Source of the DNA: a virus
Lineage: Duplodnaviria; Heunggongvirae; Uroviricota; Caudoviricetes
DNA length: 64,000 nt
Direction: 5' to 3' (one strand)
Virus record (IMG/VR): IMGVR_UViG_3300028888_000086
Shown here: in pieces, positions 1-64,000 of the stretch
How the letters are laid out: the number at the start of each line of letters is the position of its first letter
How positions within the stretch are numbered: the stretch's first letter is position 1
Translations under genes and position numbers: made by a program
Notes under the pieces: generated by a model
What the model was told of the DNA's origin: nothing
The model's database searches: none
Seen by the model: the letters and a program-made list of their open reading frames with translations, nothing else

Positions 1-31
1 ACTACTGCACATGTTAGTTTCTTCATAATCT

Positions 32-730
32 TCAATTATTAATATCAGTATTATAAACTACATCCATTAAATCAATAATTTTAAACTTACCAACTTCCGG
101 AAAATCATATTCTTTTTGTTCTGAATCAATTAATACATTCCAATTATTTTTATCATCACTAAAATTTAAATAATATTTTTTACCAGATTTATGAGAAATT
201 CTAAGTTTATGTATTCTAATCCACAATAAGTCACCATCATCAGTCATAACAATAGCTCCAATATTATGAGAGTATTTAAGAACTTCTGCCTGATTTTTAT
301 CGTCATTTATATACTTGAGAAGATCTATACTTAAATTTTCTCTAGACTTATATAATTTTTTAAGTCTTTCAAAAAATGCTTCATCCTCTACCAATTGACA
401 GTGAAGTGAATAAGGCATAAATCTTTTCATTTCACCGGTTTTTTCAGGATCACCAAATGAAAAACCTTCTGGAATAATTCTTACTTCATGTCTTTTTTTA
501 TCTTCAGTTTTATAAATACAATTATAAGTCATAGTTACAGCATCAAATTCTCTAATACTGTCTATAAGAACTTTTTCCATAGTATTTGTCCACTTGCTAT
601 CTTTATCTTTCTTAAAATCAACTAAAATAACAATCTGTCCAACATACTTTAAAATTTCAGCACCAGGAGTAATATACTTATAACTCCCTTTATCAAATCC
701 ATAAGTCTTTTTTAATTTATTTTTATCCAT
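32..730 (-). CDS. hypothetical protein
   Basis: 232-aa ORF, no recognisable motif; Lys-rich. Confidence 0.5.
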   Translation of the reverse strand: MDKNKLKKTYGFDKGSYKYITPGAEILKYVGQIVILVDFKKDKDSKWTNTMEKVLIDSIREFDAVTMTYNCIYKTEDKKRHEVRIIPEGFSFGDPEKTGEMKRFMPYSLHCQLVEDEAFFERLKKLYKSRENLSIDLLKYINDDKNQAEVLKYSHNIGAIVMTDDGDLLWIRIHKLRISHKSGKKYYLNFSDDKNNWNVLIDSEQKEYDFPEVGKFKIIDLMDVVYNTDINN

Positions 731-818
731 AGTATTTTAAATTTTTTAGATTTATTTTCATAATTAAGGTTTTGATATAACTTAATCCCCTTATATTTGA
801 ATTTCAAACTAAATCAGT

Positions 819-2346
819 ATGGAAGTTAGATTTATAGAGTTAATGTTTTTTAAATTGAAAATAATTATTATTGTTGTTGGTAATAAGGCTTTAGTTTTTG
901 ATAATAAAAGAAGTAATAAATGTAGATATAAATTATCTACAGCTCACTCAGTATTACATCAGTTTCCGGAATTTGAATATAAATTTATACCTGAATCTAG
1001 AGATATAGATATGATAATAATAGAGGTAATGGATAAAATAAAAAAATTATATAGATCTGATAAAATATTGAAACATAATCCAACTATTATTACCAATATT
1101 AATATGCGTATTAAAGAATCAGATAAAAATCTCTTAAATATATATTTATCATAATGATGTGGTTTTATATAGTTTCTAATAAACGGAATAAAAATTATTC
1201 TTTATATATATTATTTAAAGACGGAGATTATTATAAAGCTGTTGGTATTAAAATTAAAGAATATAATAGAAAAATAATAACTACTTATAAAACAATTGAA
1301 GAAAGTAGTGCTAAATCAGTTTTTCATTTCTCTCAAATACCACCAGATTTATTAATTATTAGTGATAATATGAAAGAATTTATGCATATTAATAAAATTC
1401 TTATGGAAAATGAAAATATCTATTATTATAGAGAAGCAAATTTTTCTTCTGAATTAGAAAATAAATTAATAAATATACTTCTTAATTATATTGAAGACTT
1501 TATTGATGATTATAGATACATATGAAAATGTATAGATGGGCAATAATAGAAGAATTTAAAACAGTTCCTTTTAGTAATAAAAAATATTCTTTTTGCTATT
1601 TAATATTTATTAGTAATATTGATTCTGTTAGGACTGGTATATTAGGATTTCGTTTAGATTCACCTAAATTAGTTGGAATAACCTATATAAAAGAAAAAAT
1701 AATTAATAATTTTAATTATTATTTAATATATTTTACTAAAAGTTTAGGGGGTTTTAATTATATCTTAAATCAATTAAATAATAATCCAGAAAATTTTATA
1801 GAAGAATATACTACTATTTCAAATATTAGTAGTAGAATTATATGTAAATTATGTATACCACCATATTTAAATGATTTAATTGATGAAAAAGTACGTTGTT
1901 TGTACACTTAAACTTATAGGATGAAAAAAATATATGTTATAGATGGTAATGTAATAGAGAAAAGTTATTCATTTAGTAAGAATAAAACCTTTAAAAAATC
2001 TTATAGATACATTTTATTTATAATTACTAATAATAAAGTTATAGATAATGAATATTTTTTACTTGGTTTTGGAATAGGAATGAATACAAATAGAAAATAT
2101 ATAACAAAAAAATCTATTATAATATTATTATATTTTCTTACAAAACTTTTAATAGTAGAGGATAAAATATATCAGAACATTAACTATTCTGTTGATATTG
2201 GTAATTTAGATAATTTTGATATTATAGAAAAAATAAAAAATAAACATAAAGTAATAAATGTCAAAAAAGAGTTTATTATAGAATTAGAAGATAATATAAT
2301 AAATGATTTTTTATATTATTATTTTAATTATGGAAAAAAGAAGTAG
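819..2346 (+). CDS. four consecutive small hypothetical ORFs (819-1154, 1154-1525, 1522-1911, 1921-2346), translationally coupled (ATGA overlaps), very AT-rich and low complexity
   Basis: Same-strand chain with overlapping stop/start. The sequences are I/N/K/Y-rich with no motifs, so they could partly be non-coding. Confidence 0.35.
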
Positions 2347-2379
2347 CTAGGTTTTTAATTTCCCAGCTACTTTTATTTT

Positions 2380-3018
2380 TTACATTAATTCTTCATTATA
2401 AACTCTTAATTTTTGTAATCTAAAGTATCTATCTAAACATTTAAATCTTGTTAAAAAATACTGTTTTCTATCTACTTCACCTGATCCACCATAAGAGATA
2501 AATATATCTTCAAAATCTATGTAAGTTTCATTTAATATTAATCTTAAATTTCCATTTTCTAGATATTTTTTAGCAGTACCAGGTTGTAATTCTGCTAATG
2601 ATATATGTGGAGTATAACTATCAAAATCACTACTTACATCATATTTATTTCTTAATCCCTTATTAATATTAAATAATCTTAAATAAAAATCAGTATTCTT
2701 TTTTAGTTTTAATATAATATAATCAGAATCATTTTCAAAACTACTTAATTCAAAAAAATTCAATACTTTAAATGCACATTCTTTTTTACATAAACTTAGT
2801 AATTTATAATAATCTTCATCTCCTAATATTGTTTTTATATCAGGTAATACTTCTTGTTTATTTACTATTTTTCCTTGTGCAAATAGTAAAGTTATATGAG
2901 AGTCCAATTCAACACCCGTATCCTTTAGATCAGTTGTATCGAAAACACAACCAAGATCTACGGGAGTCATTAAATTTACACCTAGCATTAAACAGCTATT
3001 AATTTCTTTATTTTCCAT
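2380..3018 (-). CDS. 2H phosphoesterase superfamily protein (LigT / 2'-5' RNA ligase / cyclic phosphodiesterase-like)
   Basis: Two H-x-T/S-x motifs at the spacing expected for 2H enzymes: DSHITLLFA and YTPHISLAEL; ~210 aa, typical size. Confidence 0.5.
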   Translation of the reverse strand: MENKEINSCLMLGVNLMTPVDLGCVFDTTDLKDTGVELDSHITLLFAQGKIVNKQEVLPDIKTILGDEDYYKLLSLCKKECAFKVLNFFELSSFENDSDYIILKLKKNTDFYLRLFNINKGLRNKYDVSSDFDSYTPHISLAELQPGTAKKYLENGNLRLILNETYIDFEDIFISYGGSGEVDRKQYFLTRFKCLDRYFRLQKLRVYNEELM

Positions 3019-3025
3019 AATCTAG

Positions 3026-4885
3026 TTATTTTTTCGATTTTCCTGCTCTAAATTTATTCTTCATTTTTTCTGTATCTTCTCTCAAACTACTACCACCAAC
3101 TCCATAACCTTCTTCATTAACAACCATAAGACCTAATCCTAATAAGTTGTTTAAGAATTTTTGGTTATCCTCTGTCGTAACTGCTTCTCTTGCTTTTTCT
3201 ATAAACGGTCTTGCATTTCTAGATAACAGAGCAGATAAATCCATCTCACTGATCTTTTGTCCTGTTACTCTATATCTACCTTGACCCATTATAGGTTCAT
3301 CTTTCTTTGGATTAATGTCATGGAAAGCATCGTTACCAAATAAGGATGAAGTTACTTTACTTGAATAAGACGGTATATGATGTAGTTCAATAAGAGTCAT
3401 CCATCCACACTGTAATTTCTTATCAACTGGGACAAATTTACCTGTCATATTTTTAACTACCTTTTCATATTCTTCAGCAGTTAAATTGGCTTTTAATTCA
3501 TCCAGGTCAGTTACAGAAGACTCAGGCATTAAAATTTGACTCTGAGATTCTACATTTAATTCAGTCATCCACTCTTCTACTTTACTAGGTGTGAATTCTG
3601 AATAACAACCTACATTAAAATAGTATACTTCTTCAATAGGTTTAGTATCATGAAGCTTTAAGAATTCATCAACACTTAATTTATCATAACGCCCTTGATA
3701 ATATTTGTTTATAAGTGGCATTATTTTATTTCTTCCTGTTTTTGTTTTCTTATATTCTTCAACCATTTCATATAATCTGTACGCTATCAAACCTAATGAT
3801 TCCTCTAATAATACACCAGCAATTTTTCTATTAATGGTACTATAAGGATTCATAACAACCTCTACCCTATATTGTTTTCCAGTATTTTTATCAACCATTA
3901 TAGGCATCAATTCATCTGGCAAAACAGTAGAAATAACACCTTTACCACCATATCTATTAGTTACTTTAGAACCTACCATAAGAGTTGTTACTTTAATTAA
4001 TCTTATTCTTACAGTATAGACAACTTTATAATCATCTCTATCCATAACAATAGGATCTAAGTTATCAGCAGCCACATACTCGGGGAACTTATCAAAAATT
4101 ATAGATCTATCCTTATTTTTGTTATATTCCTCAATTACAGGCTCAGAAGTAGTAGCAAATTTATAATCTACCTTTACTGACTTCGGAATTTTAGGTTTTT
4201 CATTTTTCTGAATTAATACGTCAGATACATAAGCCTCGTCTATATTATTTGGAACCTTATATCTCTCTTCTGTAGTATATTGTGAGAGATCCTTTTTACC
4301 TTCTTCTCCAAATAATCCACCTAATTTTTCATTAAGGGCTTTATTAATTTCATCTAATCGTCTTGCTGCAAAATATGTAACTAATGAATCTCCAGAATGT
4401 ACCTTAGTTCCAACAGGTATAATCCACTTTAAAGCAGAAGAAGTTTTTATATTTAATCTTATATCAATTAAACTATAGTGAGACATCCTTCTAGCATAAG
4501 ATTCAGATACAACTAAAGCATCTTCATTAACAAGACCAAACATAGCGTGGAATAAAACCAATGTATTTAAACCAGACTTATATGTATCTTCATTTAATCC
4601 AACAGCTCCAGTAATGATATCTCCCTTTTTAACAGTTTGACCTACTTTTACTTTAGGCTCTGTGTAAATACTAATATCATTTAAAGATTGAATTGCTGTT
4701 CTTCTATTAATATCAACAGTTTCACCATTATTGAGTTTAACTGTTACTTTATCAGAATCTATACTTACAACTTTTCCTTCATCATACTCAAATTTTTCAT
4801 TAAGTATGTTATTTTTAAGCTCTTCATCGTGTCCTGTGTCAACTAAAGGACGCTGAGCATTAACTAAAGGGATACTTTGTTTCAT
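3026..4885 (-). CDS. rpoB: RNA polymerase beta subunit, C-terminal exon (exon 2)
   Basis: MKQSIPLVNAQRPLVDTG aligns to bacterial NMQRQAVPL..EAPLVGTG. It also has NRYGGKGVIS (RHGNKGV motif), MNPYSTINRKIAG, and GQGRYRVTGQKISEMDLSAL (GGQRFGEMEVWAL). Confidence 0.9.
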   Translation of the reverse strand: MKQSIPLVNAQRPLVDTGHDEELKNNILNEKFEYDEGKVVSIDSDKVTVKLNNGETVDINRRTAIQSLNDISIYTEPKVKVGQTVKKGDIITGAVGLNEDTYKSGLNTLVLFHAMFGLVNEDALVVSESYARRMSHYSLIDIRLNIKTSSALKWIIPVGTKVHSGDSLVTYFAARRLDEINKALNEKLGGLFGEEGKKDLSQYTTEERYKVPNNIDEAYVSDVLIQKNEKPKIPKSVKVDYKFATTSEPVIEEYNKNKDRSIIFDKFPEYVAADNLDPIVMDRDDYKVVYTVRIRLIKVTTLMVGSKVTNRYGGKGVISTVLPDELMPIMVDKNTGKQYRVEVVMNPYSTINRKIAGVLLEESLGLIAYRLYEMVEEYKKTKTGRNKIMPLINKYYQGRYDKLSVDEFLKLHDTKPIEEVYYFNVGCYSEFTPSKVEEWMTELNVESQSQILMPESSVTDLDELKANLTAEEYEKVVKNMTGKFVPVDKKLQCGWMTLIELHHIPSYSSKVTSSLFGNDAFHDINPKKDEPIMGQGRYRVTGQKISEMDLSALLSRNARPFIEKAREAVTTEDNQKFLNNLLGLGLMVVNEEGYGVGGSSLREDTEKMKNKFRAGKSKK

Positions 4886-4892
4886 TAATATT

Positions 4893-5260
4893 CCACTAGG
4901 TTCGTTATTCCTAGTGCGTTCTCAGATAATAATATCTTGAACTGCTTATACTTTCATATAAGATTAGACTATATCTTCATCCTTAATTACTTAAGGAGCT
5001 TAGCACTTCCACTAGACTTCTAGTGTACTCTCTTTCGAGATAGTCGTTGGGGTTAAATCTATTATACTGAGTTGGTCAATTCTCAGTTTAATTATATTTA
5101 AATTTAACCTGCTGATTGCCCATTGTTTCATATTAACCTTGTTCATCATAAGTGACCAAACCTACTATAGTTAATCTTTAGGGGATTCCAGCATTTCACT
5201 AAGTGTACATAACATATTACTATGTTACTGCTCAATTTTACACAAAGCATAGAGCATCCC
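4893..5260 (-). mobile_element. group I intron (family 1, no ORF) in rpoB-like gene; boundaries +/-10 nt
   Basis: It separates ...RRIPFINSTDSVRISMG (aligns to SLIPFLEHDDANRALMG) from MKQSIPLV. Minus-strand R element CCCCAACGACUAUCUC at ~5036-5053 and S element GGAUGAAGAUAUAGUCUAAUC at ~4957-4978 are in the right order and spacing. The terminal G precedes exon 2. Confidence 0.7.
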
Positions 5261-6567
5261 ATTGAAATACGAACAGAGTCAGTAGAGTTAATAAATGGAA
5301 TACGTCTGGTTGTTGAAGAAAGTCGATAATCAGGGTGTAAGTCTATTAAATCTATTTCTTCTACATTAACCATTTTTCTTTTCATTCTATATTTTACCTC
5401 TACTTGTCCACTTTCATTAGGCTTTAATATTTTCTTATCATAATCAACAAATTCAGATGCACATACTTTAGAATTCAAATAATCAATATAAGGAATAGTT
5501 ATCTTATTAAATTCTTTATCATATACATCAAACATTACACCATCATCAGTAATATGTGTAGATACTGTTAATGAGTTTTGTTTATTTGTATTATTATTAA
5601 TAGGAGTATCAGCTAAGTCAATAAGATCCGTAAAAGTTGTATTAAAAGCCGTAGTTTCAGGTATTTGAATTTTACTACCTAAACTATCCAAATTTATAGC
5701 ATTGATTCCAGGAGGTACTTGTAAATTACTATCTCCTTTTGATTCACTAGTTCCTTTAAAAAATCTAAAAGCTAAAGTTGTAATAGCTGTAACTTCTTCT
5801 TGAATCTTATTATACTTAGTAAAATAACTAGTAATTCTTCTTCTTGCTGATATATAATTACTTCCATTACTAGATCTAAATAAGAAATTCATAAAACTAG
5901 TATATACACTATCTATCTTCTTATCAACTATCAAGTCCTTTAGTCTATCATCCCCGAAAGCTAAACACTCATCAATAAGCTTTGTAGTAATATATTCTGG
6001 CTTATAATCTAAATCTAACTTAATCTGAAATTTCTTTATTTGTATATCAGTAAGTTTTAGTTGTTCTTTTTTATCACCAGTTAGTTTATCAATGTCTTCA
6101 TACTTAATTTCTATAGCTCTTTCTGAAACACTAGGATTTAATTCATTCTGCCTTTTGATTTTTAATACACCTTTTTTGATATCATATTTTCTATTATAGT
6201 CAAAGTTTATATATTGATCTCCTACATCAGACATACGAATCCTACAGTCAAAATCTCCGTCTAATTTATTTGTTGCAATTCTATAAGCTCCTTCGATAAT
6301 AAAAGCTCCATCAATCTCTTTAGGTATTTCAAAAGTTGCATATTTTATCTCAGGGTTATCATTTAATCTATACGAAATTTCTATTAGGTGAGATGCTGTT
6401 AAACTATTTTCTATATAATAAGCAGCTGGTCTTGGTGGTTGTTCTTTAATAGTATAATCTAAATCTACTATACTATATTTCGTATTAAATGAATCCACCT
6501 TATTAAAAAACCTAGTTACTATAGTTTTAATACCATCTCTTTTTAATAATTCATTGAAATTACTCAT
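5146..6567 (-). CDS. rpoB: RNA polymerase beta subunit, N-terminal exon (true exon end ~5257-5261; ORF tail reads into the intron)
   Basis: IDGAFIIEGAYRIA (GxFIINGxERV), LQVPPGINAINLDSLG (ETPEGPNIGLI), RRIPFINSTDSVRISMG. Confidence 0.85.
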   Translation of the reverse strand: MSNFNELLKRDGIKTIVTRFFNKVDSFNTKYSIVDLDYTIKEQPPRPAAYYIENSLTASHLIEISYRLNDNPEIKYATFEIPKEIDGAFIIEGAYRIATNKLDGDFDCRIRMSDVGDQYINFDYNRKYDIKKGVLKIKRQNELNPSVSERAIEIKYEDIDKLTGDKKEQLKLTDIQIKKFQIKLDLDYKPEYITTKLIDECLAFGDDRLKDLIVDKKIDSVYTSFMNFLFRSSNGSNYISARRRITSYFTKYNKIQEEVTAITTLAFRFFKGTSESKGDSNLQVPPGINAINLDSLGSKIQIPETTAFNTTFTDLIDLADTPINNNTNKQNSLTVSTHITDDGVMFDVYDKEFNKITIPYIDYLNSKVCASEFVDYDKKILKPNESGQVEVKYRMKRKMVNVEEIDLIDLHPDYRLSSTTRRIPFINSTDSVRISMGCSMLCVKLSSNIVICYVHLVKCWNPLKINYSRFGHL

Positions 6568-6571
6568 CTTT

Positions 6572-6919
6572 TTATACTAATGATTTTATATTGATTTGTT
6601 TATACTCACAATCAACTGAATTAAAGAACTCCTCTAATTCATTCTTTATTTTATCTTTTATATCCCTAGCAGCAACATACTCACTCATAGGTAATTCTCC
6701 ACTACATCTTATAAATGCACTATAAGATACTAAATAATTATACGTATCTTTTAATTGATATATAACTAACTTTACAGAAAATCTATCATATTTTTCTGGT
6801 ATACTATTCTTTAAAGTTTCGTATAATATATCTCTGGCTTTTGTAATACTTGGATCTAAATTGTCTTCTAATATGTTGTAAGGAATTTCATAAGATAATA
6901 AAATTTCAAAATAATTCAT
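6572..6919 (-). CDS. hypothetical protein between rpoC and rpoB
   Basis: 115-aa ORF in RNAP operon context. Confidence 0.5.
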   Translation of the reverse strand: MNYFEILLSYEIPYNILEDNLDPSITKARDILYETLKNSIPEKYDRFSVKLVIYQLKDTYNYLVSYSAFIRCSGELPMSEYVAARDIKDKIKNELEEFFNSVDCEYKQINIKSLV

Positions 6920-6933
6920 AAACTTTAAAATTC

Positions 6934-7146
6934 TTAAAACTCTGCTGAATCCATAAAGTTATTAGAATTAGCAGATTTTGATTTAACTGTTGCCTTCTTT
7001 TTTATAGCAACTTCTTCTTTCTTGTCAACTGATGGGGTAGTAGAATTAACAACTACTACCTCACCATTCTTTATTGACAATTTAATATTCAAATTTAATT
7101 CATCCTCAAAATTTGGAATCTCTAAACTTAAATTTAAAACTTTCAT
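6934..7146 (-). CDS. hypothetical small protein
   Basis: 70-aa ORF in RNAP operon. Confidence 0.4.
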   Translation of the reverse strand: MKVLNLSLEIPNFEDELNLNIKLSIKNGEVVVVNSTTPSVDKKEEVAIKKKATVKSKSANSNNFMDSAEF

Positions 7147-7147
7147 T

Positions 7148-9244
7148 TTAACCTAATTTGTCGTTTACTAACAAACCTAAAATAACTTCTGACATTACGT
7201 CTCCTTGTAATGAAACCTCTCCTTTTAATGCTTTACTAATTGACTTAGAAGCAAAACCATAAGAAAGAGTTGTATAGAATGAGGGCTTATTTAATACTGC
7301 TGATTGAGTTCCTTGATACTCTATTTCCTCTATTTTTGAAGTTTTAGGATTATAAACAACTCTAGTTAATCCAGCAAATAATAACTCAATAAGCTCTTCT
7401 TGCATTGAGTGTAAATCAGTAATGCCAGTTTTTTGGAATCCATCGTCAGTAACTTCATAAAATTGTTTTCTAAAAATGGTATAAACACTATTAATATCCT
7501 TAACTTTATTAAATCTAGCAGCTATATTATCCATTCTAACAACACCATTACATATTCTATCAAATTTCTTTACTTTAGCACCATCTGGGAAATAATATAT
7601 ACATTTAGGATTATATAAATACTCTTCATTATCTATATAAACATGAATATTACCATTTTTATCCTCATCATATTTTATTATTCCATCATTAATAGCATAA
7701 CAGTCTGATACTAAAACATTTTCTTTCTCAAAATATCTTTGTCCATTACTTCCTCTAGCTCTAAGAAGATTAATTAGGCAGTTTAATTTATAGATAGGAG
7801 ATGTTGTATTATAGGCATAACAAACCTCTTCTCCAGCCTTAAACGTACTTTTACCAACAGTCACTAAATTATCTGGACGTGGATATTTTAATTCTGCTCC
7901 ACGAACTTTAAGGTAAATCCACTTACCCTCTTCTCTAAATGTACAATCTTTAGGGGCTATTAAACAACTAGTTAAATCCAGCTTCCTTTCGTGGCCGCCA
8001 TGTTTTAAGCCAAGAGCTGTTTGAGTTGTACTTTCCATAAGAGAAGTACCAAATGAGAGACCTATAGCAGCACCATCAGTAAAATCAAATTTATTTTTAC
8101 CTAATAAGTCTGGAGTTACTACATTTAAATCTCCTTTATTTTTAGTAACTATAGATCTAACTAGCACTAAATCATCTTCAGAAGGTCTAGCGATCGAGGT
8201 AGTTGGAAATACTTTACCATCTACTGTTGTTCTTCCTAATGCTTTATATCTTGGGATTAATAAACCCTGATTATCTAAATCTTCACCATCTCTATATATA
8301 TAGGAATTTAAACAATAGGAAATTTGACGGTTTAACCATCCGCTCGATGGCACACCGCTAACTTTAATAGATTGTAGTGATCTGTTTTCAATACTATGGT
8401 AGATCATATCTTTTTCATTTAATCCAGTTAATAAAGATCCCCTTGTAATAACAGGTTTTTCATCTATACCAGATATAATGAATTGAGGCATGTTTAGAGC
8501 TGAAATACTAGAAATCTTAACTCTTCCTGCTCTATTTAATTCATCTTTTAAATCGTCTGAAAATTTACCCTCAACTTCTTTTTCATAATCAGCATATTTT
8601 TTAGTTAACATAGCTAATTTTTGTTTGTCAGTAAGTTCTTCAGAGTCAGCTATTCTACAAATTTCTTTATAAGTTTCTGTATCCGTGTCTGCGAATAATG
8701 TTTTGAATGAAAATGTTACAACGCCAGCTTGAGTTACGGCTCTTAATGCCAACTTTTGTAATTCACTTCTTTTTTCTACTCCCTGTTCATCTCTATTTAA
8801 GTAAGAAGATAATTTTACAGCAGCTTTAGCATCCATTCTAGTATATGGATCTTTTAATATATTTAATTTATCTATATCAGCATCCAATATCTTAGAAATC
8901 CTTATTTTACCATAGCATGTTGTTTTACTTTTATAATCTTCACTTCCTATCTTTCCAGTAAAAACAATGGGGGTCCCGTATTTTATCTTTTTTTCAACTT
9001 CAACATCCTTTAGTAAATCCTCGTAGCTTGTATAAAAATATTTTGGATTATCTAAGTCATCGGGATTTTCTAAAACAAACTCGGTTAAAACAGCCAAACC
9101 ATTTAAAGTTTCGTGATTAAATGGAAATATTGGCATGTTATTTTTCTTATAAACATTTACATATCTTGGGGACATTTTATTGTAGGTATCTTCTGCTACA
9201 CTTTCATCAACAAGTTGAATCGAAATTTGATCCCCGTCAAAATC
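7148..9244 (-). CDS. rpoC: RNA polymerase beta' subunit exon 3 (starts at DFDGDQ; the track's TTG start at 9256 is intron sequence)
   Basis: DFDGDQISIQLV is the catalytic NADFDGDQMAVH motif; long C-terminal beta' body. Confidence 0.9.
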   Translation of the reverse strand, partial: DFDGDQISIQLVDESVAEDTYNKMSPRYVNVYKKNNMPIFPFNHETLNGLAVLTEFVLENPDDLDNPKYFYTSYEDLLKDVEVEKKIKYGTPIVFTGKIGSEDYKSKTTCYGKIRISKILDADIDKLNILKDPYTRMDAKAAVKLSSYLNRDEQGVEKRSELQKLALRAVTQAGVVTFSFKTLFADTDTETYKEICRIADSEELTDKQKLAMLTKKYADYEKEVEGKFSDDLKDELNRAGRVKISSISALNMPQFIISGIDEKPVITRGSLLTGLNEKDMIYHSIENRSLQSIKVSGVPSSGWLNRQISYCLNSYIYRDGEDLDNQGLLIPRYKALGRTTVDGKVFPTTSIARPSEDDLVLVRSIVTKNKGDLNVVTPDLLGKNKFDFTDGAAIGLSFGTSLMESTTQTALGLKHGGHERKLDLTSCLIAPKDCTFREEGKWIYLKVRGAELKYPRPDNLVTVGKSTFKAGEEVCYAYNTTSPIYKLNCLINLLRARGSNGQRYFEKENVLVSDCYAINDGIIKYDEDKNGNIHVYIDNEEYLYNPKCIYYFPDGAKVKKFDRICNGVVRMDNIAARFNKVKDINSVYTIFRKQFYEVTDDGFQKTGITDLHSMQEELIELLFAGLTRVVYNPKTSKIEEIEYQGTQSAVLNKPSFYTTLSYGFASKSISKALKGEVSLQGDVMSEVILGLLVNDKLG

Positions 9245-10736
9245 CTTGATATTCAAGCAGTTACGTTACTTCTGCCTCGTTCTCTTATGAACTGCTATAT
9301 GTCTCCATATAGAATAGACTATATCTTCATTATTAAATTTCTTAATAATGTTCCGCTTTTCCACTTACGATTTTAGTGTACTCCTGTAAAAGGATAGTCG
9401 TTGAGGAACAATAAACTTATTAGTCAGATAAGTTTTTTATTTCTTTAAATAATTCATCTAGATCTTCATATACTTTATAAGGATACTTGAAATCACTGTC
9501 TGACTTAGTTTTTATAATATTTGAGTAATAGAATACTCGTAAACCATGTTCTAAACAAAGATTTCGTTTATTATCATCCATTTTAACTCTTTCTTCAAAA
9601 GTATATTTTTTATCAAAAAATTCAGTTGGTTTAAAATGTTGTAATCCTTGACACTCTATAACTGCATTAAAGTCGGGTAAGTAAAAATCTACGTGCTGTT
9701 TTCTTTTATACTTTAACCAATCCCAGGTATATTGTTTTATTATATTAATATTATTATCTTTACAATATAATTCAATATCAACTTCTAAAATAAATCTATC
9801 TCCACAACTAGGACATCCACAATTACTTAAATGTATAGATGGTTGCTGCCAAAACGGTCCATGAGAATTACATATTATCTTAACTGGTGTAGTACAATTT
9901 ACGTACTCAACTTCATCATATCCATAAGTATCTTTATGTATTAATTTTGCGCGACGTATAAATTCTTCAGTATTAATATTAACTCCACCATTACACTCTG
10001 AACACCCATGTCCATATAAATGATCATGTGGTCTTTGAGTAAATTCTTTTTTACACCTATTACAAATCAATTTAACTGGTGTATTGATATTTACATAATT
10101 TACTTCACTGTAATCATATTTATCTTCGCCATGTACTTTTTTAGCTGCTTCTATAAAACTTTCTGTTGTGTATTTTTTATATGGACTTGGATTACATTCT
10201 TTACATCCACATCCCTGTAAAATATCAACCGGCTTAATTTCAAAATACCCATGTATATCACAATTTAGTATAACAGGCGTACTACTATTAATATAATTAA
10301 CTTTATTATATCCGTATCTATCTCCATGAATCTCTCTAGCCTTTTCTATAAACTGTTCCTGTGTATATTTTACTCCACCTTTACAGTTAGGACATCCTTG
10401 TCCACAGAGATGATTGTGTGCAGTCTGAATAAATTCATTTCTGCACTTATTACAAATTATAATAACTTTATCTTTACTTGATGTATAATTTACTTTGCTA
10501 TAATCATATTTATTTTCACCATGTACTTTTTTAGATCTTTCTATAAATTCTTCTGTTGTATATTTTTTCATTATAATTTTAGTTTATATAATTTATTTAT
10601 ATTGTTCCTGCTGATTTTCTCTATTTTATGAATTTTTAGGGTAGGTGACTAAATCCTACATTAACCTCCTATCATAAACCTAGCGAGAGTTTCCAGCATT
10701 TAACGGAATTTTAAAACACCAATTTTAAAATATTTT
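9245..10736 (-). mobile_element. group I intron B of rpoC (family 1), ~1.49 kb, carrying a homing-endonuclease ORF in a peripheral loop just upstream of P7
   Basis: R UUCCUCAACGACUAUCC (~9393-9409) and S GAAGAUAUAGUCUAUUC (~9311-9330) lie downstream of the ORF stop. The intron ends ...AUCAAG before GAU UUU GAC. The 5' exon ends in U (GCU). Confidence 0.65.
9420..10571 (-). CDS. intron-encoded homing endonuclease-like protein: 4 tandem Zn-ribbon repeats plus C-terminal Vsr/PD-(D/E)xK-like nuclease domain
   Basis: The repeat YT.E.FIE...K.HG..YDYS.VNY....P..I.C..HG.F.Q.P..HL.G.GCP.C occurs 4 times. The C-terminus has HVDFYLPDFNAVIECQGLQHF (DFYLP..N.AIE..G.QH). Confidence 0.75.
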   Translation of the reverse strand: MKKYTTEEFIERSKKVHGENKYDYSKVNYTSSKDKVIIICNKCRNEFIQTAHNHLCGQGCPNCKGGVKYTQEQFIEKAREIHGDRYGYNKVNYINSSTPVILNCDIHGYFEIKPVDILQGCGCKECNPSPYKKYTTESFIEAAKKVHGEDKYDYSEVNYVNINTPVKLICNRCKKEFTQRPHDHLYGHGCSECNGGVNINTEEFIRRAKLIHKDTYGYDEVEYVNCTTPVKIICNSHGPFWQQPSIHLSNCGCPSCGDRFILEVDIELYCKDNNINIIKQYTWDWLKYKRKQHVDFYLPDFNAVIECQGLQHFKPTEFFDKKYTFEERVKMDDNKRNLCLEHGLRVFYYSNIIKTKSDSDFKYPYKVYEDLDELFKEIKNLSD

Positions 10737-10814
10737 AGCGTTTAATGGACTACATATGGAGATTGGGAATCTAAGTACATAATCACCATCTCCAGGTTCA
10801 TTTAACCTAACTTT
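10737..10814 (-). CDS. rpoC: rpoC mini-exon 2 (78 nt), encoding KVRLNEPGDGDYVLRFPISICSPLNA
   Basis: It encodes exactly the ~26 aa missing between ...RPPTLH (exon 1) and DFDGD (exon 3). It aligns to bacterial [29 protein letters not shown]. It is preceded by G (10815) and ends in U. Confidence 0.7.
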
Positions 10815-11120
10815 CATACAAAACATTGAATATTCCGAAAAATACTTATATTTTCATATAAGACTAGACTATATCATCATCTATATTTCAAGATGGACTG
10901 CGCTTCAAAAATAGGAATTTCACCTATTTCTTACTCCATATAGGATAGTCGTTACACCTTTTTTGATTTATAATTTCAAAACTTGGCTCGGGATTGCCAT
11001 ATTATATTTCTATAACTTAGGTTTCCCCGATAGCAGAGATTTTATTTTCTCCACACCTAGCATTTACTAGTTCACAGTCTTTGCATTATAAGATCGCTCT
11101 TATAAGTCACAAATTTCTTT
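10815..11120 (-). mobile_element. group I intron A of rpoC (family 1, no ORF, ~306 nt)
   Basis: R GGUGUAACGACUAUCC (~10943-10958) and S GAUGAUGAUAUAGUCUAG (~10867-10884) are present. The 5' exon ends CAU (U). The intron ends UGUAUG. Confidence 0.7.
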
Positions 11121-12281
11121 ATGAAGTGTAGGAGGCCTATTAATAATTACTAGTTGTTTTTCTGCAAATTCCTTAAATAATTTTTGAGTTTCAGGATTAA
11201 ATGCTTCTTCTCTAGTAGCTTTCATAGCCTCTTTGTATGTAAAGTTAAGCTCTTTCTGTAGATGTTCAATAAATTTTTCTCTAAGTAATTCATAAGCAAT
11301 AGATACAGGAATACCAATTTCATCAATCTTCAAATCTGTTGCTGGAACAATTGGACATCTTGCAGAGTTTTTTGTTCTTACTCCAAATAATTCACGGGCT
11401 AAATTTTCTTTGGAGGTATTTAATAATTCAGTAGCTTCTTTTTTACCTGTATTCAAAAAAGCTCTAAGTAATGCAGTATATCTAACTTTTTCGCCAGGAG
11501 TTTTAAAGCGGCCAATTACTTCTTCATAATTCAGGTCATTACTTTTTTTATCCTGTACACAACAAAGTCTAATAATAATACTGTACCAAACTGACAATTT
11601 ACTAGACCCTTGAGTTTTCTTACCATTTTTATATTCAAAGGTAACGGGTCTCATCATTGCAGGTAATACTAAATAATATCGATTTATAAGTTTTCTGAAT
11701 TCGTTTGCTCTTTCTGGGAAGTGTTTTTCTATAATAGCTAACAGACCTTCATAAGAACATTTAGATTCATCTGTTATAAATTCAGATATTTTTAGTTCTT
11801 TCTTTGTGGGACTATAAGTAAATTGGCAAGTATCAAAAACCTTTATAGTTAATTTCTTTCCACCACGACCAGCATATCCTAAGTTTTTGAAATCATTACC
11901 TTGGAAATCTAGTTTGATAGTACTTTCAGAAAATATATCATCAAATAATTCTTTAAATATATCAAATCTCAAGTCATTTAAGTAATAAAAAGGTAATTCT
12001 ATTCTTGCAAATCTTCTCATACCTTCCTCTCTTGTAAAAACTCTAGCTCCACAAAAAGGGCAAGGTTCATGAGAGGCTCTTTTAATTTTACCACAAATAC
12101 AACGATCTTCATAGATTGACCCGAAAGCATCAACATCATAAACTCCTCCAGGTATGGGTTCAGGATAGTTGAATTTCAGGTTAAAGTCTCTATGATCAAA
12201 TAAAACTCTATCTCGACCATCACTTCTTGTATAGTCTAATATAGCTTCATCTGTTAATAATTCTAGTGATACTTTTGACAT
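11121..12281 (-). CDS. rpoC: RNA polymerase beta' subunit exon 1 (through ...INRPPTLH)
   Basis: N-terminal Zn finger CICGKIKRASHEPCPFCG, RFARIELPFYY (RMGHIEL), INRPPTLHK (LNRAPTLHR). The annotated tail EICDL* is intron read-through. Confidence 0.9.
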
Positions 12282-12297
12282 AATTTACTTTTTTTAA

Positions 12298-13383
12298 TCA
12301 TTCTGTATCTTTCCAAATAATTTTACTAGCTAATTCTGAGTCTATAGGATTTGCTTTAGACCACTCTTTCAGCATTTGTTTAACATCGGCTATAGCATCA
12401 GACCTAGTTTTATCTTTTAATTTTTCATATATACCAGGTTCAACAGCTACTTCAATTAAATCAGAAATAACATCTTGAGTTATAGCTTTAGAAGTATTCG
12501 TAAACTTGGCACGATACTCACGATAAATAACTACATCATCATAAGTTAAATTAAGGTCAGCAAATTCAGAAGAGGTTCTAATTTCAGCTGGTTCTTTATT
12601 AAACCAAGATAACTGTAATTTTCTAACACGGGCAGCAACTTGAGGTCTTCCAGCATCTTCATATCTCTGAGCTAATTCTTCTACTATATCATATTTAACA
12701 GACATAATTTTATTTAAAGCTCTATTAATTTGATTAGCATAAACCTCAGGCATTGTTGGACAGTCTATAATTAAATCATATAAACCGGATGAGAATAAAT
12801 AAATAATCAGAGCGGGTAATTGTCTCTGTTTTCTCTTTCTAGATATTGTAGAATCCTTTGATAAATCTCGGGAAGCCAAATAATCAACAAACCTAGCCAT
12901 ATATTCTCTAGCATCATCAGTAAATTTCTTATTAAATGATCCAGATTCATCTCCGAGTAAATTCTCATCCACATCCTCTCCTCTTAAAGGTGTATCAGGA
13001 GCATAAACAGAATTAACCATACGAGCATGACCTTGTCTTTGTAATAGATCTTTAACAATAAAATTAGCTGTATTAGTACTAGAATGTTTAGGATTAGCTA
13101 AAACAATAGAAGTTAAAACATCCTCTAAAGCTGTATCTGGTGATTTCTTTCCTGCTGTAAGAATATCATCATAAGCCGTACATAACCAAATTTCATCTTG
13201 AGTCATTTTACCAGCATATTGACTAGCATCTACATGTTCATTTTTAGATTCACTTTCTTCCTCTGATTCATTAGAGTCTCCTTCAGTCTCATCACCAACA
13301 TCATCGTCTGGCATTGGGAAAAAATAACTATCCTCATTTACATCAGACTCATCATCATTAAAATAATATTGATTATCTTCCAT
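12298..13383 (-). CDS. acidic hypothetical protein, first gene of the rpoC-rpoB operon (possible RNAP-associated factor)
   Basis: 361 aa with a D/E-rich N-terminus. GC is clearly higher than in flanking DNA. It is preceded by a minus-oriented promoter motif at ~13471-13495. Confidence 0.6.
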   Translation of the reverse strand: MEDNQYYFNDDESDVNEDSYFFPMPDDDVGDETEGDSNESEEESESKNEHVDASQYAGKMTQDEIWLCTAYDDILTAGKKSPDTALEDVLTSIVLANPKHSSTNTANFIVKDLLQRQGHARMVNSVYAPDTPLRGEDVDENLLGDESGSFNKKFTDDAREYMARFVDYLASRDLSKDSTISRKRKQRQLPALIIYLFSSGLYDLIIDCPTMPEVYANQINRALNKIMSVKYDIVEELAQRYEDAGRPQVAARVRKLQLSWFNKEPAEIRTSSEFADLNLTYDDVVIYREYRAKFTNTSKAITQDVISDLIEVAVEPGIYEKLKDKTRSDAIADVKQMLKEWSKANPIDSELASKIIWKDTE

Positions 13384-13544
13384 AATTTTAAATATATTTT
13401 ATATTTTCAAAATTTTTTAAAAAATATTAATTTTTATACTGACATGTTTTAATTTTTTTATGTCAGTCTTCATATATAGGATTTTTAAGGGATTTAAAGC
13501 GTGTTTTTATAATTTCAGAATAAAAAGGAAATTTTAAAACCCCG

Positions 13545-13560
13545 AAATCCTTATATATGA
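13545..13560 (+). promoter_or_regulatory. conserved promoter-like motif (AAATCCTTATATATGA) driving the tRNA cluster
   Basis: It is a family member of the AAAGCCTTATATATGTA motif, and the first tRNA starts 7 nt downstream. Confidence 0.55.
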
Positions 13561-13566
13561 TTTAAT

Positions 13567-13654
13567 GGAGAGGTGCCGAAGTTGGTCATAACGGCCTAGA
13601 CTTGAAATCTTGTGTGTCTTTATAGACCCGTGGGTTCGAATCCCACCCTCTCCG
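13567..13654 (+). tRNA. tRNA-Ser(UGA), class II with long variable arm
   Basis: Acceptor GGAGAGG/CCTCTCC, D-arm GCCG...CGGC, anticodon loop CTTGAAA, T-arm GTGGGTTCGAATCCCAC. Confidence 0.8.
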
Positions 13655-13678
13655 CTTTCAAAATAAAATAACAAAAAT

Positions 13679-14088
13679 GGCGGCATGTTGGAATTGGTAG
13701 ACAAGGCGGTCTTTTTGCCAATTAGACAAACAAAAGAGAGTGCATAGGTAAGAAATTCCTATGTAGAACCTCTCAAATTCGGTGGAAGTCTCTATGAGAA
13801 AATACCGAGCTAAATCAGATTTAATTCTGTAAATGTGTAGAGAGCAGAAGGGAGGTACCTAAGTTGAGAAAAGCATTGAGTATGACGGTAGTGCGGAGGT
13901 GTCAGCCTCAGGATTGGTTCGACTCCAAAATGCTGAGTTGCAACTTTTTCAATATGGTAATGGTGTGCTCCAGACCACAACAACACAATTAGTCGCCAAG
14001 CGTCTGAGAAAGTTGGCTATGGTAACATAGTGTGGTAGGAAAAACCGCTCCCAATTATGGGGTCCCAGTTCGACTCTGGGTGTCGCTA
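13679..14088 (+). tRNA. tRNA-Leu(UAA) interrupted by a 326-nt group I intron between U34 and A35 (exons 13679-13713 and 14040-14088)
   Basis: 5' exon GGCGGCA TG TTG GAATTGGTAGA CAA G GCGGT CUU. 3' exon AAAA ACCGC, long variable arm TCCCAATTATGGGG, T-arm CCCAGTTCGACTCTGGG, acceptor TGTCGCT (two G.U pairs with GGCGGCA). The intron ends ...GUAGG. Confidence 0.75.
13714..14039 (+). mobile_element. group I intron (family 2) in the tRNA-Leu(UAA) anticodon loop
   Basis: Canonical cyanobacterial/plastid trnL insertion site. The 5' exon ends in U and the intron ends in G. It has internal P7-like pairing UUCGACUCC / UUAGUCGCC, and shares AAUACCGAGCUAA with the AAA+ ATPase intron. Confidence 0.65.
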
Positions 14089-14136
14089 CAAAAGAGGTGA
14101 AAAATCCTCTTTTATTTTTCCGTCTATAAATCCTTA

Positions 14137-14154
14137 AAAGCCTTATATATGTAA
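14137..14154 (+). promoter_or_regulatory. promoter-like motif AAAAGCCTTATATATGTA preceding a ~140-nt structured non-coding region
   Basis: Motif family member. It sits immediately after the hairpin AGAGGTGAAAAATCCTCT plus T-run. Confidence 0.5.
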
Positions 14155-14335
14155 TGGAGATCGAGCTAATAGTTAATTCCGATTTTCCGGGGTAAAGACG
14201 CACCCGGCAACAGAAGTGGTCAAATTTATGAAAAGGGAAAGCCTGAGAATGCACCATTACGTTAGACTGTGCAAAAAACTTGGGCTTTCCTAATTTTTTT
14301 TCAAGACTTTTATGTCTTTTTATTTTTTTTCTTGA
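14155..14335 (+). ncRNA. candidate small RNA (promoter to double terminator)
   Basis: No ORF. Stems CCGGGG...CCCGG, GGAAAGCC...GGGCUUUCC plus U8, then AAGACUUUUAUGUCUU plus U-run. Promoter upstream and next gene's promoter downstream. Confidence 0.4.
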
Positions 14336-14369
14336 GAACCTTATATGTGAATTTTAAATATATATTAAA

Positions 14370-15989
14370 ATGGAAATATTAATAAATAATTCAGAATTTA
14401 AATTAACAGAAATTAATTATTTAGATCTTAATGATGTTAAAAATAATGGATCTAAATTAGAAAATTATAGATATTTAAGTAAAGGTATTATTAGTGGACC
14501 AGCTGATAATACAGATATTTGGACTTATAAAACATTTGGTGAAATTTTAATACCTATCAATATTTATAAAACTCCAGCTATATCTAAAAATAAATATTTT
14601 ATAATTGAAAGAGGGAAAACTAATATAGTTGATAAAGATTATACAAATGAAGAAATTAGTATAATGTCAGGTATAGCAAGAGCTCTAATACTAGAAAATA
14701 AATCTAAATTAACTATATATAGAAAATTAGAATTATTAGAAGGATTATTAAGATCTATAGGAAGAGTTACACCATTAAAAGAATTTTATACGTTTGGTGA
14801 TAGGCTTGATAATACTTATCAAAGTATCATTAAGTCTTTAGAGATAAATAATTTACTAAAAGATAAAAAAATAGATAAGAGATCACTAAGTTATCCATTA
14901 TATAGAGGGGGTAAGCGTTATAGTATCTATGAATTAATAAATGATTTAATAGAAGATAAGTCATTCATTTTAGATACTAAAGATTTCAAACTAGTATCTT
15001 CTAAAACTATCAATGAAAAAGTAAATACGAAAAGAGTTTCTGATGAATGGTGTAGAATAATAGGAAAAACAGGAAATAAAACAAGAGCTAATATGTCTAT
15101 AGATTTTTTAGCTAATATTCTTGTTGAAATTCCTGAAAATAATGTAGGAATTGAACCTGGAAAAATTATACATGTTACAGCTCCTAGAAAAATTTGTATT
15201 ATAAGAGATGGATTACTTATTAATTCAAAATTAATTATAAAAGTTAATTCAAAAAAATTACAACAAAAATTAGTTGGTGCTAGAATAATAAAAGAGAGAT
15301 TGTTGTATAAAAATGAATTAGTACTTGATCTTACAAAACTTCCTATAATTAATAGGAATAAGCTTAAAGTTGATATATTTGATGTAGCCCAAACTGAAGT
15401 AAGGTATACAATGTCAAGTATCGCATGTGAATATTTAAAAAGAAGAATTTACATGAGAGATAAAAAAGTATCAACTTGTCCCGAAAGATTACCAAAACCA
15501 AAAAAGAGTGACATAGAGAAATATCTAGAAAACTTAGGAATATACGGAAGTAGCTTATGTCCAACTAAAGTAAAGACAGAATCAAACTCTACTTACCTAG
15601 TTAATGAAGTGAGTGGAAAGATTTATGATATGACAAGTAGGTATTACTCTGATGAAGTATATTATTACTTTAATAATATTAGTAAGTGTAATCAAGTAGT
15701 GAAGGATTTCTTAATAGAACTAGATAATTGTTTAAAAACCAACTCATTAGATGAATTAAATGAGGTATGGAGTAAAAAACATAAAGAATATGAAAAGAGG
15801 TTAAGAGATTTAAAATTTAGATTATTATTCGGTAGAACATTCAATTTTAAATGCACTACTAATCAAAAAAAGGTGGACTACTCTTTATACTTTAATAAAG
15901 TAAGTGTTCCTATTCCATTAAGTAATAAGAGTGTATCAGTTGGTTGGAAATTTGAAACTAAAAACGCATATAGTTATGATTTTAGATAA
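14370..15989 (+). CDS. hypothetical protein (539 aa)
   Basis: Long ORF preceded by CCTTATATGTG motif at ~14338. Confidence 0.6.
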   Translation: MEILINNSEFKLTEINYLDLNDVKNNGSKLENYRYLSKGIISGPADNTDIWTYKTFGEILIPINIYKTPAISKNKYFIIERGKTNIVDKDYTNEEISIMSGIARALILENKSKLTIYRKLELLEGLLRSIGRVTPLKEFYTFGDRLDNTYQSIIKSLEINNLLKDKKIDKRSLSYPLYRGGKRYSIYELINDLIEDKSFILDTKDFKLVSSKTINEKVNTKRVSDEWCRIIGKTGNKTRANMSIDFLANILVEIPENNVGIEPGKIIHVTAPRKICIIRDGLLINSKLIIKVNSKKLQQKLVGARIIKERLLYKNELVLDLTKLPIINRNKLKVDIFDVAQTEVRYTMSSIACEYLKRRIYMRDKKVSTCPERLPKPKKSDIEKYLENLGIYGSSLCPTKVKTESNSTYLVNEVSGKIYDMTSRYYSDEVYYYFNNISKCNQVVKDFLIELDNCLKTNSLDELNEVWSKKHKEYEKRLRDLKFRLLFGRTFNFKCTTNQKKVDYSLYFNKVSVPIPLSNKSVSVGWKFETKNAYSYDFR

Positions 15990-16593
15990 TGTAAATAAAA
16001 TAGTAAATTTATTAGATTTTAATAGAACAATTAAATTTTATTATCTCGAAATTATACAGAGAAAAAAAGATAACTCGAATATAATAAAAGATAGAAAAAT
16101 ATATCAAAGATTTATAGTTAGTGCTGAAGAATTATATAAAAATTTAGAAGATATTAAACTATTGTGTAAAGTTTATAATGCTAGGGCTTACATTAGTTTA
16201 ATTGCAAAATCTAATGAAAAATTTACTAAAGAGTGTTTAAAAGCATATACAGAAAAAGTGTGTTCTAATAATTATAGTAATACATTTTTAATTCCAGAAA
16301 AAATAGTATTATTACCTCAATGTAAATGTGGTAATGGGGAGGAATTTTGGATTCTTGATGTAGACATAAAAGATATAGACTATATAAATAAACTTAAAGA
16401 AACTATCGATAAAAATTTAGTAACTGTATATGAAACTCTAAACACTCCAAACGGTTATCATTTAGTAGTTGATACTTTTAATTTAAAACACAAAGGTTTA
16501 ATATATCTTCAGGATGATAACTATGTGTTTGAAAACTTTAAATTTACATTAAGACGGGAGGCATTAACTATACTATATGCAAATATTAATTAG
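15931..16593 (+). CDS. hypothetical protein (true start probably at the internal Met MILDNVNK, ~15976)
   Basis: ORF overlaps the upstream gene end. Confidence 0.5.
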   Translation: MYQLVGNLKLKTHIVMILDNVNKIVNLLDFNRTIKFYYLEIIQRKKDNSNIIKDRKIYQRFIVSAEELYKNLEDIKLLCKVYNARAYISLIAKSNEKFTKECLKAYTEKVCSNNYSNTFLIPEKIVLLPQCKCGNGEEFWILDVDIKDIDYINKLKETIDKNLVTVYETLNTPNGYHLVVDTFNLKHKGLIYLQDDNYVFENFKFTLRREALTILYANIN

Positions 16594-16637
16594 ACTTGAA
16601 ATTCTTATATATGATACATACTTAAATTTAATATACT

Positions 16638-17141
16638 ATGAGTGTAAATGTAAAAATGAAAAGAGTTTACGTAAAATTGAAGAATGGAGAAGAAAGACCT
16701 CTTGAATTTTATCAACCTAATATAGCTGAATTTGATGAAAATGGAAATTTAAAGTTTATATGTGATGGGGGTTGTTCATATTTCAATATCTGTCCTAAAT
16801 TAAGAGACCCAAGAAATCCAGATGATCCGGATTTATGTTTCATAGATTTTTGTCAGGATTTAGGTTCCGATGACGATGGAAATAGAACAGACTTTTCTAA
16901 TATGTGTCCTGTTGATGGAACTATAGAAGCAAATTTAGGAGATCAACTAGATATATTTCAAAATATTATAAAAACTAATCCTTTCATCAGAGTCACGGAT
17001 GTAATTGAAAAAGTATGTAAGGGAGAAGATGAATTTCCTAATTTTTCATGTTATAATGAAAAACATACTAATTGTCGTTATACTAATGATATGTGTATAT
17101 TAAAATCATTGTTTCCTAAGAGCAAAGTTAAAAATGAGTGA
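16638..17141 (+). CDS. Cys-rich hypothetical protein
   Basis: 167 aa with multiple C pairs (CDGGCSYFNICP, CFIDFCQD). Confidence 0.5.
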   Translation: MSVNVKMKRVYVKLKNGEERPLEFYQPNIAEFDENGNLKFICDGGCSYFNICPKLRDPRNPDDPDLCFIDFCQDLGSDDDGNRTDFSNMCPVDGTIEANLGDQLDIFQNIIKTNPFIRVTDVIEKVCKGEDEFPNFSCYNEKHTNCRYTNDMCILKSLFPKSKVKNE

Positions 17142-18021
17142 CTATTTTTCTAATATTAATGAAGAAAAACAGTTTATACCGCCAGATTATAGTGTAGATT
17201 CAGAATCAGAAGAAAAAGAGAGTGAGGATAATATAGATGATTTAGATGAAGAATCCATAACCCCATTTGATGAAAGTGAAGAAGAAGAATTATTAGATTA
17301 TTTACATGGATCTGAAGATAAAAAAACTAAAAAAGAGGAAAAGGAGGAAACTATAATGACAACATCTCCATTTTCAGCTACACCATCAACAACTCCTTCA
17401 TGGGGTGGTTGGGGAAATACTCAACAAAATAATGGAGGAAGTTTTTGGAGTAATACTCAACAAAGTAAATCAAGTTGGGGTGGATTTGGATCATTTGGTC
17501 AGTCAACAACAACCCAAAAAGAACAAATAAATAGAAATAAAAAGGTAATATTTTGTGATTTTTTAGATTGTATTGTAGAGACTTGGCAATCAAATGGTCA
17601 ATCTGGATTACTTCCTAGAGATATATATGATTTAAAACCTAGATTTGAAGTTTGGGCGAAATTAGCAGCTTTTAATCCAGAAAAAATATATATAATTGTT
17701 CCTAGGAATTTATTACCCTCAACAAATGGACCTGATGCTTGGACTATGACATTAAATTATTTTTGCTGTAGTTTAAGTTCATTTATAAGAGTTCCTTTCA
17801 ATTGTTGTCAAATACTAGTTCAACAAATGCTAGGACAACCAAAAGAGTCTATAATTCAATCTATAATAAATTTTCCTAATTTTCCTGTTAAAAAAGAAGA
17901 AATAATTTGTATAGGAATTTATTCGGGAGAAAATGGACAAAGTAATAGAGATATACTTGCAGCTAATTTATGTGGATTGGATTATGTAGATCTAAATAAG
18001 TTAATAAATAATATGTATTAA
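17134..18021 (+). CDS. hypothetical protein with acidic N-terminus and S/T/G/W-rich low-complexity linker
   Basis: TTPSWGGWGNTQQNNGGSFWSNTQQSKSSWGGFGSFG region; start overlaps the upstream stop. Confidence 0.5.
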   Translation: MSDYFSNINEEKQFIPPDYSVDSESEEKESEDNIDDLDEESITPFDESEEEELLDYLHGSEDKKTKKEEKEETIMTTSPFSATPSTTPSWGGWGNTQQNNGGSFWSNTQQSKSSWGGFGSFGQSTTTQKEQINRNKKVIFCDFLDCIVETWQSNGQSGLLPRDIYDLKPRFEVWAKLAAFNPEKIYIIVPRNLLPSTNGPDAWTMTLNYFCCSLSSFIRVPFNCCQILVQQMLGQPKESIIQSIINFPNFPVKKEEIICIGIYSGENGQSNRDILAANLCGLDYVDLNKLINNMY

Positions 18022-18045
18022 TACTAATTAAAATCAATTTAAATC

Positions 18046-18354
18046 ATGATTAAATCTGATAATTACAAATTAAAATGGATTGATGAAGGAGGTATATTTT
18101 TCCCAGTTAATGGAAATACTATATTACATTCATCATTAGGTCCTGGTGTCTGGAAAGTTGTACCTAGTCCTCGTATGAATGATGGAAGATTAGGACTAAC
18201 TAAAGTATGTGATAAATTTGAATTCGAATACAAAATTTATGACATAGGAAATAAAAGCTTCAGAGATAAAGTTATTAATGTCTGGAATTCTGATCTGTTT
18301 ATAGAAGATGGAAGAAATTTAGGCATAATAATGAATGGAACAAAAGGAACGGGT
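18046..18354 (+). CDS. AAA+ ATPase exon 1 (ends ...NGTKGTG, first half of Walker A)
   Basis: The ORF ends exactly at GTKGTG-stop and the exon ends in U (GGU). Confidence 0.7.
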
Positions 18355-18616
18355 TAAATAAATAGCCCTTCTTCTAAGGAATTAGAAGAATTTTTAAGGA
18401 ACGAATTCGGTGAAGGCTGTGATGCTAATACCGAGCTAACAGAAATAATTACGTAAGGTATTTCTGTAGTGTAGAGCATAGTAGTTGAATAAATATAATA
18501 CTACCAAGAGCGCTCCTTACCCCAACTGAAATAAGTGGGTAAAAATATATGCCGAGCTTATAAGAAGAAGAATTATAAGAGTCTAGGGATAAAAAGCTCT
18601 AGAGATAACAAAACTG
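18355..18616 (+). mobile_element. group I intron (family 2) splitting the P-loop codons of the AAA+ ATPase gene
   Basis: Joining the exons gives GTKGTG|KTVSAKLLCNELNMPVLIVDSDF, i.e. GxxGxGKT. The intron contains AAUACCGAGCUAA and CCGAGCUUAUAAG, shared with the trnL intron, and ends ...AACUG. Confidence 0.65.
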
Positions 18617-19549
18617 AAAACCGTATCAGCTAAACTTCTCTGTAATGAACTTAATATGCCTGTATTAATTGTTGATAGTGATTTTGAAGGTAGAATCTTA
18701 GAATTTATACAAAATTTAGATTATGAATGTGTAGTTCTTATTGATGAAGCCGAAAAAACATTTAAAGACGAAAGAGATAACAGTGAAGTTTTATTGAAGC
18801 TTATTGACGGAATATATAATAGATCCAGAAAATTATATATTCTCACTACTAATAAATTAACTGTAAATGAAAATTTATTAGGAAGACCAGGTAGAATCAG
18901 ATATATACAAGAATTCAATAATCTTGATCCTAAATTGATATCACTGTATTTAGATGACAATTTAAAGGATAAAGAAAAGAAACAATACGTAACTGAAATT
19001 GTAGATCTTTTAGAAATCTCAACTATCGACATTCTCAAAAATGTTGTAGATGAGGTTAATATGTTTGGTGAAATTCCTGAAGATTCGCCAATGAATATTC
19101 CAAGAGGTAAGTACGTATTTGATATTCTTAAATTGTGGGGTTGTACCGAAGATGATATTCCAGATGTTAAAAAGTTTCTGGATAAACATAAGACTTCTGG
19201 AAAATCGTTATATGAATGGTTATATAATAAAGCAAATGATGAAGATCTTCCAGAAGAATATAAAGATACAGAAGATAACTACTACAATTATGAACTTCTA
19301 AGAAATGAATTTGGATATACCAATAGTTGTACATATTCTACAATAGATAAACTTTCTACAAAGTATAGTACAATGTGGAAAGACTGTGATACCTCTATAG
19401 GTAGAGTATTAACAGAACCAGATGCATTCCATAAAGAAGGTGGAGATTATAATTTTATGCTAATTGAAGGGAGATATGATAAGGAAGTTTATCTTTGCGT
19501 ATTACTAAAACAAAGAAAATCTCCAACATTATATCATGGAGTATATTAA
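18617..19549 (+). CDS. AAA+ ATPase exon 2 (Walker B VVLIDEAE, sensor-1 TTN, Arg finger RPGRIR)
   Basis: Classic AAA second region of homology LLGRPGRIRY. The frame is open upstream of the annotated Met back to 18617. Confidence 0.75.
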   Translation, partial: KTVSAKLLCNELNMPVLIVDSDFEGRILEFIQNLDYECVVLIDEAEKTFKDERDNSEVLLKLIDGIYNRSRKLYILTTNKLTVNENLLGRPGRIRYIQEFNNLDPKLISLYLDDNLKDKEKKQYVTEIVDLLEISTIDILKNVVDEVNMFGEIPEDSPMNIPRGKYVFDILKLWGCTEDDIPDVKKFLDKHKTSGKSLYEWLYNKANDEDLPEEYKDTEDNYYNYELLRNEFGYTNSCTYSTIDKLSTKYSTMWKDCDTSIGRVLTEPDAFHKEGGDYNFMLIEGRYDKEVYLCVLLKQRKSPTLYHGVY

Positions 19550-19561
19550 AAAAAAGAAAGA

Positions 19562-19592
19562 AGAGTAGAATTATTCTACTCTTTTTATTTTA
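19562..19592 (+). terminator. hairpin AGAGTAGAATTATTCTACTCT plus T-run
   Basis: Inverted repeat followed by TTTTTATTTT after the gene end. Confidence 0.6.
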
Positions 19593-19609
19593 TGTGTCGA
19601 AAAAAAAAG

Positions 19610-19737
19610 AGAAGGTGTCAAAACCTGGGTATATACCCAACCTTCTCAATAGACCTTAAAACCGTCACGGTAAAATATTCTTACCCATTTTAAAGATTAT
19701 GAAACACTCCACATTTATTTCATATATAAGGCTTTGA
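19610..19737 (-). ncRNA. candidate ~110-nt small RNA on the minus strand (promoter at 19721-19737, terminator hairpin GAGAAGGU...ACCUUCUC plus U9)
   Basis: Orphan minus-oriented promoter motif with no ORF downstream (only a 7-codon MGKNILP). Palindromic loop GGGUAUAUACCC. Confidence 0.4.
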
Positions 19738-19763
19738 AGGATTAAAAAAGAATGGGAGATGTT

Positions 19764-22739
19764 TCACTCCACATTCTTTCTAAGATCCATAAGTATGTTA
19801 TCAGTAAACTGCTCAATACTAGAGCTAATATTTTCTGTTTCTTCATTATAGAATCCACATAAAATTTGTTCTGATAATATTCTTTTAGTTCTTATAAAAT
19901 CAAATCTTCTTTTATCCCAAGACCAATTTTCATCAGACTTTAACTGAATTACGACTTGTGGAATATAGACGTTTATCTCTGAAAATTTAGATCCACGTCT
20001 AGCTATTCTCCCAACTAACTGCACATAATCAGCATTAGTCCACGGTAAACTTAAGATTACTATTTTATTACAGCATTTTTGAAGTCCATCAATACCGGTT
20101 CCAATAGGGCTAGATGCAATAATAATATCACAATCTCCACTAATGAATTTATCCTCTAGTATTGAATTTCTATCTTTTACATCAACTTCTCCAGTATATA
20201 TTTCATAGGTAAATCCTTTTTCTTTTACCCACGACTCAATAATTGGAATAGATAACGTACTAATACTATAAATAATAGTTTTAGATTTAATTTCATCTTT
20301 AACTGAATCAAGTTTAATTCTAGTTAAGGCTTTATCAACTGTACTCCATGACATCTTATCTTGACTTATAAGACTGCTTTTAATATCAGTTCCATTAACT
20401 TCATTAAAATATGTATTAGTCTTTATGTCAAAATCAGAATTTCCAAAGATTCTAATACCGTTTTCAAATAACTCATACCTAGCAAGAACTTTATTTTTTA
20501 TAGTCCTGTTTCTAGTTTTGAATTTAGGATTTACACCACTAAGTAATCCCAAGACTGAATGAAGCTCAGTTAGGTCATTCTTAAAAGGTGTTGCTGATAA
20601 TCCTAAGACCTTGAGTTTTGGATTGTGTTTTTGTGCTTCCATTCTCATAATCTTTAGATATCTGTAAGTATTAGACTCTTTTGAATCTTCCATCTTTTTT
20701 GCTCTCTGTATTTCATCAAGTACTATAAAATCAACCATACCAGATTTAACTAGATTCATTATAGGTTCCTCTAAAATATCAGAAGTCCTAAATTTATCAT
20801 AGTTAATCAAGATATAATTAAATTTGTTCTCATCTATAGCATCAAGACAATTTTTATTTCCATTATAATCAATTACTATGCTATCTTTTTTATAGCATTT
20901 CTTTATTTCTCTTTTAACTGTATCTTTAACAGACAAAGGAGAAACATATATAGTAATTCTCATTCTGGAATATCTTGAAGCATACAGAGCACTTAATGTT
21001 TTACCACTACCAACTTCGGACCAGTTTCCAAAATACGGAGTCCTATTTAATTTATAAGCTACGTATTTTTGAAGTAAATCAGGTCTTAATGTATCTGGTA
21101 AACAATATATACAGGTAGTATCAAGATTAAAAACTTCATTGTACTCTCCTAATACAATTTCTCTTATCTCCCACAACCAATCTGAATGTTCAGATTTCTT
21201 TAATGATTTTAATTCTTCGATTGTAATATATAAATTGCTATAAGAGTCATTAATTATCTCTTGCCAAAAATCTTTGACCTTCTTTACTTTAAGTAGATCA
21301 TATAATTCCCCACTTAAAGTAATATTAGCAAGTATTTTTTCAAGAGTAAGCACGGTTTTCATACATCTAGAAATGCCAAATATTTTTTCTCTTTCTGGCA
21401 TCTCATAACCCAGATCCTCAGCTAATCTTCCTATAGTATCTCTTCTGTTCTGAGTATCTATTTCCGTTGATGCTATCTTATCTATAGCACTTCCAGAACA
21501 CTCAAGACCCAAAAGAACTAAATCATCAAAATCAAGATATTCAAAATCAAAAATTGTAATATCCTGAAGTCTTGGATCCAGGTTATATATAGGACCTTCT
21601 TTATATTTTTCTATCAGCTCTTTGAATTTAGGTTCATTTTTATGTACATAGAGAAAATTGTATAATCCAATTTCCTTTTTATTAGAGGGTTTAGGAAGTC
21701 TATTGTGTTTTATACAAAATTCTTCCAATTCTTCATATGTATAGTGGTTAAATCTATCATATTTTTCCCACAGTTCCTTAAATCTAGGTTCATTTTTATG
21801 CTTTCTAAAAAATTGATATAAACCAGTTTCAGTTTCCCCTCTATACTGACTAGGAAGTCTATTATTCTTTTTACAAAATTCTTCCAATTCTTCATACGTA
21901 TAATAATGAATTTTATTATATTTTTTATATAATTCTTTAAATCTTGGTTCATTTTTATGCTTTCTAAAAAATCGATATAAACCACCTTCTTCTTTATATT
22001 CACTACTTGGAAGTCTATTATGTTTTATACAAAATTCTTCCAATTCTTCATACGTATACTTCTTATCAGATTTACCATATTTTTCTATTAATTTCTTAAA
22101 CCTAGGCTCATCTTTATCTCTATGATAAACTAGAAATTGATATAATCTAATTTCTTCTTTATCAGAAGATTTAGGAAGTCTATTGTGTTTTATACAAAAT
22201 TCTTCCAATTCTTCATACGTATACTTCTTATCAGATTTACCATATTTTTCTATTAATTTCTTAAATCTAGGCTCATCTTTATGTATTCTAAGATATTGAT
22301 ATAGACCTTTTTCACTATATTTAGGAAGTCTATTGTGTTTTATACAAAATTCTTCCAATTCTTCGAATGTATTAAAATGATAGAGCCTGTGGAGTTTACC
22401 ATATTTTTCTATCAATTTCTTAAACCTAGGCTCATTTTTATGTATTCTAAGAAATTGATATAAACCAGTTTCCCCTTTATTTTTATTTTGTGGAAGTCTA
22501 TTATTCTTTTTACAAAATTCTTCCAGATCTTCATATATATATTTTTTATGGATTTTACTATAATTTTCCCACAATTCTTTAAATCTTGGTTCATTTTTAT
22601 ATTTCCAAAAAAATCGATATAAACTGCTTTCTTCTCTATACTTTTTTTGTGGAAGTCTATTATTCTTTTTACAAAATTCTTCCAATTCTTCATACGTATA
22701 AATTTTACTTTTGTTTCTTTTTTCTTCTTTGTTTTTCAT
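19764..22739 (-). CDS. SF2 helicase with 9 N-terminal ~45-aa tandem repeats (helicase-associated 'HA'-domain-like)
   Basis: Repeat YTYEELEEFCKKNNRLP...GLYQFL..HKNEPRFKELxEKY occurs 9 times. Helicase motifs GSGKT (I), VLDEIQ (II), GLSATP (III), GTGIDGLQ. Confidence 0.8.
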   Translation of the reverse strand: MKNKEEKRNKSKIYTYEELEEFCKKNNRLPQKKYREESSLYRFFWKYKNEPRFKELWENYSKIHKKYIYEDLEEFCKKNNRLPQNKNKGETGLYQFLRIHKNEPRFKKLIEKYGKLHRLYHFNTFEELEEFCIKHNRLPKYSEKGLYQYLRIHKDEPRFKKLIEKYGKSDKKYTYEELEEFCIKHNRLPKSSDKEEIRLYQFLVYHRDKDEPRFKKLIEKYGKSDKKYTYEELEEFCIKHNRLPSSEYKEEGGLYRFFRKHKNEPRFKELYKKYNKIHYYTYEELEEFCKKNNRLPSQYRGETETGLYQFFRKHKNEPRFKELWEKYDRFNHYTYEELEEFCIKHNRLPKPSNKKEIGLYNFLYVHKNEPKFKELIEKYKEGPIYNLDPRLQDITIFDFEYLDFDDLVLLGLECSGSAIDKIASTEIDTQNRRDTIGRLAEDLGYEMPEREKIFGISRCMKTVLTLEKILANITLSGELYDLLKVKKVKDFWQEIINDSYSNLYITIEELKSLKKSEHSDWLWEIREIVLGEYNEVFNLDTTCIYCLPDTLRPDLLQKYVAYKLNRTPYFGNWSEVGSGKTLSALYASRYSRMRITIYVSPLSVKDTVKREIKKCYKKDSIVIDYNGNKNCLDAIDENKFNYILINYDKFRTSDILEEPIMNLVKSGMVDFIVLDEIQRAKKMEDSKESNTYRYLKIMRMEAQKHNPKLKVLGLSATPFKNDLTELHSVLGLLSGVNPKFKTRNRTIKNKVLARYELFENGIRIFGNSDFDIKTNTYFNEVNGTDIKSSLISQDKMSWSTVDKALTRIKLDSVKDEIKSKTIIYSISTLSIPIIESWVKEKGFTYEIYTGEVDVKDRNSILEDKFISGDCDIIIASSPIGTGIDGLQKCCNKIVILSLPWTNADYVQLVGRIARRGSKFSEINVYIPQVVIQLKSDENWSWDKRRFDFIRTKRILSEQILCGFYNEETENISSSIEQFTDNILMDLRKNVE

Positions 22740-22816
22740 AATTTTTTTAATTTTAATTGTTAATACTTGAAAATAAAAACAAGTAAATAGGATTTTATTA
22801 CCTATTTACTTCTCTA

Positions 22817-22833
22817 CATATATAAGGCTTTTA
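22817..22833 (-). promoter_or_regulatory. promoter motif (minus orientation) for the 991-aa helicase gene, followed by 5'-UTR hairpin GTAAATAGG...CCTATTTAC
   Basis: ACATATATAAGGCTTTT; divergent with the plus-strand motif at 22887-22904. Confidence 0.55.
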
Positions 22834-22923
22834 AGAATTATTAAATGGAATTTCTGAAATGCTTAAAACACGCTTAAAACGGTTAAAAATTCTTATATAT
22901 GTAAATATTAAATTTTATTAATT

Positions 22924-23313
22924 ATGTCAAATGAATTTTTATTAAATCTAGAAAACAAATTACAAGGTTGTGGTACTAGATTAAAAGAACTACATTGGAA
23001 CGCACCTAGTTTAAGTGTTCATAAATTAGTTGATGAATTTACAACAGAATTTAGAGAATTTGAAGATAATTTAATGGAAAATGCTCAGGCTCTTTTTGGT
23101 TTTATCGAAGTTGGTGATTTAAATCCAGTATTACCTGAAGCTAAAAATTTTATTGAATTATTAGAAGATGTAAGAGGTATGCTTGTAAATATTAAAAAAG
23201 AAGCTAAAGATAGTTTAATGTGGAGTGGAATTATAAATATCGTAGATGACTTCTTTGCAACTATTAATAAATATATCTACTTATCTAATATAGTAAAACG
23301 TTCTAATGATTAA
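22924..23313 (+). CDS. hypothetical protein
   Basis: 129-aa ORF with promoter motif 20 nt upstream and a terminator hairpin at ~23324-23348. Confidence 0.6.
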   Translation: MSNEFLLNLENKLQGCGTRLKELHWNAPSLSVHKLVDEFTTEFREFEDNLMENAQALFGFIEVGDLNPVLPEAKNFIELLEDVRGMLVNIKKEAKDSLMWSGIINIVDDFFATINKYIYLSNIVKRSND

Positions 23314-23417
23314 AAACTAAGGGATAGAAGTTAAGTTTCTATCTCTTTTTATTTTCTTAAAAACCTTATTTATGATAAATTAGAATAAAAAAATAAATAT
23401 AAATATAAATAAATAAT

Positions 23418-24856
23418 ATGAAAGAAGAAAGGGCTAGAGAAATATATAAAAAGGTTAAGGATTTTGCTTGGAATAATACAGATAAACAAGAAGAATTTTG
23501 GAGAACTTTATTAAATGAAACAACTCCAGAAGATAGAAAAGATATCTATATTTTCCTAGATAATGATTTTACGGAATTTTCATTTATTAGTGAAACACCT
23601 AATGCACCTGATGATACCTGTAGATGTTTAATTGATGAAAAAGATGGAGTTAAAAATTACTGCTTCTATCTAAGTCCTGGAATCTACTGGCAGAACGTCC
23701 ATCACTTATTAAATGCATTGGGATTTACAGCAGAACCAGCATGAAATTCGATGATTTAAAGATTGGAGATAATCTAGTATGTCTAAGAATAAAAGATGAT
23801 ATAGCTATTCATTTTAATCTAAAAATTACTGCAAAAGCTCTCTATAGTTTTTCTGTTATTTCTGATACGTTAGATACATATACTTTTATTGTACCAACGG
23901 ATAAAAAAGTAAACGGAAAAATTGTATTGTTAGATAATGGCAGTGATAATTTTGATGAGAGTATTCGAGAGTATTTATTTGAAACCCTCGAAGATTGTAA
24001 GAAATTCGCTATTAACTATTATAAACAGAGAATAAAAAACTATGAAGAAACTATTCAAAGAGTTAAAACCTGGTGATACTATATTTTTAGTAGGAAGCCC
24101 AGATTTTATAGCACATGAAGATTTAGTAGAGAATTTTAGTCTTTTTAAAATCAAAGATATTATTCCTACGTTAGATGGAAAAAGAAATCAAATCATATGT
24201 CTAAGTGGAGAATTTTATAGTATACTTACAGATATAAAAGAAAAAAAGATTTCTTATTTTACTACTTTAAAAGATGTGGATATTACAGGTCATCAAGCTT
24301 CAATACGAATTGATGAGTGGTCTGAAAAATTTACAAAAACTATATCAGAGTATAGAACTTTCTTATGTTTTCCTGATGTTAATTCTGGACTTGATTTCCT
24401 AGAAAAAAGATTCAAGAAATATTTAGAAGATATAAAAGAAAGTAAAGAAATAAACAAAAAAATTATAGAAAAGTGAAAATACTATTACTTATGATATTAT
24501 GTCATATTATTGATGATTTTGTACTTCAGCCAATATGTCTAAGTAAATTAAAACAAAAAGAATGGTGGGAACGTAATATTGGAACTAAAGAATATGGAAT
24601 GCCACTTATGTATAAATGCGATTATAAAGCTGCTCTAATTATACACTCACTAAGTTGGTCAATAATGATAAACTTACCTTTGTTTTTATTTACTTCAGAT
24701 TTAGCTATTGGATTATCTGTATTTATTAATTGTATTATTCATTATATTATAGACGATTTAAAAGCTAATAAAAAGAAAATAAACCTTCAAATTGACCAAA
24801 GTATACATATTGTACAAATTTTCTTGACATATATTATATTATCACTTCTAAAATAA
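23418..24856 (+). CDS. operon of four translationally coupled hypothetical proteins (23418-23744, 23741-24076, 24042-24476, 24473-24856; the last is a multi-TM membrane protein)
   Basis: ATGA overlaps join the ORFs. 24473-24856 has four hydrophobic segments. Confidence 0.55.
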
Positions 24857-24904
24857 ATAAAAAAGAAAGATAGATTAATTTCTATCTTCTTTTATTTTTA
24901 TATC

Positions 24905-25756
24905 TTAGTTAGAGAACAGTTTATTATATTTTTCTAATGTCTCATCTTCTGCTTCTTTACCCCATCTTGAATAAATAACTACACCCCTTGAAGTTAATGA
25001 GCAAATAAATGGGTCTTCTGGTCGTCTGTAGAATCTTATACTTCTAGGAGCATCTTTCATTTCATTTCTAGGAGCAGCTATAAACATTTTACTATCCACT
25101 TTATGAACAGTTACGTCACAGATTTTTCTCACTTCTTTTTCTGGTAAATAAGATCTTAAATAATTTTTTATATAAGATTGAGAGCTCTCTCTTATTAATA
25201 TAAATGGTAGAGTTTTTAAAAACTTTTTAGTAGACAGTCTTAAATCTCCTGAAGAACGAAACGTATGTATCTCTGTTATTCTATATGTATTAAGATTATA
25301 ATATTCTCTCAACATTAATGGTGATGGACTTATAAAGTTATGACTGAGATTTTCTATCTTATCTTTGGCATTTTTTATCTCTTGTAGATTTTTATCTGGT
25401 ACAACTCCAAGATAATCAGAAAATTCTCTACAAATAAGATTATACTTTTTAATTAAATAAATAAAGTCTTCTATTTTAATTAATATTGTATTTTCTCCAA
25501 AATAATTCTTTAATTCTTTTATAAGCAATAATGACTCTAAAGCGGTTTTAATGGTATTATTAAAATTCTCACCTTTTTTAATTATTTCTGTTCTATCTCT
25601 TAGTATCTTAGAATTAAAAAATCCCAATTCACCCATTAACTCTAAACTATTATTTTTTGATGAATTAAGTTTAGAATTTAATTTACTAAGAGCTGTTAAA
25701 TCATTTACAAAATTAACTGTTTTTTCTTCTAGTTCTTTTTCTAATGTACTAAACAT
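24905..25756 (-). CDS. hypothetical protein
   Basis: 283-aa ORF; a convergent terminator hairpin lies at 24863-24888. Confidence 0.55.
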   Translation of the reverse strand: MFSTLEKELEEKTVNFVNDLTALSKLNSKLNSSKNNSLELMGELGFFNSKILRDRTEIIKKGENFNNTIKTALESLLLIKELKNYFGENTILIKIEDFIYLIKKYNLICREFSDYLGVVPDKNLQEIKNAKDKIENLSHNFISPSPLMLREYYNLNTYRITEIHTFRSSGDLRLSTKKFLKTLPFILIRESSQSYIKNYLRSYLPEKEVRKICDVTVHKVDSKMFIAAPRNEMKDAPRSIRFYRRPEDPFICSLTSRGVVIYSRWGKEAEDETLEKYNKLFSN

Positions 25757-25843
25757 AATATTTTATTTTTAATAATTTACATATATTAGGTTTTGAAATA
25801 CTTATAATTGAATATAAAATAAACAACTTAATCGTCAATAGTT

Positions 25844-26416
25844 ATGTTTAATAGTAAATTAAAAAATGCTACACTAGATGAAATGATGGTAGCTATTAAA
25901 AGAAATGTTAAACCTTCAAAATGTATAGAAAATTTTGAAGGATTGTTGAGAGAAATTAAAGATGAACGAATTATTAACATTTTTATTAAAGAAATGTATG
26001 GATTCTTATCTGATTTATTTAATTTATTTCATGAGATAGATAAAATAAGCAGTAAAGAAATAAAAGCAAAGATGTTAACAAAAGAGTTCATTAAGCCAGA
26101 AAATTACTTTAAAAACTCTAAAAAGTTAGCAGATAAAATAATGAGATACAGAGCAGCTTATGAGTTTTTAAATAAAAGGTTTACAACATTTACTAGAACA
26201 ACAAATAAAACTCCAGTAAATATTAAGTATAAAGAAGCAGTGGAGTTAGTAAATGATAAAACTTGGGATAAAACAGAAGATGAAATAAAAGAATTAGCAA
26301 GAAAAGTAATGCTTCTGTATAATCATATTCCGGCTATATATAAAGCTCTCATACAAACAAAAAGAAGAAAATTAGGACTTGATTGTAATTCTAAAAAGTT
26401 TAAAGAACAGGTATAG
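25844..26416 (+). CDS. hypothetical protein
   Basis: 190-aa ORF; terminator at 26439-26468. Confidence 0.55.
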   Translation: MFNSKLKNATLDEMMVAIKRNVKPSKCIENFEGLLREIKDERIINIFIKEMYGFLSDLFNLFHEIDKISSKEIKAKMLTKEFIKPENYFKNSKKLADKIMRYRAAYEFLNKRFTTFTRTTNKTPVNIKYKEAVELVNDKTWDKTEDEIKELARKVMLLYNHIPAIYKALIQTKRRKLGLDCNSKKFKEQV

Positions 26417-26475
26417 TCCATAATTATCTTCAAAAAAAAGAAGAATAGAAGTTAAATCTACTCTTCTATTATTTT

Positions 26476-27018
26476 TTATATACTAGCTATTATAGTATAA
26501 TCATCAGAAAATTCTATAATTAAATTTTGTAAACACTCATTTAAAGACTTAGTAAAATTTAATAAGGTTTCATATGTTCCCCAACCATTAGGAGAGTTAA
26601 ATTTTTCTAGATCCGTTTTATTATCTTTTAAATATTTATAACCAATTTCTATACCATCAATATATTTTTGATCTACATATTTAAAATTTAATACATCAGG
26701 ATGCCATAAATAATCATACAATGTCTTATCATTTATTGGAACATTTCTAGCCATTTGACCTAGATTATGTGTTATATTACCACTCCAAATAGTATTAGTC
26801 TCATATTCTACTTCATTAATATTACTTAAGTCTATATTAGGAAAATAAGCTTTAACCTCATCTATTGTTTTTAATTCTACAACTTCTCCATCCTTCCTTA
26901 CATATACGCCGGTTCCTTTATGTTTTACTGGTTTAGTTGAAATAATATCTAAATCTAAACTCATATATTTAATTGATTTATAAACTTTTCTTTTCCATGC
27001 TCTGTATTTAATTCCCAT
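26476..27018 (-). CDS. hypothetical protein (likely starts at the internal Met MSLDLDI, ~26961)
   Basis: ORF downstream of the Thg1-like gene. Confidence 0.5.
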   Translation of the reverse strand: MGIKYRAWKRKVYKSIKYMSLDLDIISTKPVKHKGTGVYVRKDGEVVELKTIDEVKAYFPNIDLSNINEVEYETNTIWSGNITHNLGQMARNVPINDKTLYDYLWHPDVLNFKYVDQKYIDGIEIGYKYLKDNKTDLEKFNSPNGWGTYETLLNFTKSLNECLQNLIIEFSDDYTIIASI

Positions 27019-27758
27019 CCATCATGAGATTTCCATACACTTCTTAAATAATCACCATATTCTTCTGAGTGATGCATTTCTTCTTCTTTCCATATAAATC
27101 TACCAAACTTTTTACCAGCATCATAATCATTCCAATCTATATTATATTTAGACTTTAATAATTCTATCTGCTCATCTGAATTTAAATTTAGTAGATCATT
27201 GTGAGATATGTAAGTTTGAGCTGCCTGTTGTTTGCTATTCTTTATACAGTCTAATTGTCTATATAAAAACCAAGCATAAACATCATTATCATTATCTACA
27301 TTAAAAGCTTTACAGTCAAACTGAAAAGGCTTATATTTACTAAATAAATCATTAACTCCTTCAATAATATCTCTAAAACTGGCACATTCACAGATAGATA
27401 AATTATGCTTTATCATCTCTAAGTTAAAAAATCCAGTTGCAATAGAAGAAATTAAACTATTTAACTTACATAACCTATATTCAAAAAATGGCTGATTTAT
27501 TTCATTTCTAGAGTCAATAAAGAAAGAAATCTCATCACTTTGAACATAAGCAAATTTACAACATTGAATTTCTTTACTTGTATATTCCGCTGTTTTATTC
27601 ATTAAGTCTATAAAGAAATCATCGAATGGCCTCTTAAATTTCTTCTTTATTCTCTTACTAAAACTCCTACCATCTATCATACAAATTAATGGTAAATCCT
27701 TGTTTAATTTATAATTAACTCTCTCTCTATACTCATTAAACTTTTCTTCTAATGTCAT
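26961..27758 (-). CDS. Thg1-like protein (tRNA-His guanylyltransferase / 3'-5' nucleotidyltransferase family)
   Basis: ICMIDGRSFSK matches Thg1 VVRIDGKKFHEF, and AYVQSDEISFF matches AFGESDEYSFIL. The size fits. Confidence 0.6.
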   Translation of the reverse strand: MTLEEKFNEYRERVNYKLNKDLPLICMIDGRSFSKRIKKKFKRPFDDFFIDLMNKTAEYTSKEIQCCKFAYVQSDEISFFIDSRNEINQPFFEYRLCKLNSLISSIATGFFNLEMIKHNLSICECASFRDIIEGVNDLFSKYKPFQFDCKAFNVDNDNDVYAWFLYRQLDCIKNSKQQAAQTYISHNDLLNLNSDEQIELLKSKYNIDWNDYDAGKKFGRFIWKEEEMHHSEEYGDYLRSVWKSHDGWELNTEHGKEKFINQLNI

Positions 27759-27760
27759 AA

Positions 27761-27973
27761 TTACTGTTTTATTCTATTAAAAAATGAAGGTAATAATAAT
27801 TTAGATAAAATGAATAAACAACATGCTCCTAAATAAGTTATTTTACTTAAATTAAAAATAGGCATAACTAAATTCCAACAGGGCCATATTATCAATCCAT
27901 AAAAGAAACCTTTAATTAAAATAACTAATAAACTTAATAAATTCGTTGCTACTATTTCAATTAGATCTTTCAT
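27761..27973 (-). CDS. small membrane protein
   Basis: 70 aa with 2 hydrophobic helices. Confidence 0.45.
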   Translation of the reverse strand: MKDLIEIVATNLLSLLVILIKGFFYGLIIWPCWNLVMPIFNLSKITYLGACCLFILSKLLLPSFFNRIKQ

Positions 27974-28032
27974 AATAATTTATATATTCAATTATAAGAT
28001 TTTTAAAACCTTATATATGTAAAATTTTAATT

Positions 28033-28761
28033 ATGACTAAAATACAAGAAACTATAGAAAAAGAATCAAAAGAACTAAATATAAAAGAACAAGAACTAAA
28101 TAAAAAAATAGAGGAATTATTAGAATCTTTTGACTATTATAATAACATAGTAGAAAAATTAAGAAAAATGTTTATCGAGTATGAAATATATGATAATATA
28201 ATATGTTTTTCTACTTTAGAAAATAATAGTGATATCTTAAACATTAATCTTGATATAAACTATGTTATTAAAATACTTTATAACGATAATATATTTCAAT
28301 TTAATGCGGTTGATTTTAAAAATAATGATACAAAATTCAATGTATACATATATAATATAAAAAATAATATAATTAAATATACATCAGATAATTTTGAAAA
28401 TTTAAAAAATGATATAATTAAATGGTTATTAACTATCTAAAAATAAAATATGTTTAAAGATTTTATAGAATTGTTTAAAAAGAAAGAATTTAATGCAGAA
28501 AATTGTAGAAATATACAAAATAAATCAATATTAGGAAAATCAAATATTAAAATAAACGAAATAACTTCTTTAATAAAATATAAAGTTTCTAATTCAAATT
28601 ATGAAACTACTGTTATATTTACAATTGATAAAGATGAAGAAATTATTTACCAAGAAGTTACTAAGCATTTTAAAGATTTAGGGTTTATAGTATTGGTTAA
28701 AAAGTTTGAAGAATTGGGAGATCAAGAGTTTATAATAATATCTTGGGTAAAACCTGAATAA
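28033..28761 (+). CDS. two hypothetical proteins (28033-28440, 28450-28761)
   Basis: Promoter motif at 28005-28022, 11 nt before the ATG. Confidence 0.55.
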
Positions 28762-28784
28762 AATAAAAAGAGTAGAAATTTAAT

Positions 28785-29237
28785 CTACTCTTTACTTTTT
28801 ATTTTAGCTATACCAGAAAAAGTTTTATTAATAAATTCCTTTTCAAGTTCTGTTAATTTTTTTCCTTTTGTATAATCCAACATATAATTACCTAATAATT
28901 CTTGCTCCTCTATTTCATTCTTTATTATTATATTTACAGTATTCCAGAAATTTCTAATCTCTTGTGGAATACTACCATTATTAATTATTAACTTATTTAC
29001 AACAACCACACCTTTATTATAAATTTCATATAATAATAATGCTTGGTCTATTTTTTCTATAGAGTACTTCAAAAATTTTTCACTTACTCTATTAGAATCA
29101 TTTGTCAATTCATCTGTAATATATTCAGTTGTTTCTAATTCAAGCCTTTCTATTTTATTTAGAGAATCTTTTGCTTTTTCTAATAATTCATTTAGATTAC
29201 TTACTAACTTTTCAATACTTACTTCATTCATACTCAT
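28785..29237 (-). CDS. hypothetical coiled-coil protein
   Basis: 150-aa ORF downstream of the helicase. Confidence 0.5.
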   Translation of the reverse strand: MSMNEVSIEKLVSNLNELLEKAKDSLNKIERLELETTEYITDELTNDSNRVSEKFLKYSIEKIDQALLLYEIYNKGVVVVNKLIINNGSIPQEIRNFWNTVNIIIKNEIEEQELLGNYMLDYTKGKKLTELEKEFINKTFSGIAKIKSKE

Positions 29238-29241
29238 ATTA

Positions 29242-31293
29242 TTAATCTTTTTTCTTTATTAATTCATATCCTCTATCATATTTTCCAGTCTCTTTATTTA
29301 ATACAGTACAATCCTTAACTTCAAAATACTCCTCGAGATCACTAGCCTTTGCTTTCTTAGTATAATTTAGGGAATCATATAAGTTTTGTAAATCTTCTTT
29401 TATTGAGTTTCTAGAATATTTACTACCCTCTTGATAATTAGAATATATTTTATCTTTTAAATCTTCTTTATTAAACAAAGTAGCTTGATATTCTTTTTCA
29501 ATCTTAGTAATGTTATATCCTAATGCATATAATCTACTGGGCCCTAAAATCTCATAATATTTTTTATAAGTTAGTGGGATTTGATCTAATACTATTCCTC
29601 TTTCATTATCAGTTAAAGGATAAGTACATAACATTCCCATCTTTTCTCTAAATAATTTCTTATCCAAGAAGTCTACTAAAAAATCATGTATTTTATTAGA
29701 AAATTTATCGGATACTAAGTTATTTTCTTCAAGTGAATTAAAAACAGTAAATCTATCTTTGTAATCTACCTGTTGTATTTCAAATGCTCTTTTTTCAGAT
29801 ATCATTACTAACTTATTAAAAACTGGGTAAATATTTTCTCCAGAATGTTTATCTACTGCTACATAATTATTTTTATAATTAAAAGATTTTGCAACATCTT
29901 GATAAGTTTCTGCTAAATCATGTTTTGCATCTAGTGTAGAAGTCTCACTATAAGATTGTAATAAATTTTGAGTTTTCTTTGTCTTTGCTTGTATATATTC
30001 TTCAAACTCTTCTTGGGATTTCTTATCCTTAGATGATTTGTAATAAAACTCAGCACGATTCTTCCAGGGATTCTCTATTAATCTTTGTCTACCAAGTATC
30101 TGAGGAAGATCTAATGAAATATCAACAGAAAGAGTCTCAAAGTTAGCATCTGATAGTATAAAAGTTCTTGCATTTGTAGAATAAAAGTCTGCACCAAGAT
30201 AAACAGTACGAGTACAAAAAGTAAACATTTTATGTTTCTCTCCCCTTACAGGAATTTTACCAATATCAAATCCTTTACCTAATTTTTTCTTTATCTTAGT
30301 GTTATTGTTTAGGTCAGATTGAGAACATAATATATTACATTCTTCTGGTAATAGTTTACATCCCTTAATTATATCACATATATTTTTTACAGAATTAACA
30401 AAAAATACAGCTTCTCTAGACTCTATTATATTAATATTTCCTTGTTCATCCTTATAAGTAAACTTCTCAAAATTACCAGATTTATATTCATTAATAATCT
30501 CTTTTGCTTTACTTACTATTGATTTTGTAAATCTAACTTTCAAGTCCGGTTTTACTACTCTACCAGGTTGCTCACTTTCCCAATCTAACTCATAATAGGG
30601 GAGATCTTTAAATTCATCTAGTTCTTTTAAGTATTTATCTATCATAGGTGTAGCAGAAACAAAACATACTTTATTAATATTTTGTAATTGATTAACAAAA
30701 GTAAGTTCAGTATCTGACTTAAAACGTGAGTCTGTAAAAATGCTTTGGAACTCATCAATAATTATATGAAATTCTTGTATAATATTTCTATAAGATAAAT
30801 ACTCTTTAAGAATCCTAAAAGAGTCATAGGTAACAATTATTTTTGGAGTTCTTTTATTAAATATACAATCATGTAAGTAATTATCCAAGTCCATATTAAG
30901 TTTAGCAATAGATTCTTTTATCTTTTTATTTAATTCTTCTTTTTCTTCTTTGGTTAACTCTCTAGGTATCGATCCTCTAGTAATTTTAGTCAAATCTTTA
31001 TCTACAAAAAGATCTCTAATATACTCATTTCTGTAATAAAATAATTCCCCTTTATGCTGATCATATTTATTCTGGAGTAACATTAATCTAGGGGAACATA
31101 ATATTATAGGAATATTACAAGTTAAGCAATATTCAGTATAACCGCATCCTGGTATTTTTTTATCTAATATATGAGGAAACTGAAAGCTATTTAAATTATA
31201 TTCTTTCCAATTTCCTATATATCTTATTCCTCCTGGTACAATAATAGAATATTTATTTTCTTCTAATTGTATAATATTTAAACTACTATTCAT
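29242..31293 (-). CDS. SF2 (DEFQ-box) helicase
   Basis: HIIIDEFQ (motif II) and VCFVSATP (motif III); 683 aa. Confidence 0.65.
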   Translation of the reverse strand: MNSSLNIIQLEENKYSIIVPGGIRYIGNWKEYNLNSFQFPHILDKKIPGCGYTEYCLTCNIPIILCSPRLMLLQNKYDQHKGELFYYRNEYIRDLFVDKDLTKITRGSIPRELTKEEKEELNKKIKESIAKLNMDLDNYLHDCIFNKRTPKIIVTYDSFRILKEYLSYRNIIQEFHIIIDEFQSIFTDSRFKSDTELTFVNQLQNINKVCFVSATPMIDKYLKELDEFKDLPYYELDWESEQPGRVVKPDLKVRFTKSIVSKAKEIINEYKSGNFEKFTYKDEQGNINIIESREAVFFVNSVKNICDIIKGCKLLPEECNILCSQSDLNNNTKIKKKLGKGFDIGKIPVRGEKHKMFTFCTRTVYLGADFYSTNARTFILSDANFETLSVDISLDLPQILGRQRLIENPWKNRAEFYYKSSKDKKSQEEFEEYIQAKTKKTQNLLQSYSETSTLDAKHDLAETYQDVAKSFNYKNNYVAVDKHSGENIYPVFNKLVMISEKRAFEIQQVDYKDRFTVFNSLEENNLVSDKFSNKIHDFLVDFLDKKLFREKMGMLCTYPLTDNERGIVLDQIPLTYKKYYEILGPSRLYALGYNITKIEKEYQATLFNKEDLKDKIYSNYQEGSKYSRNSIKEDLQNLYDSLNYTKKAKASDLEEYFEVKDCTVLNKETGKYDRGYELIKKKD

Positions 31294-31643
31294 ATTATAT
31301 TATATTAAATTTATTTACATTATTTTCACAGACGGGCTGGCCTTGTGCAAGCCCAACCTAATAAATTACTGATTTTTATATTTATTTTATTTCTTTTTTT
31401 CATATATAGGATTTTTAAGGGATAATAAGTGTGTTTTTTACATTTCATGAGAAAATTTTAGGGATGTTACAAAGAATACTATTAAATATGTAAAAATGAG
31501 AAAAAATGTAAAATATCTCATAAATAACACAGGGGTCTATTCAAGAGTAAAAAAGTCTGGAAATTTTTTCTGTAACGAAGTGGAAAGAAAAAATTTGGGC
31601 AACTCCTAGGCTGCCCCTCTGTCTTTAAAAATGGGAAATTTTC

Positions 31644-31934
31644 TTATTTTCTTTCTATTTTCCAATTAAGTTTTATGATAAGTTTCAGTGTTTCCATCGC
31701 TGTATTTCTATCATACTCTTTTTCTGATTCTGGTAATTCATTGTAAGGGACTAAGCATGGGTGTTGTTTTAATTCATCATTTCTAACTTCTCCATAGCTC
31801 CATCCTTGATCAATTCTTTGTTTAGCCCAGATATCGTGTACATTTTCTGCAATTTGTTCACGTAATTCAATAAGTTCTTCTGGTAATTTAATTCCTTCTG
31901 TGTTAATTGGTTTAGGATTATAAGTTTCTTTCAT
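31644..31934 (-). CDS. RyR-domain protein
   Basis: AENVHDIWAKQRIDQGWSYG...HPCLVPYNELPESEKEYDR matches the RyR repeat consensus. GC is higher than in flanks. A GC-rich terminator hairpin lies at ~31598-31620. Confidence 0.6.
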   Translation of the reverse strand: MKETYNPKPINTEGIKLPEELIELREQIAENVHDIWAKQRIDQGWSYGEVRNDELKQHPCLVPYNELPESEKEYDRNTAMETLKLIIKLNWKIERK

Positions 31935-32154
31935 TTTACTTAGATTTAATTTAATTTAATTTCAATAATAAGGATTTGAAGAATTATTAAAAAAGAAGGA
32001 AGTTTCACCATCCCGGCTACTTCTTCCTAAAAATGTCATACAAAAACAACTGAATTATTGAGAATCATGCTTCCTCACATATATAAGGATTTCAGCTCTC
32101 TTTATTTTTAATTTATTTTTTACCATCTTTAAGTATTTTAATTTTTTCATAGTA

Positions 32155-33000
32155 TTAATTTATAATTTTATATTTATTTAATTCTCTTATTAATTCTTCC
32201 TTGGTAATCTCATTAAGGTTTATATATTCTTTTTCTATATACATTCCGGACTGTACCTGTGTTTGTATAACCCCATATAAATTACCATATAAAAAATCTA
32301 TATAAACAGAAAATAATGATACTTCTTCATAAAATTCTTCTTCTTTTTTAAGAAAATCTAATCTTATTTCATTATTTTCAATAGTATTAGTGATTAAATT
32401 AATATAACTCTTACAAACAGCTCCTATAGATTCCATTACAGGTTTTATTACAGGATCTATTATTTTATTGCAATAATATATATAATTTTGGAGTAAGAAA
32501 TTTATGTGTGGTGTTTTATCTTGACAATCTTGAATATATAAAACCTCTTCTAAGTTTTTTAAGTTTAGTCTATAAAATGGATTTATATTTTGATAAGATG
32601 TATCTTCTTCTATTAATCCAATTCCTCCTTTATAACCATCATCACCACACAATGTTTCATTTAAGGATAAGAAGGAATCTATTATATTAATTTCACCATA
32701 GACAATAATAGATTCACAGTAAAACCAATCATAGTTAATCTTTTTATCTATTTCTTTATATTTTATTCCACTACATAAATCATCTTCACTATATGGTATA
32801 TTTTCATTAAAAGAATATATATCTATACAATAAAGAATCATTTCTACAGATACTTTATTATTATTGTTGCTAGTATAGATTCTGTGGGTATATAAATCTT
32901 GTACTTTATTATTTTCAATATAAGGGTCAAATATAATACCACTTAGTTTAAAATTTTTCTTTTCTAAAAATTCTATATAGTCTTTTCCTGTTGTAGACAT
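32155..33000 (-). CDS. hypothetical protein
   Basis: 281-aa ORF. Confidence 0.5.
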   Translation of the reverse strand: MSTTGKDYIEFLEKKNFKLSGIIFDPYIENNKVQDLYTHRIYTSNNNNKVSVEMILYCIDIYSFNENIPYSEDDLCSGIKYKEIDKKINYDWFYCESIIVYGEINIIDSFLSLNETLCGDDGYKGGIGLIEEDTSYQNINPFYRLNLKNLEEVLYIQDCQDKTPHINFLLQNYIYYCNKIIDPVIKPVMESIGAVCKSYINLITNTIENNEIRLDFLKKEEEFYEEVSLFSVYIDFLYGNLYGVIQTQVQSGMYIEKEYINLNEITKEELIRELNKYKIIN

Positions 33001-33069
33001 TATTTATTTTATATTATCATTTATAAGAGTTTTAAATTCCTTATATATGAAAATTAAAAAAATATTAAT

Positions 33070-33453
33070 ATGTTAGCAGAAATTATTTTATGTGTATTGT
33101 TTGTATTATTTATCTTTCTTTTTATATTTTGTTTTATAGAAGAGAGAAAAAATTTAGGAGTTTTAAGTCTCATTTTAGCTTTATTTGCTGGTGTATTTTT
33201 TATATCTATACCATCTAAGGAGTATATAAATAATACTATAGATTATTATAACAGTTTAAAAAATCAGGTAGAGGTATTACAAGAATTAGATCCAGAATGT
33301 AAAGAGGTTGTTATAAATACTTTTTCACCTAGATTGTATTCTGAAGTTAATCGTATTAATGAATTAATAGAGTTTAATAAATCTAGAATTGGAACTTGGA
33401 ATGAGTTTATGATTTCTAAAGATATAGCAAGTTTAGAAAAAATAGAATATTAA
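33070..33453 (+). CDS. 2-TM membrane protein, paralog family A
   Basis: N-terminal hydrophobic helices; the C-terminal RIGTWNEFMISKDIASLEKI resembles the 34417 and 59342 paralogs. Confidence 0.55.
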   Translation: MLAEIILCVLFVLFIFLFIFCFIEERKNLGVLSLILALFAGVFFISIPSKEYINNTIDYYNSLKNQVEVLQELDPECKEVVINTFSPRLYSEVNRINELIEFNKSRIGTWNEFMISKDIASLEKIEY

Positions 33454-33458
33454 ATATT

Positions 33459-34214
33459 ATGAAAATATATCGTGCAGTTTTTGAATATAATAATGCAGAT
33501 TCTTGTGAATGGGAAAGATGGGATAGAGAGGTATCATCTTGGTATTTGAATAGAGAATTAGCAGAAAGTCATATACCTTTTCTTAAAAATTTTAAAGATT
33601 ATTTGCAGGATTATTATTCAGATAGTTATTGTTTTAGATGTAACGATCCATTTATAGAAGAACGAGAAGTATCTGAAAAAATCATCCCTCTTAATTTAGT
33701 AGATGCAGATAATATTCCTTTTACTGAGTTTAAGTATTTGAAATATAATGGACCTTTAGAAATAACTGAAAGACTATTAAAAGTTGATTTTCCAGTAGGT
33801 TTAAGTAGTTTTGATCTTATTTTATATATAGGTGATGAAGAATTTATTGTTAATGTAAATAGTGGAAATGTTTATAGAGTTAGTAAAAAATCAAACTATT
33901 ATAAATATTCTCAAGATGTAAGAGATAGACTTATTAATATTTGTAAAGAATATTATATTTCTATGAAAGCTTTATATAAAAAATTTGAAAAATCTTATAA
34001 AGCACTAGATAATGAAGAAAAAAGTAATTGGTGGGAACTTCAGAGAGTTTGTGGAGTTGAGTATGTTATAAAATTTTTATCTCAAGACTATAGATTAAAG
34101 TTAACAGAAGATTCAAAACATGGATTAAAAGAAGAATTAATTAGTTGGAGAAGTAAAAGTTTTCCTAAATATAGAGAATCATTAAAAAAATTATTAGAAT
34201 TTATACAAAAATGA
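33459..34214 (+). CDS. hypothetical protein
   Basis: 251-aa ORF. Confidence 0.5.
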   Translation: MKIYRAVFEYNNADSCEWERWDREVSSWYLNRELAESHIPFLKNFKDYLQDYYSDSYCFRCNDPFIEEREVSEKIIPLNLVDADNIPFTEFKYLKYNGPLEITERLLKVDFPVGLSSFDLILYIGDEEFIVNVNSGNVYRVSKKSNYYKYSQDVRDRLINICKEYYISMKALYKKFEKSYKALDNEEKSNWWELQRVCGVEYVIKFLSQDYRLKLTEDSKHGLKEELISWRSKSFPKYRESLKKLLEFIQK

Positions 34215-34416
34215 CAGAAGAAGAATTTTATCAGAATGCAGCTATATCAGCAATGCAAGGACTTATGGAAATAGGTGGAAAACTTGGGCTTGTTGTTGAT
34301 GCATTTCCTGAATTTTTAGCTGAACATTCATTTAAAATAGCTGATGAATTATTAAAAGAGTATAAAAAAAGAAGACCTAAGAGTGATTAAAGCTCTTAGA
34401 TTTTCTTTATATATTT

Positions 34417-34821
34417 TTATTCTTTTTCTACGTAATTAAGTAATTGTAAATTTGCGATTTTTTCTGAATATAACCAACCAACCCACCATGAATCTTTATA
34501 GACTTTATGTTTTTCTATATATTTATTCATTTCGTAGATATCATCAAATAGTTCTGATTGAGCTATTATTTTATTGTTATTTTCAGATGATATATTATTA
34601 TTTACTTGTTCTATTGCTATTTTTAATTCTTCATATTTAGCAATATCATATTTTATTTTATTTTTCCAGGGAAGATCAATAATTAAAGCTATAAGAACTA
34701 TTGATAACATAAGTCCTAAAATTGTAATAGGATATACAAAATCACTATCATTATTAATTCCCTTAATAAATCCAATAATACATATTACTAATAAAATTGT
34801 AATAATTGTAAATACTAACAT
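34417..34821 (-). CDS. 2-TM membrane protein, paralog family A
   Basis: C-terminal DSWWVGWLYSEKIANLQLL matches DSWWDGYQYSEKIGNLKKI of 59342-59749. Confidence 0.55.
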   Translation of the reverse strand: MLVFTIITILLVICIIGFIKGINNDSDFVYPITILGLMLSIVLIALIIDLPWKNKIKYDIAKYEELKIAIEQVNNNISSENNNKIIAQSELFDDIYEMNKYIEKHKVYKDSWWVGWLYSEKIANLQLLNYVEKE

Positions 34822-34863
34822 ATTTTAATTTGTTATTGTTATTATATATAAGGGTTTGAGAAC

Positions 34864-35865
34864 TTATTTATCATTTATTAGACTGCTTGAATATTGAGAA
34901 ATTACTTGACATTCAGCTGTATTTCTAAAAGTATCTAAATCTCGAGAATTACAATATGACATAGCAGAACATAAGTAATCATGCATATTTTCTACCCATC
35001 CTTCTAAAGTATATTGTTTCTTTAATATAATTTCTCTCCCTTCTGATGTTTTTAATTCTGTAGATTTTTTACCCATTTGTTTTTGTGCTTTTTTAGTAGA
35101 CATTCCATAATAAGATACTGGATCACCTACATTTTCTCCTTTTTTAGCAGCTACAGTAAATAATTTTCCACACATTACATAATCAGCACCTAAAGCAATA
35201 CACTTTATAACCTCTGAATAACTAGAGATACCTCCATCAGCTATAATTTTACATTTACCTAATATTTTTGTTTTTATTTTTCTTATATCATCAAGTAAGG
35301 AAGCTAATGGATAGTGTACTCCAGTTTGCGTAGAAGATAAACAAGATGATCCCCCACCAATCCCCACTCTAATAAAATCCGCACCAGCATTTTCGTATTT
35401 TTCATAAGTTTCTGGATTTGCTATATTTCCTACCATTACAACAACATTAGTACCAAATTTATTTTTTAATTTTTTACATAAGTCTATTTGTTTTTTCATA
35501 TGTCCATTAGCTACATCAATTAAAATATGATATCTAATACTTTTTGCAGGTACAGGAAACTCTAATATATCTTCTACTTCTTTAATTGAAAAAGCACAAA
35601 AATATTTAGTCATTAATTCAACTCTTTTTTTAGATGATACTGTTCTAGGAATTATAACAGATATACCCAATTTATCATATTCCTTATAATTATTTTCATC
35701 TAATACACAGGACATAGGAGCAGTAATAAGAGGTAAATATTCTTCTCTTTTTCCAGTAATATCAAAACAAGTAGGATTACATTCAGATCTACTTTCAATT
35801 TCACTTATAACACTAGGAATAATACTAATATCCCTTAATGAATACAATGTTTCTTTATAAATCAT
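34864..35865 (-). CDS. guaC: GMP reductase / IMP dehydrogenase-family TIM-barrel enzyme (GuaC-like, no CBS domains)
   Basis: IDVANGH (IDVANGY), IRVGIGGGSSCLSSTQTGVHYPLASL ([27 protein letters not shown], catalytic Cys), ADGGI; ~333 aa. Confidence 0.65.
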   Translation of the reverse strand: MIYKETLYSLRDISIIPSVISEIESRSECNPTCFDITGKREEYLPLITAPMSCVLDENNYKEYDKLGISVIIPRTVSSKKRVELMTKYFCAFSIKEVEDILEFPVPAKSIRYHILIDVANGHMKKQIDLCKKLKNKFGTNVVVMVGNIANPETYEKYENAGADFIRVGIGGGSSCLSSTQTGVHYPLASLLDDIRKIKTKILGKCKIIADGGISSYSEVIKCIALGADYVMCGKLFTVAAKKGENVGDPVSYYGMSTKKAQKQMGKKSTELKTSEGREIILKKQYTLEGWVENMHDYLCSAMSYCNSRDLDTFRNTAECQVISQYSSSLINDK

Positions 35866-36012
35866 ATATTTTAATTATTTTAGTATTTTCATATATAAGA
35901 TTAGAGAGCATTTTAAAGAGCATTTTTTATATTTTAAAAATTAAGCCTGAAATCCTTAATTATGAAATGAATAAATTAATTATAATTAACAAACTTAAAA
36001 AAAATAAATGTT

Positions 36013-36576
36013 ATGAATTTTTATAGTTTTTATGGATTTATTGCGTTACTTACATCATTATTATTTTTAGGACAATTAGTTTTAGGTCTTATTGGCGGAC
36101 TTGATTTCGGAATTGATGTTGATGTTGATTCCGATACAGATCTAGATGTAAGTGCAGATAATGACGTTGGATTTGAGATTAGTTCTCTAGTATCACCAAA
36201 AGGAATATTACATTTCTTGCTTGGTGGGTCTTGGTATTTAGTTTTAGCTGAATATACAAGAGGAGGATCTTTAACCTGGTATGATTATTTAATAGCTATT
36301 GGAGTTGGTTTTATACTAGCTCTTATGATGGCATTGCTCTACTGGGGAATGAGTAAATTAGAGTCAGAAAAGAAAAAGGAATCCGGAGAAGATTTAGTTG
36401 GAAGAGGTGGAACTATTTATTTAGCATCGAATGAAAGTGGTATTCACATTATAACTACTGTAATAAATGGTGCCTCTACTGAATTAACCGTAAAATCTAA
36501 ATCTGGAAAAGAATATAAAACTGGTGATTTAGTTACAATCCAGAGTTATGAACAAGGAATTTATTATATTGAATAA
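36013..36576 (+). CDS. NfeD-like membrane protein (partner of SPFH/flotillin proteins)
   Basis: N-terminal TM helices, acidic linker, and C-terminal OB-like segment GRGGTIYLASNESGIHIITTVINGASTELTVKSKSGKEYKTGDLVTI. It sits immediately upstream of the flotillin gene, as in yuaF-floT. Confidence 0.65.
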   Translation: MNFYSFYGFIALLTSLLFLGQLVLGLIGGLDFGIDVDVDSDTDLDVSADNDVGFEISSLVSPKGILHFLLGGSWYLVLAEYTRGGSLTWYDYLIAIGVGFILALMMALLYWGMSKLESEKKKESGEDLVGRGGTIYLASNESGIHIITTVINGASTELTVKSKSGKEYKTGDLVTIQSYEQGIYYIE

Positions 36577-36618
36577 CCTTATAACTAACTTAATTATTAA
36601 CAACAAAATTCAAAAGTC

Positions 36619-38781
36619 ATGAGTACACAATTAATTTTTGTGATCGTGAGTATAGTAGCATTAGTGTTACTATCGACTGTTGTACTGATCTTAACTCGGT
36701 ACAAAAAATGTAAATCAGACGAACTTCTAATCGTCTATGGTAGAACTTCAAAAAAGAAACTAAGATCTGCCAAGGATGGTGAGAAGGTTGAAATCGATTC
36801 TAGCAACTGTAAGTGCATTCAAGGTGGTGCAAAGTTTATTATCCCAGTAATTCAGGGATATTCGATCCTTAAGATGACACCGAAACAAATTGTATGTAAC
36901 TTAACGAATGCTCTTGACCTTCAAAAGATTGAGACATCGGTTAAGACTGTTATTACTGTTGCTATTTCTAAGACTCCAAGCGTTCAAATTAATGCCGCGA
37001 CTAGATTATTAGGATTAGATGACAAAGAAACTAGTTCGCTCATAAGTGAGATCTGTTTCGGTTCTTTGAGACTAGTGGTTTCTGAGATGTTACTTGAAGA
37101 TCTTGTTAATTCGAGAGATAAGTTTTTGGAACTCTGTAAGACAAGAATTGGATCTGAACTTGAAAAGATTGGTTTTGACTTAATCAATATCAATATTTCA
37201 GAAATTTCCGATAATGCTCACTACCTAGAAAATCTTGGTAAGAGTGCTGAGGCACGTGCTACATTTACTGCAAAGAGTGAGATTGAAAAGCGTACTAAGG
37301 AAGGTGAAATCGCGATAGCCACTCAGAAACAAGAGAAGGAAGTAAAACTCTCTGAAATTTCTCGTGATAAGGAAATTCAAGTTTCTGAAAACAAGAAACA
37401 GCAGGATATTAGAACTGCTGAAATTGAACGTGATAGGGTTACCACAACGGAAACAACTAAGAAGGAACAGGAAGTTTCTCTTAGGGATATCGAACGTGAG
37501 AAAAAAGTTCAAATAGCTGAGAAAGCCAAAGAGGAAACAGTTAAGATTCGTGAAGTTGAAAAGAATCAAACTTTGGAAACAGCCTCACTTGAAAGAGAAG
37601 AGGCTGAAAAGAAGTCTGAAATTGAACGTGATAAGCAAATTACTATTGCAACGAATCAGAGTGAACAAGCCCAGAAAGTGGCTGAACAAGAAAAACTTAA
37701 ACAATCTGAAGTTGCAAAACAATCTGCTGAGGCTCAAACTGCTGTTGCTACCGCTAATGCAGAACGTGATGCTAAGATTGCTGAACAAGAATCAAAATCT
37801 GAGGCGGCCCAAGCTAAATCTCGTCAAGATGCAGCAGCTAGTGTAGTAGAGGCTGAACAAAATGCTGAAGCTAGAAAAGAAACTGCTAAACAAGAGGCTA
37901 TAGCTAAGAAGAAAGAGGCTGAACAAAAATCAGAATCTGCTCAGGCTAAGGCTACTCAAGAGAAAGAAGCTCAAATAGCAGAATATGACTCTAGTCGTCG
38001 TAAGAGAACAGCTGAAGCAGATAAAACTGCTACAATTACGGAAAATACTGCTGGTATTGAAATTGCAAAATCAGATGCTCAGTTAGGTAAGGAACAAGCT
38101 GAGTCTCAGAAAATCATTGGTGAGAGTAAAGCTCAGTCTGAACAGGCTATTGGTATCGCCCAAGCCAGGAAGGATGAGGAAATTGCAGTAGCTCAGGCTA
38201 AGGCAGAAAAAGCCAAGCAGGAAGCAACTATCATGGTTGGTACTGAAATTGAGGCCGACAGAAAGAGAACTGAAGCTAAAGGTAAGAAGGATTCTACTAT
38301 TACTGAAGCTGAAGGTGAAGCCGAAGCAATTAAATTGAAAGCTTTTGCAGAAGCTGAAGCAATTAAGGCTAAAAAACTTGCAGAAGCTCAAGGAGAACTT
38401 GCTCTTGCAGAAGTACAAAAAGTACTTGAAGCAGCTAAATCCGAATCTTTGGCGAATCTTGCAAAAGCTAATGTTGCTGCAGAAGCTCAAATTAGTTGGA
38501 TTCTTAGAGATCAGTATGCTGAGATGATTGAAGCTGATTCAAAGAAATTTGAACATCTTACAACAGGTGATATCAAGATTATTGGTGGTACTGATACTGC
38601 TGGTAAGTTTTTGAAAGACACCGTTCAAGCTGTTCAACAATCTTCAATGCTCAGTGAATTTTTACCAGGTCTTGGAGGAGTTTTAGGAAAATTGGATAAA
38701 TTCGATAAAAAGAATCAAGTCCAATCGAGTGAAAATTCAGAGCAATTAGAAGCTCCAGAAGAACCTGAGTCAAAAGAATAA
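36619..38781 (+). CDS. floT: flotillin-like SPFH-domain protein with long E/A/K/Q-rich coiled coil (FloT/YuaG-like)
   Basis: N-terminal TM helix, SPFH-like region, AEAEAIKAK...AEAQ flotillin-type EA repeats, and conserved C-terminal IIGG.D. GC is ~40% against ~25% in the surroundings. Confidence 0.75.
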   Translation: MSTQLIFVIVSIVALVLLSTVVLILTRYKKCKSDELLIVYGRTSKKKLRSAKDGEKVEIDSSNCKCIQGGAKFIIPVIQGYSILKMTPKQIVCNLTNALDLQKIETSVKTVITVAISKTPSVQINAATRLLGLDDKETSSLISEICFGSLRLVVSEMLLEDLVNSRDKFLELCKTRIGSELEKIGFDLININISEISDNAHYLENLGKSAEARATFTAKSEIEKRTKEGEIAIATQKQEKEVKLSEISRDKEIQVSENKKQQDIRTAEIERDRVTTTETTKKEQEVSLRDIEREKKVQIAEKAKEETVKIREVEKNQTLETASLEREEAEKKSEIERDKQITIATNQSEQAQKVAEQEKLKQSEVAKQSAEAQTAVATANAERDAKIAEQESKSEAAQAKSRQDAAASVVEAEQNAEARKETAKQEAIAKKKEAEQKSESAQAKATQEKEAQIAEYDSSRRKRTAEADKTATITENTAGIEIAKSDAQLGKEQAESQKIIGESKAQSEQAIGIAQARKDEEIAVAQAKAEKAKQEATIMVGTEIEADRKRTEAKGKKDSTITEAEGEAEAIKLKAFAEAEAIKAKKLAEAQGELALAEVQKVLEAAKSESLANLAKANVAAEAQISWILRDQYAEMIEADSKKFEHLTTGDIKIIGGTDTAGKFLKDTVQAVQQSSMLSEFLPGLGGVLGKLDKFDKKNQVQSSENSEQLEAPEEPESKE

Positions 38782-38825
38782 TAAAATTAGAATAGATAAG
38801 AAATAAAATCTTATCTATTCTTTTA

Positions 38826-38846
38826 TTAAGAAAAAAAAGAAAGGCT
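38826..38846 (+). terminator. GC hairpin AAAGGCTCAAAGGCCTTTTTT after floT-like gene
   Basis: Palindromic AGGCCT core plus T-run. Confidence 0.6.
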
Positions 38847-38954
38847 CAAAGGCCTTTTTTAAAATTTGATAACGGTTTCCAGGTTTAACCTGGTTATTTA
38901 TATAATTTGTAGTGTCTTATATCGCTTTTTCTACTATTATGCGGGTAATTATTT

Positions 38955-39143
38955 TTACCAATCTTCGCCGCTAAATAGCGACACAATTACCATCACTGCA
39001 ATAATGGGCCAACAAAGTCCTGTTATACAGCAACGAATGACTCCCTTAAGAGTACTACTTTCGGGATGTACTAATACCCCGACAATCATGGCTATGATAG
39101 CCGATATGATTAAATATAAATAAACAGTCATAAAACAATACAC
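38955..39143 (-). CDS. small hydrophobic membrane protein (62 aa), relatively GC-rich
   Basis: Driven by the minus-oriented promoter at 39233-39252 plus a 5' hairpin. Sequence MTVYLYLIISAIIAMIVGVLV. Preferred over the overlapping plus-strand ORF 38866-39123. Confidence 0.5.
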   Translation of the reverse strand: MYCFMTVYLYLIISAIIAMIVGVLVHPESSTLKGVIRCCITGLCWPIIAVMVIVSLFSGEDW

Positions 39144-39199
39144 TATTTTTTACAGAGGTTGTGGTTCCTCTTTTAGTTAATATTTGATTACGATACAAA

Positions 39200-39900
39200 A
39201 AAAAATAAACAGATATATTAATTTACCTGTTTACATATATAAGGCTTTCAAGGATTATTAAACGGTCGAAAATTTAAAGCCAAAAAAAATCAATTAAAAT
39301 ACTTAAATTTATAATTGAATATCAGGCTTTTATTACTACGACCGAAATTAATAAAACACACTTTATAAACATTAAAAATCTTATAAATAGAAAAAAAGAA
39401 CCCAGCTTTAATGCCGAGAAAGAAATTTAGGTTTTCTTATTATATTAGAAGTTATTGTTTTCTTAATTTAATTTTGACTTCACTTATTATTGATTTATAG
39501 TTATATCGTTTTGTGAATTTAATATAATCTAAATCTTTTATTCTTAGTCTAGGTAATATCATAACAACACCTCCTTTCAAATTTTTACCTAGGGTTCTTT
39601 TACCAGCAATGTTATATTTTGCTGGTTTTTTTTGTTAATAATTTCGAAAATAAAAATAAACAAGTATTTAATTTACCTGTTTACATATATAAGGTTTTGA
39701 AGGATTATTAAACGGTCGACACTTTAAAGCCAAAAATCAATTAAATACTTAGATCTATAATTGAATATTCTCGGCTTTTATTATTACGACCGAAATTAAT
39801 AAAACACACTTTATAAACATTAAAAATCTTATAAATAGAAAAAAAAGAAAGAACCCAAGATTAAACTTAGGAAAGAAAGAATAATTTGCTTTCTTATCTA
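39200..39900. repeat. two tandem ~250-bp repeat copies (~39200-39445 and ~39648-39900; period ~450 bp). Each holds a minus-oriented promoter plus TSS hairpin and a conserved structured element (nested stems CGGTCG...CGACCG / AAAGCC...GGCTTT) with an identical 60-nt block
   Basis: Direct sequence comparison: cgaccgaaattaataaaacacactttataaacattaaaaatcttataaatagaaaaaaa is identical in both copies. Confidence 0.7.
39500..39610 (-). CDS. small ORF (~35 aa, MILPRLRIKDLDYIKFTKRYNYK...) with the only canonical Shine-Dalgarno (GAAAGGAGGTG) seen in the window
   Basis: Downstream of the repeat-copy-2 promoter on the minus strand. The SD sits 7 nt before the ATG. Confidence 0.35.
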
Positions 39901-40202
39901 TCGTAGAATTAAGTCTTTTTACGGAACTTAATTATATTTTCTTTTGTAATGGATTTTTGATTATATTTGGTTCTTAATTTTACATAATCTATATTATCCA
40001 TATTAGTTTTAAGTTTAAATTCTATCAATTTTCTTACACATCCTTTCTAATTTTTGATAGACTTTCTTTTCCTAGGATTTTAATAGTCCTAGGTTTTTCT
40101 TTTTTGTTAATTTGTTTCGAATAGGGAGATATTTCACTCCCTGGGTTTTAAGTTGTTGCGTTTGATATTAATCGATTAATGTCTTCTTCTGTTGATAATA
40201 CT

Positions 40203-40451
40203 TCATTTTGTGAAGTTTTTAACCAATCTAGTAATGTTACTAGTAGTGCAAAGCATAGGAACTAAAATACCTGCAATTAAACAGTTATTTTCAGTATTTT
40301 TATAGTACATTTTAGTATTCCTGTATTTACTTGGACTTGGAACATTACCTATAAATATCTCTCTTATCTCACTCTTTTTATTATTCTTTTTCACTTTTTG
40401 TTTTTTCTCAATTTTAATGAGTTTTAGAATTTTTTTAATAGATTTTTTCAT
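40203..40451 (-). CDS. small basic hypothetical protein
   Basis: 82-aa K-rich ORF. Confidence 0.35.
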   Translation of the reverse strand: MKKSIKKILKLIKIEKKQKVKKNNKKSEIREIFIGNVPSPSKYRNTKMYYKNTENNCLIAGILVPMLCTTSNITRLVKNFTK

Positions 40452-40489
40452 ATTGTTAAATTTTAAATTGTTATTGTTTCGATGGAAGG

Positions 40490-41107
40490 TTAAATAACCT
40501 CCCCAGATTTTTGCTTGTTTATGAAATTTATTACAAAGCTAAATGTAAATAGTTTTCCATCCTTGAAGAAACCTAGTCTTATGTTCATTAGTTCTTCTAC
40601 GGATTTCTTGCCCATACCATCAGCATTCTTGTCAATATTGAAGTAAAATAAGTCTCCTATAGCATTCCATGCAGTTCTTTTATAACTCTTCTCTTTTTTC
40701 TCTTCCCAATCTTTCCACTTGAGTCCACGTTCTCCCATATAAGTTCTTTCATATTCCTCTTCATGGCGATCGATACAGTTTATCAATCTAACTGAAATAT
40801 TATTTTTATTATGGTACTTCATTAAATCTACCAAATTCATAGATTTAAGCATCACTAATGAGTTGTTATCCAGCTCATCAGATAATACTTCATATAGATT
40901 TAAAAGTTTCTTCTCATTCTCAAGTTGTTTTAATTTTGAGAGAGTTACTAATCCTCCATCTCTTATTTCTCCTTCTTTTCTTATTTGTTCAACTGTCTTT
41001 AGCCCTCGCATTTCCATAACAAGGCTTTTCAAGTCTTTTACCTTTATTGTGATTGTGTCTTCTGGATCACAATTATCACAAATAATTTTAATCGTTTCAT
41101 AATTCAT
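40490..41107 (-). CDS. hypothetical protein
   Basis: 205 aa; promoter (minus) at 41232-41252 with a 5'-UTR module. Confidence 0.55.
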   Translation of the reverse strand: MNYETIKIICDNCDPEDTITIKVKDLKSLVMEMRGLKTVEQIRKEGEIRDGGLVTLSKLKQLENEKKLLNLYEVLSDELDNNSLVMLKSMNLVDLMKYHNKNNISVRLINCIDRHEEEYERTYMGERGLKWKDWEEKKEKSYKRTAWNAIGDLFYFNIDKNADGMGKKSVEELMNIRLGFFKDGKLFTFSFVINFINKQKSGEVI

Positions 41108-41306
41108 AATTTATCCTTTCTTTTTTTGTTAATTTAATTCTTGAAAATAAAATAAATGTTATCATAATTTTACCTATAATAACATTTACTACTATGTGTT
41201 CCGACTTCGTTCCGTAAACTTCACTAGTCTTCACATATATAAGGCTTTCAAGAATTATTAAATGGAAAAATAAAAAGAGAGAATTTTATTTTCCCTCTTT
41301 ATTTTT

Positions 41307-43033
41307 TTAATTTAATGAGTTTAATAATGTATTGAATTCATCTTCTTCTTTCTTTTCATTTGTATAAAAATCTGGAAGTTTATTTAATACATTTTCAACT
41401 TTCTCTAATTCCTTTAATGATTTGATTTTTACAATTAATTTCTCAAAATCATTTCTCCATGAGGAAAATTTAAACCCACCAATAATAACATCATCTCTAT
41501 CAATATCTTTTCCTAACAATTCTTTAGTAGCTTGAATCATAAAGGTAGTTCTCCCTACTAAACTTGCATAGATATTAATTAACTTTTCTTCATTATCAAT
41601 AATTCTCAGAGGAGTAGATTTATTATTTTCATCCCATAGAATAAGATTAGTCTCATACTCCTTTGAATTTTTCTCTACTAATTTCTCTAATTCTTCTTTT
41701 CTTTTTGTTAATTCTTTTACTTTTTTCTGAATTAACTCATCTCTGTTTTCTTTTTTACTCATATTTCTTTTATATCTTTAACTGGTAATTTGAAATGTGG
41801 TATATTTTTACAATCTGATATATAACTTAAATTATTATCTTTTAGTAAATCATATAAAGAATCACTGTAATATCCATCTTTTGTTTTGTATATTAAGTTG
41901 GTTCCATTAGATATACAGTCATCTTCATATTTAGTTCTATTTCTTTTTATATCATTTATCACACTTATATCAACTTCTGGATAAACTATTTCTCCGTACC
42001 AAGCTCCATCTTTACGTTCACTTTTTCCAATATCAGAGAATTTATTTATTACATTTCCAGACTTTCCAACTTCAATAAATGGATATAGAGAGTAATAATG
42101 CTGTCCTCTATAATATGCATCTCTAGTATCAACTTCTATACCTTTACATAGTTTTACAGATTTACCATCATCTAAAATAATAGCTCTGGTATTCCAATAT
42201 GCTTCCCAAGTTAAATCTCCAGTTCCTACATATCTATATTCTTTACATTTTTTAGTAGGTATAGGTATAAATGTTTCTATAAATTCATCACTACTATTCC
42301 AAAACTCTAGAGAATAAGCAGTTAAAGAAAATCTATATTTAATATCATTTATTTCCTCTTTATCAATAACATTATCTAAGACCTTTACTAATATTGAATT
42401 TAAATTTTTAGAATACAATATCTTTTTCTTGTTTGGATCTATAAATAATGACTTAGTAAAATATTTTGTTCCTAGTCTATTTTGTATTTTGAAATCCCCA
42501 ACATAAACTAGAATTTCATCACCTTTGAATTTATATGAACTACCAATAACTAAATCAGACTTTTTTGTTTCGGGCTTACTAAATAAACTATCAGAAAGTG
42601 TTTTAGACTCCTTATAATCATCTGTACACTCTGGAATAAGAACTAAATCTATACCATTCCACCCATAACAAAATTTTCCATCTAAGCCTTTTCCTTTATA
42701 ACAGTCAACCCAATCTAAAATCCAAAGTAAATTATCTATTGTTATTTCTATTTCAAAACCACGAGGATCATAAACCCTACAATATGACTGTCTATGATTC
42801 CATCCTGAACTATATCCACCAGCATGTTTATTTAATATGAAACCACTTATAGGATCATTAGAAAAAATATTATCACCTAAACTTGAATCTCTCCATGATT
42901 GCCAGGATGTTTCTTTTCTTAATTCTCCTTTTTGATCATAATAAATAACATAAGCTAATTTTCCAGTATATGTACCACCTCTTTTTTGATATCCTACTTT
43001 AATCTGTTTTGGTATAAAAAATGTACTACTCAT
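41307..43033 (-). CDS. two-gene operon of unknown function (41759-43033, 424 aa; 41307-41762, 151 aa coiled-coil), translationally coupled
   Basis: ATGA overlap; no recognisable catalytic motifs. Confidence 0.55.
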
Positions 43034-43162
43034 TTATATTTATTGTTTAATCTCATTTATAAGGTTTTTCAGTGTTATATTTTTGCTTTTCATTTAACTT
43101 ATTTTCCTTATATTTGGACTAGATAATAAAGTCTAGTCTTTGTATATTAATATTAAAGTAAA

Positions 43163-45650
43163 ATGAATAGAAGAATAGTAATTATTGATCCAGAAGAAAC
43201 CCAAGATAGTGTAAAATATTGGGGATTAGGATTAGGAACTGAGATTTATTTAACAGACTCTCTCAGTAAATTAAGCGATCAAGAGTTAAAAAATGGATTA
43301 AGTTTGGGACCTACTGATGCTGCTATGTTAGTCGGTGGAGGTGGATTTAACTTCTTCTTTGAAAAAACTGGTCTTCATGCTGGGATTAGAAGTGAGAACT
43401 GGTTTGATTGTACTAAGTTAGATCGTCTTAGTGTTGAAGGTGGATCTTATGTTAAAGTTCAAGCAGATTTACCAACACTAGAAGAGATTAAGTATTTTAT
43501 GAGTCCTGAATTTACTCAAGATGTAGATTTCTCATGGTTTAAGTCTAAGGTTATTCATGATTTCCAAGGCGCTATGAGATTCTTAGATTGGTTAGATAGT
43601 TTGCCAATGGATGAAGATTTTGCGGCGGATATCGAGGCAAGTGGTTTCCCGATGGATAAATGGTATGAGTGGTCTGGTGTATCAATCTGTAATAAAAACT
43701 TTGGAGGATTTATTAGCTTTACAGATATTAGATTTACTGCAACTAAAGAACAATATGAAGAGTTATTAAAGAAGTTAGGATTCTTTCTTACTAAACGAAT
43801 GAGTCATATTTGGACTTTTAATATGGGTTATGAGTTCCTGGCGTTTCATAGGATGTTAGGAGTAGATCTTTATAATTTATGTGATGCTGGAGTTTATAAT
43901 ATACTTGACGGATACCATAAAGATAAAAAATATAGTTTAAAGTGGACTGCACAGAGAGTAGTAAAAGCAAAAGTCTGGGATACTGAATTTGATTGGATTT
44001 CTGATATAGTTGATTCAATGCTTTATACAGTTGAAGGAAAGTTGAAAAAGGAAAAACATAAAGTGCTAAAAGTAACTCCAGAAAATTATAAATTAACAAA
44101 TGAATGGAAAGCTTTATGTAATAGATATCCTGAATATGTAAATGAATTTGAATCACTTATGTCTATCTATTTTGGAAATCCTTACATGATAATTCCTAGT
44201 GAGATTTTAGGTAAGTATTGTAATTTAGATGCTTTCTATACTTTGATGATACATTTGACTGAAAAACATTTATATACAGATAAAGCTAGAGAAGTATTTT
44301 TAGATAATATGAGATTAGCAACTAGACTTCACTCGTGTGGAATGCCTAAAGATGAAGAATATAGAGCAGCTTATGAACAATACTGTAAAGAGCAATCTGC
44401 ATTTGGAATTACTTATACAGCTATGGCCCGTTGTTTCTATAAGATGGAAAAACATAAAAAACTCATGGCAAATATAGATAAGTATTCAGACGTTGCTAAA
44501 AAAATGCTATATTCAAATAGATTCTTTAATGGTGATCCTATTGCTATTACTAAAGATATCCTAATTAATAATGTAGATGAACTTGATGCTTATGAATTAG
44601 GTTTAAATGAGGGAAAGTTATTAATGGATTATGGACCTGAATTTGCCGAAAAATTTATAGAGTATACAAGAGAAGCTATGGAAGAGTGTGAGATGATTAA
44701 GCTATATAAGAAAACAGGCCAAAAAGTATTAAAAAAGAAAATAGATAATACTGTTGGTGGGAAGAAAAAACTTATACAGGTACTTAGTCAAAAAATCATA
44801 CCTTTAATTGGACTTGATAAAATAAAAATTAATAATAAACATATAGAGCTTGAAAAATATTTATATTATAAAAGAGCTTATGATGAATTAACAAACGTAG
44901 TTAATACTCAATTAGGGGATATCTATCATATTCCTAAAGAAGTATATGCATTTGGTAGAAGAATGGAATTACTTGAATATAATAATTTAATAGTTTCTGA
45001 ATATTTTAAATGTTCTTCACCTATAGAAAACGACGAAATAGCAAAAGAATTAACAGAACTATTTAAACCACAGACTATATTTCTTGCTACCATATTTACG
45101 ATGACTCAGCAACTTCCAAATGCTGAAAAATACTATAGTGAATTAGGTATTAACACAATTGAAGAAGCTTATGAACATTTTATGAGTAATTGGAAAGCTT
45201 ATGCAAATGATGGTATACCTGTAGGACAAACACAATATCCAGAACAAATTTATACAGAGGCAGGTACATTCTATAAAAACATATCTTTAGATCCAGTTAA
45301 AGATGTTTGGACTTCCTTCGATGGATATCATGCAGAGTCCCAATTTTTCAAGTATGTAGATGATCAGTATTTAGAATATGAAAAACCATTTAGTCCAAGT
45401 GATTTAGATAATATTTGGTTCTTTCATAGAAAAATGACAATTAATTATTTAAGATATAAGAAATATGAAAAGATAAGAAGTACGTATTTATGTGGAATGT
45501 TTGAAGCAACTGATAAATGGGTTCTCGAAGATCCTAATAGTCATGTTGTTATTAGAGAATGTGATGAAAATGAACCAGGAGCAATAAAAAAGATGTTTGC
45601 TCATTTCGCTTGTATGGAGAAACAAACAAAGCGCTGGTCATCGGGTGAAA
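43163..45650 (+). CDS. polA: family A DNA polymerase exon 1 (3'-5' exonuclease plus N-terminal polymerase region; exon end approximate, the ORF tail to 45679 reads into the intron)
   Basis: DIEASG (Exo I DxE) and QTKRWSSGE (TGRLSSSDP region). Confidence 0.75.
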
Positions 45651-45894
45651 TGTTAGCCCCTCTATATAGTGATATATAGAGAAAATCCTGAATATGCTGG
45701 AAACTCCTAAAGCTTTATCTACCAAAGTGTGAAAATGATAAAGATATTACAATGGACAATCAGCAGGGATAACTCTGTAAAAAGAGAAGCCCTCAACGAC
45801 TACCAAGGGACATCTAAAATAAAATTAGATGAAGGTATAGTCTAAACCCAAAATAAAATATCTCGAAAGGGAGGGTATCAATTGTATCACACAA
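45651..45894 (+). mobile_element. group I intron 1 of polA (family 1, no ORF; boundaries +/-30 nt)
   Basis: R CCUCAACGACUACC (~45790-45803) and S GAUGAAGGUAUAGUCUAAACCC (~45829-45850) on the plus strand. These are reverse complements of the rpoB/rpoC intron elements. Confidence 0.6.
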
Positions 45895-46529
45895 TAATCT
45901 CAAAATCAGATATAAAAAGTACCATTTGTTCTTATCCAGGACATTTATTAAGTTATTTTGATATAAGTTCAGCGGAGGTAAAGAGTGCTGGATTTATGTC
46001 GAAAGACGAAAACTTAATAAATATGTTTAAAAATAATATTGATGTATATATAGCAACAGCAAAATCGTATCTTCAAGATAGATGGGATACATTAACTAAA
46101 AAAGAGCAAAAAGCATTTAGAAAAACATTTAAAACTGTTACACTTGCACTTATTTACGGGCAGGGCGTTAATGCCCTAGCTAGTAGATTAAACATTACTA
46201 AGCAGGATGCTCAAGCTATTGTAGATCAAGTTTATACTTCTTATCCAAAACTTAGAGAATATATTAAAGAACAACAAGAATATCCATTACATCACAACGG
46301 AAGAGTGCGAACTTTCTTTGGAGATGTTTTGGTTGCAGAAGAATGGAAATATTATTTAAAAGCTACAGATCCATATGAAAAAAAAGCATTAGCCGCTCGA
46401 ATTGGCAGGGCTGGGAGCAACTATCCCATACAAGGTGGCACGAGCCTGGCGATGAGCAGTGGTTTCTTTAACGACCTACGAGTAGCAAAACAAGAAGGTT
46501 GGGATTTAACAAGTTTTATAACGGTCCAT
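45895..46529 (+). CDS. polA: family A DNA polymerase exon 2 (motif A through motif C His)
   Basis: SYFDISSAEVK (DYSQIELR), TLALIYGQGVNALASRL...YTSYPKLREYI (motif B/O-helix region), NYPIQGGTSLAMS, ending ...TVH| at the H of the catalytic VHDE. Confidence 0.8.
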
Positions 46530-46815
46530 AAGTAAAATTGTGGCATACTGAAGTAATTTAGTATGAAAAAGATTGTGAACTCATATATGTGAGGTGTCTA
46601 AGAAAATAAAAAATCTTAGGCTAACGGTAAAAGCTAAGTTAGAAATAATATGCTAATACCGTGCCAAGTCAGAAATGAAAGGTGTAGAGACTATCCTTTA
46701 TGGAGTAGGTTTATAGTGAAATTCTATATTCCGAAGTGCAATCCATCTTGCAATATAGATGATGATATAGTCCAGCTCTAATGGAAACATTAGGAGAAAG
46801 CGGATTCTAATACTT
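46530..46815 (+). mobile_element. group I intron 2 of polA (family 1), inserted inside motif C between His and Asp
   Basis: The 5' exon ends CAU. R GGUGUAGAGACUAUCC (~46678-46693) and S GAUGAUGAUAUAGUCCAGC (~46759-46777) are nearly identical to rpoC intron A. The 3' end is approximate. Confidence 0.6.
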
Positions 46816-47186
46816 GTGATTTTCCAGCAGATAAATTATGGGATATCAGAAAATTTTACGATCATAACTTTACAGATTTTTGCTATGAAATGACAGGAAT
46901 TCAGTTATTGTTTGATATCTTAATTGGAGCGTCATATCAAGATGCATGTGAAGCTAAATCAATAGATGATAATACTGTAGAATTAACGGGTAACGCACGA
47001 TCCCATTTAATGATTATACAAAAACTAAATGAATGTCCTGGTCTAAAATATACTATAGACATGAATATAGATGATATAGTACCAGATTTTGAAACTAATT
47101 GTACAAAAAGATTTATAAAAGAAGCAGGATGTTCGTTTGTTATGGATAATTCAAAATATTCAATCAAGTATACAAGATTGAGTTAA
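46816..47186 (+). CDS. polA: family A DNA polymerase exon 3 (C-terminal tail; contains annotated ORF 46890-47186)
   Basis: The open frame extends upstream of the Met to ~46795 and would begin DDFPAD... after VH, giving VHDD. IIQKLNECPGLKYTIDMNI resembles the Pol I C-terminal IHQLMENCTRLDVPLLVEV. Confidence 0.5.
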
Positions 47187-47227
47187 AAATAAATAGAGGA
47201 AGGAAATTAATCCAACCTCTATCTTTT

Positions 47228-48850
47228 TTATTTGGTTTTATATGTATTAATCTCTTTTATCAGACCCTCTTTATTAGTTATTATTGGCGAAAAATAATTT
47301 GATATGCTATTATTTATAAGTACTTTCTCTTCTTTTCCAGCACCAGATAAATTGGGATCATAATAATAAAGAATTTTTATATTGTGTTGATTACATAAAT
47401 TATACTTTGTTAAATCTCTTTTATACCCTTCATTAAATGCTAGTAAACCTCCAAAATAATCTACTGGAATAAAATGTTGATCTCCATGAGCTTCTATAGC
47501 TATGTTAAAGTCTTCTAAATAAAAATCTAGTTTTAAATTTTTATTATATTTTAGCCACGTAAATGTTTTCTGAAAGTGATATTTTATTTTTAGTTCGTCT
47601 AATATCTCTCTAACTGAGTTTTCTAGCATTGAAATTATTTCATCTACATATACTAATTGTTCAGGAAGTGTTAATGATTTTCGATAAAGAGAATAGTATC
47701 TCTTTTGAAATTCCGATGGATTTTTTATATTATTTGTATTTATAAACTCTTGAAATTCTTGTACAGTATTTATATTATCAATTAATCCATTTGGTAAAAA
47801 TTTTTGTATTCTATTTGGATAGATAACTTTTGAAGTTAGTTTAAGATGTGTTAGCCTACTATAGATATCATTAAATCTTTTTCTAAAATCAGAAGGAGAT
47901 TGTATATTTTCTTTATTTATCAATTCTTGGAAGTCTGTTTCAGAATTGTACTTTTTTAATTCTGAATTAGATTTTGGTCTTAAAGGAAACTCTAATTTTG
48001 AATCCCACTTATTTCTTAGTATTTTAGCATACATAGACATATTAGACCTTCTTATTTCATCTAAATATACTATTTTATTTACTATTATATAATTTTGTAT
48101 ATAATCAAAAGTATATAAATCTAATTCCGAGTTTTGTAATTTTAATTCTGTATATCCAACATCTTCAGATTTTATGCCAAGCTTCCTCATACGTTTATCA
48201 ACTTTAGGGAACCTATTTAACATATCAGCTACATTCTTAATATTATTCTCTTCTATGAATTTCTTGAAGTCTTCAATTGTATTTAATTTCGAAGTATCTA
48301 ACCATCCAGGAAATGTTAATAGTCTATTTCCCTTCTTAAGATATCCAAAGTCCAGTGCCCATTTATACTCAGTTTTATAATTTTCTCGAAAGTCCTTTGG
48401 GCTAGATATATTATTATCGTTAATAAACTTCTGAAATTCTTCTATAGATCTTAATTTATTTTCCCTTTCGTATTTTAATGGATTTTTATATTTTATCTCT
48501 TTAGCTAGATGTTTTCCAACTAATTTTTTATATGTTGAGGGAAATCTGGAATTAAAGTCTGAATAATTCTCTATATTGTTCTCGTCAACAAATTTTTGAA
48601 AGTCTTCTAAATTATTCAGATTTTTATTCGTTTTAAAATCTCTAGTCTTTTCAGTATACACTACATCATCATTGAACTTCAGATATTTAAGTCTACTATG
48701 AACCTTAAGATATCTTTTCTTTAAATCAGAGTTACTTTTTATATTGTTATTCGCAATAAATCTCTGAAAATGATCTAATTCTGTGAAATCTTTTGCATTT
48801 ATTTCATCATTAGATACTCCAATTTTGTCAAAACTTTTTATATTATTCAT
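47228..48850 (-). CDS. homing-endonuclease-like protein: 6 N-terminal ~40-aa repeats plus C-terminal Vsr/PD-(D/E)xK-like nuclease (paralog of the rpoC intron ORF nuclease domain)
   Basis: Repeat (L/I)E(D/E)FQKFI.ENNI....DF..R(F/Y) occurs 6 times. The C-terminus has LKLDFYLEDFNIAIEAHGDQHF. Confidence 0.7.
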   Translation of the reverse strand: MNNIKSFDKIGVSNDEINAKDFTELDHFQRFIANNNIKSNSDLKKRYLKVHSRLKYLKFNDDVVYTEKTRDFKTNKNLNNLEDFQKFVDENNIENYSDFNSRFPSTYKKLVGKHLAKEIKYKNPLKYERENKLRSIEEFQKFINDNNISSPKDFRENYKTEYKWALDFGYLKKGNRLLTFPGWLDTSKLNTIEDFKKFIEENNIKNVADMLNRFPKVDKRMRKLGIKSEDVGYTELKLQNSELDLYTFDYIQNYIIVNKIVYLDEIRRSNMSMYAKILRNKWDSKLEFPLRPKSNSELKKYNSETDFQELINKENIQSPSDFRKRFNDIYSRLTHLKLTSKVIYPNRIQKFLPNGLIDNINTVQEFQEFINTNNIKNPSEFQKRYYSLYRKSLTLPEQLVYVDEIISMLENSVREILDELKIKYHFQKTFTWLKYNKNLKLDFYLEDFNIAIEAHGDQHFIPVDYFGGLLAFNEGYKRDLTKYNLCNQHNIKILYYYDPNLSGAGKEEKVLINNSISNYFSPIITNKEGLIKEINTYKTK

Positions 48851-49178
48851 GAGTTTTAATGTTTTTAATTTTAATCCCAGAACAATAACTGGATCAAGTA
48901 AGTTAATTTATTGTAATTGTGATTCCATAATGTTTATAGTGAAGGGCTTTCTCAGTTAGCTAATCTAATACTCACCCTTCAAACATCATGAATAATTTGA
49001 AACTTGAGAGAACGAACAAAAGGAGTACGCAAAAATACACACTCTTCTCATTGTCTCCTCTCACTTATAAGATTCAAACCCCGTCATAAGCGCATTTTTA
49101 TCATTTCAGGCATTATAAAACTTAGAATACGCTTATAGACTTTTTATTTCAAGCGATATTTAGTTTTTAATATTTGAA

Positions 49179-50885
49179 ATGAAGTTTTTGCGCTTTATAA
49201 GTTTGTTTAGCTTTATATATGAGAGAAAAAACTTAATATATATGATAGATAAAGAAACTTTTACTAATGAGATAGAAAAATTAGAAACAACGAAAGAAAA
49301 GGGAGATTATTTTTTAGAAGTATTATCTAAAGAGTTTTTTCCAGAAGAGGAGATTACTTTCTTAGATGGCTCAGGTGATGGAGGAATTGATGCTTATTTT
49401 ACTTGTATCGATGAAAATATAAGTAAATGGTCTATAATACAATCTAAACATGGAAGTTCTTATAAAGGTACTGATTCCATTTGTTGTGATTTTTCTAAAA
49501 TATTTATACACCTAGAAGATAAAGAGTATTATGGAAAAGATAATGTATTTTTATATTTAAGAGATTTTATAAAAGAATCTAGTGAAAAAATAATTATACT
49601 CTATCTTTTAACAGATAATAAAATAAGTGACTCTGAATTAAATTCATTCAAAACAATAAAAAATATATTTTCTGAACGATATAATATTAAATTTGAAGTT
49701 GAAAATTTATATCCTGATCTATTATATGAAAAAACATCTACAGAAAAGATATATAATATTGAATTACCTGGAAATTTTATAAAAGATGATGGATCTGGGG
49801 AACTAGTAGGAAAAGTAAAAATTAGTGATTTATTTAATTTCATGAAGAATTTTAAATCACTAGCTGGCGATATTAAATTATTATATAAATCAAATATTCG
49901 TCTTTACTTATCAAATAAACTAGCAAAAGCCATAGCTAGTACACTTAGTAATGATCCTGATAAATTTTTTGAATATAATAATGGAATAACAATTCTTACT
50001 AATGGAATAAATTATAATGAAAAAGGAGTATTAATTTTATGTAATCCTGATTGTAACAATGGATGTCAAACATCATTGACTATCTATAAATATATTGAAA
50101 ATTCTAAAATAGTTCCTAATTCTAATTTATGTGTTACTATAATTGATATTTCTAAAAAATCAAAAGAAGAAATAGTAAAAATAACAGAATGTAGAAATAA
50201 ACAAACAGCTGTAAAATCTGTTGGAAGTATATTTGTTCTGGATAAAAGAGTTGAGGAAATAAAAAACATACTTAAAAATGATTATGGAAAAATATTACAG
50301 ACTAAAAAAGGAGAATATAGTCCTAAAAAGATCGATTTTGTAGATTTAATGAGTATGTGTTTTTGTATAATTGATGGTACTCCTGGTATAGCTAAATTAA
50401 AAAATGCCGAACACTATAATTCTAAAACAGGTGATGATTTTATAACAAAATTAAAAGATGATAGAGAATTATTATTATTGAGTTATAGATTAGCGGAGAT
50501 TTGTGAATTACTTAATAAAAGATCATATAAATATCGAGTAGAGAGTTTAAGATATGCTCAAATATCAATTCTTTACACAATACTAGAAAAAGCTGTTGGA
50601 TCTGATAAAGGAAAAATGTTAAAAATACTCAATGACAATGATTTATATGATTATTTTATGAAATCAGCTACTGGATTAATCAGAATATATACAGATATTA
50701 AATCAAGGACAAAGGCAAAGTTTTTGTTTGATTATGAGAATGTAGATAATTTAGAAAGATTGAGTAAGTTATTAGATTTAAATACATCTCCAAAATTAAA
50801 TGAATTAATATCTAGTTGGTTTGAATTTACTTATAAAGAAAAAACTGATATTATAGATAAAGTTGAAAAAATATTAAAAAGTTAA
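49179..50885 (+). CDS. AIPR-like abortive-infection / PD-(D/E)xK nuclease-family protein (true start probably the Met of MIDKETF at ~49242, downstream of the promoter motif at 49208-49224)
   Basis: The N-terminus has GSGDGGIDAYFTCIDEN...IIQSKH (D..E.K nuclease-like signature) followed by a long alpha-helical body, matching AIPR architecture. Confidence 0.5.
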   Translation: MKFLRFISLFSFIYERKNLIYMIDKETFTNEIEKLETTKEKGDYFLEVLSKEFFPEEEITFLDGSGDGGIDAYFTCIDENISKWSIIQSKHGSSYKGTDSICCDFSKIFIHLEDKEYYGKDNVFLYLRDFIKESSEKIIILYLLTDNKISDSELNSFKTIKNIFSERYNIKFEVENLYPDLLYEKTSTEKIYNIELPGNFIKDDGSGELVGKVKISDLFNFMKNFKSLAGDIKLLYKSNIRLYLSNKLAKAIASTLSNDPDKFFEYNNGITILTNGINYNEKGVLILCNPDCNNGCQTSLTIYKYIENSKIVPNSNLCVTIIDISKKSKEEIVKITECRNKQTAVKSVGSIFVLDKRVEEIKNILKNDYGKILQTKKGEYSPKKIDFVDLMSMCFCIIDGTPGIAKLKNAEHYNSKTGDDFITKLKDDRELLLLSYRLAEICELLNKRSYKYRVESLRYAQISILYTILEKAVGSDKGKMLKILNDNDLYDYFMKSATGLIRIYTDIKSRTKAKFLFDYENVDNLERLSKLLDLNTSPKLNELISSWFEFTYKEKTDIIDKVEKILKS

Positions 50886-50944
50886 GAGAGCTGAAATATG
50901 TTCTCTTTTTCTTTTTCTTTTTATTTTTCCTTCTAATATTCCTT

Positions 50945-50962
50945 GAAAGCCTTATATATGTA
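50945..50962 (+). promoter_or_regulatory. promoter motif AAAGCCTTATATATGTA plus TSS hairpin AAACAGG...CTTGTTT plus downstream module TTTATTTTCAAAATATTAACAAT
   Basis: The same composite occurs at 52002-52078, 22745-22833(-), 41130-41252(-), 39180-39252(-). Confidence 0.55.
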
Positions 50963-51042
50963 AACAGGTAAATTAAATACTTGTTTATTCTTTTTTATTT
51001 TCAAAATATTAACAATTAAAAACCTCGCAATGTATAGGTTAA

Positions 51043-51381
51043 TTGTATATTACTATGAGATTTATGTATTTCGTAGAAGGTGGATTTGATTGTCCTAGTA
51101 TTTACAAATCACTCAAAGATTTATCAACCTGGATTGAACGTGTTTGTGATCATGAGAAAACAAACTTTACTGCAATGCTTGATATAGATGATTATGAATG
51201 TGGGATTTATCTTGTGACACATATTGACTTCAGTGTCAAGAGAAACATAAGGTGTTTGAAAAATCACTTTTACAAGCCGGGACTATATCAACAAGTCGAA
51301 AGTGTTCTTTTAAGGTTTGGTGATGGTGGTGATACGTATAAGATAACCAGGGCAGTCTTATCTGAAATAAACAAGGGATGA
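51043..51381 (+). CDS. hypothetical protein
   Basis: 112 aa; terminator hairpin GGGATGAAACACTCCC at ~51376-51392. Confidence 0.55.
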   Translation: MYITMRFMYFVEGGFDCPSIYKSLKDLSTWIERVCDHEKTNFTAMLDIDDYECGIYLVTHIDFSVKRNIRCLKNHFYKPGLYQQVESVLLRFGDGGDTYKITRAVLSEINKG

Positions 51382-51416
51382 AACACTCCCTTTTATTTTT
51401 CCGTCTATAAAACGTT

Positions 51417-51600
51417 GAAAGCCTTATATATGTACAATAAGTACAAAAAATTCAGTTGGTGACGCCTGGAACTCACTGCAAATAAAAACGAGAGAAGGAA
51501 AATAGGGCATTTTATAAGAGTTGAGATAGATATTCTCAACTCTTTTTTTCGGTCGTATATTTAGAATTTAATTTTCGCTTATATATTATTTCTTTTAAGC
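51417..51600 (+). ncRNA. candidate small RNA unit: promoter (51417-51434), ~110 nt without a credible ORF, terminator GAGTTGAGATAGATATTCTCAACTC plus T7, then a second long hairpin TTCGGTCG...CGACCG plus T6
   Basis: Only a 10-codon ORF starts inside the promoter motif. Two consecutive terminator structures follow. Confidence 0.35.
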
Positions 51601-51679
51601 GTTATTTTAATTCTTATATTTCGACCGTTTTTTATTCTTCAAAGCCTTATATATGTATTAACAATTTAAATTATTAACT

Positions 51680-51949
51680 ATGAATAAAGACAAACTAATT
51701 TCAATTGGTATTTCCTCAATAGTAGGAGGATTATTTGGAGGGCTTGTATGTTGTATTAAAGATGCCCTGTTTGAGAAAGATGTAAAAAAGTCAACCAGTT
51801 TAAAAGAAGCTGGGAAATCATTTGGTAGAGGATTTTTAATTGGATCTGCTCTAAGTGGACTTCAAGAGACTTTCTTCTATGACGGAAGAGAAAAGTTCAA
51901 AGAAAAAGTGATTGAAGAAGAAGTGAGAAGGAGAACTACTAACAAATGA
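51680..51949 (+). CDS. small membrane/glycine-zipper protein
   Basis: GISSIVGGLFGGLVCC and GFLIGSALSG; promoter at 51641-51657. Confidence 0.5.
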   Translation: MNKDKLISIGISSIVGGLFGGLVCCIKDALFEKDVKKSTSLKEAGKSFGRGFLIGSALSGLQETFFYDGREKFKEKVIEEEVRRRTTNK

Positions 51950-52080
51950 GAATAAGGAGGGTTGAAATATACCCTTTTGTTTTTTCCGTCCATTAATCCT
52001 TAAAAGCTTTATATATGTAAGCAGGTAAAAAAATACTTGTTTATTTTTATTTTCAAAGTTTAACAATAAAACAAGAAACT

Positions 52081-52257
52081 ATGGAAGATTATCAAATTAT
52101 TTTACATTCGGATGGAGAGGTTGAAATTATAGATCATGTAGCTAGTTATGATCGTGAAGTTGAAGATAATAATTTTGACCTTATACAGTTTGAAAAGAAT
52201 GTTGAAGAAGATTTGAGAATTTTAGAAGAGTTAAGAATAATGTTGGAGAGTAATTAA
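52081..52257 (+). CDS. small acidic ORF (58 aa, MEDYQIILHSDGEVEII...) not in the track
   Basis: Preceded by the composite promoter/5'-UTR module at 52002-52078; ends TAA. Confidence 0.4.
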   Translation: MEDYQIILHSDGEVEIIDHVASYDREVEDNNFDLIQFEKNVEEDLRILEELRIMLESN

Positions 52258-52418
52258 TCCAACATTTTTTTATCCCTTCAAACCCTTATATATGTGAAGG
52301 CTAATAAAGTCGGAACAATAAGTAAATGTTATTGTAAGTAAAACTATAATAATATTTATTTTTATTTTTCGAGAATTAAATTAACAAGAATTATTAACAA
52401 ATTAAAATAGAATAAATT

Positions 52419-55400
52419 ATGAGAAAAAATAATGGAAAAGAAATTATGCCAGAAGAAATGTTAAGAAACTATATGATTTCTAAAGGCGTGGATAAAGCAA
52501 TAGATATAACTATAGAGTGGAATAAAGTAAAAAAGAATTATAACGGAGAGTATTTTATTCCTGATAGTAATTATGTAAAAAAGATTTTTGGTAAAACAAT
52601 ATTTGAATTCCTAAACATGAGTAAAAAAGGTAAAATGAAAAATGCAATGCCTGAGGATATGTTAAGGAATTTAATGATTGAAAACGGTGTTGATAAAGCA
52701 ATAAATATAAAAAATGCATGGAATAAAGTAAAAAAGAATTATAACGGAGAGTATTTTATTCCTGAATCGACATACGTAATAAAAACTTATGGTAAAACAA
52801 TACATCAAATTTTATGTATACCTACATTATCATCTCTTATGCCAGAGGATATGTTAAGGGATTTGATGATTGAAAACGGTGTTGATAAAATAAGAAACAA
52901 TCGAAAAATTTGGGATAAAATAGTGGATAAATATGATGGAGAATATTTTATTCCAAAATCAACAAATGTAAAAAGGGCTTATGGTAAAACAATACATCAA
53001 ATTTTAAATATGTCTTTGATCATGCCTGAGGATATGTTAAGGAATTTAATGATTGAAAACGGTGTTGATAAAGCACAAGATAAATGGAGAGAGTGGAATA
53101 AAGTAAAAAAGAATTACAACGGAGAGTATTTTATCTGTAGCTCTGGAGGTGTAAAAAGAATTTATGGAAAGACTGTATATGAGTTTTTTAATGAATTAGG
53201 ATATTATTTAAAAGAACGAGTTATTAATTTTCTTTCACTCCACATTGAAGACCTAGCTATGATGGATAAACCAGAGCTTCTTCAGTTAGGAATGTTAGGA
53301 GATTTGCCGAAAGAAGAACATAAAAAACTCATTGACTATCCTAAAGGGGAAGAGAAAGTAGGATTTATTAAAGAAATGGTTGAACGTCTAAAAAATCCTA
53401 AAGAAAATCAAGAGGAGGTAGAGACGTTTAATGAATTTCTAAATGAAGATGTTGATAAACCTGAAGAAACAGAGTCTTCTAATAAAGAAGAAACTGAATT
53501 TGAAAAAGGGCTTCATAAAGGATTAGAAATTGTTGAGAATTCTAAATCATATAACTTAGAAAAGCAAATCTCAGATCTTTTTGGTGGATTGAATGCTTTA
53601 GGTAATTTCAAACATAGTGATTTTACTAGTGAGGAAGCAATAGATTATATTGTAAGTTTCGAAATTCAGAAACTTTGGAATATAGTCATCTGCAATCCCA
53701 CCGAAGCTATGAGATTAATTGAAGAACAAATGCTTCAAAGAGGGAGTAGTGAGTTTTTCAGGAAAGTTATTAATGAGTTTATAAGACAGCATAATGAAGT
53801 AATTAATTTTATAATTCCGGATGGTTATTCATTTCCGTTCCAACCAACTTTAATGCAAAAATTGACTGCATTTATGGTTCTAGAAAAAGAACAGACAGCT
53901 AATTGGAGTGAAACTGGTTCGGGAAAAACTTTATCTGGAGTTCTATCATCAAGAGCTATAGATTCAAGAATAACTTTTGTAATAGCCGTAAACTCAACTA
54001 TAAATAACTGGACAGATGATGCTATTAAAAAAGCTTATCCAGACAGTAAAGTTTATAGAAAGAGTAATATAACAGATACTACAATTTTAGATAGAAATTT
54101 TCATAATTACGTAGTAGTTAATTATGAGGAGTTCCAAAATTCTAATAAATTCTTGAATAAATGGAAACCGTTCTTGATAAATAATAAAGTAGATTTTGTT
54201 ATCTTAGATGAAATTCAAAAAGTAAAAGCGAATAGTCGAGATAGCATGACTAACCGAAGAATAGTCATAGAAAATCTACTACAAGAGATAGACAAGAAAT
54301 GTGGTCGTGATTTAGAAAAAGAAGGTCGTAAAGTACCTATTCTTGCTCTATCTGCTACTCCTGTGATCAATAGTGTTAATGAGGGATTATCTATTATATC
54401 TCTCTTAAGGGGGATAGATTATACTAGTAAAAGAAATACTAGAAAGTCTGCATTAGCTTGTCATTTTGATATAGTTAAAATGGGCTTAAGACTAGTTGAA
54501 GAATCTCCTGCTATTGAGAAGTTAATTACATTCCCAATAAAAAGGGATATAAAAGATATTTCTGGAATTAATATAAAAGGAAATAAAAACTTCTTAGTCG
54601 CTATTGATGTTTGTGGTTGCTTGATTAAAATTGGAGAGTGCATCAGAAGAGGATATTTACAGCCAGGAATTCCTACTGTAATTTATACTGAATTAGTTAC
54701 TGATGTTATTGATCCTATTATTGGATTTCTTCAAGCAAACAATTTCAGAGTTGGTGAATTTACTGGTAGAAATGAAAGTACAAGAGAGATAATAAAAGAA
54801 GGTTTTATTGCAGGTAAATATGATGTATTAATTGCATCTAAACCAATTACAACTGGTGTAAATGGATTACAGAAAGTATGCAATAGGATTATTCCGATAG
54901 TTCTCCCGTGGACTTATGCAGAATATCATCAACTTATTGGAAGATTAAATCGTAAAGGAACTATATTTGATGAAGTACAGGTTATAATACCTACCATCGA
55001 GTATACTAATTCCGACAATGAAGTTTGGTCGCTTGATAATAATAGATTAGCTAGAATACATTATAAACAAATATTAGCTGATGTTATTATGACTGGAAAT
55101 ATTCCTGATGATATAATAACTACAGAACAAGCTTATAAATTAGCTAAAGATAAATTTCTTACCTTTATAAATAATGAAGGAGGTAGTGAAAAATCTAGGG
55201 AAATTCCAGTACAAGCAGCTGAACTTAAACCTGCACCACCTAAAGCAAGACCTGAGGGACAAGGAAATCAGAGAGATTACTTTTCTGAATTTCAAGGTAT
55301 TAATCAAAGAATATCAACCTCAACTTGTGATGGTGTATTTAGTAAGATCTTCAAAAATAAAGAAGATTGGGAAAATTACCACAACTTAAGAGAAAAGGCA

Positions 55401-55847
55401 ATTGGACAAAACCAGCCGCTAAAAATTATATCTCAAGATTTCTTAAAGTCTAAAAAACATAAGATTATTGGAGATATGGGATGTGGTATGAATCAGTTTA
55501 AAACATTATTACCAGAAAACTATGAAGTTATTTCTGTGGATATGTATGCGGCTGATGATACAGTGAAAGTATGTAATCTTATGGATACCTCAAAAATTAT
55601 TCCAAATGAAAGTTTAGATATCGCAGTATATTGTTTATCATTATGGAGTAGAGATTGGAGAGAAATTTTAAAAGATGCATACAGAATTTTAGATTATGAT
55701 GGAAAGATTATAATAGTTGAACCTGTTAGCTCATCATCGAAAAGTATTGATAAAATGAGACAAACCTTAATTGAAAATGGATTTACAAACATTTCAACAA
55801 CTAAGGATGGAGAAGATAAATTCTATTATATGACAGCCAATAAATAA
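52419..55847 (+). CDS. giant multidomain protein: 4 N-terminal ~55-aa repeats, then SF2 helicase, then C-terminal class I SAM-dependent methyltransferase
   Basis: Repeat MPEDMLRNLMIENGVDKA...WNKVKKNYNGEYFIP...YGKTI occurs 4 times. Helicase motifs GSGKT, ILDEIQ, LSATP, TTGVNGLQ. MTase motifs IIGDMGCGMN (motif I) and IIIVEP (motif IV region). Confidence 0.75.
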   Translation: MRKNNGKEIMPEEMLRNYMISKGVDKAIDITIEWNKVKKNYNGEYFIPDSNYVKKIFGKTIFEFLNMSKKGKMKNAMPEDMLRNLMIENGVDKAINIKNAWNKVKKNYNGEYFIPESTYVIKTYGKTIHQILCIPTLSSLMPEDMLRDLMIENGVDKIRNNRKIWDKIVDKYDGEYFIPKSTNVKRAYGKTIHQILNMSLIMPEDMLRNLMIENGVDKAQDKWREWNKVKKNYNGEYFICSSGGVKRIYGKTVYEFFNELGYYLKERVINFLSLHIEDLAMMDKPELLQLGMLGDLPKEEHKKLIDYPKGEEKVGFIKEMVERLKNPKENQEEVETFNEFLNEDVDKPEETESSNKEETEFEKGLHKGLEIVENSKSYNLEKQISDLFGGLNALGNFKHSDFTSEEAIDYIVSFEIQKLWNIVICNPTEAMRLIEEQMLQRGSSEFFRKVINEFIRQHNEVINFIIPDGYSFPFQPTLMQKLTAFMVLEKEQTANWSETGSGKTLSGVLSSRAIDSRITFVIAVNSTINNWTDDAIKKAYPDSKVYRKSNITDTTILDRNFHNYVVVNYEEFQNSNKFLNKWKPFLINNKVDFVILDEIQKVKANSRDSMTNRRIVIENLLQEIDKKCGRDLEKEGRKVPILALSATPVINSVNEGLSIISLLRGIDYTSKRNTRKSALACHFDIVKMGLRLVEESPAIEKLITFPIKRDIKDISGINIKGNKNFLVAIDVCGCLIKIGECIRRGYLQPGIPTVIYTELVTDVIDPIIGFLQANNFRVGEFTGRNESTREIIKEGFIAGKYDVLIASKPITTGVNGLQKVCNRIIPIVLPWTYAEYHQLIGRLNRKGTIFDEVQVIIPTIEYTNSDNEVWSLDNNRLARIHYKQILADVIMTGNIPDDIITTEQAYKLAKDKFLTFINNEGGSEKSREIPVQAAELKPAPPKARPEGQGNQRDYFSEFQGINQRISTSTCDGVFSKIFKNKEDWENYHNLREKAIGQNQPLKIISQDFLKSKKHKIIGDMGCGMNQFKTLLPENYEVISVDMYAADDTVKVCNLMDTSKIIPNESLDIAVYCLSLWSRDWREILKDAYRILDYDGKIIIVEPVSSSSKSIDKMRQTLIENGFTNISTTKDGEDKFYYMTANK

Positions 55848-55863
55848 TCAAAATATAAGGGAA

Positions 55864-55895
55864 GGGAGTGAAATATCTCCCTTTTTATTTTTTTT
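55864..55895 (+). terminator. hairpin GGGAGTGAAATATCTCCC plus T-run
   Basis: Perfect inverted repeat after the giant gene, immediately followed by promoter motif 55901-55916. Confidence 0.65.
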
Positions 55896-55932
55896 TCTTT
55901 AAACTCTTATATGTAATATAAATCTAAAAAGT

Positions 55933-57220
55933 ATGAAATTAAATATATTATCTGAGAAAACTACAGTAAAAAGAAAACCTGAGTATTGGGTTAGTCTATA
56001 TTATGAAAATGAAACAGTTGGAAAATATATATTTTCTAAACTTACAAATGACCTAGAAAGATTTATAGAAATTCTTCAGGATATTAGTAAAAGGTATGAA
56101 ATAGAAAATGGAAAATTCTGTTGTTATTTTTCAGATGAGTTAAATAGAATGTTTGAAGAAGATCATGAAGCATACGATTTCTTAATGTGTCTAAACAGTC
56201 ATAATTACTGTTATGATTTAGTAAATGAAGATAATGAATTTGAGTATGCATTTATGGGATTTAAAGTAGAATATATAGACGAAAACGGAGATTGGCATAA
56301 CATAAAAATAGAAAATGATGAAAAATAAAAACAGCAAGAATAATACAACTCCAGAAGAAAGGAGAATTTTAGCAGAGTCTTATCTTAGGTGGTTAAAAGA
56401 ATATGGAGATGATTTTGATAAAAGTCAAATAGTTGAAACAGATGAGAGAATATTTTTATTATGTGCTGAAAAAGAGTATGACTATGGAGGCCTTAGTTTA
56501 AAAAATATTGGATATACGCCAGAAGAGATAGAACAAGGATTAATAAAAAGTGGATATTACAAGGAAAATAAATCAGTTAAGCACTTTATAGATTGGTTTA
56601 ATGAAAAATATTAAAAAAATAGAAAATGGCTAAACATAAGAAAATTAGTAAGAAAGATAAAAAAATTAAGAATATTTATAAAGTAGATAATAGATCTAGT
56701 CGAGATACTTTCTTAAAATGGTTAGATGAATGTGGAAATGATTTACTGTATTTTAGTGGAGTCTTAAGTTGTTGTGGTTCTGACGGTCCTAATATAACAT
56801 TAGATAAAGTAGGTAAAGCTCATTTTAACATGCCTGAAGAAGTAGAAGATTACTTACAGGACCAAGGATTATATGAAGAAATGGATGTAATATGTGATAC
56901 GGTTCATTATAATCCTCCGTCTAAACACTATATAGACTGGTTTAAAGAAAAAATTATCCATAAAAATGAGTAAAACATATAAAAAGAAAGTTAAGTCTAA
57001 TTTATTTAAAAACGGAGAACATGGCCACCACAATACTTTATCTAGAGAATTTAAAGGGGTAGATGCTGGTGGTTGGTTAGTTAAATCATTCAGAGGACTT
57101 ATTGATAGACGTGATTATGAGTCTGATAGAAATAAAGGTATTAGACGAATTATGAATAAGAAAAGACGTATATCAATGAAAAGAAATGTACAAAAAGAAT
57201 TAAAGAATGAATTAGAATAA
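55933..57220 (+). CDS. four small hypothetical proteins (55933-56328, 56315-56614, 56626-56973, 56966-57220); the 2nd and 3rd are paralogs
   Basis: YLRWLKEYGDDF...HFIDWFNEKY matches FLKWLDECGNDL...HYIDWFKEKI. Confidence 0.5.
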
Positions 57221-57253
57221 AAAGAAGTAGAGGGATTTGTTTCCCTCTATTTT

Positions 57254-59087
57254 TTACCACTTATTTGTACGTGTTTTTATATAATCTCTATAAATTATAT
57301 TAAGAACATTAAGCGGAATATTTTGTTTGTTTAATGTTTTTAATTTTATTGTATGTCCTGATTTACTAATTATTCTTCCACCGCTTACTTCAAATAATAG
57401 TGCTGGTTTAGTATAATTAGATCCATATTGCTGAAATGATTTAATTTTTCCACTATACTCTAAACCATACCTTTTTATTGTAAATTCTATTTCTGGTATA
57501 CAAACATAACTATAGGTTGGTCCAAAATAGAAATGATTGAATATAGTTTTTATTAAATCTTCCTTTTTCATATTATTTTTTAACTTTTAATTGTCTATAT
57601 AGTGTGTGTATCCAATATCCATAGAGCTCATTATATAATTCTGGAAACTCTTTTAGTAATTCATTAATATCAAATAAATTATACACTCTACATATATAAT
57701 TTCTGTTTTTAATATCTACTAACTCAAAAGATTCCGAATTTATAGTTGCTTCGACTTTTAATATATCTAAGCATCTAATTTCTCCTCTAGAATTCAAACA
57801 ATCTTTTATCTTTTTTAAATCTTCTTTTTTCATACTATTTCTTCTTTATCATTCTTATACTGTTTCATAAGCCATCTCATAAATCTCCGCCTACCTGAAA
57901 ATAAACCATAAGATTTCATAGGCCACCAATAACCACTAAAATTACGACTTGCCCCAAACCTTTTTGCGTTTTCAAATGTAAGATATGAGAAGAAAAGGTC
58001 TAAAGGTTCTTCTATATATACACCCTTTATTGGAATTGATCTGAATATTCTTAATATTGCAATACATATTCCACACTCCTGTTTATTTCTAAGTAATTTA
58101 TGAGCTTCTTTTAGTATATCAATTCTTTTCATATATTTTAATTTCTTCTTTATCATTTCTATATTTCCACATAAGCCATCTCATAAATTTACGGCGTCCT
58201 GAAAATAAACCGTATTCTCCTGGTTCCCACCAATATGGTCTTTCAGGATCTGCCCCAAAAGGTTCAGCATATTTTCTCTTCAGCAAGGGAAAAATATCGT
58301 TAGGGCTACAAGATAATCCATAAGCGTTTATCAGGAATGAAATTGCAGTACATATACCGTTATTCCCATGTCTTTTTAGCAAATAATGAGCTTCCTTAAG
58401 TATATCAATTCTTTTCATTTTTTATCTAATATTTTATGAACTACTACCAGAACTAACTTACTATTAGCCCCATCAATAATTCTTTTATCTACATAATAGA
58501 ATTCTAAATTTTCATTATTATCTCCAAAATGTAGAATAATTGAATCATGTCGTTGTGGTATTTCTCCATTCCAATTTGGCCACTGTTTAATATAGTTGCC
58601 TTCTTTGTCTATAAATTCAAGTGTCATATTATATTAAATTTTCAAGTACATATAAAATTCCAGCTTCTGTTGCTTGTTCAGGACTATCACAATTTCCTTC
58701 TTGCCAAAATGCTCTATCATCATATCTAGAATCAATAAGGCCAGTTTCTCCAAGATGTTGAATAAAAGTCCATATTGTATAACTGTATGAGATTTTTAAT
58801 TTACCATCTTTAGTTGTTAAATAATCATCCATAACAGTTTCTACAATGATATTATATTTCTTTCTAATCCATTTACAAGCTACATTAAGAGTTGGAGCAG
58901 GTATCCAAGTATCTTCTGGTAGTGAAAATTCATCTATTTTATCAAATAATTCTGCAAAACCATCTTCATGAATAAGATAATATTTTATAACTTCTCCTTC
59001 AAATCCCTTTTCGTTTAGGAGTTTTGCTATTTCACTTGATACATAATCTTCTTTAATATTATTTTCTTGTATATTCTTATTAATCAT
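57254..59087 (-). CDS. six small hypothetical proteins on the minus strand (57254-57571, 57573-57833, 57830-58156, 58119-58418, 58415-58627, 58629-59087), including a tandem paralog pair 57830/58119
   Basis: MKRIDILKEAH...YGLFSGRR(R/K)FMRWLM..Y(K/R)NDKEEI is shared. The convergent terminator AGAGGGATTTGTTTCCCTCT lies at 57226-57246. Confidence 0.5.
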
Positions 59088-59341
59088 ATTTTATTTATTT
59101 TTCTATAAATAAGGCTTTGAAATTAGATTTTTACGTTTTATAAGTTCGATTAGCTTTATATATGTGAAAACCTAGTTTATTTTTTAATTAATCTATATAG
59201 TGGTTATAATATTATTCAAATAAATGCATTAAGAAGTAGTGATGATAAAAATGCAAAATGTAGACAAATAAAAGAAAATCTAATTATGAATTATTAAAAC
59301 CTTAAAACTCTTATATATGTAAAAATTAAAATTATAAAATT

Positions 59342-59749
59342 ATGGGAGTAATATATTTAAATATTGGATTAGCAATTTTTAATTTTATTTTAGCATGTAT
59401 TATTATTGCACTTGGGTTTTTTAATAATAAATCTTCTTTTGTATATGCAGGTATATTTAATTTAGTTGTTGCTTTATTTATCTCTTATATTACTTATTCT
59501 ACATATAATAGAAATGTAATGACTAAAATAAAAGAAGAAGATATCGAATCTTATTATAAATACTTGGTAGAAAAAATAAAACAGGATACCACCACATTGA
59601 ATAAAACGGATTTATTATTTTCAATAGAACCTGAAGTAGATGAAATAAATAAAATTATTGAAATTAATAGAAATAATTATGATTCTTGGTGGGATGGATA
59701 TCAGTATTCAGAAAAAATTGGAAATTTAAAAAAGATTAGATTATATTAA
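59342..59749 (+). CDS. 2-TM membrane protein, paralog family A
   Basis: Same architecture and C-terminal motif as 34417-34821; promoter at 59305-59322. Confidence 0.55.
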   Translation: MGVIYLNIGLAIFNFILACIIIALGFFNNKSSFVYAGIFNLVVALFISYITYSTYNRNVMTKIKEEDIESYYKYLVEKIKQDTTTLNKTDLLFSIEPEVDEINKIIEINRNNYDSWWDGYQYSEKIGNLKKIRLY

Positions 59750-59850
59750 AAGCCTATATAGAAAAAGAAGTAAATACGGAAAATTAAATCCGTATTTATT
59801 TTTTATACATACATTCATGTGATTCAATAGCTAATCCTTTTTCTTTATAC

Positions 59851-60759
59851 TCATATTTGAATATTATTAAATAAAGATAATGCTTCAGATAGCAAGTAAA
59901 CAAAATTCTGTTTATTGCCAACATAACCTTCGTAAATTCTTCTGCTATTAAGGAAATGCCAACCATCATCTTCACCTAAAGTAAGAATATTAAAATACCT
60001 CTTATTATTAGATACAATAGCGATTCCCCCATTACTATCAAGAGCATATACTCTAACAATATTACTATCCCTATATACTCTTGTAATTGGAAAATTAGTA
60101 TACATTCCATCTTGACCACCAACTTCTCTCCATATTTTTGACATATCGCTGTTAATAGTACAATCAAGCTCTAAATCTTCAGATATATCTTGTTTTGTGG
60201 CCATTTCTTTTCTATAATTAAAGACTTCTTCTCGATTTTTATCATAATCTTTAATATAAAATAATGGAATTTCAATAATGTTAGTCTTTTCAATTTTTGC
60301 CATAAACTTTTATTTATTATTCAATTTATACATATCCTCAGGTGCTTCTAATGCCAATCCTTTTTCAATTAATCCTCTATAATCAAAGTAATGTGCGTTA
60401 AGCCAATTAAATAAAGTTATATATTCTTCTGTTGGACACTCTGTTTCATCATCCCACAGCCCTTGACGATGATATCTGATCTGTACTTGTCCACTCCAGA
60501 TATTCCAAACATATTTTTTTGATAATTCTTTTTTCTCCTCATCTGTCATTGATGATAAAGATCGGAGATAAGGCTTGACATCTTCTATTGTATAAGTTAG
60601 TCCAAAATCATCCATAATATCACAATGTCCATCTTCTTCATCAATAAACAGGCATTGAATTATATGATACTGTCTGACTGTACCACAATATATTTTTATT
60701 TTATAAGGAAACCTCGCACATAGGTCTTTTAGTAATAGTTCCTTTTCTTCTTGTGTCAT
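59851..60759 (-). CDS. two hypothetical proteins (59851-60303, 60310-60759)
   Basis: 150- and 149-aa ORFs. Confidence 0.5.
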
Positions 60760-60766
60760 AATTAAA

Positions 60767-61207
60767 TTAACTTAAAATTAATCTTATTGATAATAGTTCA
60801 ACTTGTTTATAAATTCCACAAAGTTTTAGAACATGTTGAAGTTCATGGACATACCTAATATGAATACCATCTACATGACAATACTGACAACTTATCTCAA
60901 CAAAGAAATTAGAAGGGTCGTCCATATATACACTAACAAACATTCTTTCGTCTGGTGTTTCTTGATGACTCCACACATAGGTATTATCACAACAGTCTAT
61001 CTCTTTAATAGACGTAATGCTTTTAGGTATTCTGTTTTTCTTAAACCCATTCTTTTCAAGGATTTCTGGAATGAGTGGTACTGGTTGGAAATTAAATATA
61101 TCATCATCAGATAAAGAGAAAGTTTCTTCTGTAACTTGAAAATAATATTTCTTTCCCTATGCTTCCCAACTATACCAACCCCCAATCATTAACTCTTCTT
61201 TTTTCAT
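60767..61207 (-). pseudogene. 147-codon gene with a single in-frame TAG (~61157-61159) between MKKEELMIGGWYSWEA and GKKYYFQVTEETF...; could be a pseudogene, a sequencing error or programmed readthrough
   Basis: One frame stays open from ATG 61207 to stop 60767 except for one amber. The track splits it into 60767-60976 (GTG start) and an out-of-frame 60997-61185. Confidence 0.4.
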
Positions 61208-61213
61208 CTTATT

Positions 61214-61696
61214 TTATATTAATAATATATTTTTAATTTTTAATGCTTTTTCAATTGGAATTAATACACTTTTTGGTATACGTGGTTCACTTAAATACCA
61301 ACATGCGCATTTTATAGGTTCATCATAATCCCAATCTTTTCCAACATAAGCACAATCTTTTCTAGGAGATCCAGCACAACATTTTTCATCACCTTCTTTG
61401 TTTTCATATCCACAAGAAAACTCACGAAGTTCATACAATTCTCCTACAGGTGTGAGTTTTTTATCATGTTTTTCAATTAACTCTTTTGTATAATTATATG
61501 GTTCACCAATTAATGTTTTTGGATGTGGCTTATTATACCAAGAGAGACATCTATTATCGTGAGGAGCTCCAGGTATAAACGCATACTCTACATATCTGCC
61601 CTTTTCATCTTCACGTAAATAAACATATTTATCTAATTCGTGATATAGAGTAGCCTCTAATTCTAATTTTTCTAGATCTTCTTTAGTTGGTATCAT
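61214..61696 (-). CDS. Cys-rich hypothetical protein
   Basis: 160 aa; CxxC-like pairs (CCAGSPRKDC, CACW). Confidence 0.5.
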   Translation of the reverse strand: MIPTKEDLEKLELEATLYHELDKYVYLREDEKGRYVEYAFIPGAPHDNRCLSWYNKPHPKTLIGEPYNYTKELIEKHDKKLTPVGELYELREFSCGYENKEGDEKCCAGSPRKDCAYVGKDWDYDEPIKCACWYLSEPRIPKSVLIPIEKALKIKNILLI

Positions 61697-61741
61697 ATTA
61701 TATTATATTTTCATAGTTAAGGGTTTGACTAAAAAAAAATA

Positions 61742-61770
61742 AGAGGAGTTTATTTCCTCTTTATTATTGT
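61742..61770 (-). terminator. hairpin AGAGGAGTTTATTTCCTCT plus U-run (on the minus strand) ending the minus-strand tRNA operon
   Basis: Inverted repeat with adjacent A9 on the plus strand, which is a T-run on the minus strand. Confidence 0.55.
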
Positions 61771-61774
61771 TGTG

Positions 61775-61848
61775 TCGGAACGAAAGGATTTGAACCTTCG
61801 ACATCTTGGTCCCAAACCAAGCATTCTACCGAGCTGAATTACGTTCCG
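61775..61848 (-). tRNA. tRNA-Pro(UGG)
   Basis: Acceptor CGGAACG/CGTTCCG, anticodon arm CTTGG TTTGGGA CCAAG, T-arm GAAGGTTCAAATCCTTT. Confidence 0.8.
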
Positions 61849-61876
61849 AAGTTTTTTGTTATTTGTTTTGAAAATG

Positions 61877-61962
61877 CGGAGGCTACTGGGCTCGAACCAG
61901 TGCGTCCTTTCAGACCTACCAGTTTAGCAAACTGGCCCCTTCACCAACTTGGGTAAGCCTCC
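61877..61962 (-). tRNA. tRNA-Ser(GCU), class II
   Basis: Acceptor GGAGGCT/AGCCTCC, anticodon arm CCAGT TTGCTAA ACTGG, long variable arm, T-arm CTGGTTCGAGCCCAG. Confidence 0.8.
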
Positions 61963-61979
61963 ATTTGTTATTTATCTTG

Positions 61980-62052
61980 AGTAGTAGACGGGTCTCGAAC
62001 CCGCGACCTCGAACTTGGAAGGATCGCGCTCTACCAACTGAGCTACTACTAC
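61980..62052 (-). tRNA. tRNA-Gly(UCC)
   Basis: Acceptor GTAGTAG/CTACTAC, D-arm GCTCAGTTGGTAGAGC, anticodon loop CTTCCAA, T-arm GCGGGTTCGAGACCCGT. Confidence 0.75.
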
Positions 62053-62078
62053 TTGTTATATTTATGATGTGAAACTTT

Positions 62079-62162
62079 TTACAAATAGTAGAAGTGGGTG
62101 GATTCGAACCACCGAACCTATAAAGGAGCGGATTTACAGTCCGCCGCAATTGACCAACTATG
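62079..62162 (-). tRNA. tRNA-Tyr(GUA), bacterial-type with long variable arm
   Basis: Acceptor AGAGGTG/CACTTCT (one G.U), anticodon arm GCGGA CTGTAAA TCCGC, T-arm GGTGGTTCGAATCCACC. Confidence 0.75.
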
Positions 62163-62259
62163 CGACACCTCTACAATCACCAACTATAAGGATTTCAAGG
62201 CTTTCAAACTGCAATAAATAAAATATAAAATAAAGGGATAGAATAAATCCCTTTATCAA

Positions 62260-62733
62260 TTAATTGCATATGTTCCACTTTCCACCTGATGTTCCCCAAA
62301 TAATATTTCTATCATCAAAAGTGGGATAAGGCGATATCGATGGTGGAAATAAATATTGTAATTGATTTGATATATAATAGAATTTATCTTCTAAAGACTT
62401 AATATCTTTTTTACAAGATTCTAATTCTTGTTTATACTTATTTATTTCTTCATCTTTTTCTTTTAAGAATTCTTTTATGAGATTTTCTGGATTATCTATA
62501 TTCTCTTCTATAAATCTAAATAAATACATTTTCATAATTTCTATAGTTTCATCTTTATCTAAAATCTCATTTATTCTCTTAGTAAGTTCTTCTTTTATTA
62601 TTTTATCATCTACGTTGTTGCTGTTAGAACATAGATTTTCTATTAGTCCATCCCAAGTAGTAGCACTGGCTCCGGTGTATAGTTTATTATCAGTAATAAC
62701 ACTATTAGGTACTTTCATTTTAATTCCTTCCAT
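62260..62733 (-). CDS. hypothetical coiled-coil protein
   Basis: 157-aa ORF. Confidence 0.5.
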   Translation of the reverse strand: MEGIKMKVPNSVITDNKLYTGASATTWDGLIENLCSNSNNVDDKIIKEELTKRINEILDKDETIEIMKMYLFRFIEENIDNPENLIKEFLKEKDEEINKYKQELESCKKDIKSLEDKFYYISNQLQYLFPPSISPYPTFDDRNIIWGTSGGKWNICN

Positions 62734-62737
62734 TATT

Positions 62738-63469
62738 TTAGTTTATTTTTCCTTGAGGGTTATGATTTATTTTATAAGGTGCTTCAAACAATTCCATAAT
62801 TCCTAAACACCTATAAACTATATTATTATAGGATCCAGAGTAATGTGTATGATAATGACCATAAAACCAATAATCAGTATTTATAGACTCTAATACATAA
62901 TTTAAATATTTTCTGGAATCTATAATATTTTTATATTGATATTCTGGTAAGTTACCTCTTTTTATTATTGGTTCAAAACATAGAGGAGCTTCATGAGAGA
63001 TTATAATATCTACTCTTCCTGGTAAATCATTATATTTTTTCTCAATAACTTCATTTTCCCACCAACAAGGTAATTTATGTTTTCTTTTTCTTATTTCATT
63101 ATCTTTTATTCTATCTTCTATATCAGTACTATTGGCTCCACCTATTGTATATATTTTTCTTCCTGATATATTATAAATTTTATGATCTTCAAGAAATTCT
63201 AATCTTTTATAATTTTTTGGATTTATAAAAAAGCTAGGGTCATCATGATTTCCTCTAATTGTATGAAGGTTAATATCATTTTTCTCTAATCTTTTTTCTA
63301 CATTTTTATAAACACTATTCAATGTTTTATCAAAGCCAACTCCAAAATCACCTAATATTATAACATCAGCTTTATTTATATTAAATCTCTCTGTTAAATT
63401 ATAAACCAAATTTTTTAATTCTCCATGTATATCTCCACAAAAGATTAATAATCTATCGTCGTCATTCAT
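62738..63469 (-). CDS. calcineurin-like metallophosphoesterase
   Basis: The three classic motifs of the phosphoesterase fold are present: GDIHGE, GDFGVGFD and GNHD, later followed by SHEAP and GHYHTHYS. Confidence 0.65.
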   Translation of the reverse strand: MNDDDRLLIFCGDIHGELKNLVYNLTERFNINKADVIILGDFGVGFDKTLNSVYKNVEKRLEKNDINLHTIRGNHDDPSFFINPKNYKRLEFLEDHKIYNISGRKIYTIGGANSTDIEDRIKDNEIRKRKHKLPCWWENEVIEKKYNDLPGRVDIIISHEAPLCFEPIIKRGNLPEYQYKNIIDSRKYLNYVLESINTDYWFYGHYHTHYSGSYNNIVYRCLGIMELFEAPYKINHNPQGKIN

Positions 63470-63678
63470 ATTAAATTTGGGTCATTTAAAATTAATTCCA
63501 TAAGTTCTCTTTTTTCTTCAAAATTTAATTTTTTATAGAGCTCCGGTAAAGCTTTATGCATTTTTATTTCTCCTATAGCTATAGATATCATACTATCATC
63601 TGAAATTATATTTATATCTTTAGAATAATAATTACCATAATCATCTGGGTAAAATATTTTACTATAGTGTTCTTCCAT
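63466..63678 (-). CDS. small hypothetical protein
   Basis: 70-aa ORF coupled to the phosphoesterase gene. Confidence 0.4.
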   Translation of the reverse strand: MEEHYSKIFYPDDYGNYYSKDINIISDDSMISIAIGEIKMHKALPELYKKLNFEEKRELMELILNDPNLI

Positions 63679-64000
63679 ATTTAAATATCTATTTTTAAAA
63701 TCATATCTAAAAACTTCATTTTACCATCTGATGATAATTTCTTGTAATCATTAGCTAATTTATTAATCAAATCCGATTCGTAGATAATACTACTTTGTTG
63801 AATATCAGCAGTGGTAGTAGCTGTAGCTGTATTATAATAATATGCTTTCATTTAATTCATTTTTTATTTCAGTTGTTAATATATAATCCATTATTTTATA
63901 TTTAGTATCTATATCTGCTTTATTAAATAAATCAACAAAATCAATAAAAACTTTATTTTGACCTTTTGTATACGCTCTTATATGCTTATTAAAAGATTCT

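What the first reader, a model, noticed from the sequence alone, without database searches (positions are those of the whole stretch)
13471..61728. Genome-wide promoter-like motif AAAGCCTTATATATGTA in terminator-promoter cassettes, no Shine-Dalgarno sequences, and a second conserved 5'-UTR module
More than 25 copies of (A)AAGCCTTATATATGTA or close variants lie 10-25 nt upstream of start codons on the coding strand. Examples: 14338, 22887, 28005, 33035, 50945, 51417, 51641, 52002, 52279, 55901, 59153 and 59305 on the plus strand; 13471, 19721, 22817, 31401, 32077, 34842, 35890, 39233, 39683, 41232, 59105 and 61711 on the minus strand. They usually follow a perfect hairpin plus T-run, e.g. GGGAGTGAAATATCTCCC-T9. 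None of the genes has a GGAGG-like ribosome-binding site. In at least five cases the motif is followed by a TSS hairpin and the module TTTATTTT(T)ATTTTCAARnnTTAACAAT, which may be a second promoter class. This suggests transcription by the virus's own RNAP, with leaderless or short-leader translation.
Basis: seen in the sequence. Interest (0 to 1): 0.7.

Follow-up and report, generated by a model that had tools for sequence, protein, structure and literature searches.

The report
Conserved promoter of jumbo gut phages
The repeated AAAGCCTTATATATGTA motif is real and is best read as the main early-type promoter of a Bacteroides-infecting "Jug" jumbo phage that encodes its own RNA polymerase, while the missing Shine-Dalgarno sequences simply reflect its Bacteroidota host.

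Summary
The motif is real. It gives 16 hits within 2 mismatches against 0.26 expected. A 23-nt matrix (CCTTnAAAnCCTTATATATGtA) finds 39 sites against about 3 by chance. Of these, 38 are intergenic and point at the downstream gene, tRNA or ORF-less RNA. The window is a 27.5% GC jumbo phage of the published Jug family (hosts Bacteroides/Phocaeicola). It encodes an intron-interrupted multisubunit RNA polymerase whose operon sits behind one copy of the motif. The same motif is abundant in 200-400 kb relatives. Two copies lie 7-8 nt before tRNA genes, so it is a promoter (P1), and transcription must start within about 7 nt of its final G. Leaders are therefore short, not absent. Shine-Dalgarno sequences are depleted and A is enriched at -3 and -12..-14, which is the Bacteroidota norm. 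P1 is not the canonical host promoter (TAnnTTTG). Which polymerase reads it is unresolved. I favour phage-supplied machinery, as in phiKZ/AR9. Against that, the full P1 cassette also occurs in RNAP-less prophage-like islands of Bacteroidaceae chromosomes. "Usually after a terminator" is overstated (9 of 37). The second module is real (6 copies) but lineage-specific. This is a new member of a known kind, not reported in the Jug paper.

The parts
756..778 (-). P1 site, 15.1 bits; 28 nt from G0 (the motif's final G) to the ATG of the 232-aa ORF; divergent pair with 780-802
780..802 (+). P1 site, 16.4 bits (CCTTATATTTG variant); 19 nt to ATG at 819
13468..13490 (-). P1 site, 24.7 bits, variant with AAAACACG box 29 nt upstream; heads the RNA polymerase operon (87-nt leader)
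   Evidence: the same architecture before the RNAP operon of relatives
13540..13562 (+). P1 site, 22.8 bits; its G is 7 nt before tRNA-Ser
14132..14154 (+). P1 site, 31.4 bits; drives an ORF-less, terminator-ended RNA of about 170 nt
14330..14352 (+). P1 site, 21.7 bits; 20 nt to ATG at 14370
16594..16616 (+). P1 site, 24.6 bits; 24 nt to ATG at 16638
19718..19740 (-). P1 site, 32.3 bits; drives an ORF-less RNA of about 120 nt ending at a terminator
22814..22836 (-). P1 site, 28.5 bits; followed by hairpin and module 2, then the 991-aa helicase gene
22882..22904 (+). P1 site, 18.0 bits; 22 nt to ATG at 22924
23355..23377 (+). P1 site, 24.5 bits; 43 nt to ATG
25777..25799 (-). P1 site, 21.4 bits; 23 nt to ATG; overlapping divergent pair
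25791..25813 (+). P1 site, 14.5 bits; 33 nt to ATG
27986..28008 (-). P1 site, 17.2 bits; 15 nt to ATG; overlapping divergent pair
28000..28022 (+). P1 site, 24.4 bits; 13 nt to ATG (shortest spacing)
31398..31420 (-). P1 site, 26.1 bits, AAAACACA-box variant; 107-nt leader to the 683-aa SF2-helicase-like gene
31960..31982 (-). P1 site, 22.0 bits; 28 nt to ATG
32075..32097 (-). P1 site, 22.8 bits; drives a short ORF-less RNA
33015..33037 (-). P1 site, 19.6 bits; 17 nt to ATG; overlapping divergent pair
33030..33052 (+). P1 site, 21.3 bits; 20 nt to ATG
34840..34862 (-). P1 site, 20.0 bits; 21 nt to ATG
35887..35909 (-). P1 site, 13.8 bits; 24 nt to ATG of the IMPDH-like gene
35945..35967 (+). 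P1 site, 20.6 bits; 48 nt to ATG
39231..39253 (-). P1 site, 32.4 bits; followed by a 5' hairpin and a degenerate module 2
39370..39392 (+). P1 variant, 16.7 bits (CTTATAAATAG, AAAACACA box)
39681..39703 (-). P1 site, 31.1 bits; followed by hairpin and module 2
39818..39840 (+). P1 variant, 16.7 bits; duplicate of 39370-39392
41231..41253 (-). P1 site, 29.4 bits; 126-nt leader with hairpin and module 2
43051..43073 (-). P1 site, 21.4 bits; 20 nt to ATG
50941..50963 (+). P1 site, 32.4 bits; hairpin starts exactly at the final G; module 2 follows
51413..51435 (+). P1 site, 26.2 bits; drives an ORF-less RNA of about 115 nt (fold z = -3.1) ending at terminator 51516-51544
51636..51658 (+). P1 site, 28.3 bits; 24 nt to ATG
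51998..52020 (+). P1 site, 25.2 bits; hairpin at the G, then module 2
52275..52297 (+). P1 site, 30.0 bits; 124-nt leader with hairpin and module 2 before the 1142-aa helicase-methyltransferase gene
55896..55918 (+). P1 site, 16.8 bits; 17 nt to ATG
59101..59123 (-). P1 site, 20.2 bits; 16 nt to ATG
59300..59322 (+). P1 site, 28.2 bits; 22 nt to ATG
62178..62200 (-). P1 site, 21.1 bits; its G is 8 nt before the first tRNA (Tyr) of a four-tRNA array
43097..43119 (+). Weak P1 variant (CCTTATATTTG) before the 838-aa ORF; below the PWM threshold
49202..49224 (+). Weak P1 variant (GCTTTATATATG, TGCGCTTTATAA box); lies just inside the longest ORF call (ATG 49179) of the AIPR-like gene
59145..59167 (+).
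61709..61731 (-).
14090..14113 (+). Terminator hairpin with loop TGAAAAAT plus T-run, 38 nt before the G of the next P1
23319..23347 (+). Terminator hairpin before P1 at 23355
41274..41300 (-). Terminator hairpin before P1 at 41231
50884..50907 (+). Terminator hairpin, loop TGAAATAT
51373..51392 (+). Terminator hairpin, loop TGAAACAC
51955..51978 (+). Terminator hairpin, loop TGAAATAT
55859..55886 (+).
62229..62257 (-). Terminator hairpin before the tRNA-array P1
19755..19770 (-). Hairpin with loop TGAAACAT plus T-run before P1 at 19718
50960..50988 (+). 5' hairpin plus U-run starting at the P1 G (11-bp stem with G-U pairs)
52017..52044 (+). 5' hairpin plus U-run starting at the P1 G
39656..39684 (-). 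5' hairpin plus U-run (identical to 50960-50988)
39205..39234 (-). 5' hairpin plus U-run; pairing kept by a G-U/G-C swap
22780..22812 (-). Leader hairpin plus U-run (different stem sequence)
41151..41190 (-). Leader hairpin plus U-run (third stem type)
52324..52357 (+). Leader hairpin plus U-run (third stem type)
50998..51015 (+). Module 2: TTTTCAAAATATTAACAA
52050..52066 (+). Module 2: TTTTCAAAGTTTAACAA; 14 nt to ATG
52366..52387 (+). Module 2: TTTTCGAGAATTAAATTAACAA (a second TTAACAA 6 nt later)
41126..41147 (-). Module 2: TTTTCAAGAATTAAATTAACAA; 18 nt to ATG
39632..39650 (-). Module 2: TTTTCGAAATTATTAACAA
22757..22773 (-). Module 2: TTTTCAAGTATTAACAA; 17 nt to ATG
2380..13383 (-). RNA polymerase operon behind P1 at 13468-13490: 361-aa protein, beta' (three exons, group I introns, HNH ORF), 70-aa and 115-aa ORFs, beta (473 + 619 aa around an intron), 212-aa protein
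13567..14089 (+). tRNA-Ser (13567-13655) and an intron-containing tRNA (13679-14089) transcribed from P1 at 13540-13562
61774..62172 (-). tRNA array Tyr-Gly-Ser-Pro transcribed from P1 at 62178-62200

Best explanation
The motif is the core of a promoter of about 35 nt (P1). It has a -30 box (CCG/ACG), then CCTTnAAA, then GCCTTATATATG(T/A)A. A Jug-type jumbo phage of Bacteroidaceae uses it at about 0.6 sites per kb. Shown: P1 sits, correctly oriented, in front of protein operons (including the phage's own multisubunit RNA polymerase operon), tRNA genes and several ORF-less terminator-ended RNAs, and it is shared by 200-400 kb relatives. Inferred: transcription starts between the final G and about 7 nt downstream. 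That gives short (about 6-28 nt), A-rich, Shine-Dalgarno-less leaders, which are translated the way Bacteroidota translate their own mRNAs. Inferred with less certainty: P1 is an early-type promoter read by transcription machinery that the phage brings with it (a virion-delivered RNA polymerase or specificity factor), as with the vRNAP early promoters of phiKZ/AR9-like phages. It differs from the canonical host promoter, and it controls the RNAP operon itself. Intrinsic terminators, seven of them with a shared TGAAAYAY loop, separate some units. In a subset, a terminator-like hairpin in the leader (a likely attenuator or 5' stabiliser) is followed by a TTAACAA element that may be a second promoter or a translation enhancer.
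For: Motif statistics and placement. P1 lies 7-8 nt before tRNA 5' ends and before ORF-less RNAs ending in terminators. Family-wide use: the exact 16-mer occurs in more than 120 stretches of IMG/VR contigs of 200-400 kb. These share 65-72% nt identity in RNAP genes and carry 367 sites in 952 kb. Spacing from the final G to the ATG peaks at 20-29 nt in the window and in relatives. A P1 variant with an AAAACRCG box at fixed spacing precedes the RNAP operon or the 683-aa gene in three lineages. The phage encodes beta/beta', and its best AR9 match is the non-virion RNAP subunit g089. In phiKZ/AR9 the non-virion RNAP genes are early genes behind a conserved AT-rich early motif that can be found bioinformatically (PMC7598289, PMC5312081). 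Not the host type: the canonical -7 element TAHHTTTG is not enriched upstream of genes (2 against 1.3 in the window, 9 against 10.3 in relatives), whereas TAHHTATG is (12 against 1.6, 37 against 12.6). The RNAP-less Bacteroides phage B40-8 has 15 canonical elements, 1 TAHHTATG and no P1-like site. Sigma-70-type sites are not enriched and terminators are (43 against 12.5). SD depletion and A at -3 and -12..-14: matching PMC6847099 and PMC7366714.
Against: No transcription start site data exist for this phage. Only one RNAP set was seen. A second, virion set was not found in what I could sample, and the Jug paper treats RpoC as one marker gene. P1 matches 5 of the 6 nearly invariant host -7 positions and has a box at about the host -33 position, so it has host-like geometry. 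The complete P1 cassette, with the -30 box, an upstream terminator and a conserved leader, heads a small-ORF/DUF3871/Sak recombinase/nuclease operon in at least 15 Bacteroidaceae chromosomal islands that have host-like GC and no RNAP. This is most simply explained if a host polymerase can read P1. P1 density is far higher than the number of early promoters in AR9 (41 per 251 kb).
Confidence: 0.55

Rival explanations
1. P1 is read by the host RNA polymerase (the primary sigma or another host sigma), in a T7-like scheme. Host RNAP transcribes P1 units, including the phage RNAP operon, tRNAs and small RNAs. The phage RNAP then transcribes later genes from other signals, possibly the TAACAA element.
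For: The 8-mer ending at the final G is TATATATG against the host TAHHTTTG, a 5 of 6 match at nearly invariant positions. There is a box 29-30 nt upstream of the G, near the host -33 position. Leader lengths resemble the B. thetaiotaomicron mode of 23 nt. Only one RNAP set was seen. The full P1 cassette occurs in RNAP-less prophage-like islands of Bacteroidaceae, where DUF3871 proteins diverge to 36% identity but the promoter is invariant. A 'Bacteroides phage promoter' that is constitutive and very strong in uninfected cells is known (P_BfP1E6), but I could not obtain its sequence.
Against: Host position T-7 is nearly invariant (PMC6847099), but P1 has A 86%, G 12% and T 2% there. Canonical host -7 elements are not enriched in 64 kb of window plus 952 kb of relatives, whereas the host-dependent phage B40-8 is full of them and has no P1. 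P1 carries 22.6 bits of conservation against 11.7 needed, which is typical of dedicated phage polymerase promoters. No TSS entry for the B. thetaiotaomicron DUF3871 gene was found in the held supplements of the dRNA-seq map; this is weak evidence because the files were cut.
Confidence: 0.3
2. P1 is read by the RNA polymerase encoded in this window (a middle class). The first molecules come from a few immediate-early host-type promoters elsewhere in the genome, from read-through, or from packaging of the same enzyme.
For: The RNAP operon and the 683-aa gene carry a distinct P1 sub-variant (CCTATATATG or CTAATWAWTG plus an AAAACRCG box) in all lineages examined. This could mean different recognition or timing. 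The very high P1 density suggests a general-purpose promoter rather than a small early set.
Against: The sub-variant shares the same three boxes at the same spacing as the bulk sites, so there is no clear second specificity. No host-type promoters were seen in the sampled sequence. This does not explain the chromosomal islands unless they respond to infection.
Confidence: 0.1
3. Module 2 (leader hairpin plus U-run, then TTTTCRAR..TTAACAA) is a second promoter class placed behind a terminator, so that some genes are served by two polymerases or two time classes, as in AR9 genes that carry both early and late promoters.
For: There are six copies, all behind P1. TAACAA is enriched at -36..-7 from the ATG, and only on the sense strand: window 11 against 1.0 (reverse complement 1), relatives 38 against 7.1 (reverse complement 1), with a peak 10-24 nt before the ATG. 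It also occurs before genes without P1. The AR9 late promoter core is AACA. G-U pairs and compensatory swaps show that the hairpins act in sense-strand RNA, as terminators or attenuators would.
Against: The full module is absent from 952 kb of relatives. The spacing between TTTTCRAR and TTAACAA varies from 2 to 7 nt. The AR9 pattern AACA-N6-T-A/G is not met. TAACAA keeps a fixed distance to the ATG even when it lies directly after P1 with no hairpin, which fits an A/C-rich translation-enhancing leader equally well.
Confidence: 0.35
4. The motif is not a promoter. It would instead be a dispersed repeat, a processing site or a translation signal.
For: The motif, the terminator and the -30 box travel together as a cassette, which could suggest a duplicated or mobile element. 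The motif contains ATG, often ATG-TAA.
Against: It precedes tRNAs and non-coding RNAs. All 38 intergenic sites have the right orientation. It persists at orthologous positions while the flanks diverge.
Confidence: 0.03

Closest known systems
Early (virion-RNAP) promoters of phiKZ/AR9-type jumbo phages, e.g. AR9 AAATATATATTAT-(6N)-G+1
   Same: A highly conserved AT-rich element with an alternating TATATAT core. It can be found by motif over-representation, lies upstream of early-type operons that include the non-virion-like RNAP genes, and varies from phage group to phage group (PMC7598289, PMC5312081).
   Different: P1 has G+C-containing flanks (CCTT..GCC) and a -30 box, and is many times denser. 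No second (virion) RNAP set was shown here. Beta and beta' are unsplit after intron removal, unlike the split subunits of phiKZ/AR9. The start site is unmapped.
phiKZ non-virion RNAP late promoter T(-3)A(-2)T(-1)G(+1)
   Same: P1 ends in an almost invariant (T)ATG. In four paralogous cassettes a stable RNA hairpin begins exactly at that G, which fits a start at G.
   Different: The phiKZ late promoter has no conserved upstream sequence. P1 has about 20 conserved upstream positions. The resemblance may be coincidental.
Bacteroidota primary-sigma promoters (-33 TTTG / -7 TAnnTTTG)
   Same: Overall geometry. An 8-mer TAnnT.TG is followed by a short distance to the start, there is an upstream box about 21 nt before it, and 5' UTRs are short.
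   Different: A instead of the nearly invariant T in TTTG. The upstream box is CCG/ACG, not TTTG. Conservation is far stronger and longer. The canonical element is not enriched in this phage.
Dedicated phage promoters read by phage polymerases or phage sigmas (T7 class II/III, SPO1 gp28 middle, T4 late TATAAATA)
   Same: Many near-identical copies with roughly twofold excess information content (the excess information of T7 promoters is from my own knowledge).
   Different: No single-subunit RNAP or recognisable sigma was identified here. The 361-aa first gene of the RNAP operon is all-helical with no significant structural match.
Shine-Dalgarno-independent initiation in Bacteroidota (A at -3, -6, -11 to -15)
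   Same: SD depletion and A peaks at -3 (0.77) and -12..-14 (0.62-0.70).
   Different: Nothing notable. The phage simply follows its host.

Membership tests
phiKZ/AR9-type vRNAP early promoter | Highly conserved AT-rich element of about 10 nt or more, over-represented upstream of operons | tested here: met
phiKZ/AR9-type vRNAP early promoter | Precedes the genes of the non-virion RNAP | tested here: met
   P1 at 13468-13490(-) heads the beta/beta' operon. The best AR9 match of beta-C is the non-virion subunit g089.
phiKZ/AR9-type vRNAP early promoter | The genome encodes a second, virion-packaged beta/beta' set | tested here: inconclusive
   Only one NADFDGD-type beta' was seen in the window plus 952 kb of relatives. 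That sample is biased toward P1-rich regions. No whole genome was available.
phiKZ/AR9-type vRNAP early promoter | Start site about 6 nt after the element; transcription independent of host RNAP and of protein synthesis | not testable with these tools
   Needs 5'-end mapping and inhibitor experiments.
phiKZ/AR9-type multisubunit RNAP | Beta and beta' each split into two polypeptides | tested here: not met
   Relatives encode a single beta of 1,050-1,060 aa. The window's breaks are group I introns. In L243 beta' is also interrupted by an intron with an ORF.
phiKZ/AR9-type multisubunit RNAP | A fifth, promoter-specificity subunit (phiKZ gp68 / AR9 gp226 homologue) | tested here: inconclusive
   The conserved 361-aa first gene of the operon is a candidate by position only. 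Its AF2 model (pLDDT 68) has no significant PDB match.
Bacteroidota sigma-ABfr promoter | -7 element TAnnTTTG (T-8, T-7, T-6 and G-5 nearly invariant) | tested here: not met
   P1 has A (86%) at the T-7 position. The canonical element is not enriched. The B40-8 control is enriched for it.
Bacteroidota sigma-ABfr promoter | -33 element TTTG, 19-21 nt upstream | tested here: not met
   The box at that position is CCG/ACG. This element is weak even in host promoters.
Leaderless mRNA | Transcript starts at or within a few nt of the start codon | tested here: not met
   tRNA 5' ends lie 7-8 nt after the final G, so the start is within that interval. The ATG lies 13-28 nt after the G in the short-leader class.
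Archaeal/eukaryal-type TATA box with BRE | Start about 25 nt downstream of the TATA element | tested here: not met
   Such a start would fall inside the tRNAs at 13567 and 62172.
Intrinsic (hairpin plus U-run) terminators | G+C-containing stem-loop followed by a T-run at gene ends | tested here: met
   43 found against 12.5 expected in 13001-64000.
Jug (jumbo gut) phages, PMC12880540 | 360-402 kb gut phages, 27-30% GC, RpoC, frequent group I introns and HNH genes, Bacteroides/Phocaeicola hosts | tested here: met
   Window GC is 27.5%. Relatives are 200-400 kb gut contigs. Introns and HNH. No sequence from the paper was available for a direct comparison.

The most novel reading that the evidence does not exclude
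The Jug promoter cassette found in Bacteroidaceae chromosomal islands (terminator, -30 box, CCTTCAAAGCCTTATATATGTAA, conserved leader, then small ORF, DUF3871, Sak recombinase and nuclease, next to an integrase or a candidate defence ATPase) is not read by the host. It would be a sensor wired to the jumbo phage's own transcription machinery. The island would be a satellite or an infection-triggered defence or recombination module that switches on only when a Jug phage brings in the polymerase that recognises P1.
Probability: 0.2. Interest if true: 0.8.

Novelty: new member of a known kind. Interest (0 to 1): 0.45.

Why it matters
Jug phages are reported to make up about 1% of human gut metagenome reads, yet the paper describing them never mentions promoters. 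A defined promoter of about 35 nt makes their transcription programme testable. It gives a way to predict operons, small RNAs and tRNA units. It gives an assay substrate for asking whether these phages, like phiKZ/AR9, transcribe independently of the host. It gives a marker for finding relatives. If the host polymerase reads P1, it is an unusually strong, portable non-canonical Bacteroides promoter. If it does not, the chromosomal islands that carry it are candidates for phage-triggered elements.

Tried and rejected
1. Megablast of 12 kb against cultured phages found nothing. The only protein-level relatives of beta are AR9/PBS1, Staphylococcus and Listeria jumbo phages at about 26% identity.

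2. I looked for a second RNAP set in four ways. A regex for the NADFDGD motif in six-frame translations found only the orthologous beta'. The neighbourhoods of three paralogues in a 379,862-bp NCBI contig showed no RNA_pol domains, and no DNA could be fetched. The supplements of the Jug paper and preprint were not held or held no RNAP terms.

4. The 683-aa gene linked to the RNAP operon in relatives is a multicopy SF2 helicase fold. This does not help identify the polymerase that reads P1.

5. The AR9 late pattern AACA-N6-T-A/G does not fit the TTAACAA sites.

6. Rfam at gathering thresholds found only tRNAs. The weak alpha_tmRNA hit at 14108-14225 (26.6 bits) was rejected as noise.

7. I rejected the TATA-box/BRE (archaeal-like) and leaderless readings on tRNA spacing.

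8. The genome-contig scan mostly returned single chance hits in unrelated taxa.

9. I could not obtain the P_BfP1E6 sequence. PMC5576361 is not held, no supplements were held, and no paper prints the motif. BLAST of the island promoter against cultured phages gave only chance hits.

Full report
**What the window is.** The 64-kb window is 27.5% G+C and densely coded, and it carries five to six tRNA genes. On the minus strand at 2380-13383 lies an operon for a multisubunit RNA polymerase. The 619-aa ORF has Pfam Rpb2 domain 6, and the 393-aa ORF has Rpb1 domain 2. The only relatives of beta among cultured phages are AR9/PBS1, Staphylococcus and Listeria jumbo phages, at about 26% identity. The AR9 match is g089, which is annotated as a non-virion RNAP subunit.

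In metagenome proteins the beta homologues are mostly single polypeptides of about 1,055 aa on contigs of up to 430 kb. The window's 473 + 619 aa split is therefore caused by an intron. Beta' is interrupted by a group I intron that Rfam recognises (10845-11101, 69 bits). A second, HNH-bearing insertion separates NA from DFDGD in the catalytic motif.

Those phages are 360-402 kb, their group Beta has 27% GC, and their hosts are Bacteroides/Phocaeicola (PMC12880540). That paper does not contain the word 'promoter'. No paper in the searchable library prints the motif.

**The observation.** The 16-mer occurs 16 times within 2 mismatches, against 0.26 expected. Conservation extends from about -31 to +3 relative to the final G (G0). 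There is a C-G/A at -30/-29, then CCTT-n-AAA, then (G)CCTTATATATG(T/A)A.

- A 23-nt matrix finds 39 sites of at least 10 bits, against 3.2 in shuffles.
- 38 of these lie in the 13% of the window that is intergenic, and every one points at the next feature on its strand.
- The sites carry about 22.6 bits, against 11.7 needed to specify them.
- Nineteen of 37 sites have 30 nt or less between G0 and the next feature (mode 13-28 nt). The rest have longer leaders or no ORF at all.
- About 18 sites form divergent pairs 30-90 bp apart.
- Only 9 of 37 have a terminator-like hairpin 15-90 nt upstream, against 2.2 by chance.
- Seven terminators share the loop TGAAAYAY on different, covarying stems.

**Why it is a promoter, and where transcription starts.** Two sites sit 7 and 8 nt before the mature 5' ends of tRNA-Ser and of a four-tRNA array. 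The signal therefore cannot be translational, and the start must lie no more than about 7 nt after G0. The strongest copies drive ORF-less stretches that end in terminators, which are candidate small RNAs.

The motif itself contains ATG. Bacteroidota avoid AUG near start codons, so a start at or after G0 is expected; this is an inference. In four paralogous cassettes an 11-bp RNA hairpin begins exactly at G0. That fits a start at G, as in the phiKZ late TATG(+1). A start about 5 nt downstream, as in host promoters, is equally possible. Either way the leaders are short rather than absent.

**Family-wide conservation.** The exact 16-mer hits more than 120 stretches of IMG/VR contigs, mostly 200-400 kb gut contigs. 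These share 65-72% nucleotide identity with the window in the RNAP genes and in the 683-aa gene. They contain 367 matrix sites in 952 kb, though they were selected through one seed each. The G0-to-ATG spacing is the same as in the window.

Upstream of 24 distinct orthologues of the 683-aa gene (41-49% protein identity), a P1 variant lies about 100 nt before the ATG in most of them. It persists in otherwise diverged sequence. The RNAP operon keeps a variant with an AAAACRCG box 29-32 nt upstream of G0 in three lineages: the window, the Alpha-type loci, and a relative whose beta is 55% identical. In that distant relative the CTTATATATG core is retained but the flanks differ, with poly-C runs. 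Ten kb beyond the window's right end there are 11 more sites.

**Translation.** Only 2 of 77 genes have an SD-like tetramer at -20..-4, against 5.7 +/- 2.3 expected. A is enriched at -3 (0.77) and at -12..-14 (0.62-0.70). This is the documented Bacteroidota pattern (PMC6847099, PMC7366714) and agrees with the reported hosts. It needs no virus-specific explanation.

**Which polymerase reads P1.** The case for phage-supplied machinery:

- In phiKZ/AR9-type phages, a conserved AT-rich early motif that can be found bioinformatically precedes early operons, including the non-virion RNAP genes. A virion-delivered RNAP reads it (PMC7598289, PMC5312081). P1 precedes the RNAP operon here.
- P1 differs from the host -7 element TAHHTTTG at a nearly invariant T (A 86%, T 2%).
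- Canonical host elements are not enriched upstream of genes in the window (2 against 1.3) or in relatives (9 against 10.3).
- By contrast, B40-8, a Bacteroides phage without an RNAP, has 15 canonical elements, one TAHHTATG and no P1-like site in 7.06 kb of intergenic DNA.

The case against:

- I found only one beta/beta' set, but my sample is biased toward P1-rich regions and no complete genome was available.
- P1 has host-like geometry.
- A scan of 185,579 species' genomes turned up at least 15 Bacteroidaceae/Bacteroidales contigs with host-like G+C (38-51%) and no similarity to Jug DNA. They carry the full 23-nt consensus (seven bases more than the query), the -30 box, an upstream terminator and a conserved leader. 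Downstream are a 60-aa ORF, DUF3871 (E = 7.5e-108), a Sak single-strand-annealing protein and a PD-(D/E)XK nuclease.
- The DUF3871 proteins diverge to 36% identity while the promoter stays invariant.
- Neighbours of one such island include a PADLOC PDC-S27 ATPase, what looks like a tRNA gene, and IspG. In B. thetaiotaomicron a DUF3871 gene sits next to a tyrosine recombinase.

These islands have no RNAP of their own. Either a host polymerase can read P1, or the islands are wired to respond to Jug transcription. I therefore keep 'phage-supplied machinery' as the best reading at moderate confidence and give the host-RNAP reading about 0.3.

**The second module.** Six leaders carry a stable hairpin plus U-run followed by TTTTCRAR-N2-7-TTAACAA. 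A seventh is degenerate. There are three unrelated stem sequences, and pairing is kept through G-U pairs and G-U/G-C swaps. The hairpins therefore act in the sense-strand RNA, as attenuators or terminators or as 5' stabilisers.

The full module is absent from 952 kb of relatives. Its TAACAA core, however, is enriched in a strand-specific way 10-24 nt before start codons. The counts are 11 against 1.0 in the window and 38 against 7.1 in relatives, with the reverse complement at 1 in each. TAACAA also occurs before genes without P1.

Two readings remain. It may be a second promoter class, by analogy with the AR9 AACA late promoters and with AR9 genes that have both classes. Or it may be an A/C-rich translation-enhancing leader element. 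The AR9 spacing rule is not met.

**Verdict.** The finding is a real, family-wide promoter. [quoted passage not shown] The SD observation is ordinary for the host phylum. The leaderless idea is not supported. The open and more interesting questions are which polymerase reads P1 and why the same cassette sits in Bacteroidaceae chromosomal islands.

Noticed in passing
genome loci L252, L263, L265, L267, L276, L287 (site at 1895, minus strand), L292, L312, L319, L330, L348, L353, L359, L365: Bacteroidaceae/Bacteroidales contigs with host-like GC (38-51%) carry the complete Jug P1 cassette. It is followed by a conserved leader (TAATCAACAATATAAGAG...), a 60-aa ORF, DUF3871, a Sak recombinase and a PD-(D/E)XK nuclease. 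Neighbours include a PDC-S27 ATPase (PADLOC candidate defence protein), what looks like a tRNA gene, and IspG. The promoter is invariant while DUF3871 diverges to 36% identity.
   Followed up: partly
window 4886-5145(-), 9245-10715(-), 10845-11101(-): Introns interrupt the RNAP genes. 10845-11101 is an Rfam group I intron (69 bits). The HNH-ORF insertion splits the catalytic NA|DFDGD motif of beta'. The third splits beta, which is a single ~1,055-aa protein in relatives. Frequent introns are already reported for Jug phages.
   Followed up: partly
window 13679-14089(+): ARAGORN with the intron option predicts a tRNA (called Phe-GAA, long variable arm) with a 326-nt intron in the anticodon loop. 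It lies directly after tRNA-Ser and is co-transcribed from the P1 at 13540-13562.
   Followed up: partly
window 14151-~14330(+), ~19600-19721(-), 51432-~51550(+), ~31985-32078(-): The strongest P1 copies drive ORF-less transcripts that end in terminators, so these are candidate phage small RNAs. Fold z-scores are -2.1, -1.1, -3.1 and +0.5. A conserved RNA of about 80 nt of this kind follows the strongest P1 in many relatives (e.g. L001 169-260).
   Followed up: partly
window 14090-14113, 50884-50907, 51373-51392, 51955-51978, 55859-55886 (+); 19755-19770, 40123-40142 (-): Seven terminator-type hairpins share an 8-nt loop TGAAAYAY on different, covarying stems. This suggests a specific recognition feature or common descent of a terminator-promoter cassette.
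   Followed up: partly
window 29242-31293(-): The 683-aa ORF belongs to a large multicopy family. 5,269 protein clusters match at E below 1e-3, and three paralogues sit in one 379,862-bp contig. The AF2 model (pLDDT 81) has an SF2 helicase fold (Brr2, HSV-1 origin-binding protein, RecQ-like). Walker A is unusual (PGCGYT). One copy lies immediately upstream of the RNAP operon in relatives.
   Followed up: partly
window ~13500, 22860, 31430, 39370, 39820 (also 35920, 49200, 59140): An AAAACRCGCTT / AAGCGTGTTTT box sits at fixed spacing (G about 29 nt upstream of G0) in a P1 subclass, often between divergent promoters. It is conserved before the RNAP operon in three lineages. It could be a regulator site or a -35-like element.
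   Followed up: partly
window 39132-40150: A tandem duplication of about 450 bp. Each copy carries a strong P1, the 5' hairpin, module 2 and an oppositely oriented weak P1 variant.
   Followed up: no
window 26961-27758(-), 2380-3018(-); L245 3618-4584; L247 8741-9250: A set of RNA-repair and tRNA-related genes: Thg1-like tRNA-His guanylyltransferase and an RNA-ligase-like protein in the window, with NUDIX, Tpt1 (PTS_2-RNA) and PNK3P just outside it.
   Followed up: no
L243 2607-2703, 3961-4143, 15326-15441; L044: In more distant relatives, runs of C or G (7-9 nt) abut the P1 core, including a palindromic pair of cores around GTGGGGG. GGGGGG is about 59-fold over-represented in P1-less upstream regions of the IMG/VR relatives (loci L001-L120).
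   Followed up: no
window 49179-50885(+), 47228-48850(-): An AIPR (abortive-infection-type) protein gene and a 540-aa HNH homing-endonuclease-like gene lie in a stretch with long, structured intergenic regions (45680-45995, 48851-49178). The first of these looks intron-like.
   Followed up: no

Follow-up and report, generated by a model that had tools for sequence, protein, structure and literature searches.

A 326-nt group I intron of the compact bacterial tRNA type very probably interrupts a phage tRNA-Leu(UAA) gene between U34 and A35

The sporadic distribution of the trnL(UAA) intron in bacteria is a matter of long-standing debate. The classical Nostoc/Anabaena trnL intron sits between positions 34 and 35 of the tRNA, with the junctions CUU/intron...G/AAAA (Williams 2020, doi 10.1101/2020.01.27.920355). 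As for phages, all introns known at the time of a 2014 review were in protein-coding genes (PMC3984707), and our literature search turned up no report of a phage tRNA gene that contains a group I intron. Here we analyzed a 64,000-nt stretch (the window) of the Caudoviricetes record IMGVR_UViG_3300028888_000086, a phage contig with a G+C content of 27% and split multisubunit RNA polymerase genes. We are highly confident that positions 13679-14088 of the window are a phage tRNA-Leu(UAA) gene into which a 326-nt group I intron of the compact bacterial tRNA type (IC3-like) is inserted between U34 and A35. The insertion point had been equated with the cyanobacterial and plastid trnL site in the initial annotation of this DNA, and the description by Williams (2020) bears this out.

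Exon 1 (13679-13713, plus strand, 35 nt) reads GGCGGCA UG UUGG AAUUGGUAG ACAA G GCGGU CUU and contains the 5′ acceptor strand, the D-arm, the 5′ anticodon-stem strand GCGGU and the residues C32, U33 and U34. Exon 2 (14040-14088, plus strand, 49 nt) starts with AAAA ACCGC, which is A35, A36, A37 and A38 followed by the 3′ anticodon-stem strand ACCGC, and goes on with the long variable arm CCCAAUUAUGGGG, the T-arm CCCAG UUCGACU CUGGG, the acceptor strand UGUCGCU and the discriminator A. The gene encodes no CCA at its 3′ end. Both exons were located with ARAGORN in intron mode and by the cloverleaf of the joined exons. When joined, they fold into a clean cloverleaf of an 84-nt type-II tRNA-Leu(UAA) with a long variable arm; the anticodon stem GCGGU/ACCGC is unbroken in this spliced tRNA and the intron lies between positions 34 and 35. 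With introns allowed, ARAGORN reported one split tRNA in the window (13679-14089, intron of 326 nt) and none in 10 block-shuffled copies of it (640 kb in total). The split-tRNA signal is not a chance alignment. The initial annotation had described a tRNA-Leu(UAA) split at U34/A35, with halves 326 nt apart, a 5′ exon ending in U and an intron ending in G. All of this is confirmed, down to the exact coordinates: the insert is 13714-14039, the exon ends in U13713 and the intron in G14039. The gene was missed by default ARAGORN and by the Rfam tRNA model, with which only a tRNA-Ser(UGA) and four tRNAs near 62 kb were seen.

The insert (13714-14039, plus strand) was assigned to the group I introns, IC3-like bacterial tRNA-intron type, with R1, a covariance model built from 19 compact intron-split tRNAs (177-226 nt) on other IMG/VR contigs, the window being left out. 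RNAalifold on the 19-sequence alignment recovered P2, P3, P4, P5, P6, P8 and P9, with compensatory changes in 26 of 40 pairs. R1 matched the window at 13720-14045 over all 216 model positions (109.9 bits, E = 7e-27), and the cmsearch alignment contained one 85-nt insertion, in the P8 loop (L8). Covariation was assessed on 81 R1 matches, 64 of them distinct, with P7, which R1 does not encode, added by hand as a pseudoknot. Among the 64 distinct relatives, 95.3% of cells pair as compared with 72.6% in shuffles, and changes on both sides occur in 37 of the 46 family pairs. When the partners were slid by 1-3 columns, pairing fell to 32-47%; the family covariation exceeded all 500 shuffles and all slid controls. 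In the window row itself, 42 of the 46 family pairs are present, with P3, P4, P7, P8 and P9 complete, and the hand-drawn helices P1-P9 of the window all pass a base-by-base pair check. In addition, over 13762-13813 (the end of P2, P3, P4 and P5) the window shares 86.5% identity with a group I intron that interrupts Pectobacterium phage portal genes, and by eye the string GUGUAGAGAGCAGAAGGGAGGUACCUAAG resembles the J6/7-P7-P3′-P8 core of the Azoarcus and Anabaena pre-tRNA introns. From these sequence features, the intron is predicted to be self-splicing.

The group I model of Rfam, RF00028, gave no match to the window intron at the gathering threshold, nor at E ≤ 10 on a 1.2-kb slice. It also missed L128 and L109, the two other long-insert relatives scanned. 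The same model found the Pectobacterium phage portal-gene intron (32.9 bits), which served as a control, as well as L127, a compact relative that exceeded the gathering score of 50 with 69 bits, so we read the miss in the window as a false negative that marks a limit of sensitivity. It is probably due to the 85-nt P8 insertion or to peripheral insertions. The RF00028 seed was noted to be without bacterial sequences (Williams 2020, doi 10.1101/2020.01.27.920355). An Rfam group I scan had been proposed in the initial annotation as a check on the intron; taken alone, its outcome would wrongly have led to rejection of the finding.

The 5′ strand of P1, UCUU|UUU (13710-13716, plus strand), pairs with the internal guide AAAGAGA, the 3′ strand of P1 (13733-13739, plus strand), and 7 of 7 pairs are standard or G·U. 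The 5′ splice site is just 3′ of U13713, the wobble partner of G13736 in this 7-bp P1. In an alternative register two bases to the 3′ side, U13713 is opposite G13738; U13712 is opposite a G in neither register. According to sequence reading, the same form of P1, with four exon pairs and three intron pairs, occurs in L127, and GAGUGC is conserved at the guide in the relatives. P10, the pairing with the 3′ exon, cannot be drawn for this intron. The anticodon stem likely substitutes for it, by analogy with the Anabaena intron, in which it reportedly plays that role.

P2 is the hairpin GCAUAGG-U-AA / UU-CCUAUGU (13742-13764, plus strand; pair check), capped by a GAAA tetraloop at 13752-13755, and in the family this helix (helix 1) shows both-sided changes in 7 of 7 pairs. 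The 5′ strand of P3, CCUCUC (13769-13774, plus strand), forms 6 of 6 pairs with the 3′ strand GGGAGG (13850-13855, plus strand), which was placed by covariation and the window pair check. All six P3 pairs change on both sides in the family, and 96% of the cells pair. J3/4 (AAA) and the P4-P5-P6 domain occupy 13775-13836 (plus strand), where pair checks gave P4 (13779-13784/13803-13808), P5 as a 4-bp hairpin (13789-13792/13796-13799), P6 (13809-13810/13835-13836) and P6a (13816-13819/13826-13829), all on the plus strand. The 5′ strand of P7 consists of G, a bulged A and GAGCA (13840-13846, plus strand) and makes 6 of 6 pairs with the 3′ strand UGCUCC (13966-13971, plus strand; covariation and window pair check). 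In the family, 97.4% of P7 cells pair and three pairs change on both sides. The variants GACUA/UAGUC (the commonest), GACUU/AAGUC, GAGCA/UGCUC (the window) and GAUCA/UGAUC are paired changes. P7 and P3 form a pseudoknot in the window, the J6/7-P7-P3′ string GUGUAGAGA..GA.GG is unbroken, and the guanosine-binding site would lie in P7.

P8 as a whole spans 13856-13959 (plus strand; cmsearch and pair checks). It is made of a base (13856-13859/13956-13959), the 11-nt tetraloop-receptor motif CCUAAG/UAUGG (13858-13863/13953-13957) and an extension helix (about 13864-13871/13944-13951), each on the plus strand and supported by pair checks. By analogy with the Azoarcus structure, the GAAA loop of L2 would dock on the P8 receptor and a GUAA loop in L9 would provide a second contact. 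The P9 domain (13974-14036, plus strand; pair checks) has the closing helix ACCAC/GUGGU (13974-13978/14032-14036), an inner hairpin at about 13995-14016 and a hairpin at 14017-14030 with GUAA (14022-14025) as its tetraloop. In the family, 99% of the cells of helix 9 and 97.5% of those of helix 10 pair, and both helices show covariation. The intron ends with the terminal G (omega G) at 14039 on the plus strand, as read from the sequence, with the 3′ splice site directly after it and AAAAACCGC following. The 3′ junction is ...GUGGUAGG|AAAAAC in the window and ...GUGGUAAG|AAAAUC in the relatives. No homing-endonuclease ORF was found in the intron. The minus-strand ORFs that overlap it (58 and 102 aa) match no PHROG family and were taken as spurious.

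The outer part of the P8 extension, GUUGAAAU...UUGCAAG...UUUCAAUAUGG, is common to L128, L058, L070, L101 and L117, and the inner part is not. The inner insertion is without a counterpart in any relative found: a sub-clade core scan of metagenomes returned five loci, none with this insertion, and exact-pattern scans of IMG/VR gave no matches for the P3′-P8 string or for the T-arm-like stretch within P8. Thus neither the contig of the window nor its close kin are in IMG/VR as scanned. Within the insertion is a T-arm-like hairpin, UUGG-UUCGACU-CCAA (13914-13928, plus strand; from the sequence), whose 7-nt loop UUCGACU is the T-loop of exon 2 and in which closing pairs like G53-C61 are kept. It is absent from the minimum-free-energy fold, where the stretch pairs otherwise. 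Neither ARAGORN nor Rfam gave a tRNA match at the hairpin, and no homologue of it was found.

The architecture could be as described and splicing nevertheless lost, through the P8 insertion or a weak P1/P10, which would make the locus a tRNA pseudogene. The insertion is unique among the relatives found, RF00028 fails on the intron, and its R1 score is 109.9 bits as against 180-225 bits for the compact relatives. We nonetheless give such a loss only a slim chance, considering that P8 loops are a usual place for insertions in group I introns, that nothing is broken in the core helices, the GUGUAGAGA..GA.GG string, the receptor, the U·G pair or the terminal G, that the exons retain a perfect cloverleaf, that relatives with larger peripheral insertions (480-556 nt) retain the same core, and that the phage depends heavily on UUA.

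The splice sites could also be one base further left. ARAGORN set both boundaries one base leftward (ggtct/gaaaa), which led to the label tRNA-Phe(GAA). From the exons only, the boundaries are ambiguous because U13712/U13713 and G14038/G14039 repeat, and in both registers the 5′ site is preceded by a U and the 3′ site by a G. Splicing after U13712 and G14038 would put a GAA anticodon on a leucine-type body. Yet it is U13713, not U13712, that faces a G in both P1 registers, the junction CUU|...G|AAAA is found in every tRNA-Leu relative and in the literature, and the body has the long variable arm and A73. These two are features of leucine, not phenylalanine, tRNAs. The P1 wobble together with the junction of the relatives therefore decides for the anticodon UAA (Leu), not GAA, and we regard the leftward register as very improbable.

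The possibility that the insert is no group I intron but represents distinct small RNAs or tRNAs, or else an intron of the bulge-helix-bulge or group II kind, we consider practically negligible, for the T-arm-like hairpin at 13914-13928, which resembles part of a tRNA, and the missing Rfam group I match are set against the full-length R1 match (E = 7e-27), a length of 326 nt that is too short for group II with no Rfam group II match, and the result that ARAGORN and Rfam (E ≤ 10) gave no tRNA inside the insert, where independent tRNAs had been named in the initial annotation as the case that would speak against it. The protein-spliced tRNA introns of archaea and eukaryotes are short, usually at position 37/38, and bounded by a bulge-helix-bulge motif, and bacteria and their phages are not known to have a bulge-helix-bulge splicing machinery. 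This type was excluded by the length of 326 nt, the site at 34/35, the full group I core and the U/G boundaries.

The group I intron of tRNA-Leu(UAA) is accompanied by an uninterrupted tRNA-Ser(UGA) gene located 23 nt upstream of the split gene (13567-13655, plus strand; ARAGORN; Rfam tRNA, 50.5 bits). Upstream of this tRNA-Ser/tRNA-Leu pair is the promoter-like motif CCTTATATATG (13549-13559, plus strand), found by motif enrichment. With one mismatch allowed, the motif CCTTATATRTG occurs 28 times in the window compared with 4.0 expected from shuffles, a seven-fold excess; sites are located, for example, at 13549, 14141, 14339, 28009 and 51422, and the motif also matches the related phage loci L011-L057. 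It is probably the promoter for the phage's own RNA polymerase. A consensus scan found a terminator-like hairpin, AAAAGAGG...CCUCUUUU with a T-run, directly after tRNA-Leu (14090-14120, plus strand), and no promoter-like motif was found between tRNA-Ser and tRNA-Leu. With the motif upstream, the terminator downstream and none in between, the two genes probably form one transcription unit. Of the leucine codons in 11 long ORFs, 57.5% are UUA, and a tRNA-Leu(UAA) is thus plainly useful to the phage. The RNA polymerase beta′ N-terminal ORF led to 47 related phage loci (60-68% identity), in which no tRNA or intron was detected at the corresponding place and only the promoter motif matches. The downstream ORF as a query yielded no relatives.

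Just beyond the terminator, 14141-14305 (plus strand) starts with a promoter-like motif at 14141 and continues with about 150 nt without an ORF and a long hairpin, GGGAAAGCC...GGGCUUUCC, with a U-run. This segment has a weak partial match to alpha_tmRNA (26.6 bits, below the gathering score) and a fold z-score of −1.8. It is a candidate small RNA or leader.

On this arrangement, the following pathway can be proposed. The tRNA-Ser and the split tRNA-Leu would be made as one transcript, bounded by the motif at 13549 and the terminator at 14090. P1 would form by pairing of the exon UCUU and the intron UUU with the guide AAAGAGA, and U13713·G13736 would mark the 5′ splice site. The core would be built by the P3/P7 pseudoknot, P4-P6 and P8; the GAAA of L2 would dock on CCUAAG/UAUGG in P8 and the GUAA of L9 would add the second peripheral contact. 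A free guanosine bound in P7 would attack after U13713, and G14039 would then replace this guanosine. The exons, kept together by the anticodon stem GCGGU/ACCGC, would be ligated with the junction GGCGGUCUU|AAAAACCGC. This would yield an 84-nt tRNA for UUA, which is by far the commonest leucine codon of the phage.

About five further group I introns appear to interrupt genes of the window, namely those for RNA polymerase, DNA polymerase and an ATPase, so that this intron-rich stretch would have about six in all. R1 matched a core of 46.1 bits at 18347-18549 (plus strand), between ORF 18046-18357, which corresponds to profile positions 5-86 of phrog_2376, and ORF 18656-19549, which belongs to the same family (profile 103-242). 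An intron of about 300 nt thus seems to interrupt the ATPase gene. Two intervals on the plus strand, 45680-45882 and 46536-46890, contain R1 matches at 45750-45883 (24.6 bits) and 46624-46693 (40.6 bits) and lie on either side of ORF 45882-46535, whose match to DNA_pol_A is confined to the middle of the profile (139-307). Two group I introns appear to split this family A DNA polymerase gene. On the minus strand, 9257-11099 lies between the RNA polymerase beta′ ORFs 11100-12281 and 7148-9256 and contains an R1 match (10946-11030, 37.5 bits) as well as an HNH ORF (9420-10571; phrog_559, E = 2e-91). This arrangement resembles that of a group I intron which carries a gene for a homing endonuclease. 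A further intron may be present in the RNA polymerase beta gene at 4886-5252 (minus strand), where R1 gave weak matches of 19.2 and 11.5 bits between ORFs 5146-6567 and 3026-4885 (RNA_pol_Rpb2_6).

The relatives of the window are IMG/VR contigs, mostly of 200-400 kb. A scan of IMG/VR with the degenerate core TGYAGAGANNNGANGGNNNNNACCTAAG gave 72 matches on 71 loci. By ARAGORN in intron mode, 59 of the 72 matches are inside split tRNA genes with introns of more than 100 nt, and the tRNA is most often Leu(UAA), followed by Arg(UCU), Met(CAU), Gln, Pro, Ser, Thr and Tyr. R1 gave 225.6 bits for the compact relative L127. The closest relative by BLAST is L128, a tRNA-Leu(UAA) intron on a viral contig that has the P8 extension and the L9 hairpin, too. 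Core-column identity to the window is 71% for L109 and 68% for L103, both tRNA-Leu(UAA) introns on viral contigs. The best bacterial value, among the matches listed, is 65%, so that the margin to the viral-contig introns is small. Some of the "viral" matches are 95-98% identical to an Achromobacter intron, which suggests that they are probably host tRNA genes beside prophages. String searches with the T-arm/acceptor and with the D-arm/anticodon stem returned unrelated tRNAs and one chance match, and no copy of the gene with or without an intron. A tRNA-Leu(UAA) gene with a 205-nt group I intron and the junctions CUU|...G|AAAA is present, unannotated, in a 735-kb huge phage (LR756501.1, about 190.2-190.5 kb; L254, 572-862); the paper on this huge phage makes no mention of introns.

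Two of the viral contigs had further RNA features. L109 (2936-3535, plus strand, and nearby), which carries a split tRNA-Leu, also had a ROOL RNA (304.7 bits), a tmRNA-like match (43.1 bits, slightly below the gathering score of 47) and a weak twister-P1 match within a few kb. On L123, three R1 matches (131-137 bits) within 1.8 kb (5437-7236, minus strand) suggest an array of split tRNA genes.

In bacteria, the core pattern was found at at least 120 loci; 95 of the 109 analyzed are within split tRNAs, and 51 are tRNA-Leu(UAA). Hosts of the split tRNAs, among the matches listed, were Proteobacteria, Acidobacteriota, Bacteroidota and Bacilli. Cyanobacterial loci were absent from the bacterial matches listed, for a search pattern that required ACCTAAG. 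R1 scored 86-194 bits on the bacterial introns.

These results bear on the view, expressed in the initial annotation, that the element is unusual in a viral genome. It stands for the literature (PMC3984707) and does not stand for the sequences, where dozens of IMG/VR contigs and LR756501.1 carry such introns. The 2014 statement that phage group I introns are in protein-coding genes only is likewise not supported by the present sequences. Default tRNA finders and Rfam miss such genes, and for that reason the tRNA counts of large phages are probably too low. An apparently absent tRNA-Leu(UAA) in a large phage may be a split one, of which the 735-kb huge phage is one case. The phage copies at the same site also make up a sequence set for testing whether phages have carried the trnL intron. 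A wider reading, to which we attach a small probability, is that split tRNA genes are widespread and unannotated in large phages; if so, phage tRNA-Leu(UAA) genes could have moved the trnL intron between bacterial lineages. As a further part of this reading, the lineage-specific P8 insertion with its T-arm copy might be functional, for instance as a docking place for a tRNA-binding protein that aids or times splicing, instead of neutral filler.

The window element appears to be a well-known kind of intron that would work as other tRNA group I introns do. The understood working of such introns is unchanged, and the element matters for annotation and for the natural history of the trnL intron, with no new mechanism. 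With the introns of phage protein genes (T4 td, Twort, the Pectobacterium phage portal gene) it shares the ribozyme class. Those introns interrupt ORFs, often contain HNH or GIY-YIG genes, as does the Pectobacterium intron with its HNH gene, and have a P7 of the GAUAUAGUC type, whereas the window intron interrupts a tRNA, is without an ORF and has an IC3-type core. The introns of bacterial tRNA genes match the core pattern and R1 as the window does, and the difference is that the window intron is on a phage contig.

Like the Azoarcus pre-tRNA-Ile intron (IC3), the window intron has the core GUGUAGAGA-NNN-GA-N-GG-NNNNN-ACCUAAG, a GAAA loop on P2, the 11-nt receptor in P8 and a GNRA loop in P9, has no P5abc, and is located in the anticodon loop. 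Unlike it, the window intron is in another tRNA and at another position, and its P9 is of the CCAGACCAC...GUGGUA type, which is common to Leu, Arg and Thr introns, in contrast to the CCAGGGAGUGGCGAAAGUCAC type of Azoarcus. The Azoarcus intron measures 205 nt and is without the P8 insertion. L059, which is located on a viral contig and is nearly a copy of the Azoarcus type, scores 112 bits on R1.

The Anabaena and other cyanobacterial trnL introns differ from the window intron in length (about 250 nt as compared with 326 nt), and the 85-nt P8 insertion, the 16-nt P1 loop and the location on a phage distinguish the latter. P8 of the Anabaena intron presumably has a variant receptor, while that of the window has the canonical CCUAAG/UAUGG. 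The same tRNA and the same site, the ribozyme class, the U·G pair at the 5′ splice site, the terminal G and the lack of an endonuclease gene are common to both, and we take the layout of P2, J3/4, P4 and J6/7-P7-P3′ in the Anabaena intron to be the same as that in the window.

Follow-up and report, generated by a model that had tools for sequence, protein, structure and literature searches.

Promoter-to-terminator units without open reading frames in an uncultured jumbo phage: candidate small RNA genes in variable cassette slots

Introduction

Within its tRNA gene cluster, phage T4 encodes RNAs C and D (species 1 and 2), two small, stable, non-coding RNAs whose function is unknown and which are co-transcribed and processed with the tRNAs. 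A different kind of phage RNA is represented by the put RNAs of HK022, cis-acting antiterminator stem-loops that lie downstream of the early promoters. In jumbo phages, ONT-cappable-seq of 201phi2-1 and phiKZ has mapped transcription units that lack a coding sequence (CDS), together with small RNAs (sRNAs), one of which is next to a tRNA (PMC11512511).

The subject of this study is a 64-kb window, that is, the whole stretch of viral DNA that was analysed, in which an earlier note had picked out three short units as candidate regulatory sRNAs. The likeness of these units to those of 201phi2-1 and phiKZ extends to several features: the phage is again a giant one carrying multisubunit RNA polymerases of its own, a transcription start (here a predicted one) is followed by a terminator within 250 nt with no CDS in between, and some units are intergenic while others lie upstream of genes (PMC11512511). 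The 201phi2-1 and phiKZ units, however, were defined by transcripts, whereas the units described here are known from sequence alone; and one 201phi2-1 sRNA is conserved across genera, whereas the present units are not conserved even in relatives with 60-82% identity (PMC11512511). The lineage also differs, the RNA polymerase beta-like protein encoded here being only ~26% identical to that of the Staphylococcus/AR9 group. ORF-less units and sRNAs have been documented in jumbo phages before, and the present ones would be new, lineage-specific members.

The phage and its transcription signals

The window is AT-rich (27.5% GC) and carries tightly packed, phage-like ORFs. Pieces of a multisubunit RNA polymerase are encoded within it (Rpb2_6 in 3026-4885, -, and Rpb1_2 in 11100-12281, -), and the beta-like protein shares 23-30% identity with its counterparts in the AR9/PBS1 jumbo phages of Staphylococcus, Listeria and Bacillus. 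IMG/VR and ENA contigs of 200-400 kb share the promoter motif of the window and encode proteins 60-95% identical to its own, which makes the window part of the genome of an uncultured jumbo phage, one rich in introns and equipped with a multisubunit RNA polymerase of its own. The promoter word is also present in Bacteroidaceae chromosomal contigs, which hints weakly at a Bacteroidaceae host for the phage.

Rfam 15 was searched with the whole window and with sub-regions, at gathering and at E-value thresholds, and across the window it matched tRNAs and group I introns. Of the latter there is one at the classical site in tRNA-Leu(UAA) and at least three more; these introns and the highly regular grammar of promoters and terminators were judged more striking than the ORF-less units. 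The 297-aa ORF at 18656-19549 was considered as a LAGLIDADG homing endonuclease and rejected, the ORF being exon 2 of an AAA ATPase.

The motif AGCCTTATATATG occurs 28 times in the window with two mismatches or fewer, against 3.9 ± 1.9 in shuffled sequence, and its strand tracks the orientation of the genes; eight of the copies are perfect. About 26 copies are credible promoters, most of them 25-40 nt 5' of a start codon or ahead of a conserved 5' leader, and a single copy drives both tRNA-Ser and the intron-containing tRNA-Leu. Several of the strongest copies have the element CCGTCTATAA ~20 nt 5' of the motif, within a junction of constant order (terminator hairpin, T-run, CCGTCTATAA, ~10 nt, motif). 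Terminator hairpins with the loop UGAAA(N)A(N) are also enriched (12 in the window, 2.5 in shuffles). The junction upstream of units 1 and 3a is common to several protein-coding cassettes as well.

In this regard, the motif can be set beside the early (virion-RNAP) promoters of AR9/phiKZ type, of which that of AR9 reads AAATATATATTAT-(6N)-G(+1) (PMC5312081). Both are extended AT-rich motifs that are highly conserved and have TATATAT as their core, and both are present in dozens of copies, all along gene orientation (PMC5312081). The motif also resembles in style the late promoters of phiKZ, which are TATG with a start at G (PMC5312081). In contrast to the AR9/phiKZ early promoters, the signal here consists of AGCCTTATATATG, joined in some of its strongest copies by CCGTCTATAA ~20 nt upstream, and the likeness is one of sequence style. 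By its copy number and its placement, AGCCTTATATATG is taken to be a real, over-represented promoter motif of the phage.

Architecture of the ORF-less units

Three of the eight perfect copies head the units at issue here, namely unit 1 (14139-14151, +), unit 2 (19733-19721, -) and unit 3a (51420-51432, +), which bears out the description of all three in the earlier note as motif-driven. A census of the sequence downstream of each promoter added two more, units 4 and 5. An ORF-free stretch of 100-180 nt is, alone, unremarkable in a genome of 27% GC. What is unusual is a dedicated promoter and terminator without an ORF, because most promoters of this phage stand 25-40 nt from a start codon.

In each of units 1, 2 and 3a the promoter is followed 100-180 nt downstream (<250 nt from the predicted start) by an intrinsic terminator, and neither ORF lists, three-frame translations nor searches for translated similarity revealed a coding sequence. 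No sense-strand ORF of at least 20 aa lies within units 2 or 3a, and the only sense frame of unit 1 (25 aa from a GTG, 21 aa from an ATG) crosses its terminator stem; the absence of credible ORFs is thereby confirmed. All the stems that had been quoted for the hairpin and U-run ends of units 1, 2 and 3 were likewise found in their places. The claim of strong secondary structure needs to be narrowed: it is true of the terminators, which fold better than shuffled sequence, and of a hairpin at 51545-51640 (z = -6.3), but not of the bodies, that of unit 1 having z = -0.20. Whole-unit folding z scores range from -1.2 to -2.4 and are driven by the terminators. At gathering score no Rfam 15 family was matched by the units, and units 2 and 3 gave no match at all.

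Given these features, the units are predicted with fair confidence to be short non-coding transcription units. The regulatory sRNA reading is favoured by the architecture of promoter, non-coding body and terminator, but gains nothing from Rfam families, diverged homologues or excess structure in the bodies. Our tentative reading, to which we give somewhat less than an even chance, is that the units are mini-cassettes of the phage's own transcription, with unit 1 producing an sRNA that acts in trans via an unpaired stretch, and unit 3a possibly another. A consensus promoter of the phage RNA polymerase would fire into 90-150 nt of non-coding sequence and an intrinsic terminator would end each unit, leaving a short non-coding RNA; that the RNA is made and is stable is presumed. 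The motif enrichment, the cassette anatomy, the absent coding capacity and the terminators are direct observations.

Unit 1 and the tRNA operon

Unit 1 follows a block of RNA genes, the first of which is tRNA-Ser(UGA) (13567-13655, +; ARAGORN, 50.5 bits in Rfam), beginning 8 nt past a promoter motif at 13547-13559. The second gene of the operon is tRNA-Leu(UAA) (13679-14089, +), found in a relaxed ARAGORN run and interrupted between U34 and A35 by a group I intron of 326 nt (13714-14039). The Rfam Intron_gpI model matches at 13703-14032 (32.5 bits, E 2.7e-6) and the 3' half of the tRNA at 14021-14088, and the assignment of the split tRNA to Leu comes from its class II variable arm, read directly off the sequence. 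A terminator with the loop UGAAAAAU and a T-run closes the operon (14090-14113, +) and is the 5' boundary of the unit 1 cassette.

The perfect promoter motif of unit 1 (14139-14151, +; 13 of 13 positions), with the shared upstream module TTTTATTTTTCCGTCTATAAA, is followed by a predicted non-coding transcript of ~150 nt (14152-14301, +), delimited by fold, GC and ORF analysis. In the predicted fold a weak hairpin (14157-14186) precedes a GC hairpin (14187-14207), in which CCGGGG (14187-14192) pairs with CCCGG (14203-14207), and an unpaired linker of ~27 nt (14208-14234) then leads to the terminator (14235-14290), where GGGAAAGCC (14235-14243) pairs with GGGCUUUCC (14282-14290) ahead of U8 (14294-14301). 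Folding predicts a back-up terminator directly downstream (14303-14331, +), made of the hairpin AAGAC/GUCUU (14303-14318) and a long U-run. Against dinucleotide shuffles, z is -2.2 for the unit with its terminator and -0.20 for the body alone. Raised GC in AT-rich genomes is typical of RNA genes, and the GC content of unit 1 is 40% overall and 40-47% in 80-nt windows; the peaks of 44-47% lie more than 2 sd above the mean of 27.5% (sd 6.8) for the whole window, and the unit is contiguous with the GC-rich tRNA/intron block. Among the units, unit 1 is the strongest sRNA candidate, with a tRNA-like GC content of 40-47%, a place next to the tRNA operon, two 5' hairpins, the unpaired linker and two terminators. 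It probably encodes an sRNA, which may act in trans through the ~27-nt linker, by base pairing or by protein binding.

Unit 1 resembles T4 RNAs C and D in lying beside phage tRNA genes. Unlike them, it has a promoter of its own and a terminator between it and the tRNA operon; the likeness is one of position, with no sequence relation expected. As with HK022 put, two predicted stem-loops come right after a strong phage promoter and are followed by terminators and then genes. Unlike the put case, the gene after unit 1 has its own promoter, one that is conserved without unit 1, and the unit 1 stem-loops are no stabler than chance, the polymerase is another one and there is no sequence similarity.

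The location after tRNA genes also invites a tmRNA-like or tRNA-like reading of unit 1, in which it could be the coding piece of a permuted (two-piece) tmRNA. Rfam alpha_tmRNA (RF01849) gives a weak match at 14108-14225 (26.6 bits, E 6e-4 for the whole window), CGGGGUAAAGACGCACCCGGCAACAGAA in unit 1 fits the 3' end of that model (the resemblance to the model end covers 28 nt), and ARAGORN, with its threshold set to 60%, calls a 'resume consensus' at this spot. The 26.6 bits, however, fall far short of the gathering score (50); half of the aligned stretch is AT-rich promoter sequence, and the alignment deletes 243 positions of the model. ARAGORN at default thresholds calls no tmRNA, and the relaxed call puts its tRNA-like domain together out of group I intron pieces and proposes a tag, APGNRSGQIYEKGKPENAPLR, whose C-terminus is not tag-like; moreover, tRNA models at E up to 10 find no match inside 14152-14335. 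With no tRNA-like domain, an implausible tag and a sub-threshold score, the tmRNA reading is effectively refuted and keeps barely any credence. The tRNA calls obtained in units 2 and 3 by relaxed ARAGORN require artificial introns and were rejected.

Another alternative is that the units are micro-protein genes for peptides of 10-25 aa (MEIELIVNSDFPG or MKRESLRMHHYVRLCKKLGLS in unit 1, MYNKYKKFSW in unit 3a). Micro-ORF cassettes do exist in this phage family: a 36-aa ORF at 39562-39452 (-) has a paralogue upstream and a 24-aa homologue in the related locus L127, and start sites are hard to judge here, most genes of the window having no Shine-Dalgarno sequence. These known micro-ORFs, however, combine a strong GGAGG site with recognisable homologues, and the frames in the units have neither; a GGAGG site with a RLRIKDLDYIKFTKR-like peptide was found at 39562-39452 (-) and at L127:5629-5703 and is absent from units 1-3. 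The 21/25-aa frame of unit 1 straddles a terminator stem, and the longest frame of the unit, extended to 38 aa, has no homologue among 1.84 billion representative proteins. Micro-proteins are accordingly regarded as very unlikely.

Units 2 and 3a and the recurrent hairpin

The promoter of unit 2 (19721-19733, -; perfect, 13 of 13) lies directly past the terminator of the gene for a 991-aa helicase and leads into a predicted non-coding transcript of ~120 nt (19598-19720, -; GC 33%, folding z = -1.2). Its terminator (19647-19609, -) pairs GAGAAGGU (19647-19640) with ACCUUCUC (19616-19609) around an inner GGGUAUAUACCC and ends in U9 (19608-19600). No gene lies downstream, the unit running instead into a convergent terminator, and a search for complementarity within the window gave no assignable target.

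Unit 3a has a perfect promoter motif (51420-51432, +; 13 of 13) with the same upstream module as unit 1, and a predicted non-coding transcript of ~115 nt (51433-51550, +; fold and ORF analysis). An A-rich, mostly unpaired body of 80 nt precedes a terminator of 11 pairs (51516-51544) and a U-run; GC is 33% and folding z = -1.8 against dinucleotide shuffles. Within the body, positions 51444-51460 form a perfect 17-nt complement to the mRNA of ORF 9420-10571, which encodes a treble-clef zinc-finger protein (DUF4379/DUF723), the matching site being 9614-9630 (-). A complement of this length was reached by 3 of 500 dinucleotide shuffles (p ~0.02 after correction for the four units tested), and in the same search across the window no other complement stood out. 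The core 10-mer AATTCAGTTG, common to units 3a and 4, occurs four times in the window (0.28 expected). Unit 3a possibly encodes an sRNA, which might act in trans as an antisense RNA on the zinc-finger mRNA through the 17-nt perfect duplex. The GC content of unit 1, the promoter use, the 17-mer of unit 3a and AATTCAGTTG are suggestive signals for sRNAs, not decisive ones.

The earlier note had extended this sRNA candidate into the CGGUCG...CGACCG structure that follows, and of this only the first part, unit 3a, remains a candidate. The structure is a long AT-rich hairpin with a T-run (51550-51636, +), whose outer stem pairs CGGUCG (51550-51555) with CGACCG (51622-51627), and the window has two more copies, at ~39800-39715 (-) and ~39350-39262 (-). 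The outer stem is the same in all three and the interiors differ. In each copy the 3' arm (CGACCG) enters a CCGT...AATAA block ~20 nt 5' of the next promoter motif; most strong promoters have this block ~20 nt before the motif, and in a relative (L122) an analogous CGGCC...GGCCG hairpin stands ahead of a promoter. From this recurrence, the hairpin is assigned to the promoter-upstream or terminator elements, outside any locus-specific sRNA.

Distribution of the units among relatives

Copies of units 1 and 2 with 100% identity are present in two other samples (L121 and L125); they show that the sequence is real and are uninformative on constraint. Beyond such identical strain copies, blastn, tblastx, a covariance model and exact-word scans found no diverged homologue of the units. 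This covers blastn with 50,697 phage records as targets, scans for exact words in IMG/VR and in JGI metagenomes and, for units 1-4, blastn and tblastx against ~1.3 Mb of fetched related loci. The covariance comparison with related genomes that had been proposed as a check came back empty, the model of unit 1 (R1) finding no match in ~1.1 Mb of related loci; the conservation or covariation in related genomes that marks a functional structured RNA was not found there. Nor do the units resemble each other or any of the conserved 5' leaders that other cassettes have.

Homologues of the 539-aa, 991-aa and 1142-aa neighbours served as synteny anchors and led to relatives at 60-93% identity, with other cassettes in the slots. 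At the syntenic sites of relatives with 60-82% protein identity the units are missing, and small proteins, an intron-split tRNA or nothing are found instead. The closest relative with a complete genome is GCA_016648615.1, whose counterpart of the 539-aa neighbour is 78% identical; there a gap of ~150 nt corresponds to the 987 nt that tRNA-Ser, tRNA-Leu and unit 1 occupy in the window, and the helicase with unit 2 is likewise missing. The slot of unit 1 holds two small-protein cassettes in an 82% relative and other genes in 63-64% relatives, that of unit 2 holds a promoter-driven RNA element of ~360 nt with intron-split tRNA(CAU)-like halves in a relative with 79% identity in the helicase, and the surroundings of unit 3 are absent in 61-64% relatives. 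The helicase relative L126 has an ORF-less promoter-terminator unit of its own (95 nt, L126:7534-7632, z = -4.1). Single-protein scans of IMG/VR with the flanking proteins gave no match, and anchors from the tRNA-Leu exons led to one unrelated GC-rich phage (20-mer) and to 26 unrelated GC-rich contigs sharing the T-arm alone (23-mer). Because relatives carry other cassettes at the same sites, the units are placed in hypervariable cassette slots, and on this comparison they are strain-level accessory elements.

Units 4 and 5 and the question of gene relics

Unit 4 (31985-32090, -) has a promoter with one mismatch (32090-32078), a body of ~90 nt and a hairpin with a U-run, after which come a variant promoter (~31975) and the gene for an RyR-domain protein at 31934. 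It has AAUUCAGUUG in common with unit 3a at a similar offset, and within it AATTCAGTTG (32056-32047) lies at a distance from the promoter similar to that in unit 3a. Its folding z of +0.38 is no better than that of shuffles.

Unit 5 (59152-59300, +) is of another nature. Behind its promoter (59152-59164) one reading frame is open across the whole unit, and tblastx and alignment relate the unit to L126:6811-6931, with ~85% identity over the shared ~115 nt (estimated off the alignment), stop codon included; the full alignment has 219 columns and a mean column identity of 82%. By sequence, 59165-59300 is demonstrably what is left of a D12-class methyltransferase gene, namely its last ~115 nt. The same test applied to units 1, 2, 3a and 4 gave neither an open relic frame nor similarity, nucleotide or translated, to the ~1.3 Mb of related loci, a small set of relatives. 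ORF-less cassettes in this phage can be either RNA genes or gene relics.

It is possible, though doubtful, that all the units are empty or decayed cassettes in which recombination and deletion left a promoter and a terminator around junk, their transcripts being functionless by-products. Unit 5 is exactly of this kind, with its promoter fused to the end of the methyltransferase gene. The slots are hypervariable, with relatives carrying small-protein cassettes, a tRNA or nothing, conservation is confined to identical strains, and the unit bodies are no more structured than chance. Moreover, the 5' end of unit 2 repeats 10 nt of helicase terminator sequence, AUGUGGAGUG, a hint that the junction may have recombined. 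Against such decay, units 1-4 show neither a relic frame nor gene similarity (~1.3 Mb of loci, and for unit 1 also 1.84 billion proteins), perfect promoters have been kept (three of the eight in the window) together with dedicated strong terminators, double in unit 1, and unit 1 is GC-rich like the RNA genes that adjoin it. For the weaker units the empty cassette is a live alternative, because unit 5, which has the same design, is a truncated gene relic.

Position relative to downstream genes

In four of the five units, unit 2 being the exception, the layout is promoter, terminator, promoter, gene: units 1, 3a, 4 and 5 are followed within 35-95 nt by a promoter and a gene on the same strand (promoter and gene at 14337/14370, 51643/51680, ~31975/31934 and 59307/59342, respectively). 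After unit 1 these are the variant promoter AACCTTATATGTG (14337-14349, +) and the 539-aa gene that starts at 14370, and after unit 3a a perfect motif found by the motif scan (51643-51655, +) and an 89-aa gene at 51680. This arrangement admits a cis-acting role, in which promoter-proximal termination behind a strong, early-type first promoter would tune or insulate the downstream gene by attenuation or regulated read-through, with any sRNA as a by-product. Such a role has precedent, because AR9 places early and late promoters in tandem on continuously expressed genes (PMC5312081) and, in 201phi2-1, 8 of 11 sRNAs come from premature termination in 5'UTRs (PMC11512511). Here, however, unit 2 has no downstream gene and meets a convergent terminator, the 539-aa gene has its own promoter, kept in relatives without unit 1, and works without the unit in four relatives, and the two consecutive terminators of unit 1 favour insulation over regulated read-through. 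The cis role is held to be unlikely, and trans-acting sRNAs from unit 1 and possibly unit 3a remain the tentative preference.

Implications

The units offer a modest new example and a reasonable lead. The present value of the work is mainly descriptive: it defines the transcription grammar of the phage, with its promoter, its terminators with a conserved loop and its leader families.

A more far-reaching idea, to which we attach little probability, is that the ORF-less cassettes are an abundant early sRNA family made from the strongest promoters of the phage polymerase and traded among strains as accessory genes are. Unit 1 would then work with the tRNA/Thg1 repertoire of the phage (e.g. as a decoy or regulator against host defences that target tRNA), and units 3a and 4 would be trans antisense RNAs on the selfish zinc-finger (homing-endonuclease-like) gene. 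If true, giant phages that infect gut Bacteroidaceae would have in RNA cassettes a mobile class of accessory elements. Short of this, if the units are transcribed and functional, an uncultured gut lineage of jumbo phages would count sRNA genes in its accessory repertoire, and the promoter, the terminators and the candidate target would provide handles for RNA-based regulation in phages that carry their own polymerases.

Introns and a possible intron-split tRNA in a relative

The jumbo phage represented by the window is intron-rich. A group I intron (13714-14039, 326 nt) interrupts the tRNA-Leu(UAA) gene at 13679-14089 (+) between U34 and A35, the classical position in cyanobacteria and plastids; this tRNA and tRNA-Ser lie on one predicted common transcript. 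ARAGORN did not find the tRNA-Leu(UAA) gene in the window at its default settings and in its relaxed mode called 13679-14089 as Phe(GAA), an assignment which was rejected because the class II variable arm identifies the molecule as tRNA-Leu. Further group I introns interrupt the RNA polymerase beta'-like gene (10845-11101, minus strand, 69.4 bits) and, twice, the DNA polymerase A gene (45637-45865 and 46572-46794, plus strand, 48 and 52.7 bits). The AAA ATPase gene (plus strand, exons 18046-18357 and 18656-19549) contains an intervening sequence of ~300 nt at about 18358-18655, which has no match in Rfam and resembles unannotated DNA adjoining LAGLIDADG genes in unrelated phages. Intron sites in the relatives (L126, L127 and L128) differ from those in the window.

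Where the window has unit 2 (the ORF-less promoter–terminator unit on the minus strand at 19598-19720), a relative at 79% identity carries in this slot a promoter-driven element of ~360 nt (L126:12866-13227). Its 5' end carries a tRNA-like part (GGUCCUG...) and its 3' end the anticodon arm of a tRNA(CAU), a T-arm and the matching acceptor strand, which suggests an intron-split tRNA; the element gave no group I match in Rfam and was negative in ARAGORN.

Leaders, terminators and micro-ORFs

At least four cassettes and one relative have in common a conserved 5' leader that runs directly from the promoter and consists of the hairpin GUAAACAGGUAAAUUAAAUACUUGUUUAUU followed by UUUUAUUUUC(G/A)AAAUUAUUAACAA, with copies at 50961-51040 and 52018-52080, on the minus strand at 39683-39600 and 39233-39190, and at L124:715-790. 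A second leader family is represented in two cassettes, 52295 (+) and 41233 (-), whose copies are 87% identical over 67 nt.

The loops of gene terminators have a common 8-nt sequence, UGAAA(N)A(N), found in 12 hairpins versus 2.5 in shuffles, for example at 14090-14113, 50884-50907, 51373-51392, 51955-51978 and 55859-55886 on the plus strand and at 19775-19756 and 40145-40126 on the minus strand. The loop is kept in relatives (L124, L126), which suggests a sequence-specific signal for termination or processing; it is absent from the terminators of the ORF-less units.

A family of micro-ORFs of 24-39 aa with the motif R(L/F)R(I/L)K..D.IK.TKR (39562-39452 and about 40030-39910, both minus strand; L127:5629-5703) is preceded by a strong GGAGG ribosome-binding site, and most genes in the genome are without one.

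Within ORF-less unit 3a, positions 51444-51460 form a perfect 17-nt complement to the mRNA of a zinc-finger ORF (9420-10571) at 9614-9630. The 10-mer AATTCAGTTG occurs four times in the window versus 0.28 expected; associated sites outside this pair are 32047-32056 and 6613-6622.

Relatives, host and accessory genes

The public contig CASEGV010000001.1 (370,971 bp; L176, L191, L196, L198), labelled as a 'Mycoplasmatota' MAG, is in fact a jumbo-phage relative: its RNAP-region proteins are 69-75% identical, its GC content is 26-28% and the promoter motif recurs in it many times. In Bacteroidaceae chromosomal contigs of 38-47% GC, a 57-aa gene is preceded by the promoter word of the phage, CTTNAAAGCCTTATATATG, and then a conserved leader rich in A, in variable upstream context (L185:6340-6622 and about 15 others: L158, L160, L164, L165, L171-L173, L180, L182, L186, L188, L197). 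This could be a hint of the host, or a chromosomal element responsive to this type of phage.

Near the ORF-less units lie genes for a 991-aa helicase (19764-22739, -), a paralogous 1142-aa helicase-methyltransferase (52419-55847, +), an abortive-infection-type AIPR protein (49179-50885, +), a Thg1-like tRNA 5'-end enzyme (26961-27758, -) and a RyR-domain protein (31644-31934, -), an accessory repertoire suggestive of conflict with host defences and of tRNA repair.

Follow-up and report, generated by a model that had tools for sequence, protein, structure and literature searches.

Do the two neighbouring open reading frames between positions 18046 and 19549 of the window, by which we mean the whole 64,000-nucleotide stretch of phage DNA analysed here, encode two separate proteins, or are they the exons of a single gene that is put together again by RNA splicing? 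In public gene calls the locus appears as a 103-aa and a 297-aa ORF, listed as unrelated hypotheticals. The original prediction placed a group I intron in the middle of the Walker A codons of an AAA+ ATPase gene. Judging from the sequence and its relatives, we consider it very probable that positions 18046 to 19549 hold one phage AAA+ ATPase gene with a phase-0 group I intron between Gly103 and Lys104 of Walker A. The gene and its immediate surroundings contain the following features:

Positions 18046 to 18354, + strand: predicted exon 1 of the AAA+ ATPase gene, 103 codons ending in ...NGTKGTG, last base U18354; homologues align through uninterrupted.
Positions 18355 to 18616, + strand: predicted group I intron of 262 nt with no ORF, starting with UAAAUAAAUAGCCC and ending in ...GAUAACAAAACUG, with G18616 as omega-G.
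Positions 18617 to 19549, + strand: predicted exon 2, from KTVSAKLL to the stop codon, carrying the Lys-Thr of Walker A, Walker B, sensor-1 and the arginine finger.
Positions 19558 to 19586, + strand: terminator-like hairpin followed by a T-run, just 3' of the stop codon of the gene, from a pattern scan only.

The upstream ORF (18046-18357, + strand) ends in ...IIMNGTKGTG followed by TAA, and the downstream frame reads KTVSAKLLCNELN (KTVSAKLL) from 18617, both as originally predicted. The further statement that the downstream frame is open upstream to 18617 had to be corrected. It is open to 18593, with a TAA at 18590-18592 closing its upstream end, so that what 18617 marks is the limit of homology, the open frame extending further upstream. 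Positions 18046-18354 and 18617-19549 do join in phase (309 + 933 nt) to encode a product of 413 aa, in which Walker A is restored as G98-T-K-G-T-G103/K104-T105, the slash marking the junction. Pfam AAA (PF00004) matches this joined product across the junction, over residues 95-203 and with 46.2 bits against a cut-off of 21.2, and it is only in the spliced product that a Walker A GxxGxGK[ST], Walker B, sensor-1 and an arginine finger are found in one domain. The Walker B (D146 E147), sensor-1 (T180, N182) and R193-P-G-R196/R198 elements named in the original prediction are all present, and they are invariant in 23 aligned homologues. More than 1000 homologues of the ATPase are uninterrupted and read NGTKGTGKTVSAKLLCNEL, approximately 45 of them on phage contigs of 200-400 kb. 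Identity between the window ATPase and the orthologue on these contigs is only about 47%, and every one of those copies is uninterrupted. Sequence comparison identifies the ATPase as PHROG 2376 ('ATPase', E = 5.6e-47) and as a homologue of the crAss-like replication-block ATPase, and a PDB sequence search with the ATPase found no relative. A Staphylococcus phage 'ATPase (x2)' was considered as a homologous split gene and rejected, its two overlapping ORFs being consistent with a frameshift and not with an intron.

The boundaries of the insert are fixed independently of the reading frames because intron-less alleles give them. Three alleles (L179, L178, and L003) lack exactly positions 18355-18616 and read GGN/AAR ACN GTG, and the spacer has the predicted length of 262 nt, with U18354 before it and G18616 at its end. 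Two stretches of the window, 15032-18353 and 18617-19744, align to L179, a syntenic phage contig of 379,862 nt that lacks the 262-nt insert. The empty site has the sequence GGAACGGGT/AAAACC, and comparison with the intron-less alleles reveals no target duplication at the insert. L003 stems from JGI sample 3300037684; should this be a metatranscriptome, L003 would be a transcript after splicing rather than an empty allele, and would count in favour of splicing all the same. The intron is carried by the window, L001, L004, and L259-L270, and its presence or absence is a polymorphism at a conserved site, among alleles of 84-94% identity. The last codon of exon 1 is GGT in all intron-bearing alleles and GGA in two of the intron-less ones.

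These alleles bear directly on the reading that the gene is permanently split: an N-terminal piece of 103 aa and a C-terminal piece started at ATG 18656 or elsewhere would be translated separately and assemble into a split ATPase, the spacer being an intergenic insertion. The public gene calls, with precisely these ORFs (103 aa and 297 aa), would agree with this, but we consider it very unlikely: closely related genomes encode the fused protein, the stop codon of exon 1 comes from the insert itself, and the spacer is under selection for a ribozyme-type RNA fold (see below), which is not intergenic-like. Furthermore, the break lies inside Walker A, and since a product from the first ATG (18656) lacks K104-T105, neither fragment would have a P-loop.

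A structure prediction of the intron, proposed with the original prediction as one way to check it, shows that the spacer folds into a group I core with P1, P2, the P3/P7 pseudoknot, P4-P6, P7.1, P8, P9, and P9.1. The MFE z-score of the intron is -3.4 relative to shuffles. The predicted elements are:

Positions 18351 to 18368, + strand: P1, GGGU/UA (18351-18356) with UAGCCC (18363-18368), from the sequence and the MFE fold.
Positions 18369 to 18390, + strand: P2 hairpin, 18369-18377 with 18382-18390, GGAA loop; 8 of 9 pairs compensatory in alignment A3.
Positions 18395 to 18400, + strand: 5' strand of P3, UAAGGA, pairing with UCCUUA at 18514-18519; pseudoknot with P7.
Positions 18407 to 18466, + strand: P4-P6 domain, with P4 (18407-18411 with 18430-18434), P5 (18415-18417 with 18424-18426) and P6 (18440-18447 with 18459-18466); contains the shared motif AAUACCGAGCUAA at 18427-18439.
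Positions 18474 to 18479, + strand: 5' strand of P7, G[A]GCAU with bulged A18475, pairing with AUGCC at 18549-18553.
Positions 18481 to 18504, + strand: P7.1 hairpin, 18481-18485 with 18500-18504, and a conserved 14-nt loop UGAAUAAAUAUAAU.
Positions 18514 to 18553, + strand: P3' (18514-18519), P8 (18519/18520-18522 with 18537-18540), J8/7 AAAAAUAU and P7' (18549-18553).
Positions 18557 to 18603, + strand: P9 (18557-18563 with 18573-18579) and P9.1 (18582-18588 with 18597-18603, loop AUAAAAAG).

In P1, U18354, the base just before the 5' splice site, makes a U·G wobble with G18365 of the internal guide. Only four exon pairs contribute to P1, or three in alleles with ACU or ACA before GGU, and no P10 pairing with the 3' exon was apparent by eye. 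In P7, with the geometry G[A]GCAU/AUGCC and an invariant G-C at columns 114/192, the pair G18476-C18552 adjoining the bulge is the putative guanosine-binding pair, by analogy to established group I introns. The location of P7.1 between P7 and P3' is an IA-like feature; a second hairpin beyond P7.1 is absent in the window copy, and some relatives (L015) have extra pairing there. In relatives recognised by Rfam RF00028, the counterpart of J8/7 and P7' in the alignment is the AAGAUAUAGUCC element.

Covariation supports these helices one by one. The window and L001 differ in P2 by paired changes, while in P3 three of the five tested pairs are compensatory and 90% of the cells are paired among six relatives. 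P4 and P5 covary in alignment A5, and P6 is compensatory at 8/8 pairs in both A3 and A5. P7 has GC/AU and AU/GC exchanges at two pairs in A3 and is compensatory at four of five pairs in A5, the corresponding numbers for P7.1 being 4/5 in A3 and 5/5 in A5, and P9 and P9.1 each have five compensatory pairs out of seven. For the hand-drawn structure as a whole, including the P3/P7 pseudoknot, the six relatives gave 96% paired cells and double (compensatory) changes at 39 of 59 pairs, a result biased toward the structure in that the fold was drawn from the same sequences; 0 of 500 shuffles were as good, and slid controls were far lower at 33-42% paired. With R1, a covariance model built from the relatives of the window intron, 73 distinct sequences were found in which 93.7% of the cells pair and 30 of the 31 core pairs have double changes, the alignment here being model-fitted and thus biased in the same direction.

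The alternatives of a group II intron, of an intein, and of a translational bypass like that of T4 gene 60 deserve, in our view, next to no credence. In favour of the first stands one weak and partial (D1-D4) Rfam hit, to group-II-D1D4-1, of 15 bits (E = 2.8; gathering score 35), but the insert starts with UAAAU and not with a GUGYG 5' end, and it has neither a domain V nor a reverse-transcriptase ORF. It opens with TAA in the exon frame and contains further stops, and so it is not an intein. Known bypasses are far shorter than 262 nt, and this reading would leave the group I covariation unexplained.

The group I intron is found by R1, which scores its core at 186.5 bits, and not by the Rfam model. 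Scans of the window and of positions 18250-18750 gave no RF00028 match to the window copy, at the gathering score or at E ≤ 10, and weak Rfam matches to snoRNA, lncRNA, and group II models (E = 0.75-8.9) were dismissed as chance. Five relatives found with R1 (L006, L007, L035, L044, and L050) do pass RF00028 with 59-82 bits against a gathering score of 50; the nearest relatives tested (L040, L018, and the intron of phage cr6_1) are not reached at E ≤ 10. All four group I introns within the 64-kb window are missed by RF00028 and found by R1. In two pattern scans, half of the eight viral matches of the first were chance matches inside coding sequence, and the second also returned unrelated coding matches (e.g. 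L024, L027, L032, and L042).

The kinship that had been claimed with the tRNA-Leu intron of the same window was borne out, as the window holds exactly two copies of the motif AATACCGAGCTAA, at 13801 and 18427, and R1 matches 13768-13854. Excision of 13714-14039 yields tRNA-Leu(UAA). A MAFFT alignment of the two introns was out of register and was replaced by the motif comparison and the covariance model. Other members of the family reside in other genes, by eye with dUTPase-like, RNR-activase-like, and polymerase-like exons when the ATPase was compared with the family loci by tblastn, showing that the family is not specific to this ATPase. The ATPase intron belongs to a large phage group I family with an IA-like architecture, P7.1 lying between P7 and P3'.

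On the model of its family, the following course of splicing can be proposed. The primary transcript would fold into the group I core, with GGGU at the end of exon 1 pairing with the internal guide GCCC to form P1 with the U18354·G18365 wobble. Exogenous guanosine bound in P7 (G18476-C18552, beside bulged A18475) would attack after U18354, whereupon omega-G18616 would take the same P7 site and the freed 3'-OH of exon 1 would attack after G18616. The resulting GGU-AAA ligation would restore GTKGTGKT and lead to the 413-aa ATPase. In unspliced RNA, exon 1 would stop at the first codon of the intron, UAA, and no product would have a P-loop.

Is the intron still active, or is it a decayed, non-splicing remnant that makes the ATPase a pseudogene in this phage? 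Compared with the intron-bearing allele L001, exon 1 has a dN/dS of 0.059 (dS = 0.62) and exon 2 of 0.069 (dS = 0.99), from which sequence comparison indicates that both exons are functional and under strong purifying selection between intron-bearing alleles. The intron itself is 91.6% identical between the window and L001, with mostly paired differences, and the same split gene is found in at least 10 independent samples. The window phage or intron-bearing relatives are present, for instance, in SRR13433993, SRR26824596, and JGI 3300041882. Decay would fit with the missing endonuclease ORF, the short P1, the missing Rfam match, and the fact that relatives dispense with the intron. It appears a very improbable explanation nonetheless, as a dN/dS of approximately 0.06 over a dS of 0.6-1.0 between two intron-bearing lineages is unexpected for a pseudogene, all core helices are intact, the differences between intron alleles are compensatory, and the split allele is widespread across samples. 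The same samples leave hardly any room for an assembly artefact, that is, a chimera formed from repeated intron sequence in the metagenome. Such chimeras do occur, since the related contig L261 joins the 5' half of the window intron to the 3' half of another intron and unrelated downstream sequence. The identical exon-intron-exon arrangement is, however, present on independent contigs from at least 10 samples and three data sources, and among these contigs the intron varies allelically with the flanks intact.

There is no ORF of at least 40 aa on the + strand within 18355-18616, and therefore no homing endonuclease in the window copy, which should be unable to home by itself. L266, from the lineage of the window itself, carries an ORF-bearing variant of the intron at the same site. 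Alleles with an ORF in the intron, with an ORF-less intron, and without the intron co-exist at the ATPase site. The window copy probably originated from endonuclease-mediated homing of an ORF-bearing relative, followed by loss of the ORF.

Collectively, the covarying fold, the empty syntenic alleles, the selection on the exons, and an intron at the same site in phage cr6_1 (see below) support a group I intron splitting the ATPase gene. Recognising it restores a conserved replication-associated AAA+ ATPase in place of two hypothetical ORFs, and the failure of RF00028 with all four introns of the window and the three closest relatives tested suggests that the intron loads of AT-rich gut phages are likely undercounted by standard pipelines. 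The understanding of how group I introns work is unchanged by this locus; what it offers is a neat case of a homing site that falls on the best-conserved codons of a gene, here those of the P-loop, and is shared by two very different groups of phages, and a convenient system in which to study intron gain and loss in uncultured phages.

The classical phage introns, those of T4 td, nrdB, and nrdD and of Staphylococcus phage Twort, belong to subgroup IA2 and are of the same self-splicing kind, located at highly conserved critical codons of phage genes, with some copies ORF-less. Subgroup IA is marked by extra pairings between P7 and P3' (P7.1 plus P7.2 or P7.1a); in the window intron one covarying hairpin, P7.1, lies in this region. 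The T4 and Twort introns have P7.1 plus P7.2, whereas the window family has a single P7.1 with its conserved 14-nt loop, and we know of no detectable sequence similarity between the two beyond core motifs.

A far closer relative resides in the crAss-like phage cr6_1 (NC_055894, Suoliviridae), the intron of which was the sole match when 8 kb of the window were compared with GenBank phages by megablast, showing that the window phage is absent from the GenBank phage collection searched. The cr6_1 intron lies between gp44 and gp42 and is annotated 'intron-encoded endonuclease'. It shares with the window copy a homologous ATPase host gene (E = 8e-26), the identical insertion point GTKGTG/KTV, a homologous ribozyme core (73% identity over all 262 nt by blastn; 175.8 bits with R1), and the 3' tail GAUAACAAAAUUG. 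Unlike the window copy it is approximately 1.1 kb long with a LAGLIDADG ORF (PF14528) ahead of P2, its P7 is A[C]GCGU/ACGCU, and its host is a crAss-like phage of approximately 97 kb and not a jumbo phage. As a speculation that we hold to be unlikely, the related compact ribozymes may form a distinct, undescribed group I subclass, with a single P7.1 with loop UGAAUAAAUAUAAU, a P9.1 loop AUAAAAAG, a 3' tail GAUAACAAAACUG, and a diverged P7 escaping RF00028. This subclass might move between unrelated phage orders (crAss-like and jumbo) via the P-loop codons of a shared replication ATPase, and its ORF-less copies might persist not as inert passengers but for what splicing does, namely gate ATPase production or influence competition during co-infection.

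Earlier work has already found group I introns in gut phages, some of them in the same ATPase gene family. They have been reported in the ATP_43b AAA ATPase gene of the crAss delta group (PMC7886860), and are the same kind of element in one and the same conserved family of replication-block ATPases; the gut phages concerned have Bacteroidetes-type hosts, and the host of the window phage is probably a member of the Bacteroidales. That report detected introns via endonuclease domains, by which ORF-less copies like that of the window would be missed, and the text consulted does not describe the insertion site or the ribozyme structure. The jumbo gut (Jug) phages are AT-rich, 360-402 kb in size, and carry 18.5 introns per genome that are short (mean approximately 206 nt) and split essential genes, with splicing confirmed by metatranscriptome reads for 37 of 76 (PMC12880540). 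The text of that paper names terL, nrdD, and DNA polymerase as intron targets and not this ATPase. The window resembles them in carrying four such introns in 64 kb, and its syntenic relative is a 380-kb contig.

The plus-strand ORF 18046-18357 ends in ...IIMNGTKGTG followed by TAA, and upstream the frame of ORF 18656-19549 reads ...KALEITKL KTVSAKLLCNELNMPV... The original prediction read the first end correctly and had the second frame open to 18617, which is where homology to ATPases begins, but the frame itself is open from 18593. Joining 18046-18354 to 18617-19549 keeps the phase and gives a product of 413 aa, whose Pfam AAA match (PF00004, 46.2 bits, cut-off 21.2, residues 95-203) spans the junction, so that the Walker A ATPase is rebuilt as proposed. 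Over 1000 homologues came up in a database search. Full-length ones (~400 aa, 45-53% identity) carry an uninterrupted NGTKGTGKTVSAKLLCNEL, and the Walker B, sensor-1 and RPGRxR arginine motifs, all predicted downstream, are invariant among those aligned. An uninterrupted orthologue (~47% identity) is present on ~45 phage contigs of 200-400 kb, and the gene calls of the 98-kb source contig list two ORFs at the locus. A distant homologue in Staphylococcus phage S-CoN_Ph12 (OR354835, 1495-2603) is annotated as a pair of CDSs named "ATPase", 1495-2004 overlapping 2001-2603; this arrangement would fit a frameshift or an error in sequencing, and not an intron.

Three close relatives (88-91% protein identity) lack the insert, with these empty junctions:

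L003: GGAACGGGT joined to AAAACTGTG
L178: GGAACAGGA joined to AAGACC
L179: GGAACGGGA joined to AAAACC

The 379,862-nt contig of L179 is syntenic with the window, and its alignment covers 15032-18353 and 18617-19744 at 82-83% identity, with precisely 18355-18616 absent. From the empty alleles the insert is therefore 262 nt long, preceded by U, ending in G and without target-site duplication, in agreement with the predicted spacer length and end bases. The same contig also lacks a ~3.1-kb block, 19745-22853, which looks like a strain-specific insertion and holds a 991-aa minus-strand ORF (19764-22739) with ~8 tandem repeats of ~45 aa (YTYEELEEFCxKxNRLP...EPRFKxL) and then helicase-like motifs GSGKT and DEIQ, recognized by eye.

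The split form of the gene is common: at least 24 contigs encode the identical 103-aa exon-1 product, and at least 10 samples show the exon-intron-exon layout. The last exon-1 codon is GGT in all intron-bearing alleles, preceded by a Thr codon ACG, ACT or ACA. In one scaffold (L261, ENA ERZ28653696 scaffold_39497, ~1810-2100) exon 1 and the intron's 5' half continue into another intron's 3' half, with differing P3', P8 and P9 and unrelated downstream sequence, reflecting either mis-assembly via the shared core or real recombination between intron copies.

Structure prediction, named as a check in the original prediction, gave by inspection a full group I layout, and the insert folds more stably than its shuffles (z-score -3.4). 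The elements are, on the plus strand:

P1: 18351-18356 with 18363-18368, GGGU-UA (hyphen at the splice site) against UAGCCC, splice-site pair U18354·G18365
P2: 18369-18377 with 18382-18390, loop GGAA
P3: 18395-18400 with 18514-18519, forming a pseudoknot with P7
P4: 18407-18411 with 18430-18434
P5: 18415-18417 with 18424-18426
P6: 18440-18447 with 18459-18466
P7: G18474, bulged A18475 and 18476-18479, with 18549-18553
P7.1: 18481-18485 with 18500-18504, conserved 14-nt loop
P8: 18519/18520-18522 with 18537-18540
P9: 18557-18563 with 18573-18579
P9.1: 18582-18588 with 18597-18603
Omega-G: 18616

The lone hairpin separating P7 from P3' is reminiscent of subgroup IA. Many relatives came from scanning viral contigs with patterns, and six compact sequences (the window, L001, L018, L040, L086 and crAss-like phage cr6_1) were aligned. 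A structure drawn by hand, with the P3/P7 pseudoknot as part of it, paired in 96% of cells with double-sided changes in 39 of 59 pairs; none of 500 shuffles reached any measure, and slid partners paired in just 33-42%. The core was then made into a covariance model (R1), which gave 100 matches in 99 sources; 73 of the sequences are distinct, and in these 93.7% of cells are paired, with double changes in 30 of 31 pairs (slid controls 30-41%); both alignments are biased towards structure by construction, and the margins are very large. Two more divergent same-site alleles (L268, L269) carry compensatory changes in P5 (GGC/GCU to UCC/GGA) and P6 (CAGAAAUA/UAUUUCUG to CUAAAAUA/UAUUUUAG). The window ATPase intron has no match to Rfam RF00028, and several R1-matched relatives (L006, L007, L035, L044, L050) exceed its gathering threshold, which connects the family with group I introns that are curated.

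Compared with the intron-bearing L001, dN/dS is 0.059 for exon 1 (dS 0.62) and 0.069 for exon 2 (dS 0.99), and the introns are 91.6% identical, the differences being mostly paired and located in P2, P7.1 and P9.1. This pattern fits what would be expected of a spliced functional gene with a functional ribozyme, and the low exon dN/dS and compensatory intron changes are at odds with a pseudogene. If the C-terminal fragment were translated on its own, starting at M117 (ATG 18656), it would be without the P-loop Lys-Thr. No promoter-like site was found within 18355-18616; a terminator-like hairpin (19558-19586) lies 3' of the stop codon, and the sole "terminator" flagged within the gene is P1 itself.

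The boundaries, covariation and exon selection established here, beside the anatomy, bear out the split gene originally noticed and support its group I interpretation. On sequence grounds it is very probable that the insert is a group I intron capable of splicing, which restores a single ATPase. By analogy with the group I family, catalysis would be a guanosine-initiated two-step transesterification, in which guanosine would attack after U18354 in P1, omega-G18616 would dock into P7, and exon ligation would produce GGU-AAA.

The predicted kinship with the tRNA-Leu intron was borne out. Exactly two copies of the 13-mer AATACCGAGCTAA are present in the window, at 13801 and 18427. The other introns of the window are:

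13714-14039, plus strand: 326-nt same-family intron between U34 and A35 of tRNA-Leu(UAA), gene 13679-14090
~10830-11105, minus strand: group I intron of a second sub-family, R1 core match 10863-11041; AAUCCCGAGCCAAG ... GGUGUAACGACUAUCC ... GAUGAUAUAGUCUAG
~46540-46800, plus strand: fourth group I intron, R1 core match 46613-46776; AAUACCGUGCCAAG ... GGUGUAGAGACUAUCC ... GAUGAUAUAGUCCAG

The tRNA-Leu intron shares UUCGGUG...AAUACCGAGCUAA...GUGUAGAGAGC with the ATPase intron and has the same insertion position as the classical cyanobacterial/plastid tRNA-Leu intron. The interrupted gene was missed by ARAGORN and the Rfam tRNA model; once 13714-14039 is cut out in silico, ARAGORN reports tRNA-Leu(taa). 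The minus-strand intron, undetected by Rfam, directly follows the codons ...INRPPTLHKE, which by sequence look like a conserved RNA polymerase beta' motif, and the fourth intron closely resembles it. Further insertion sites of the family are ribonucleotide reductase, between NPCG and EQ, and tRNAs, and by eye dUTPase-like, RNR-activase-like and polymerase-like exons are also hosts. Four viral contigs with tRNA arrays (L033, L035, L038, L050) carry same-family introns in anticodon loops of large phage tRNA clusters, several passing RF00028, and a 157-kb viral contig with a same-family intron (L022) also bears a type III hammerhead ribozyme (6582-6637, minus strand; RF00008, 52.1 bits, gathering score 48.5). 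The analysis corrects the annotation, and it shows that standard Rfam screening misses the ATPase intron and the three other introns of the window.

A blastn search against GenBank phages matched all 262 nt to cr6_1 (NC_055894) at 73% identity. Its homologous ATPase (E = 8e-26) is split between ...AGTKGTG and KTVMAK... by a ~1.1-kb intron, the junction aligning residue for residue; core and 3' tail are shared, whereas cr6_1 adds a LAGLIDADG ORF, annotated "intron-encoded endonuclease" in RefSeq. At the same site in the window's own lineage, L266 has an ORF beginning directly past the intron's first ten bases, with an N-terminus resembling the cr6_1 endonuclease (E = 1e-6); the contig stops within it. 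ORF-bearing, ORF-less and empty alleles thus co-exist, as in the usual life cycle of homing introns. Yutin et al. reported group I introns in the AAA ATPase gene of delta-group crAss phages (ATP_43b; PMC7886860). In the study of Jug phages, 136 gut jumbo-phage genomes held 2513, on average 18.5 per genome and ~206 nt each, and for 37 of 76 the splicing was confirmed with reads from metatranscriptomes (PMC12880540). The ATPase intron therefore belongs to a known class: it is a copy that carries no ORF, had gone unannotated and resides in a jumbo-phage lineage, with precedent for both mechanism and gene target.
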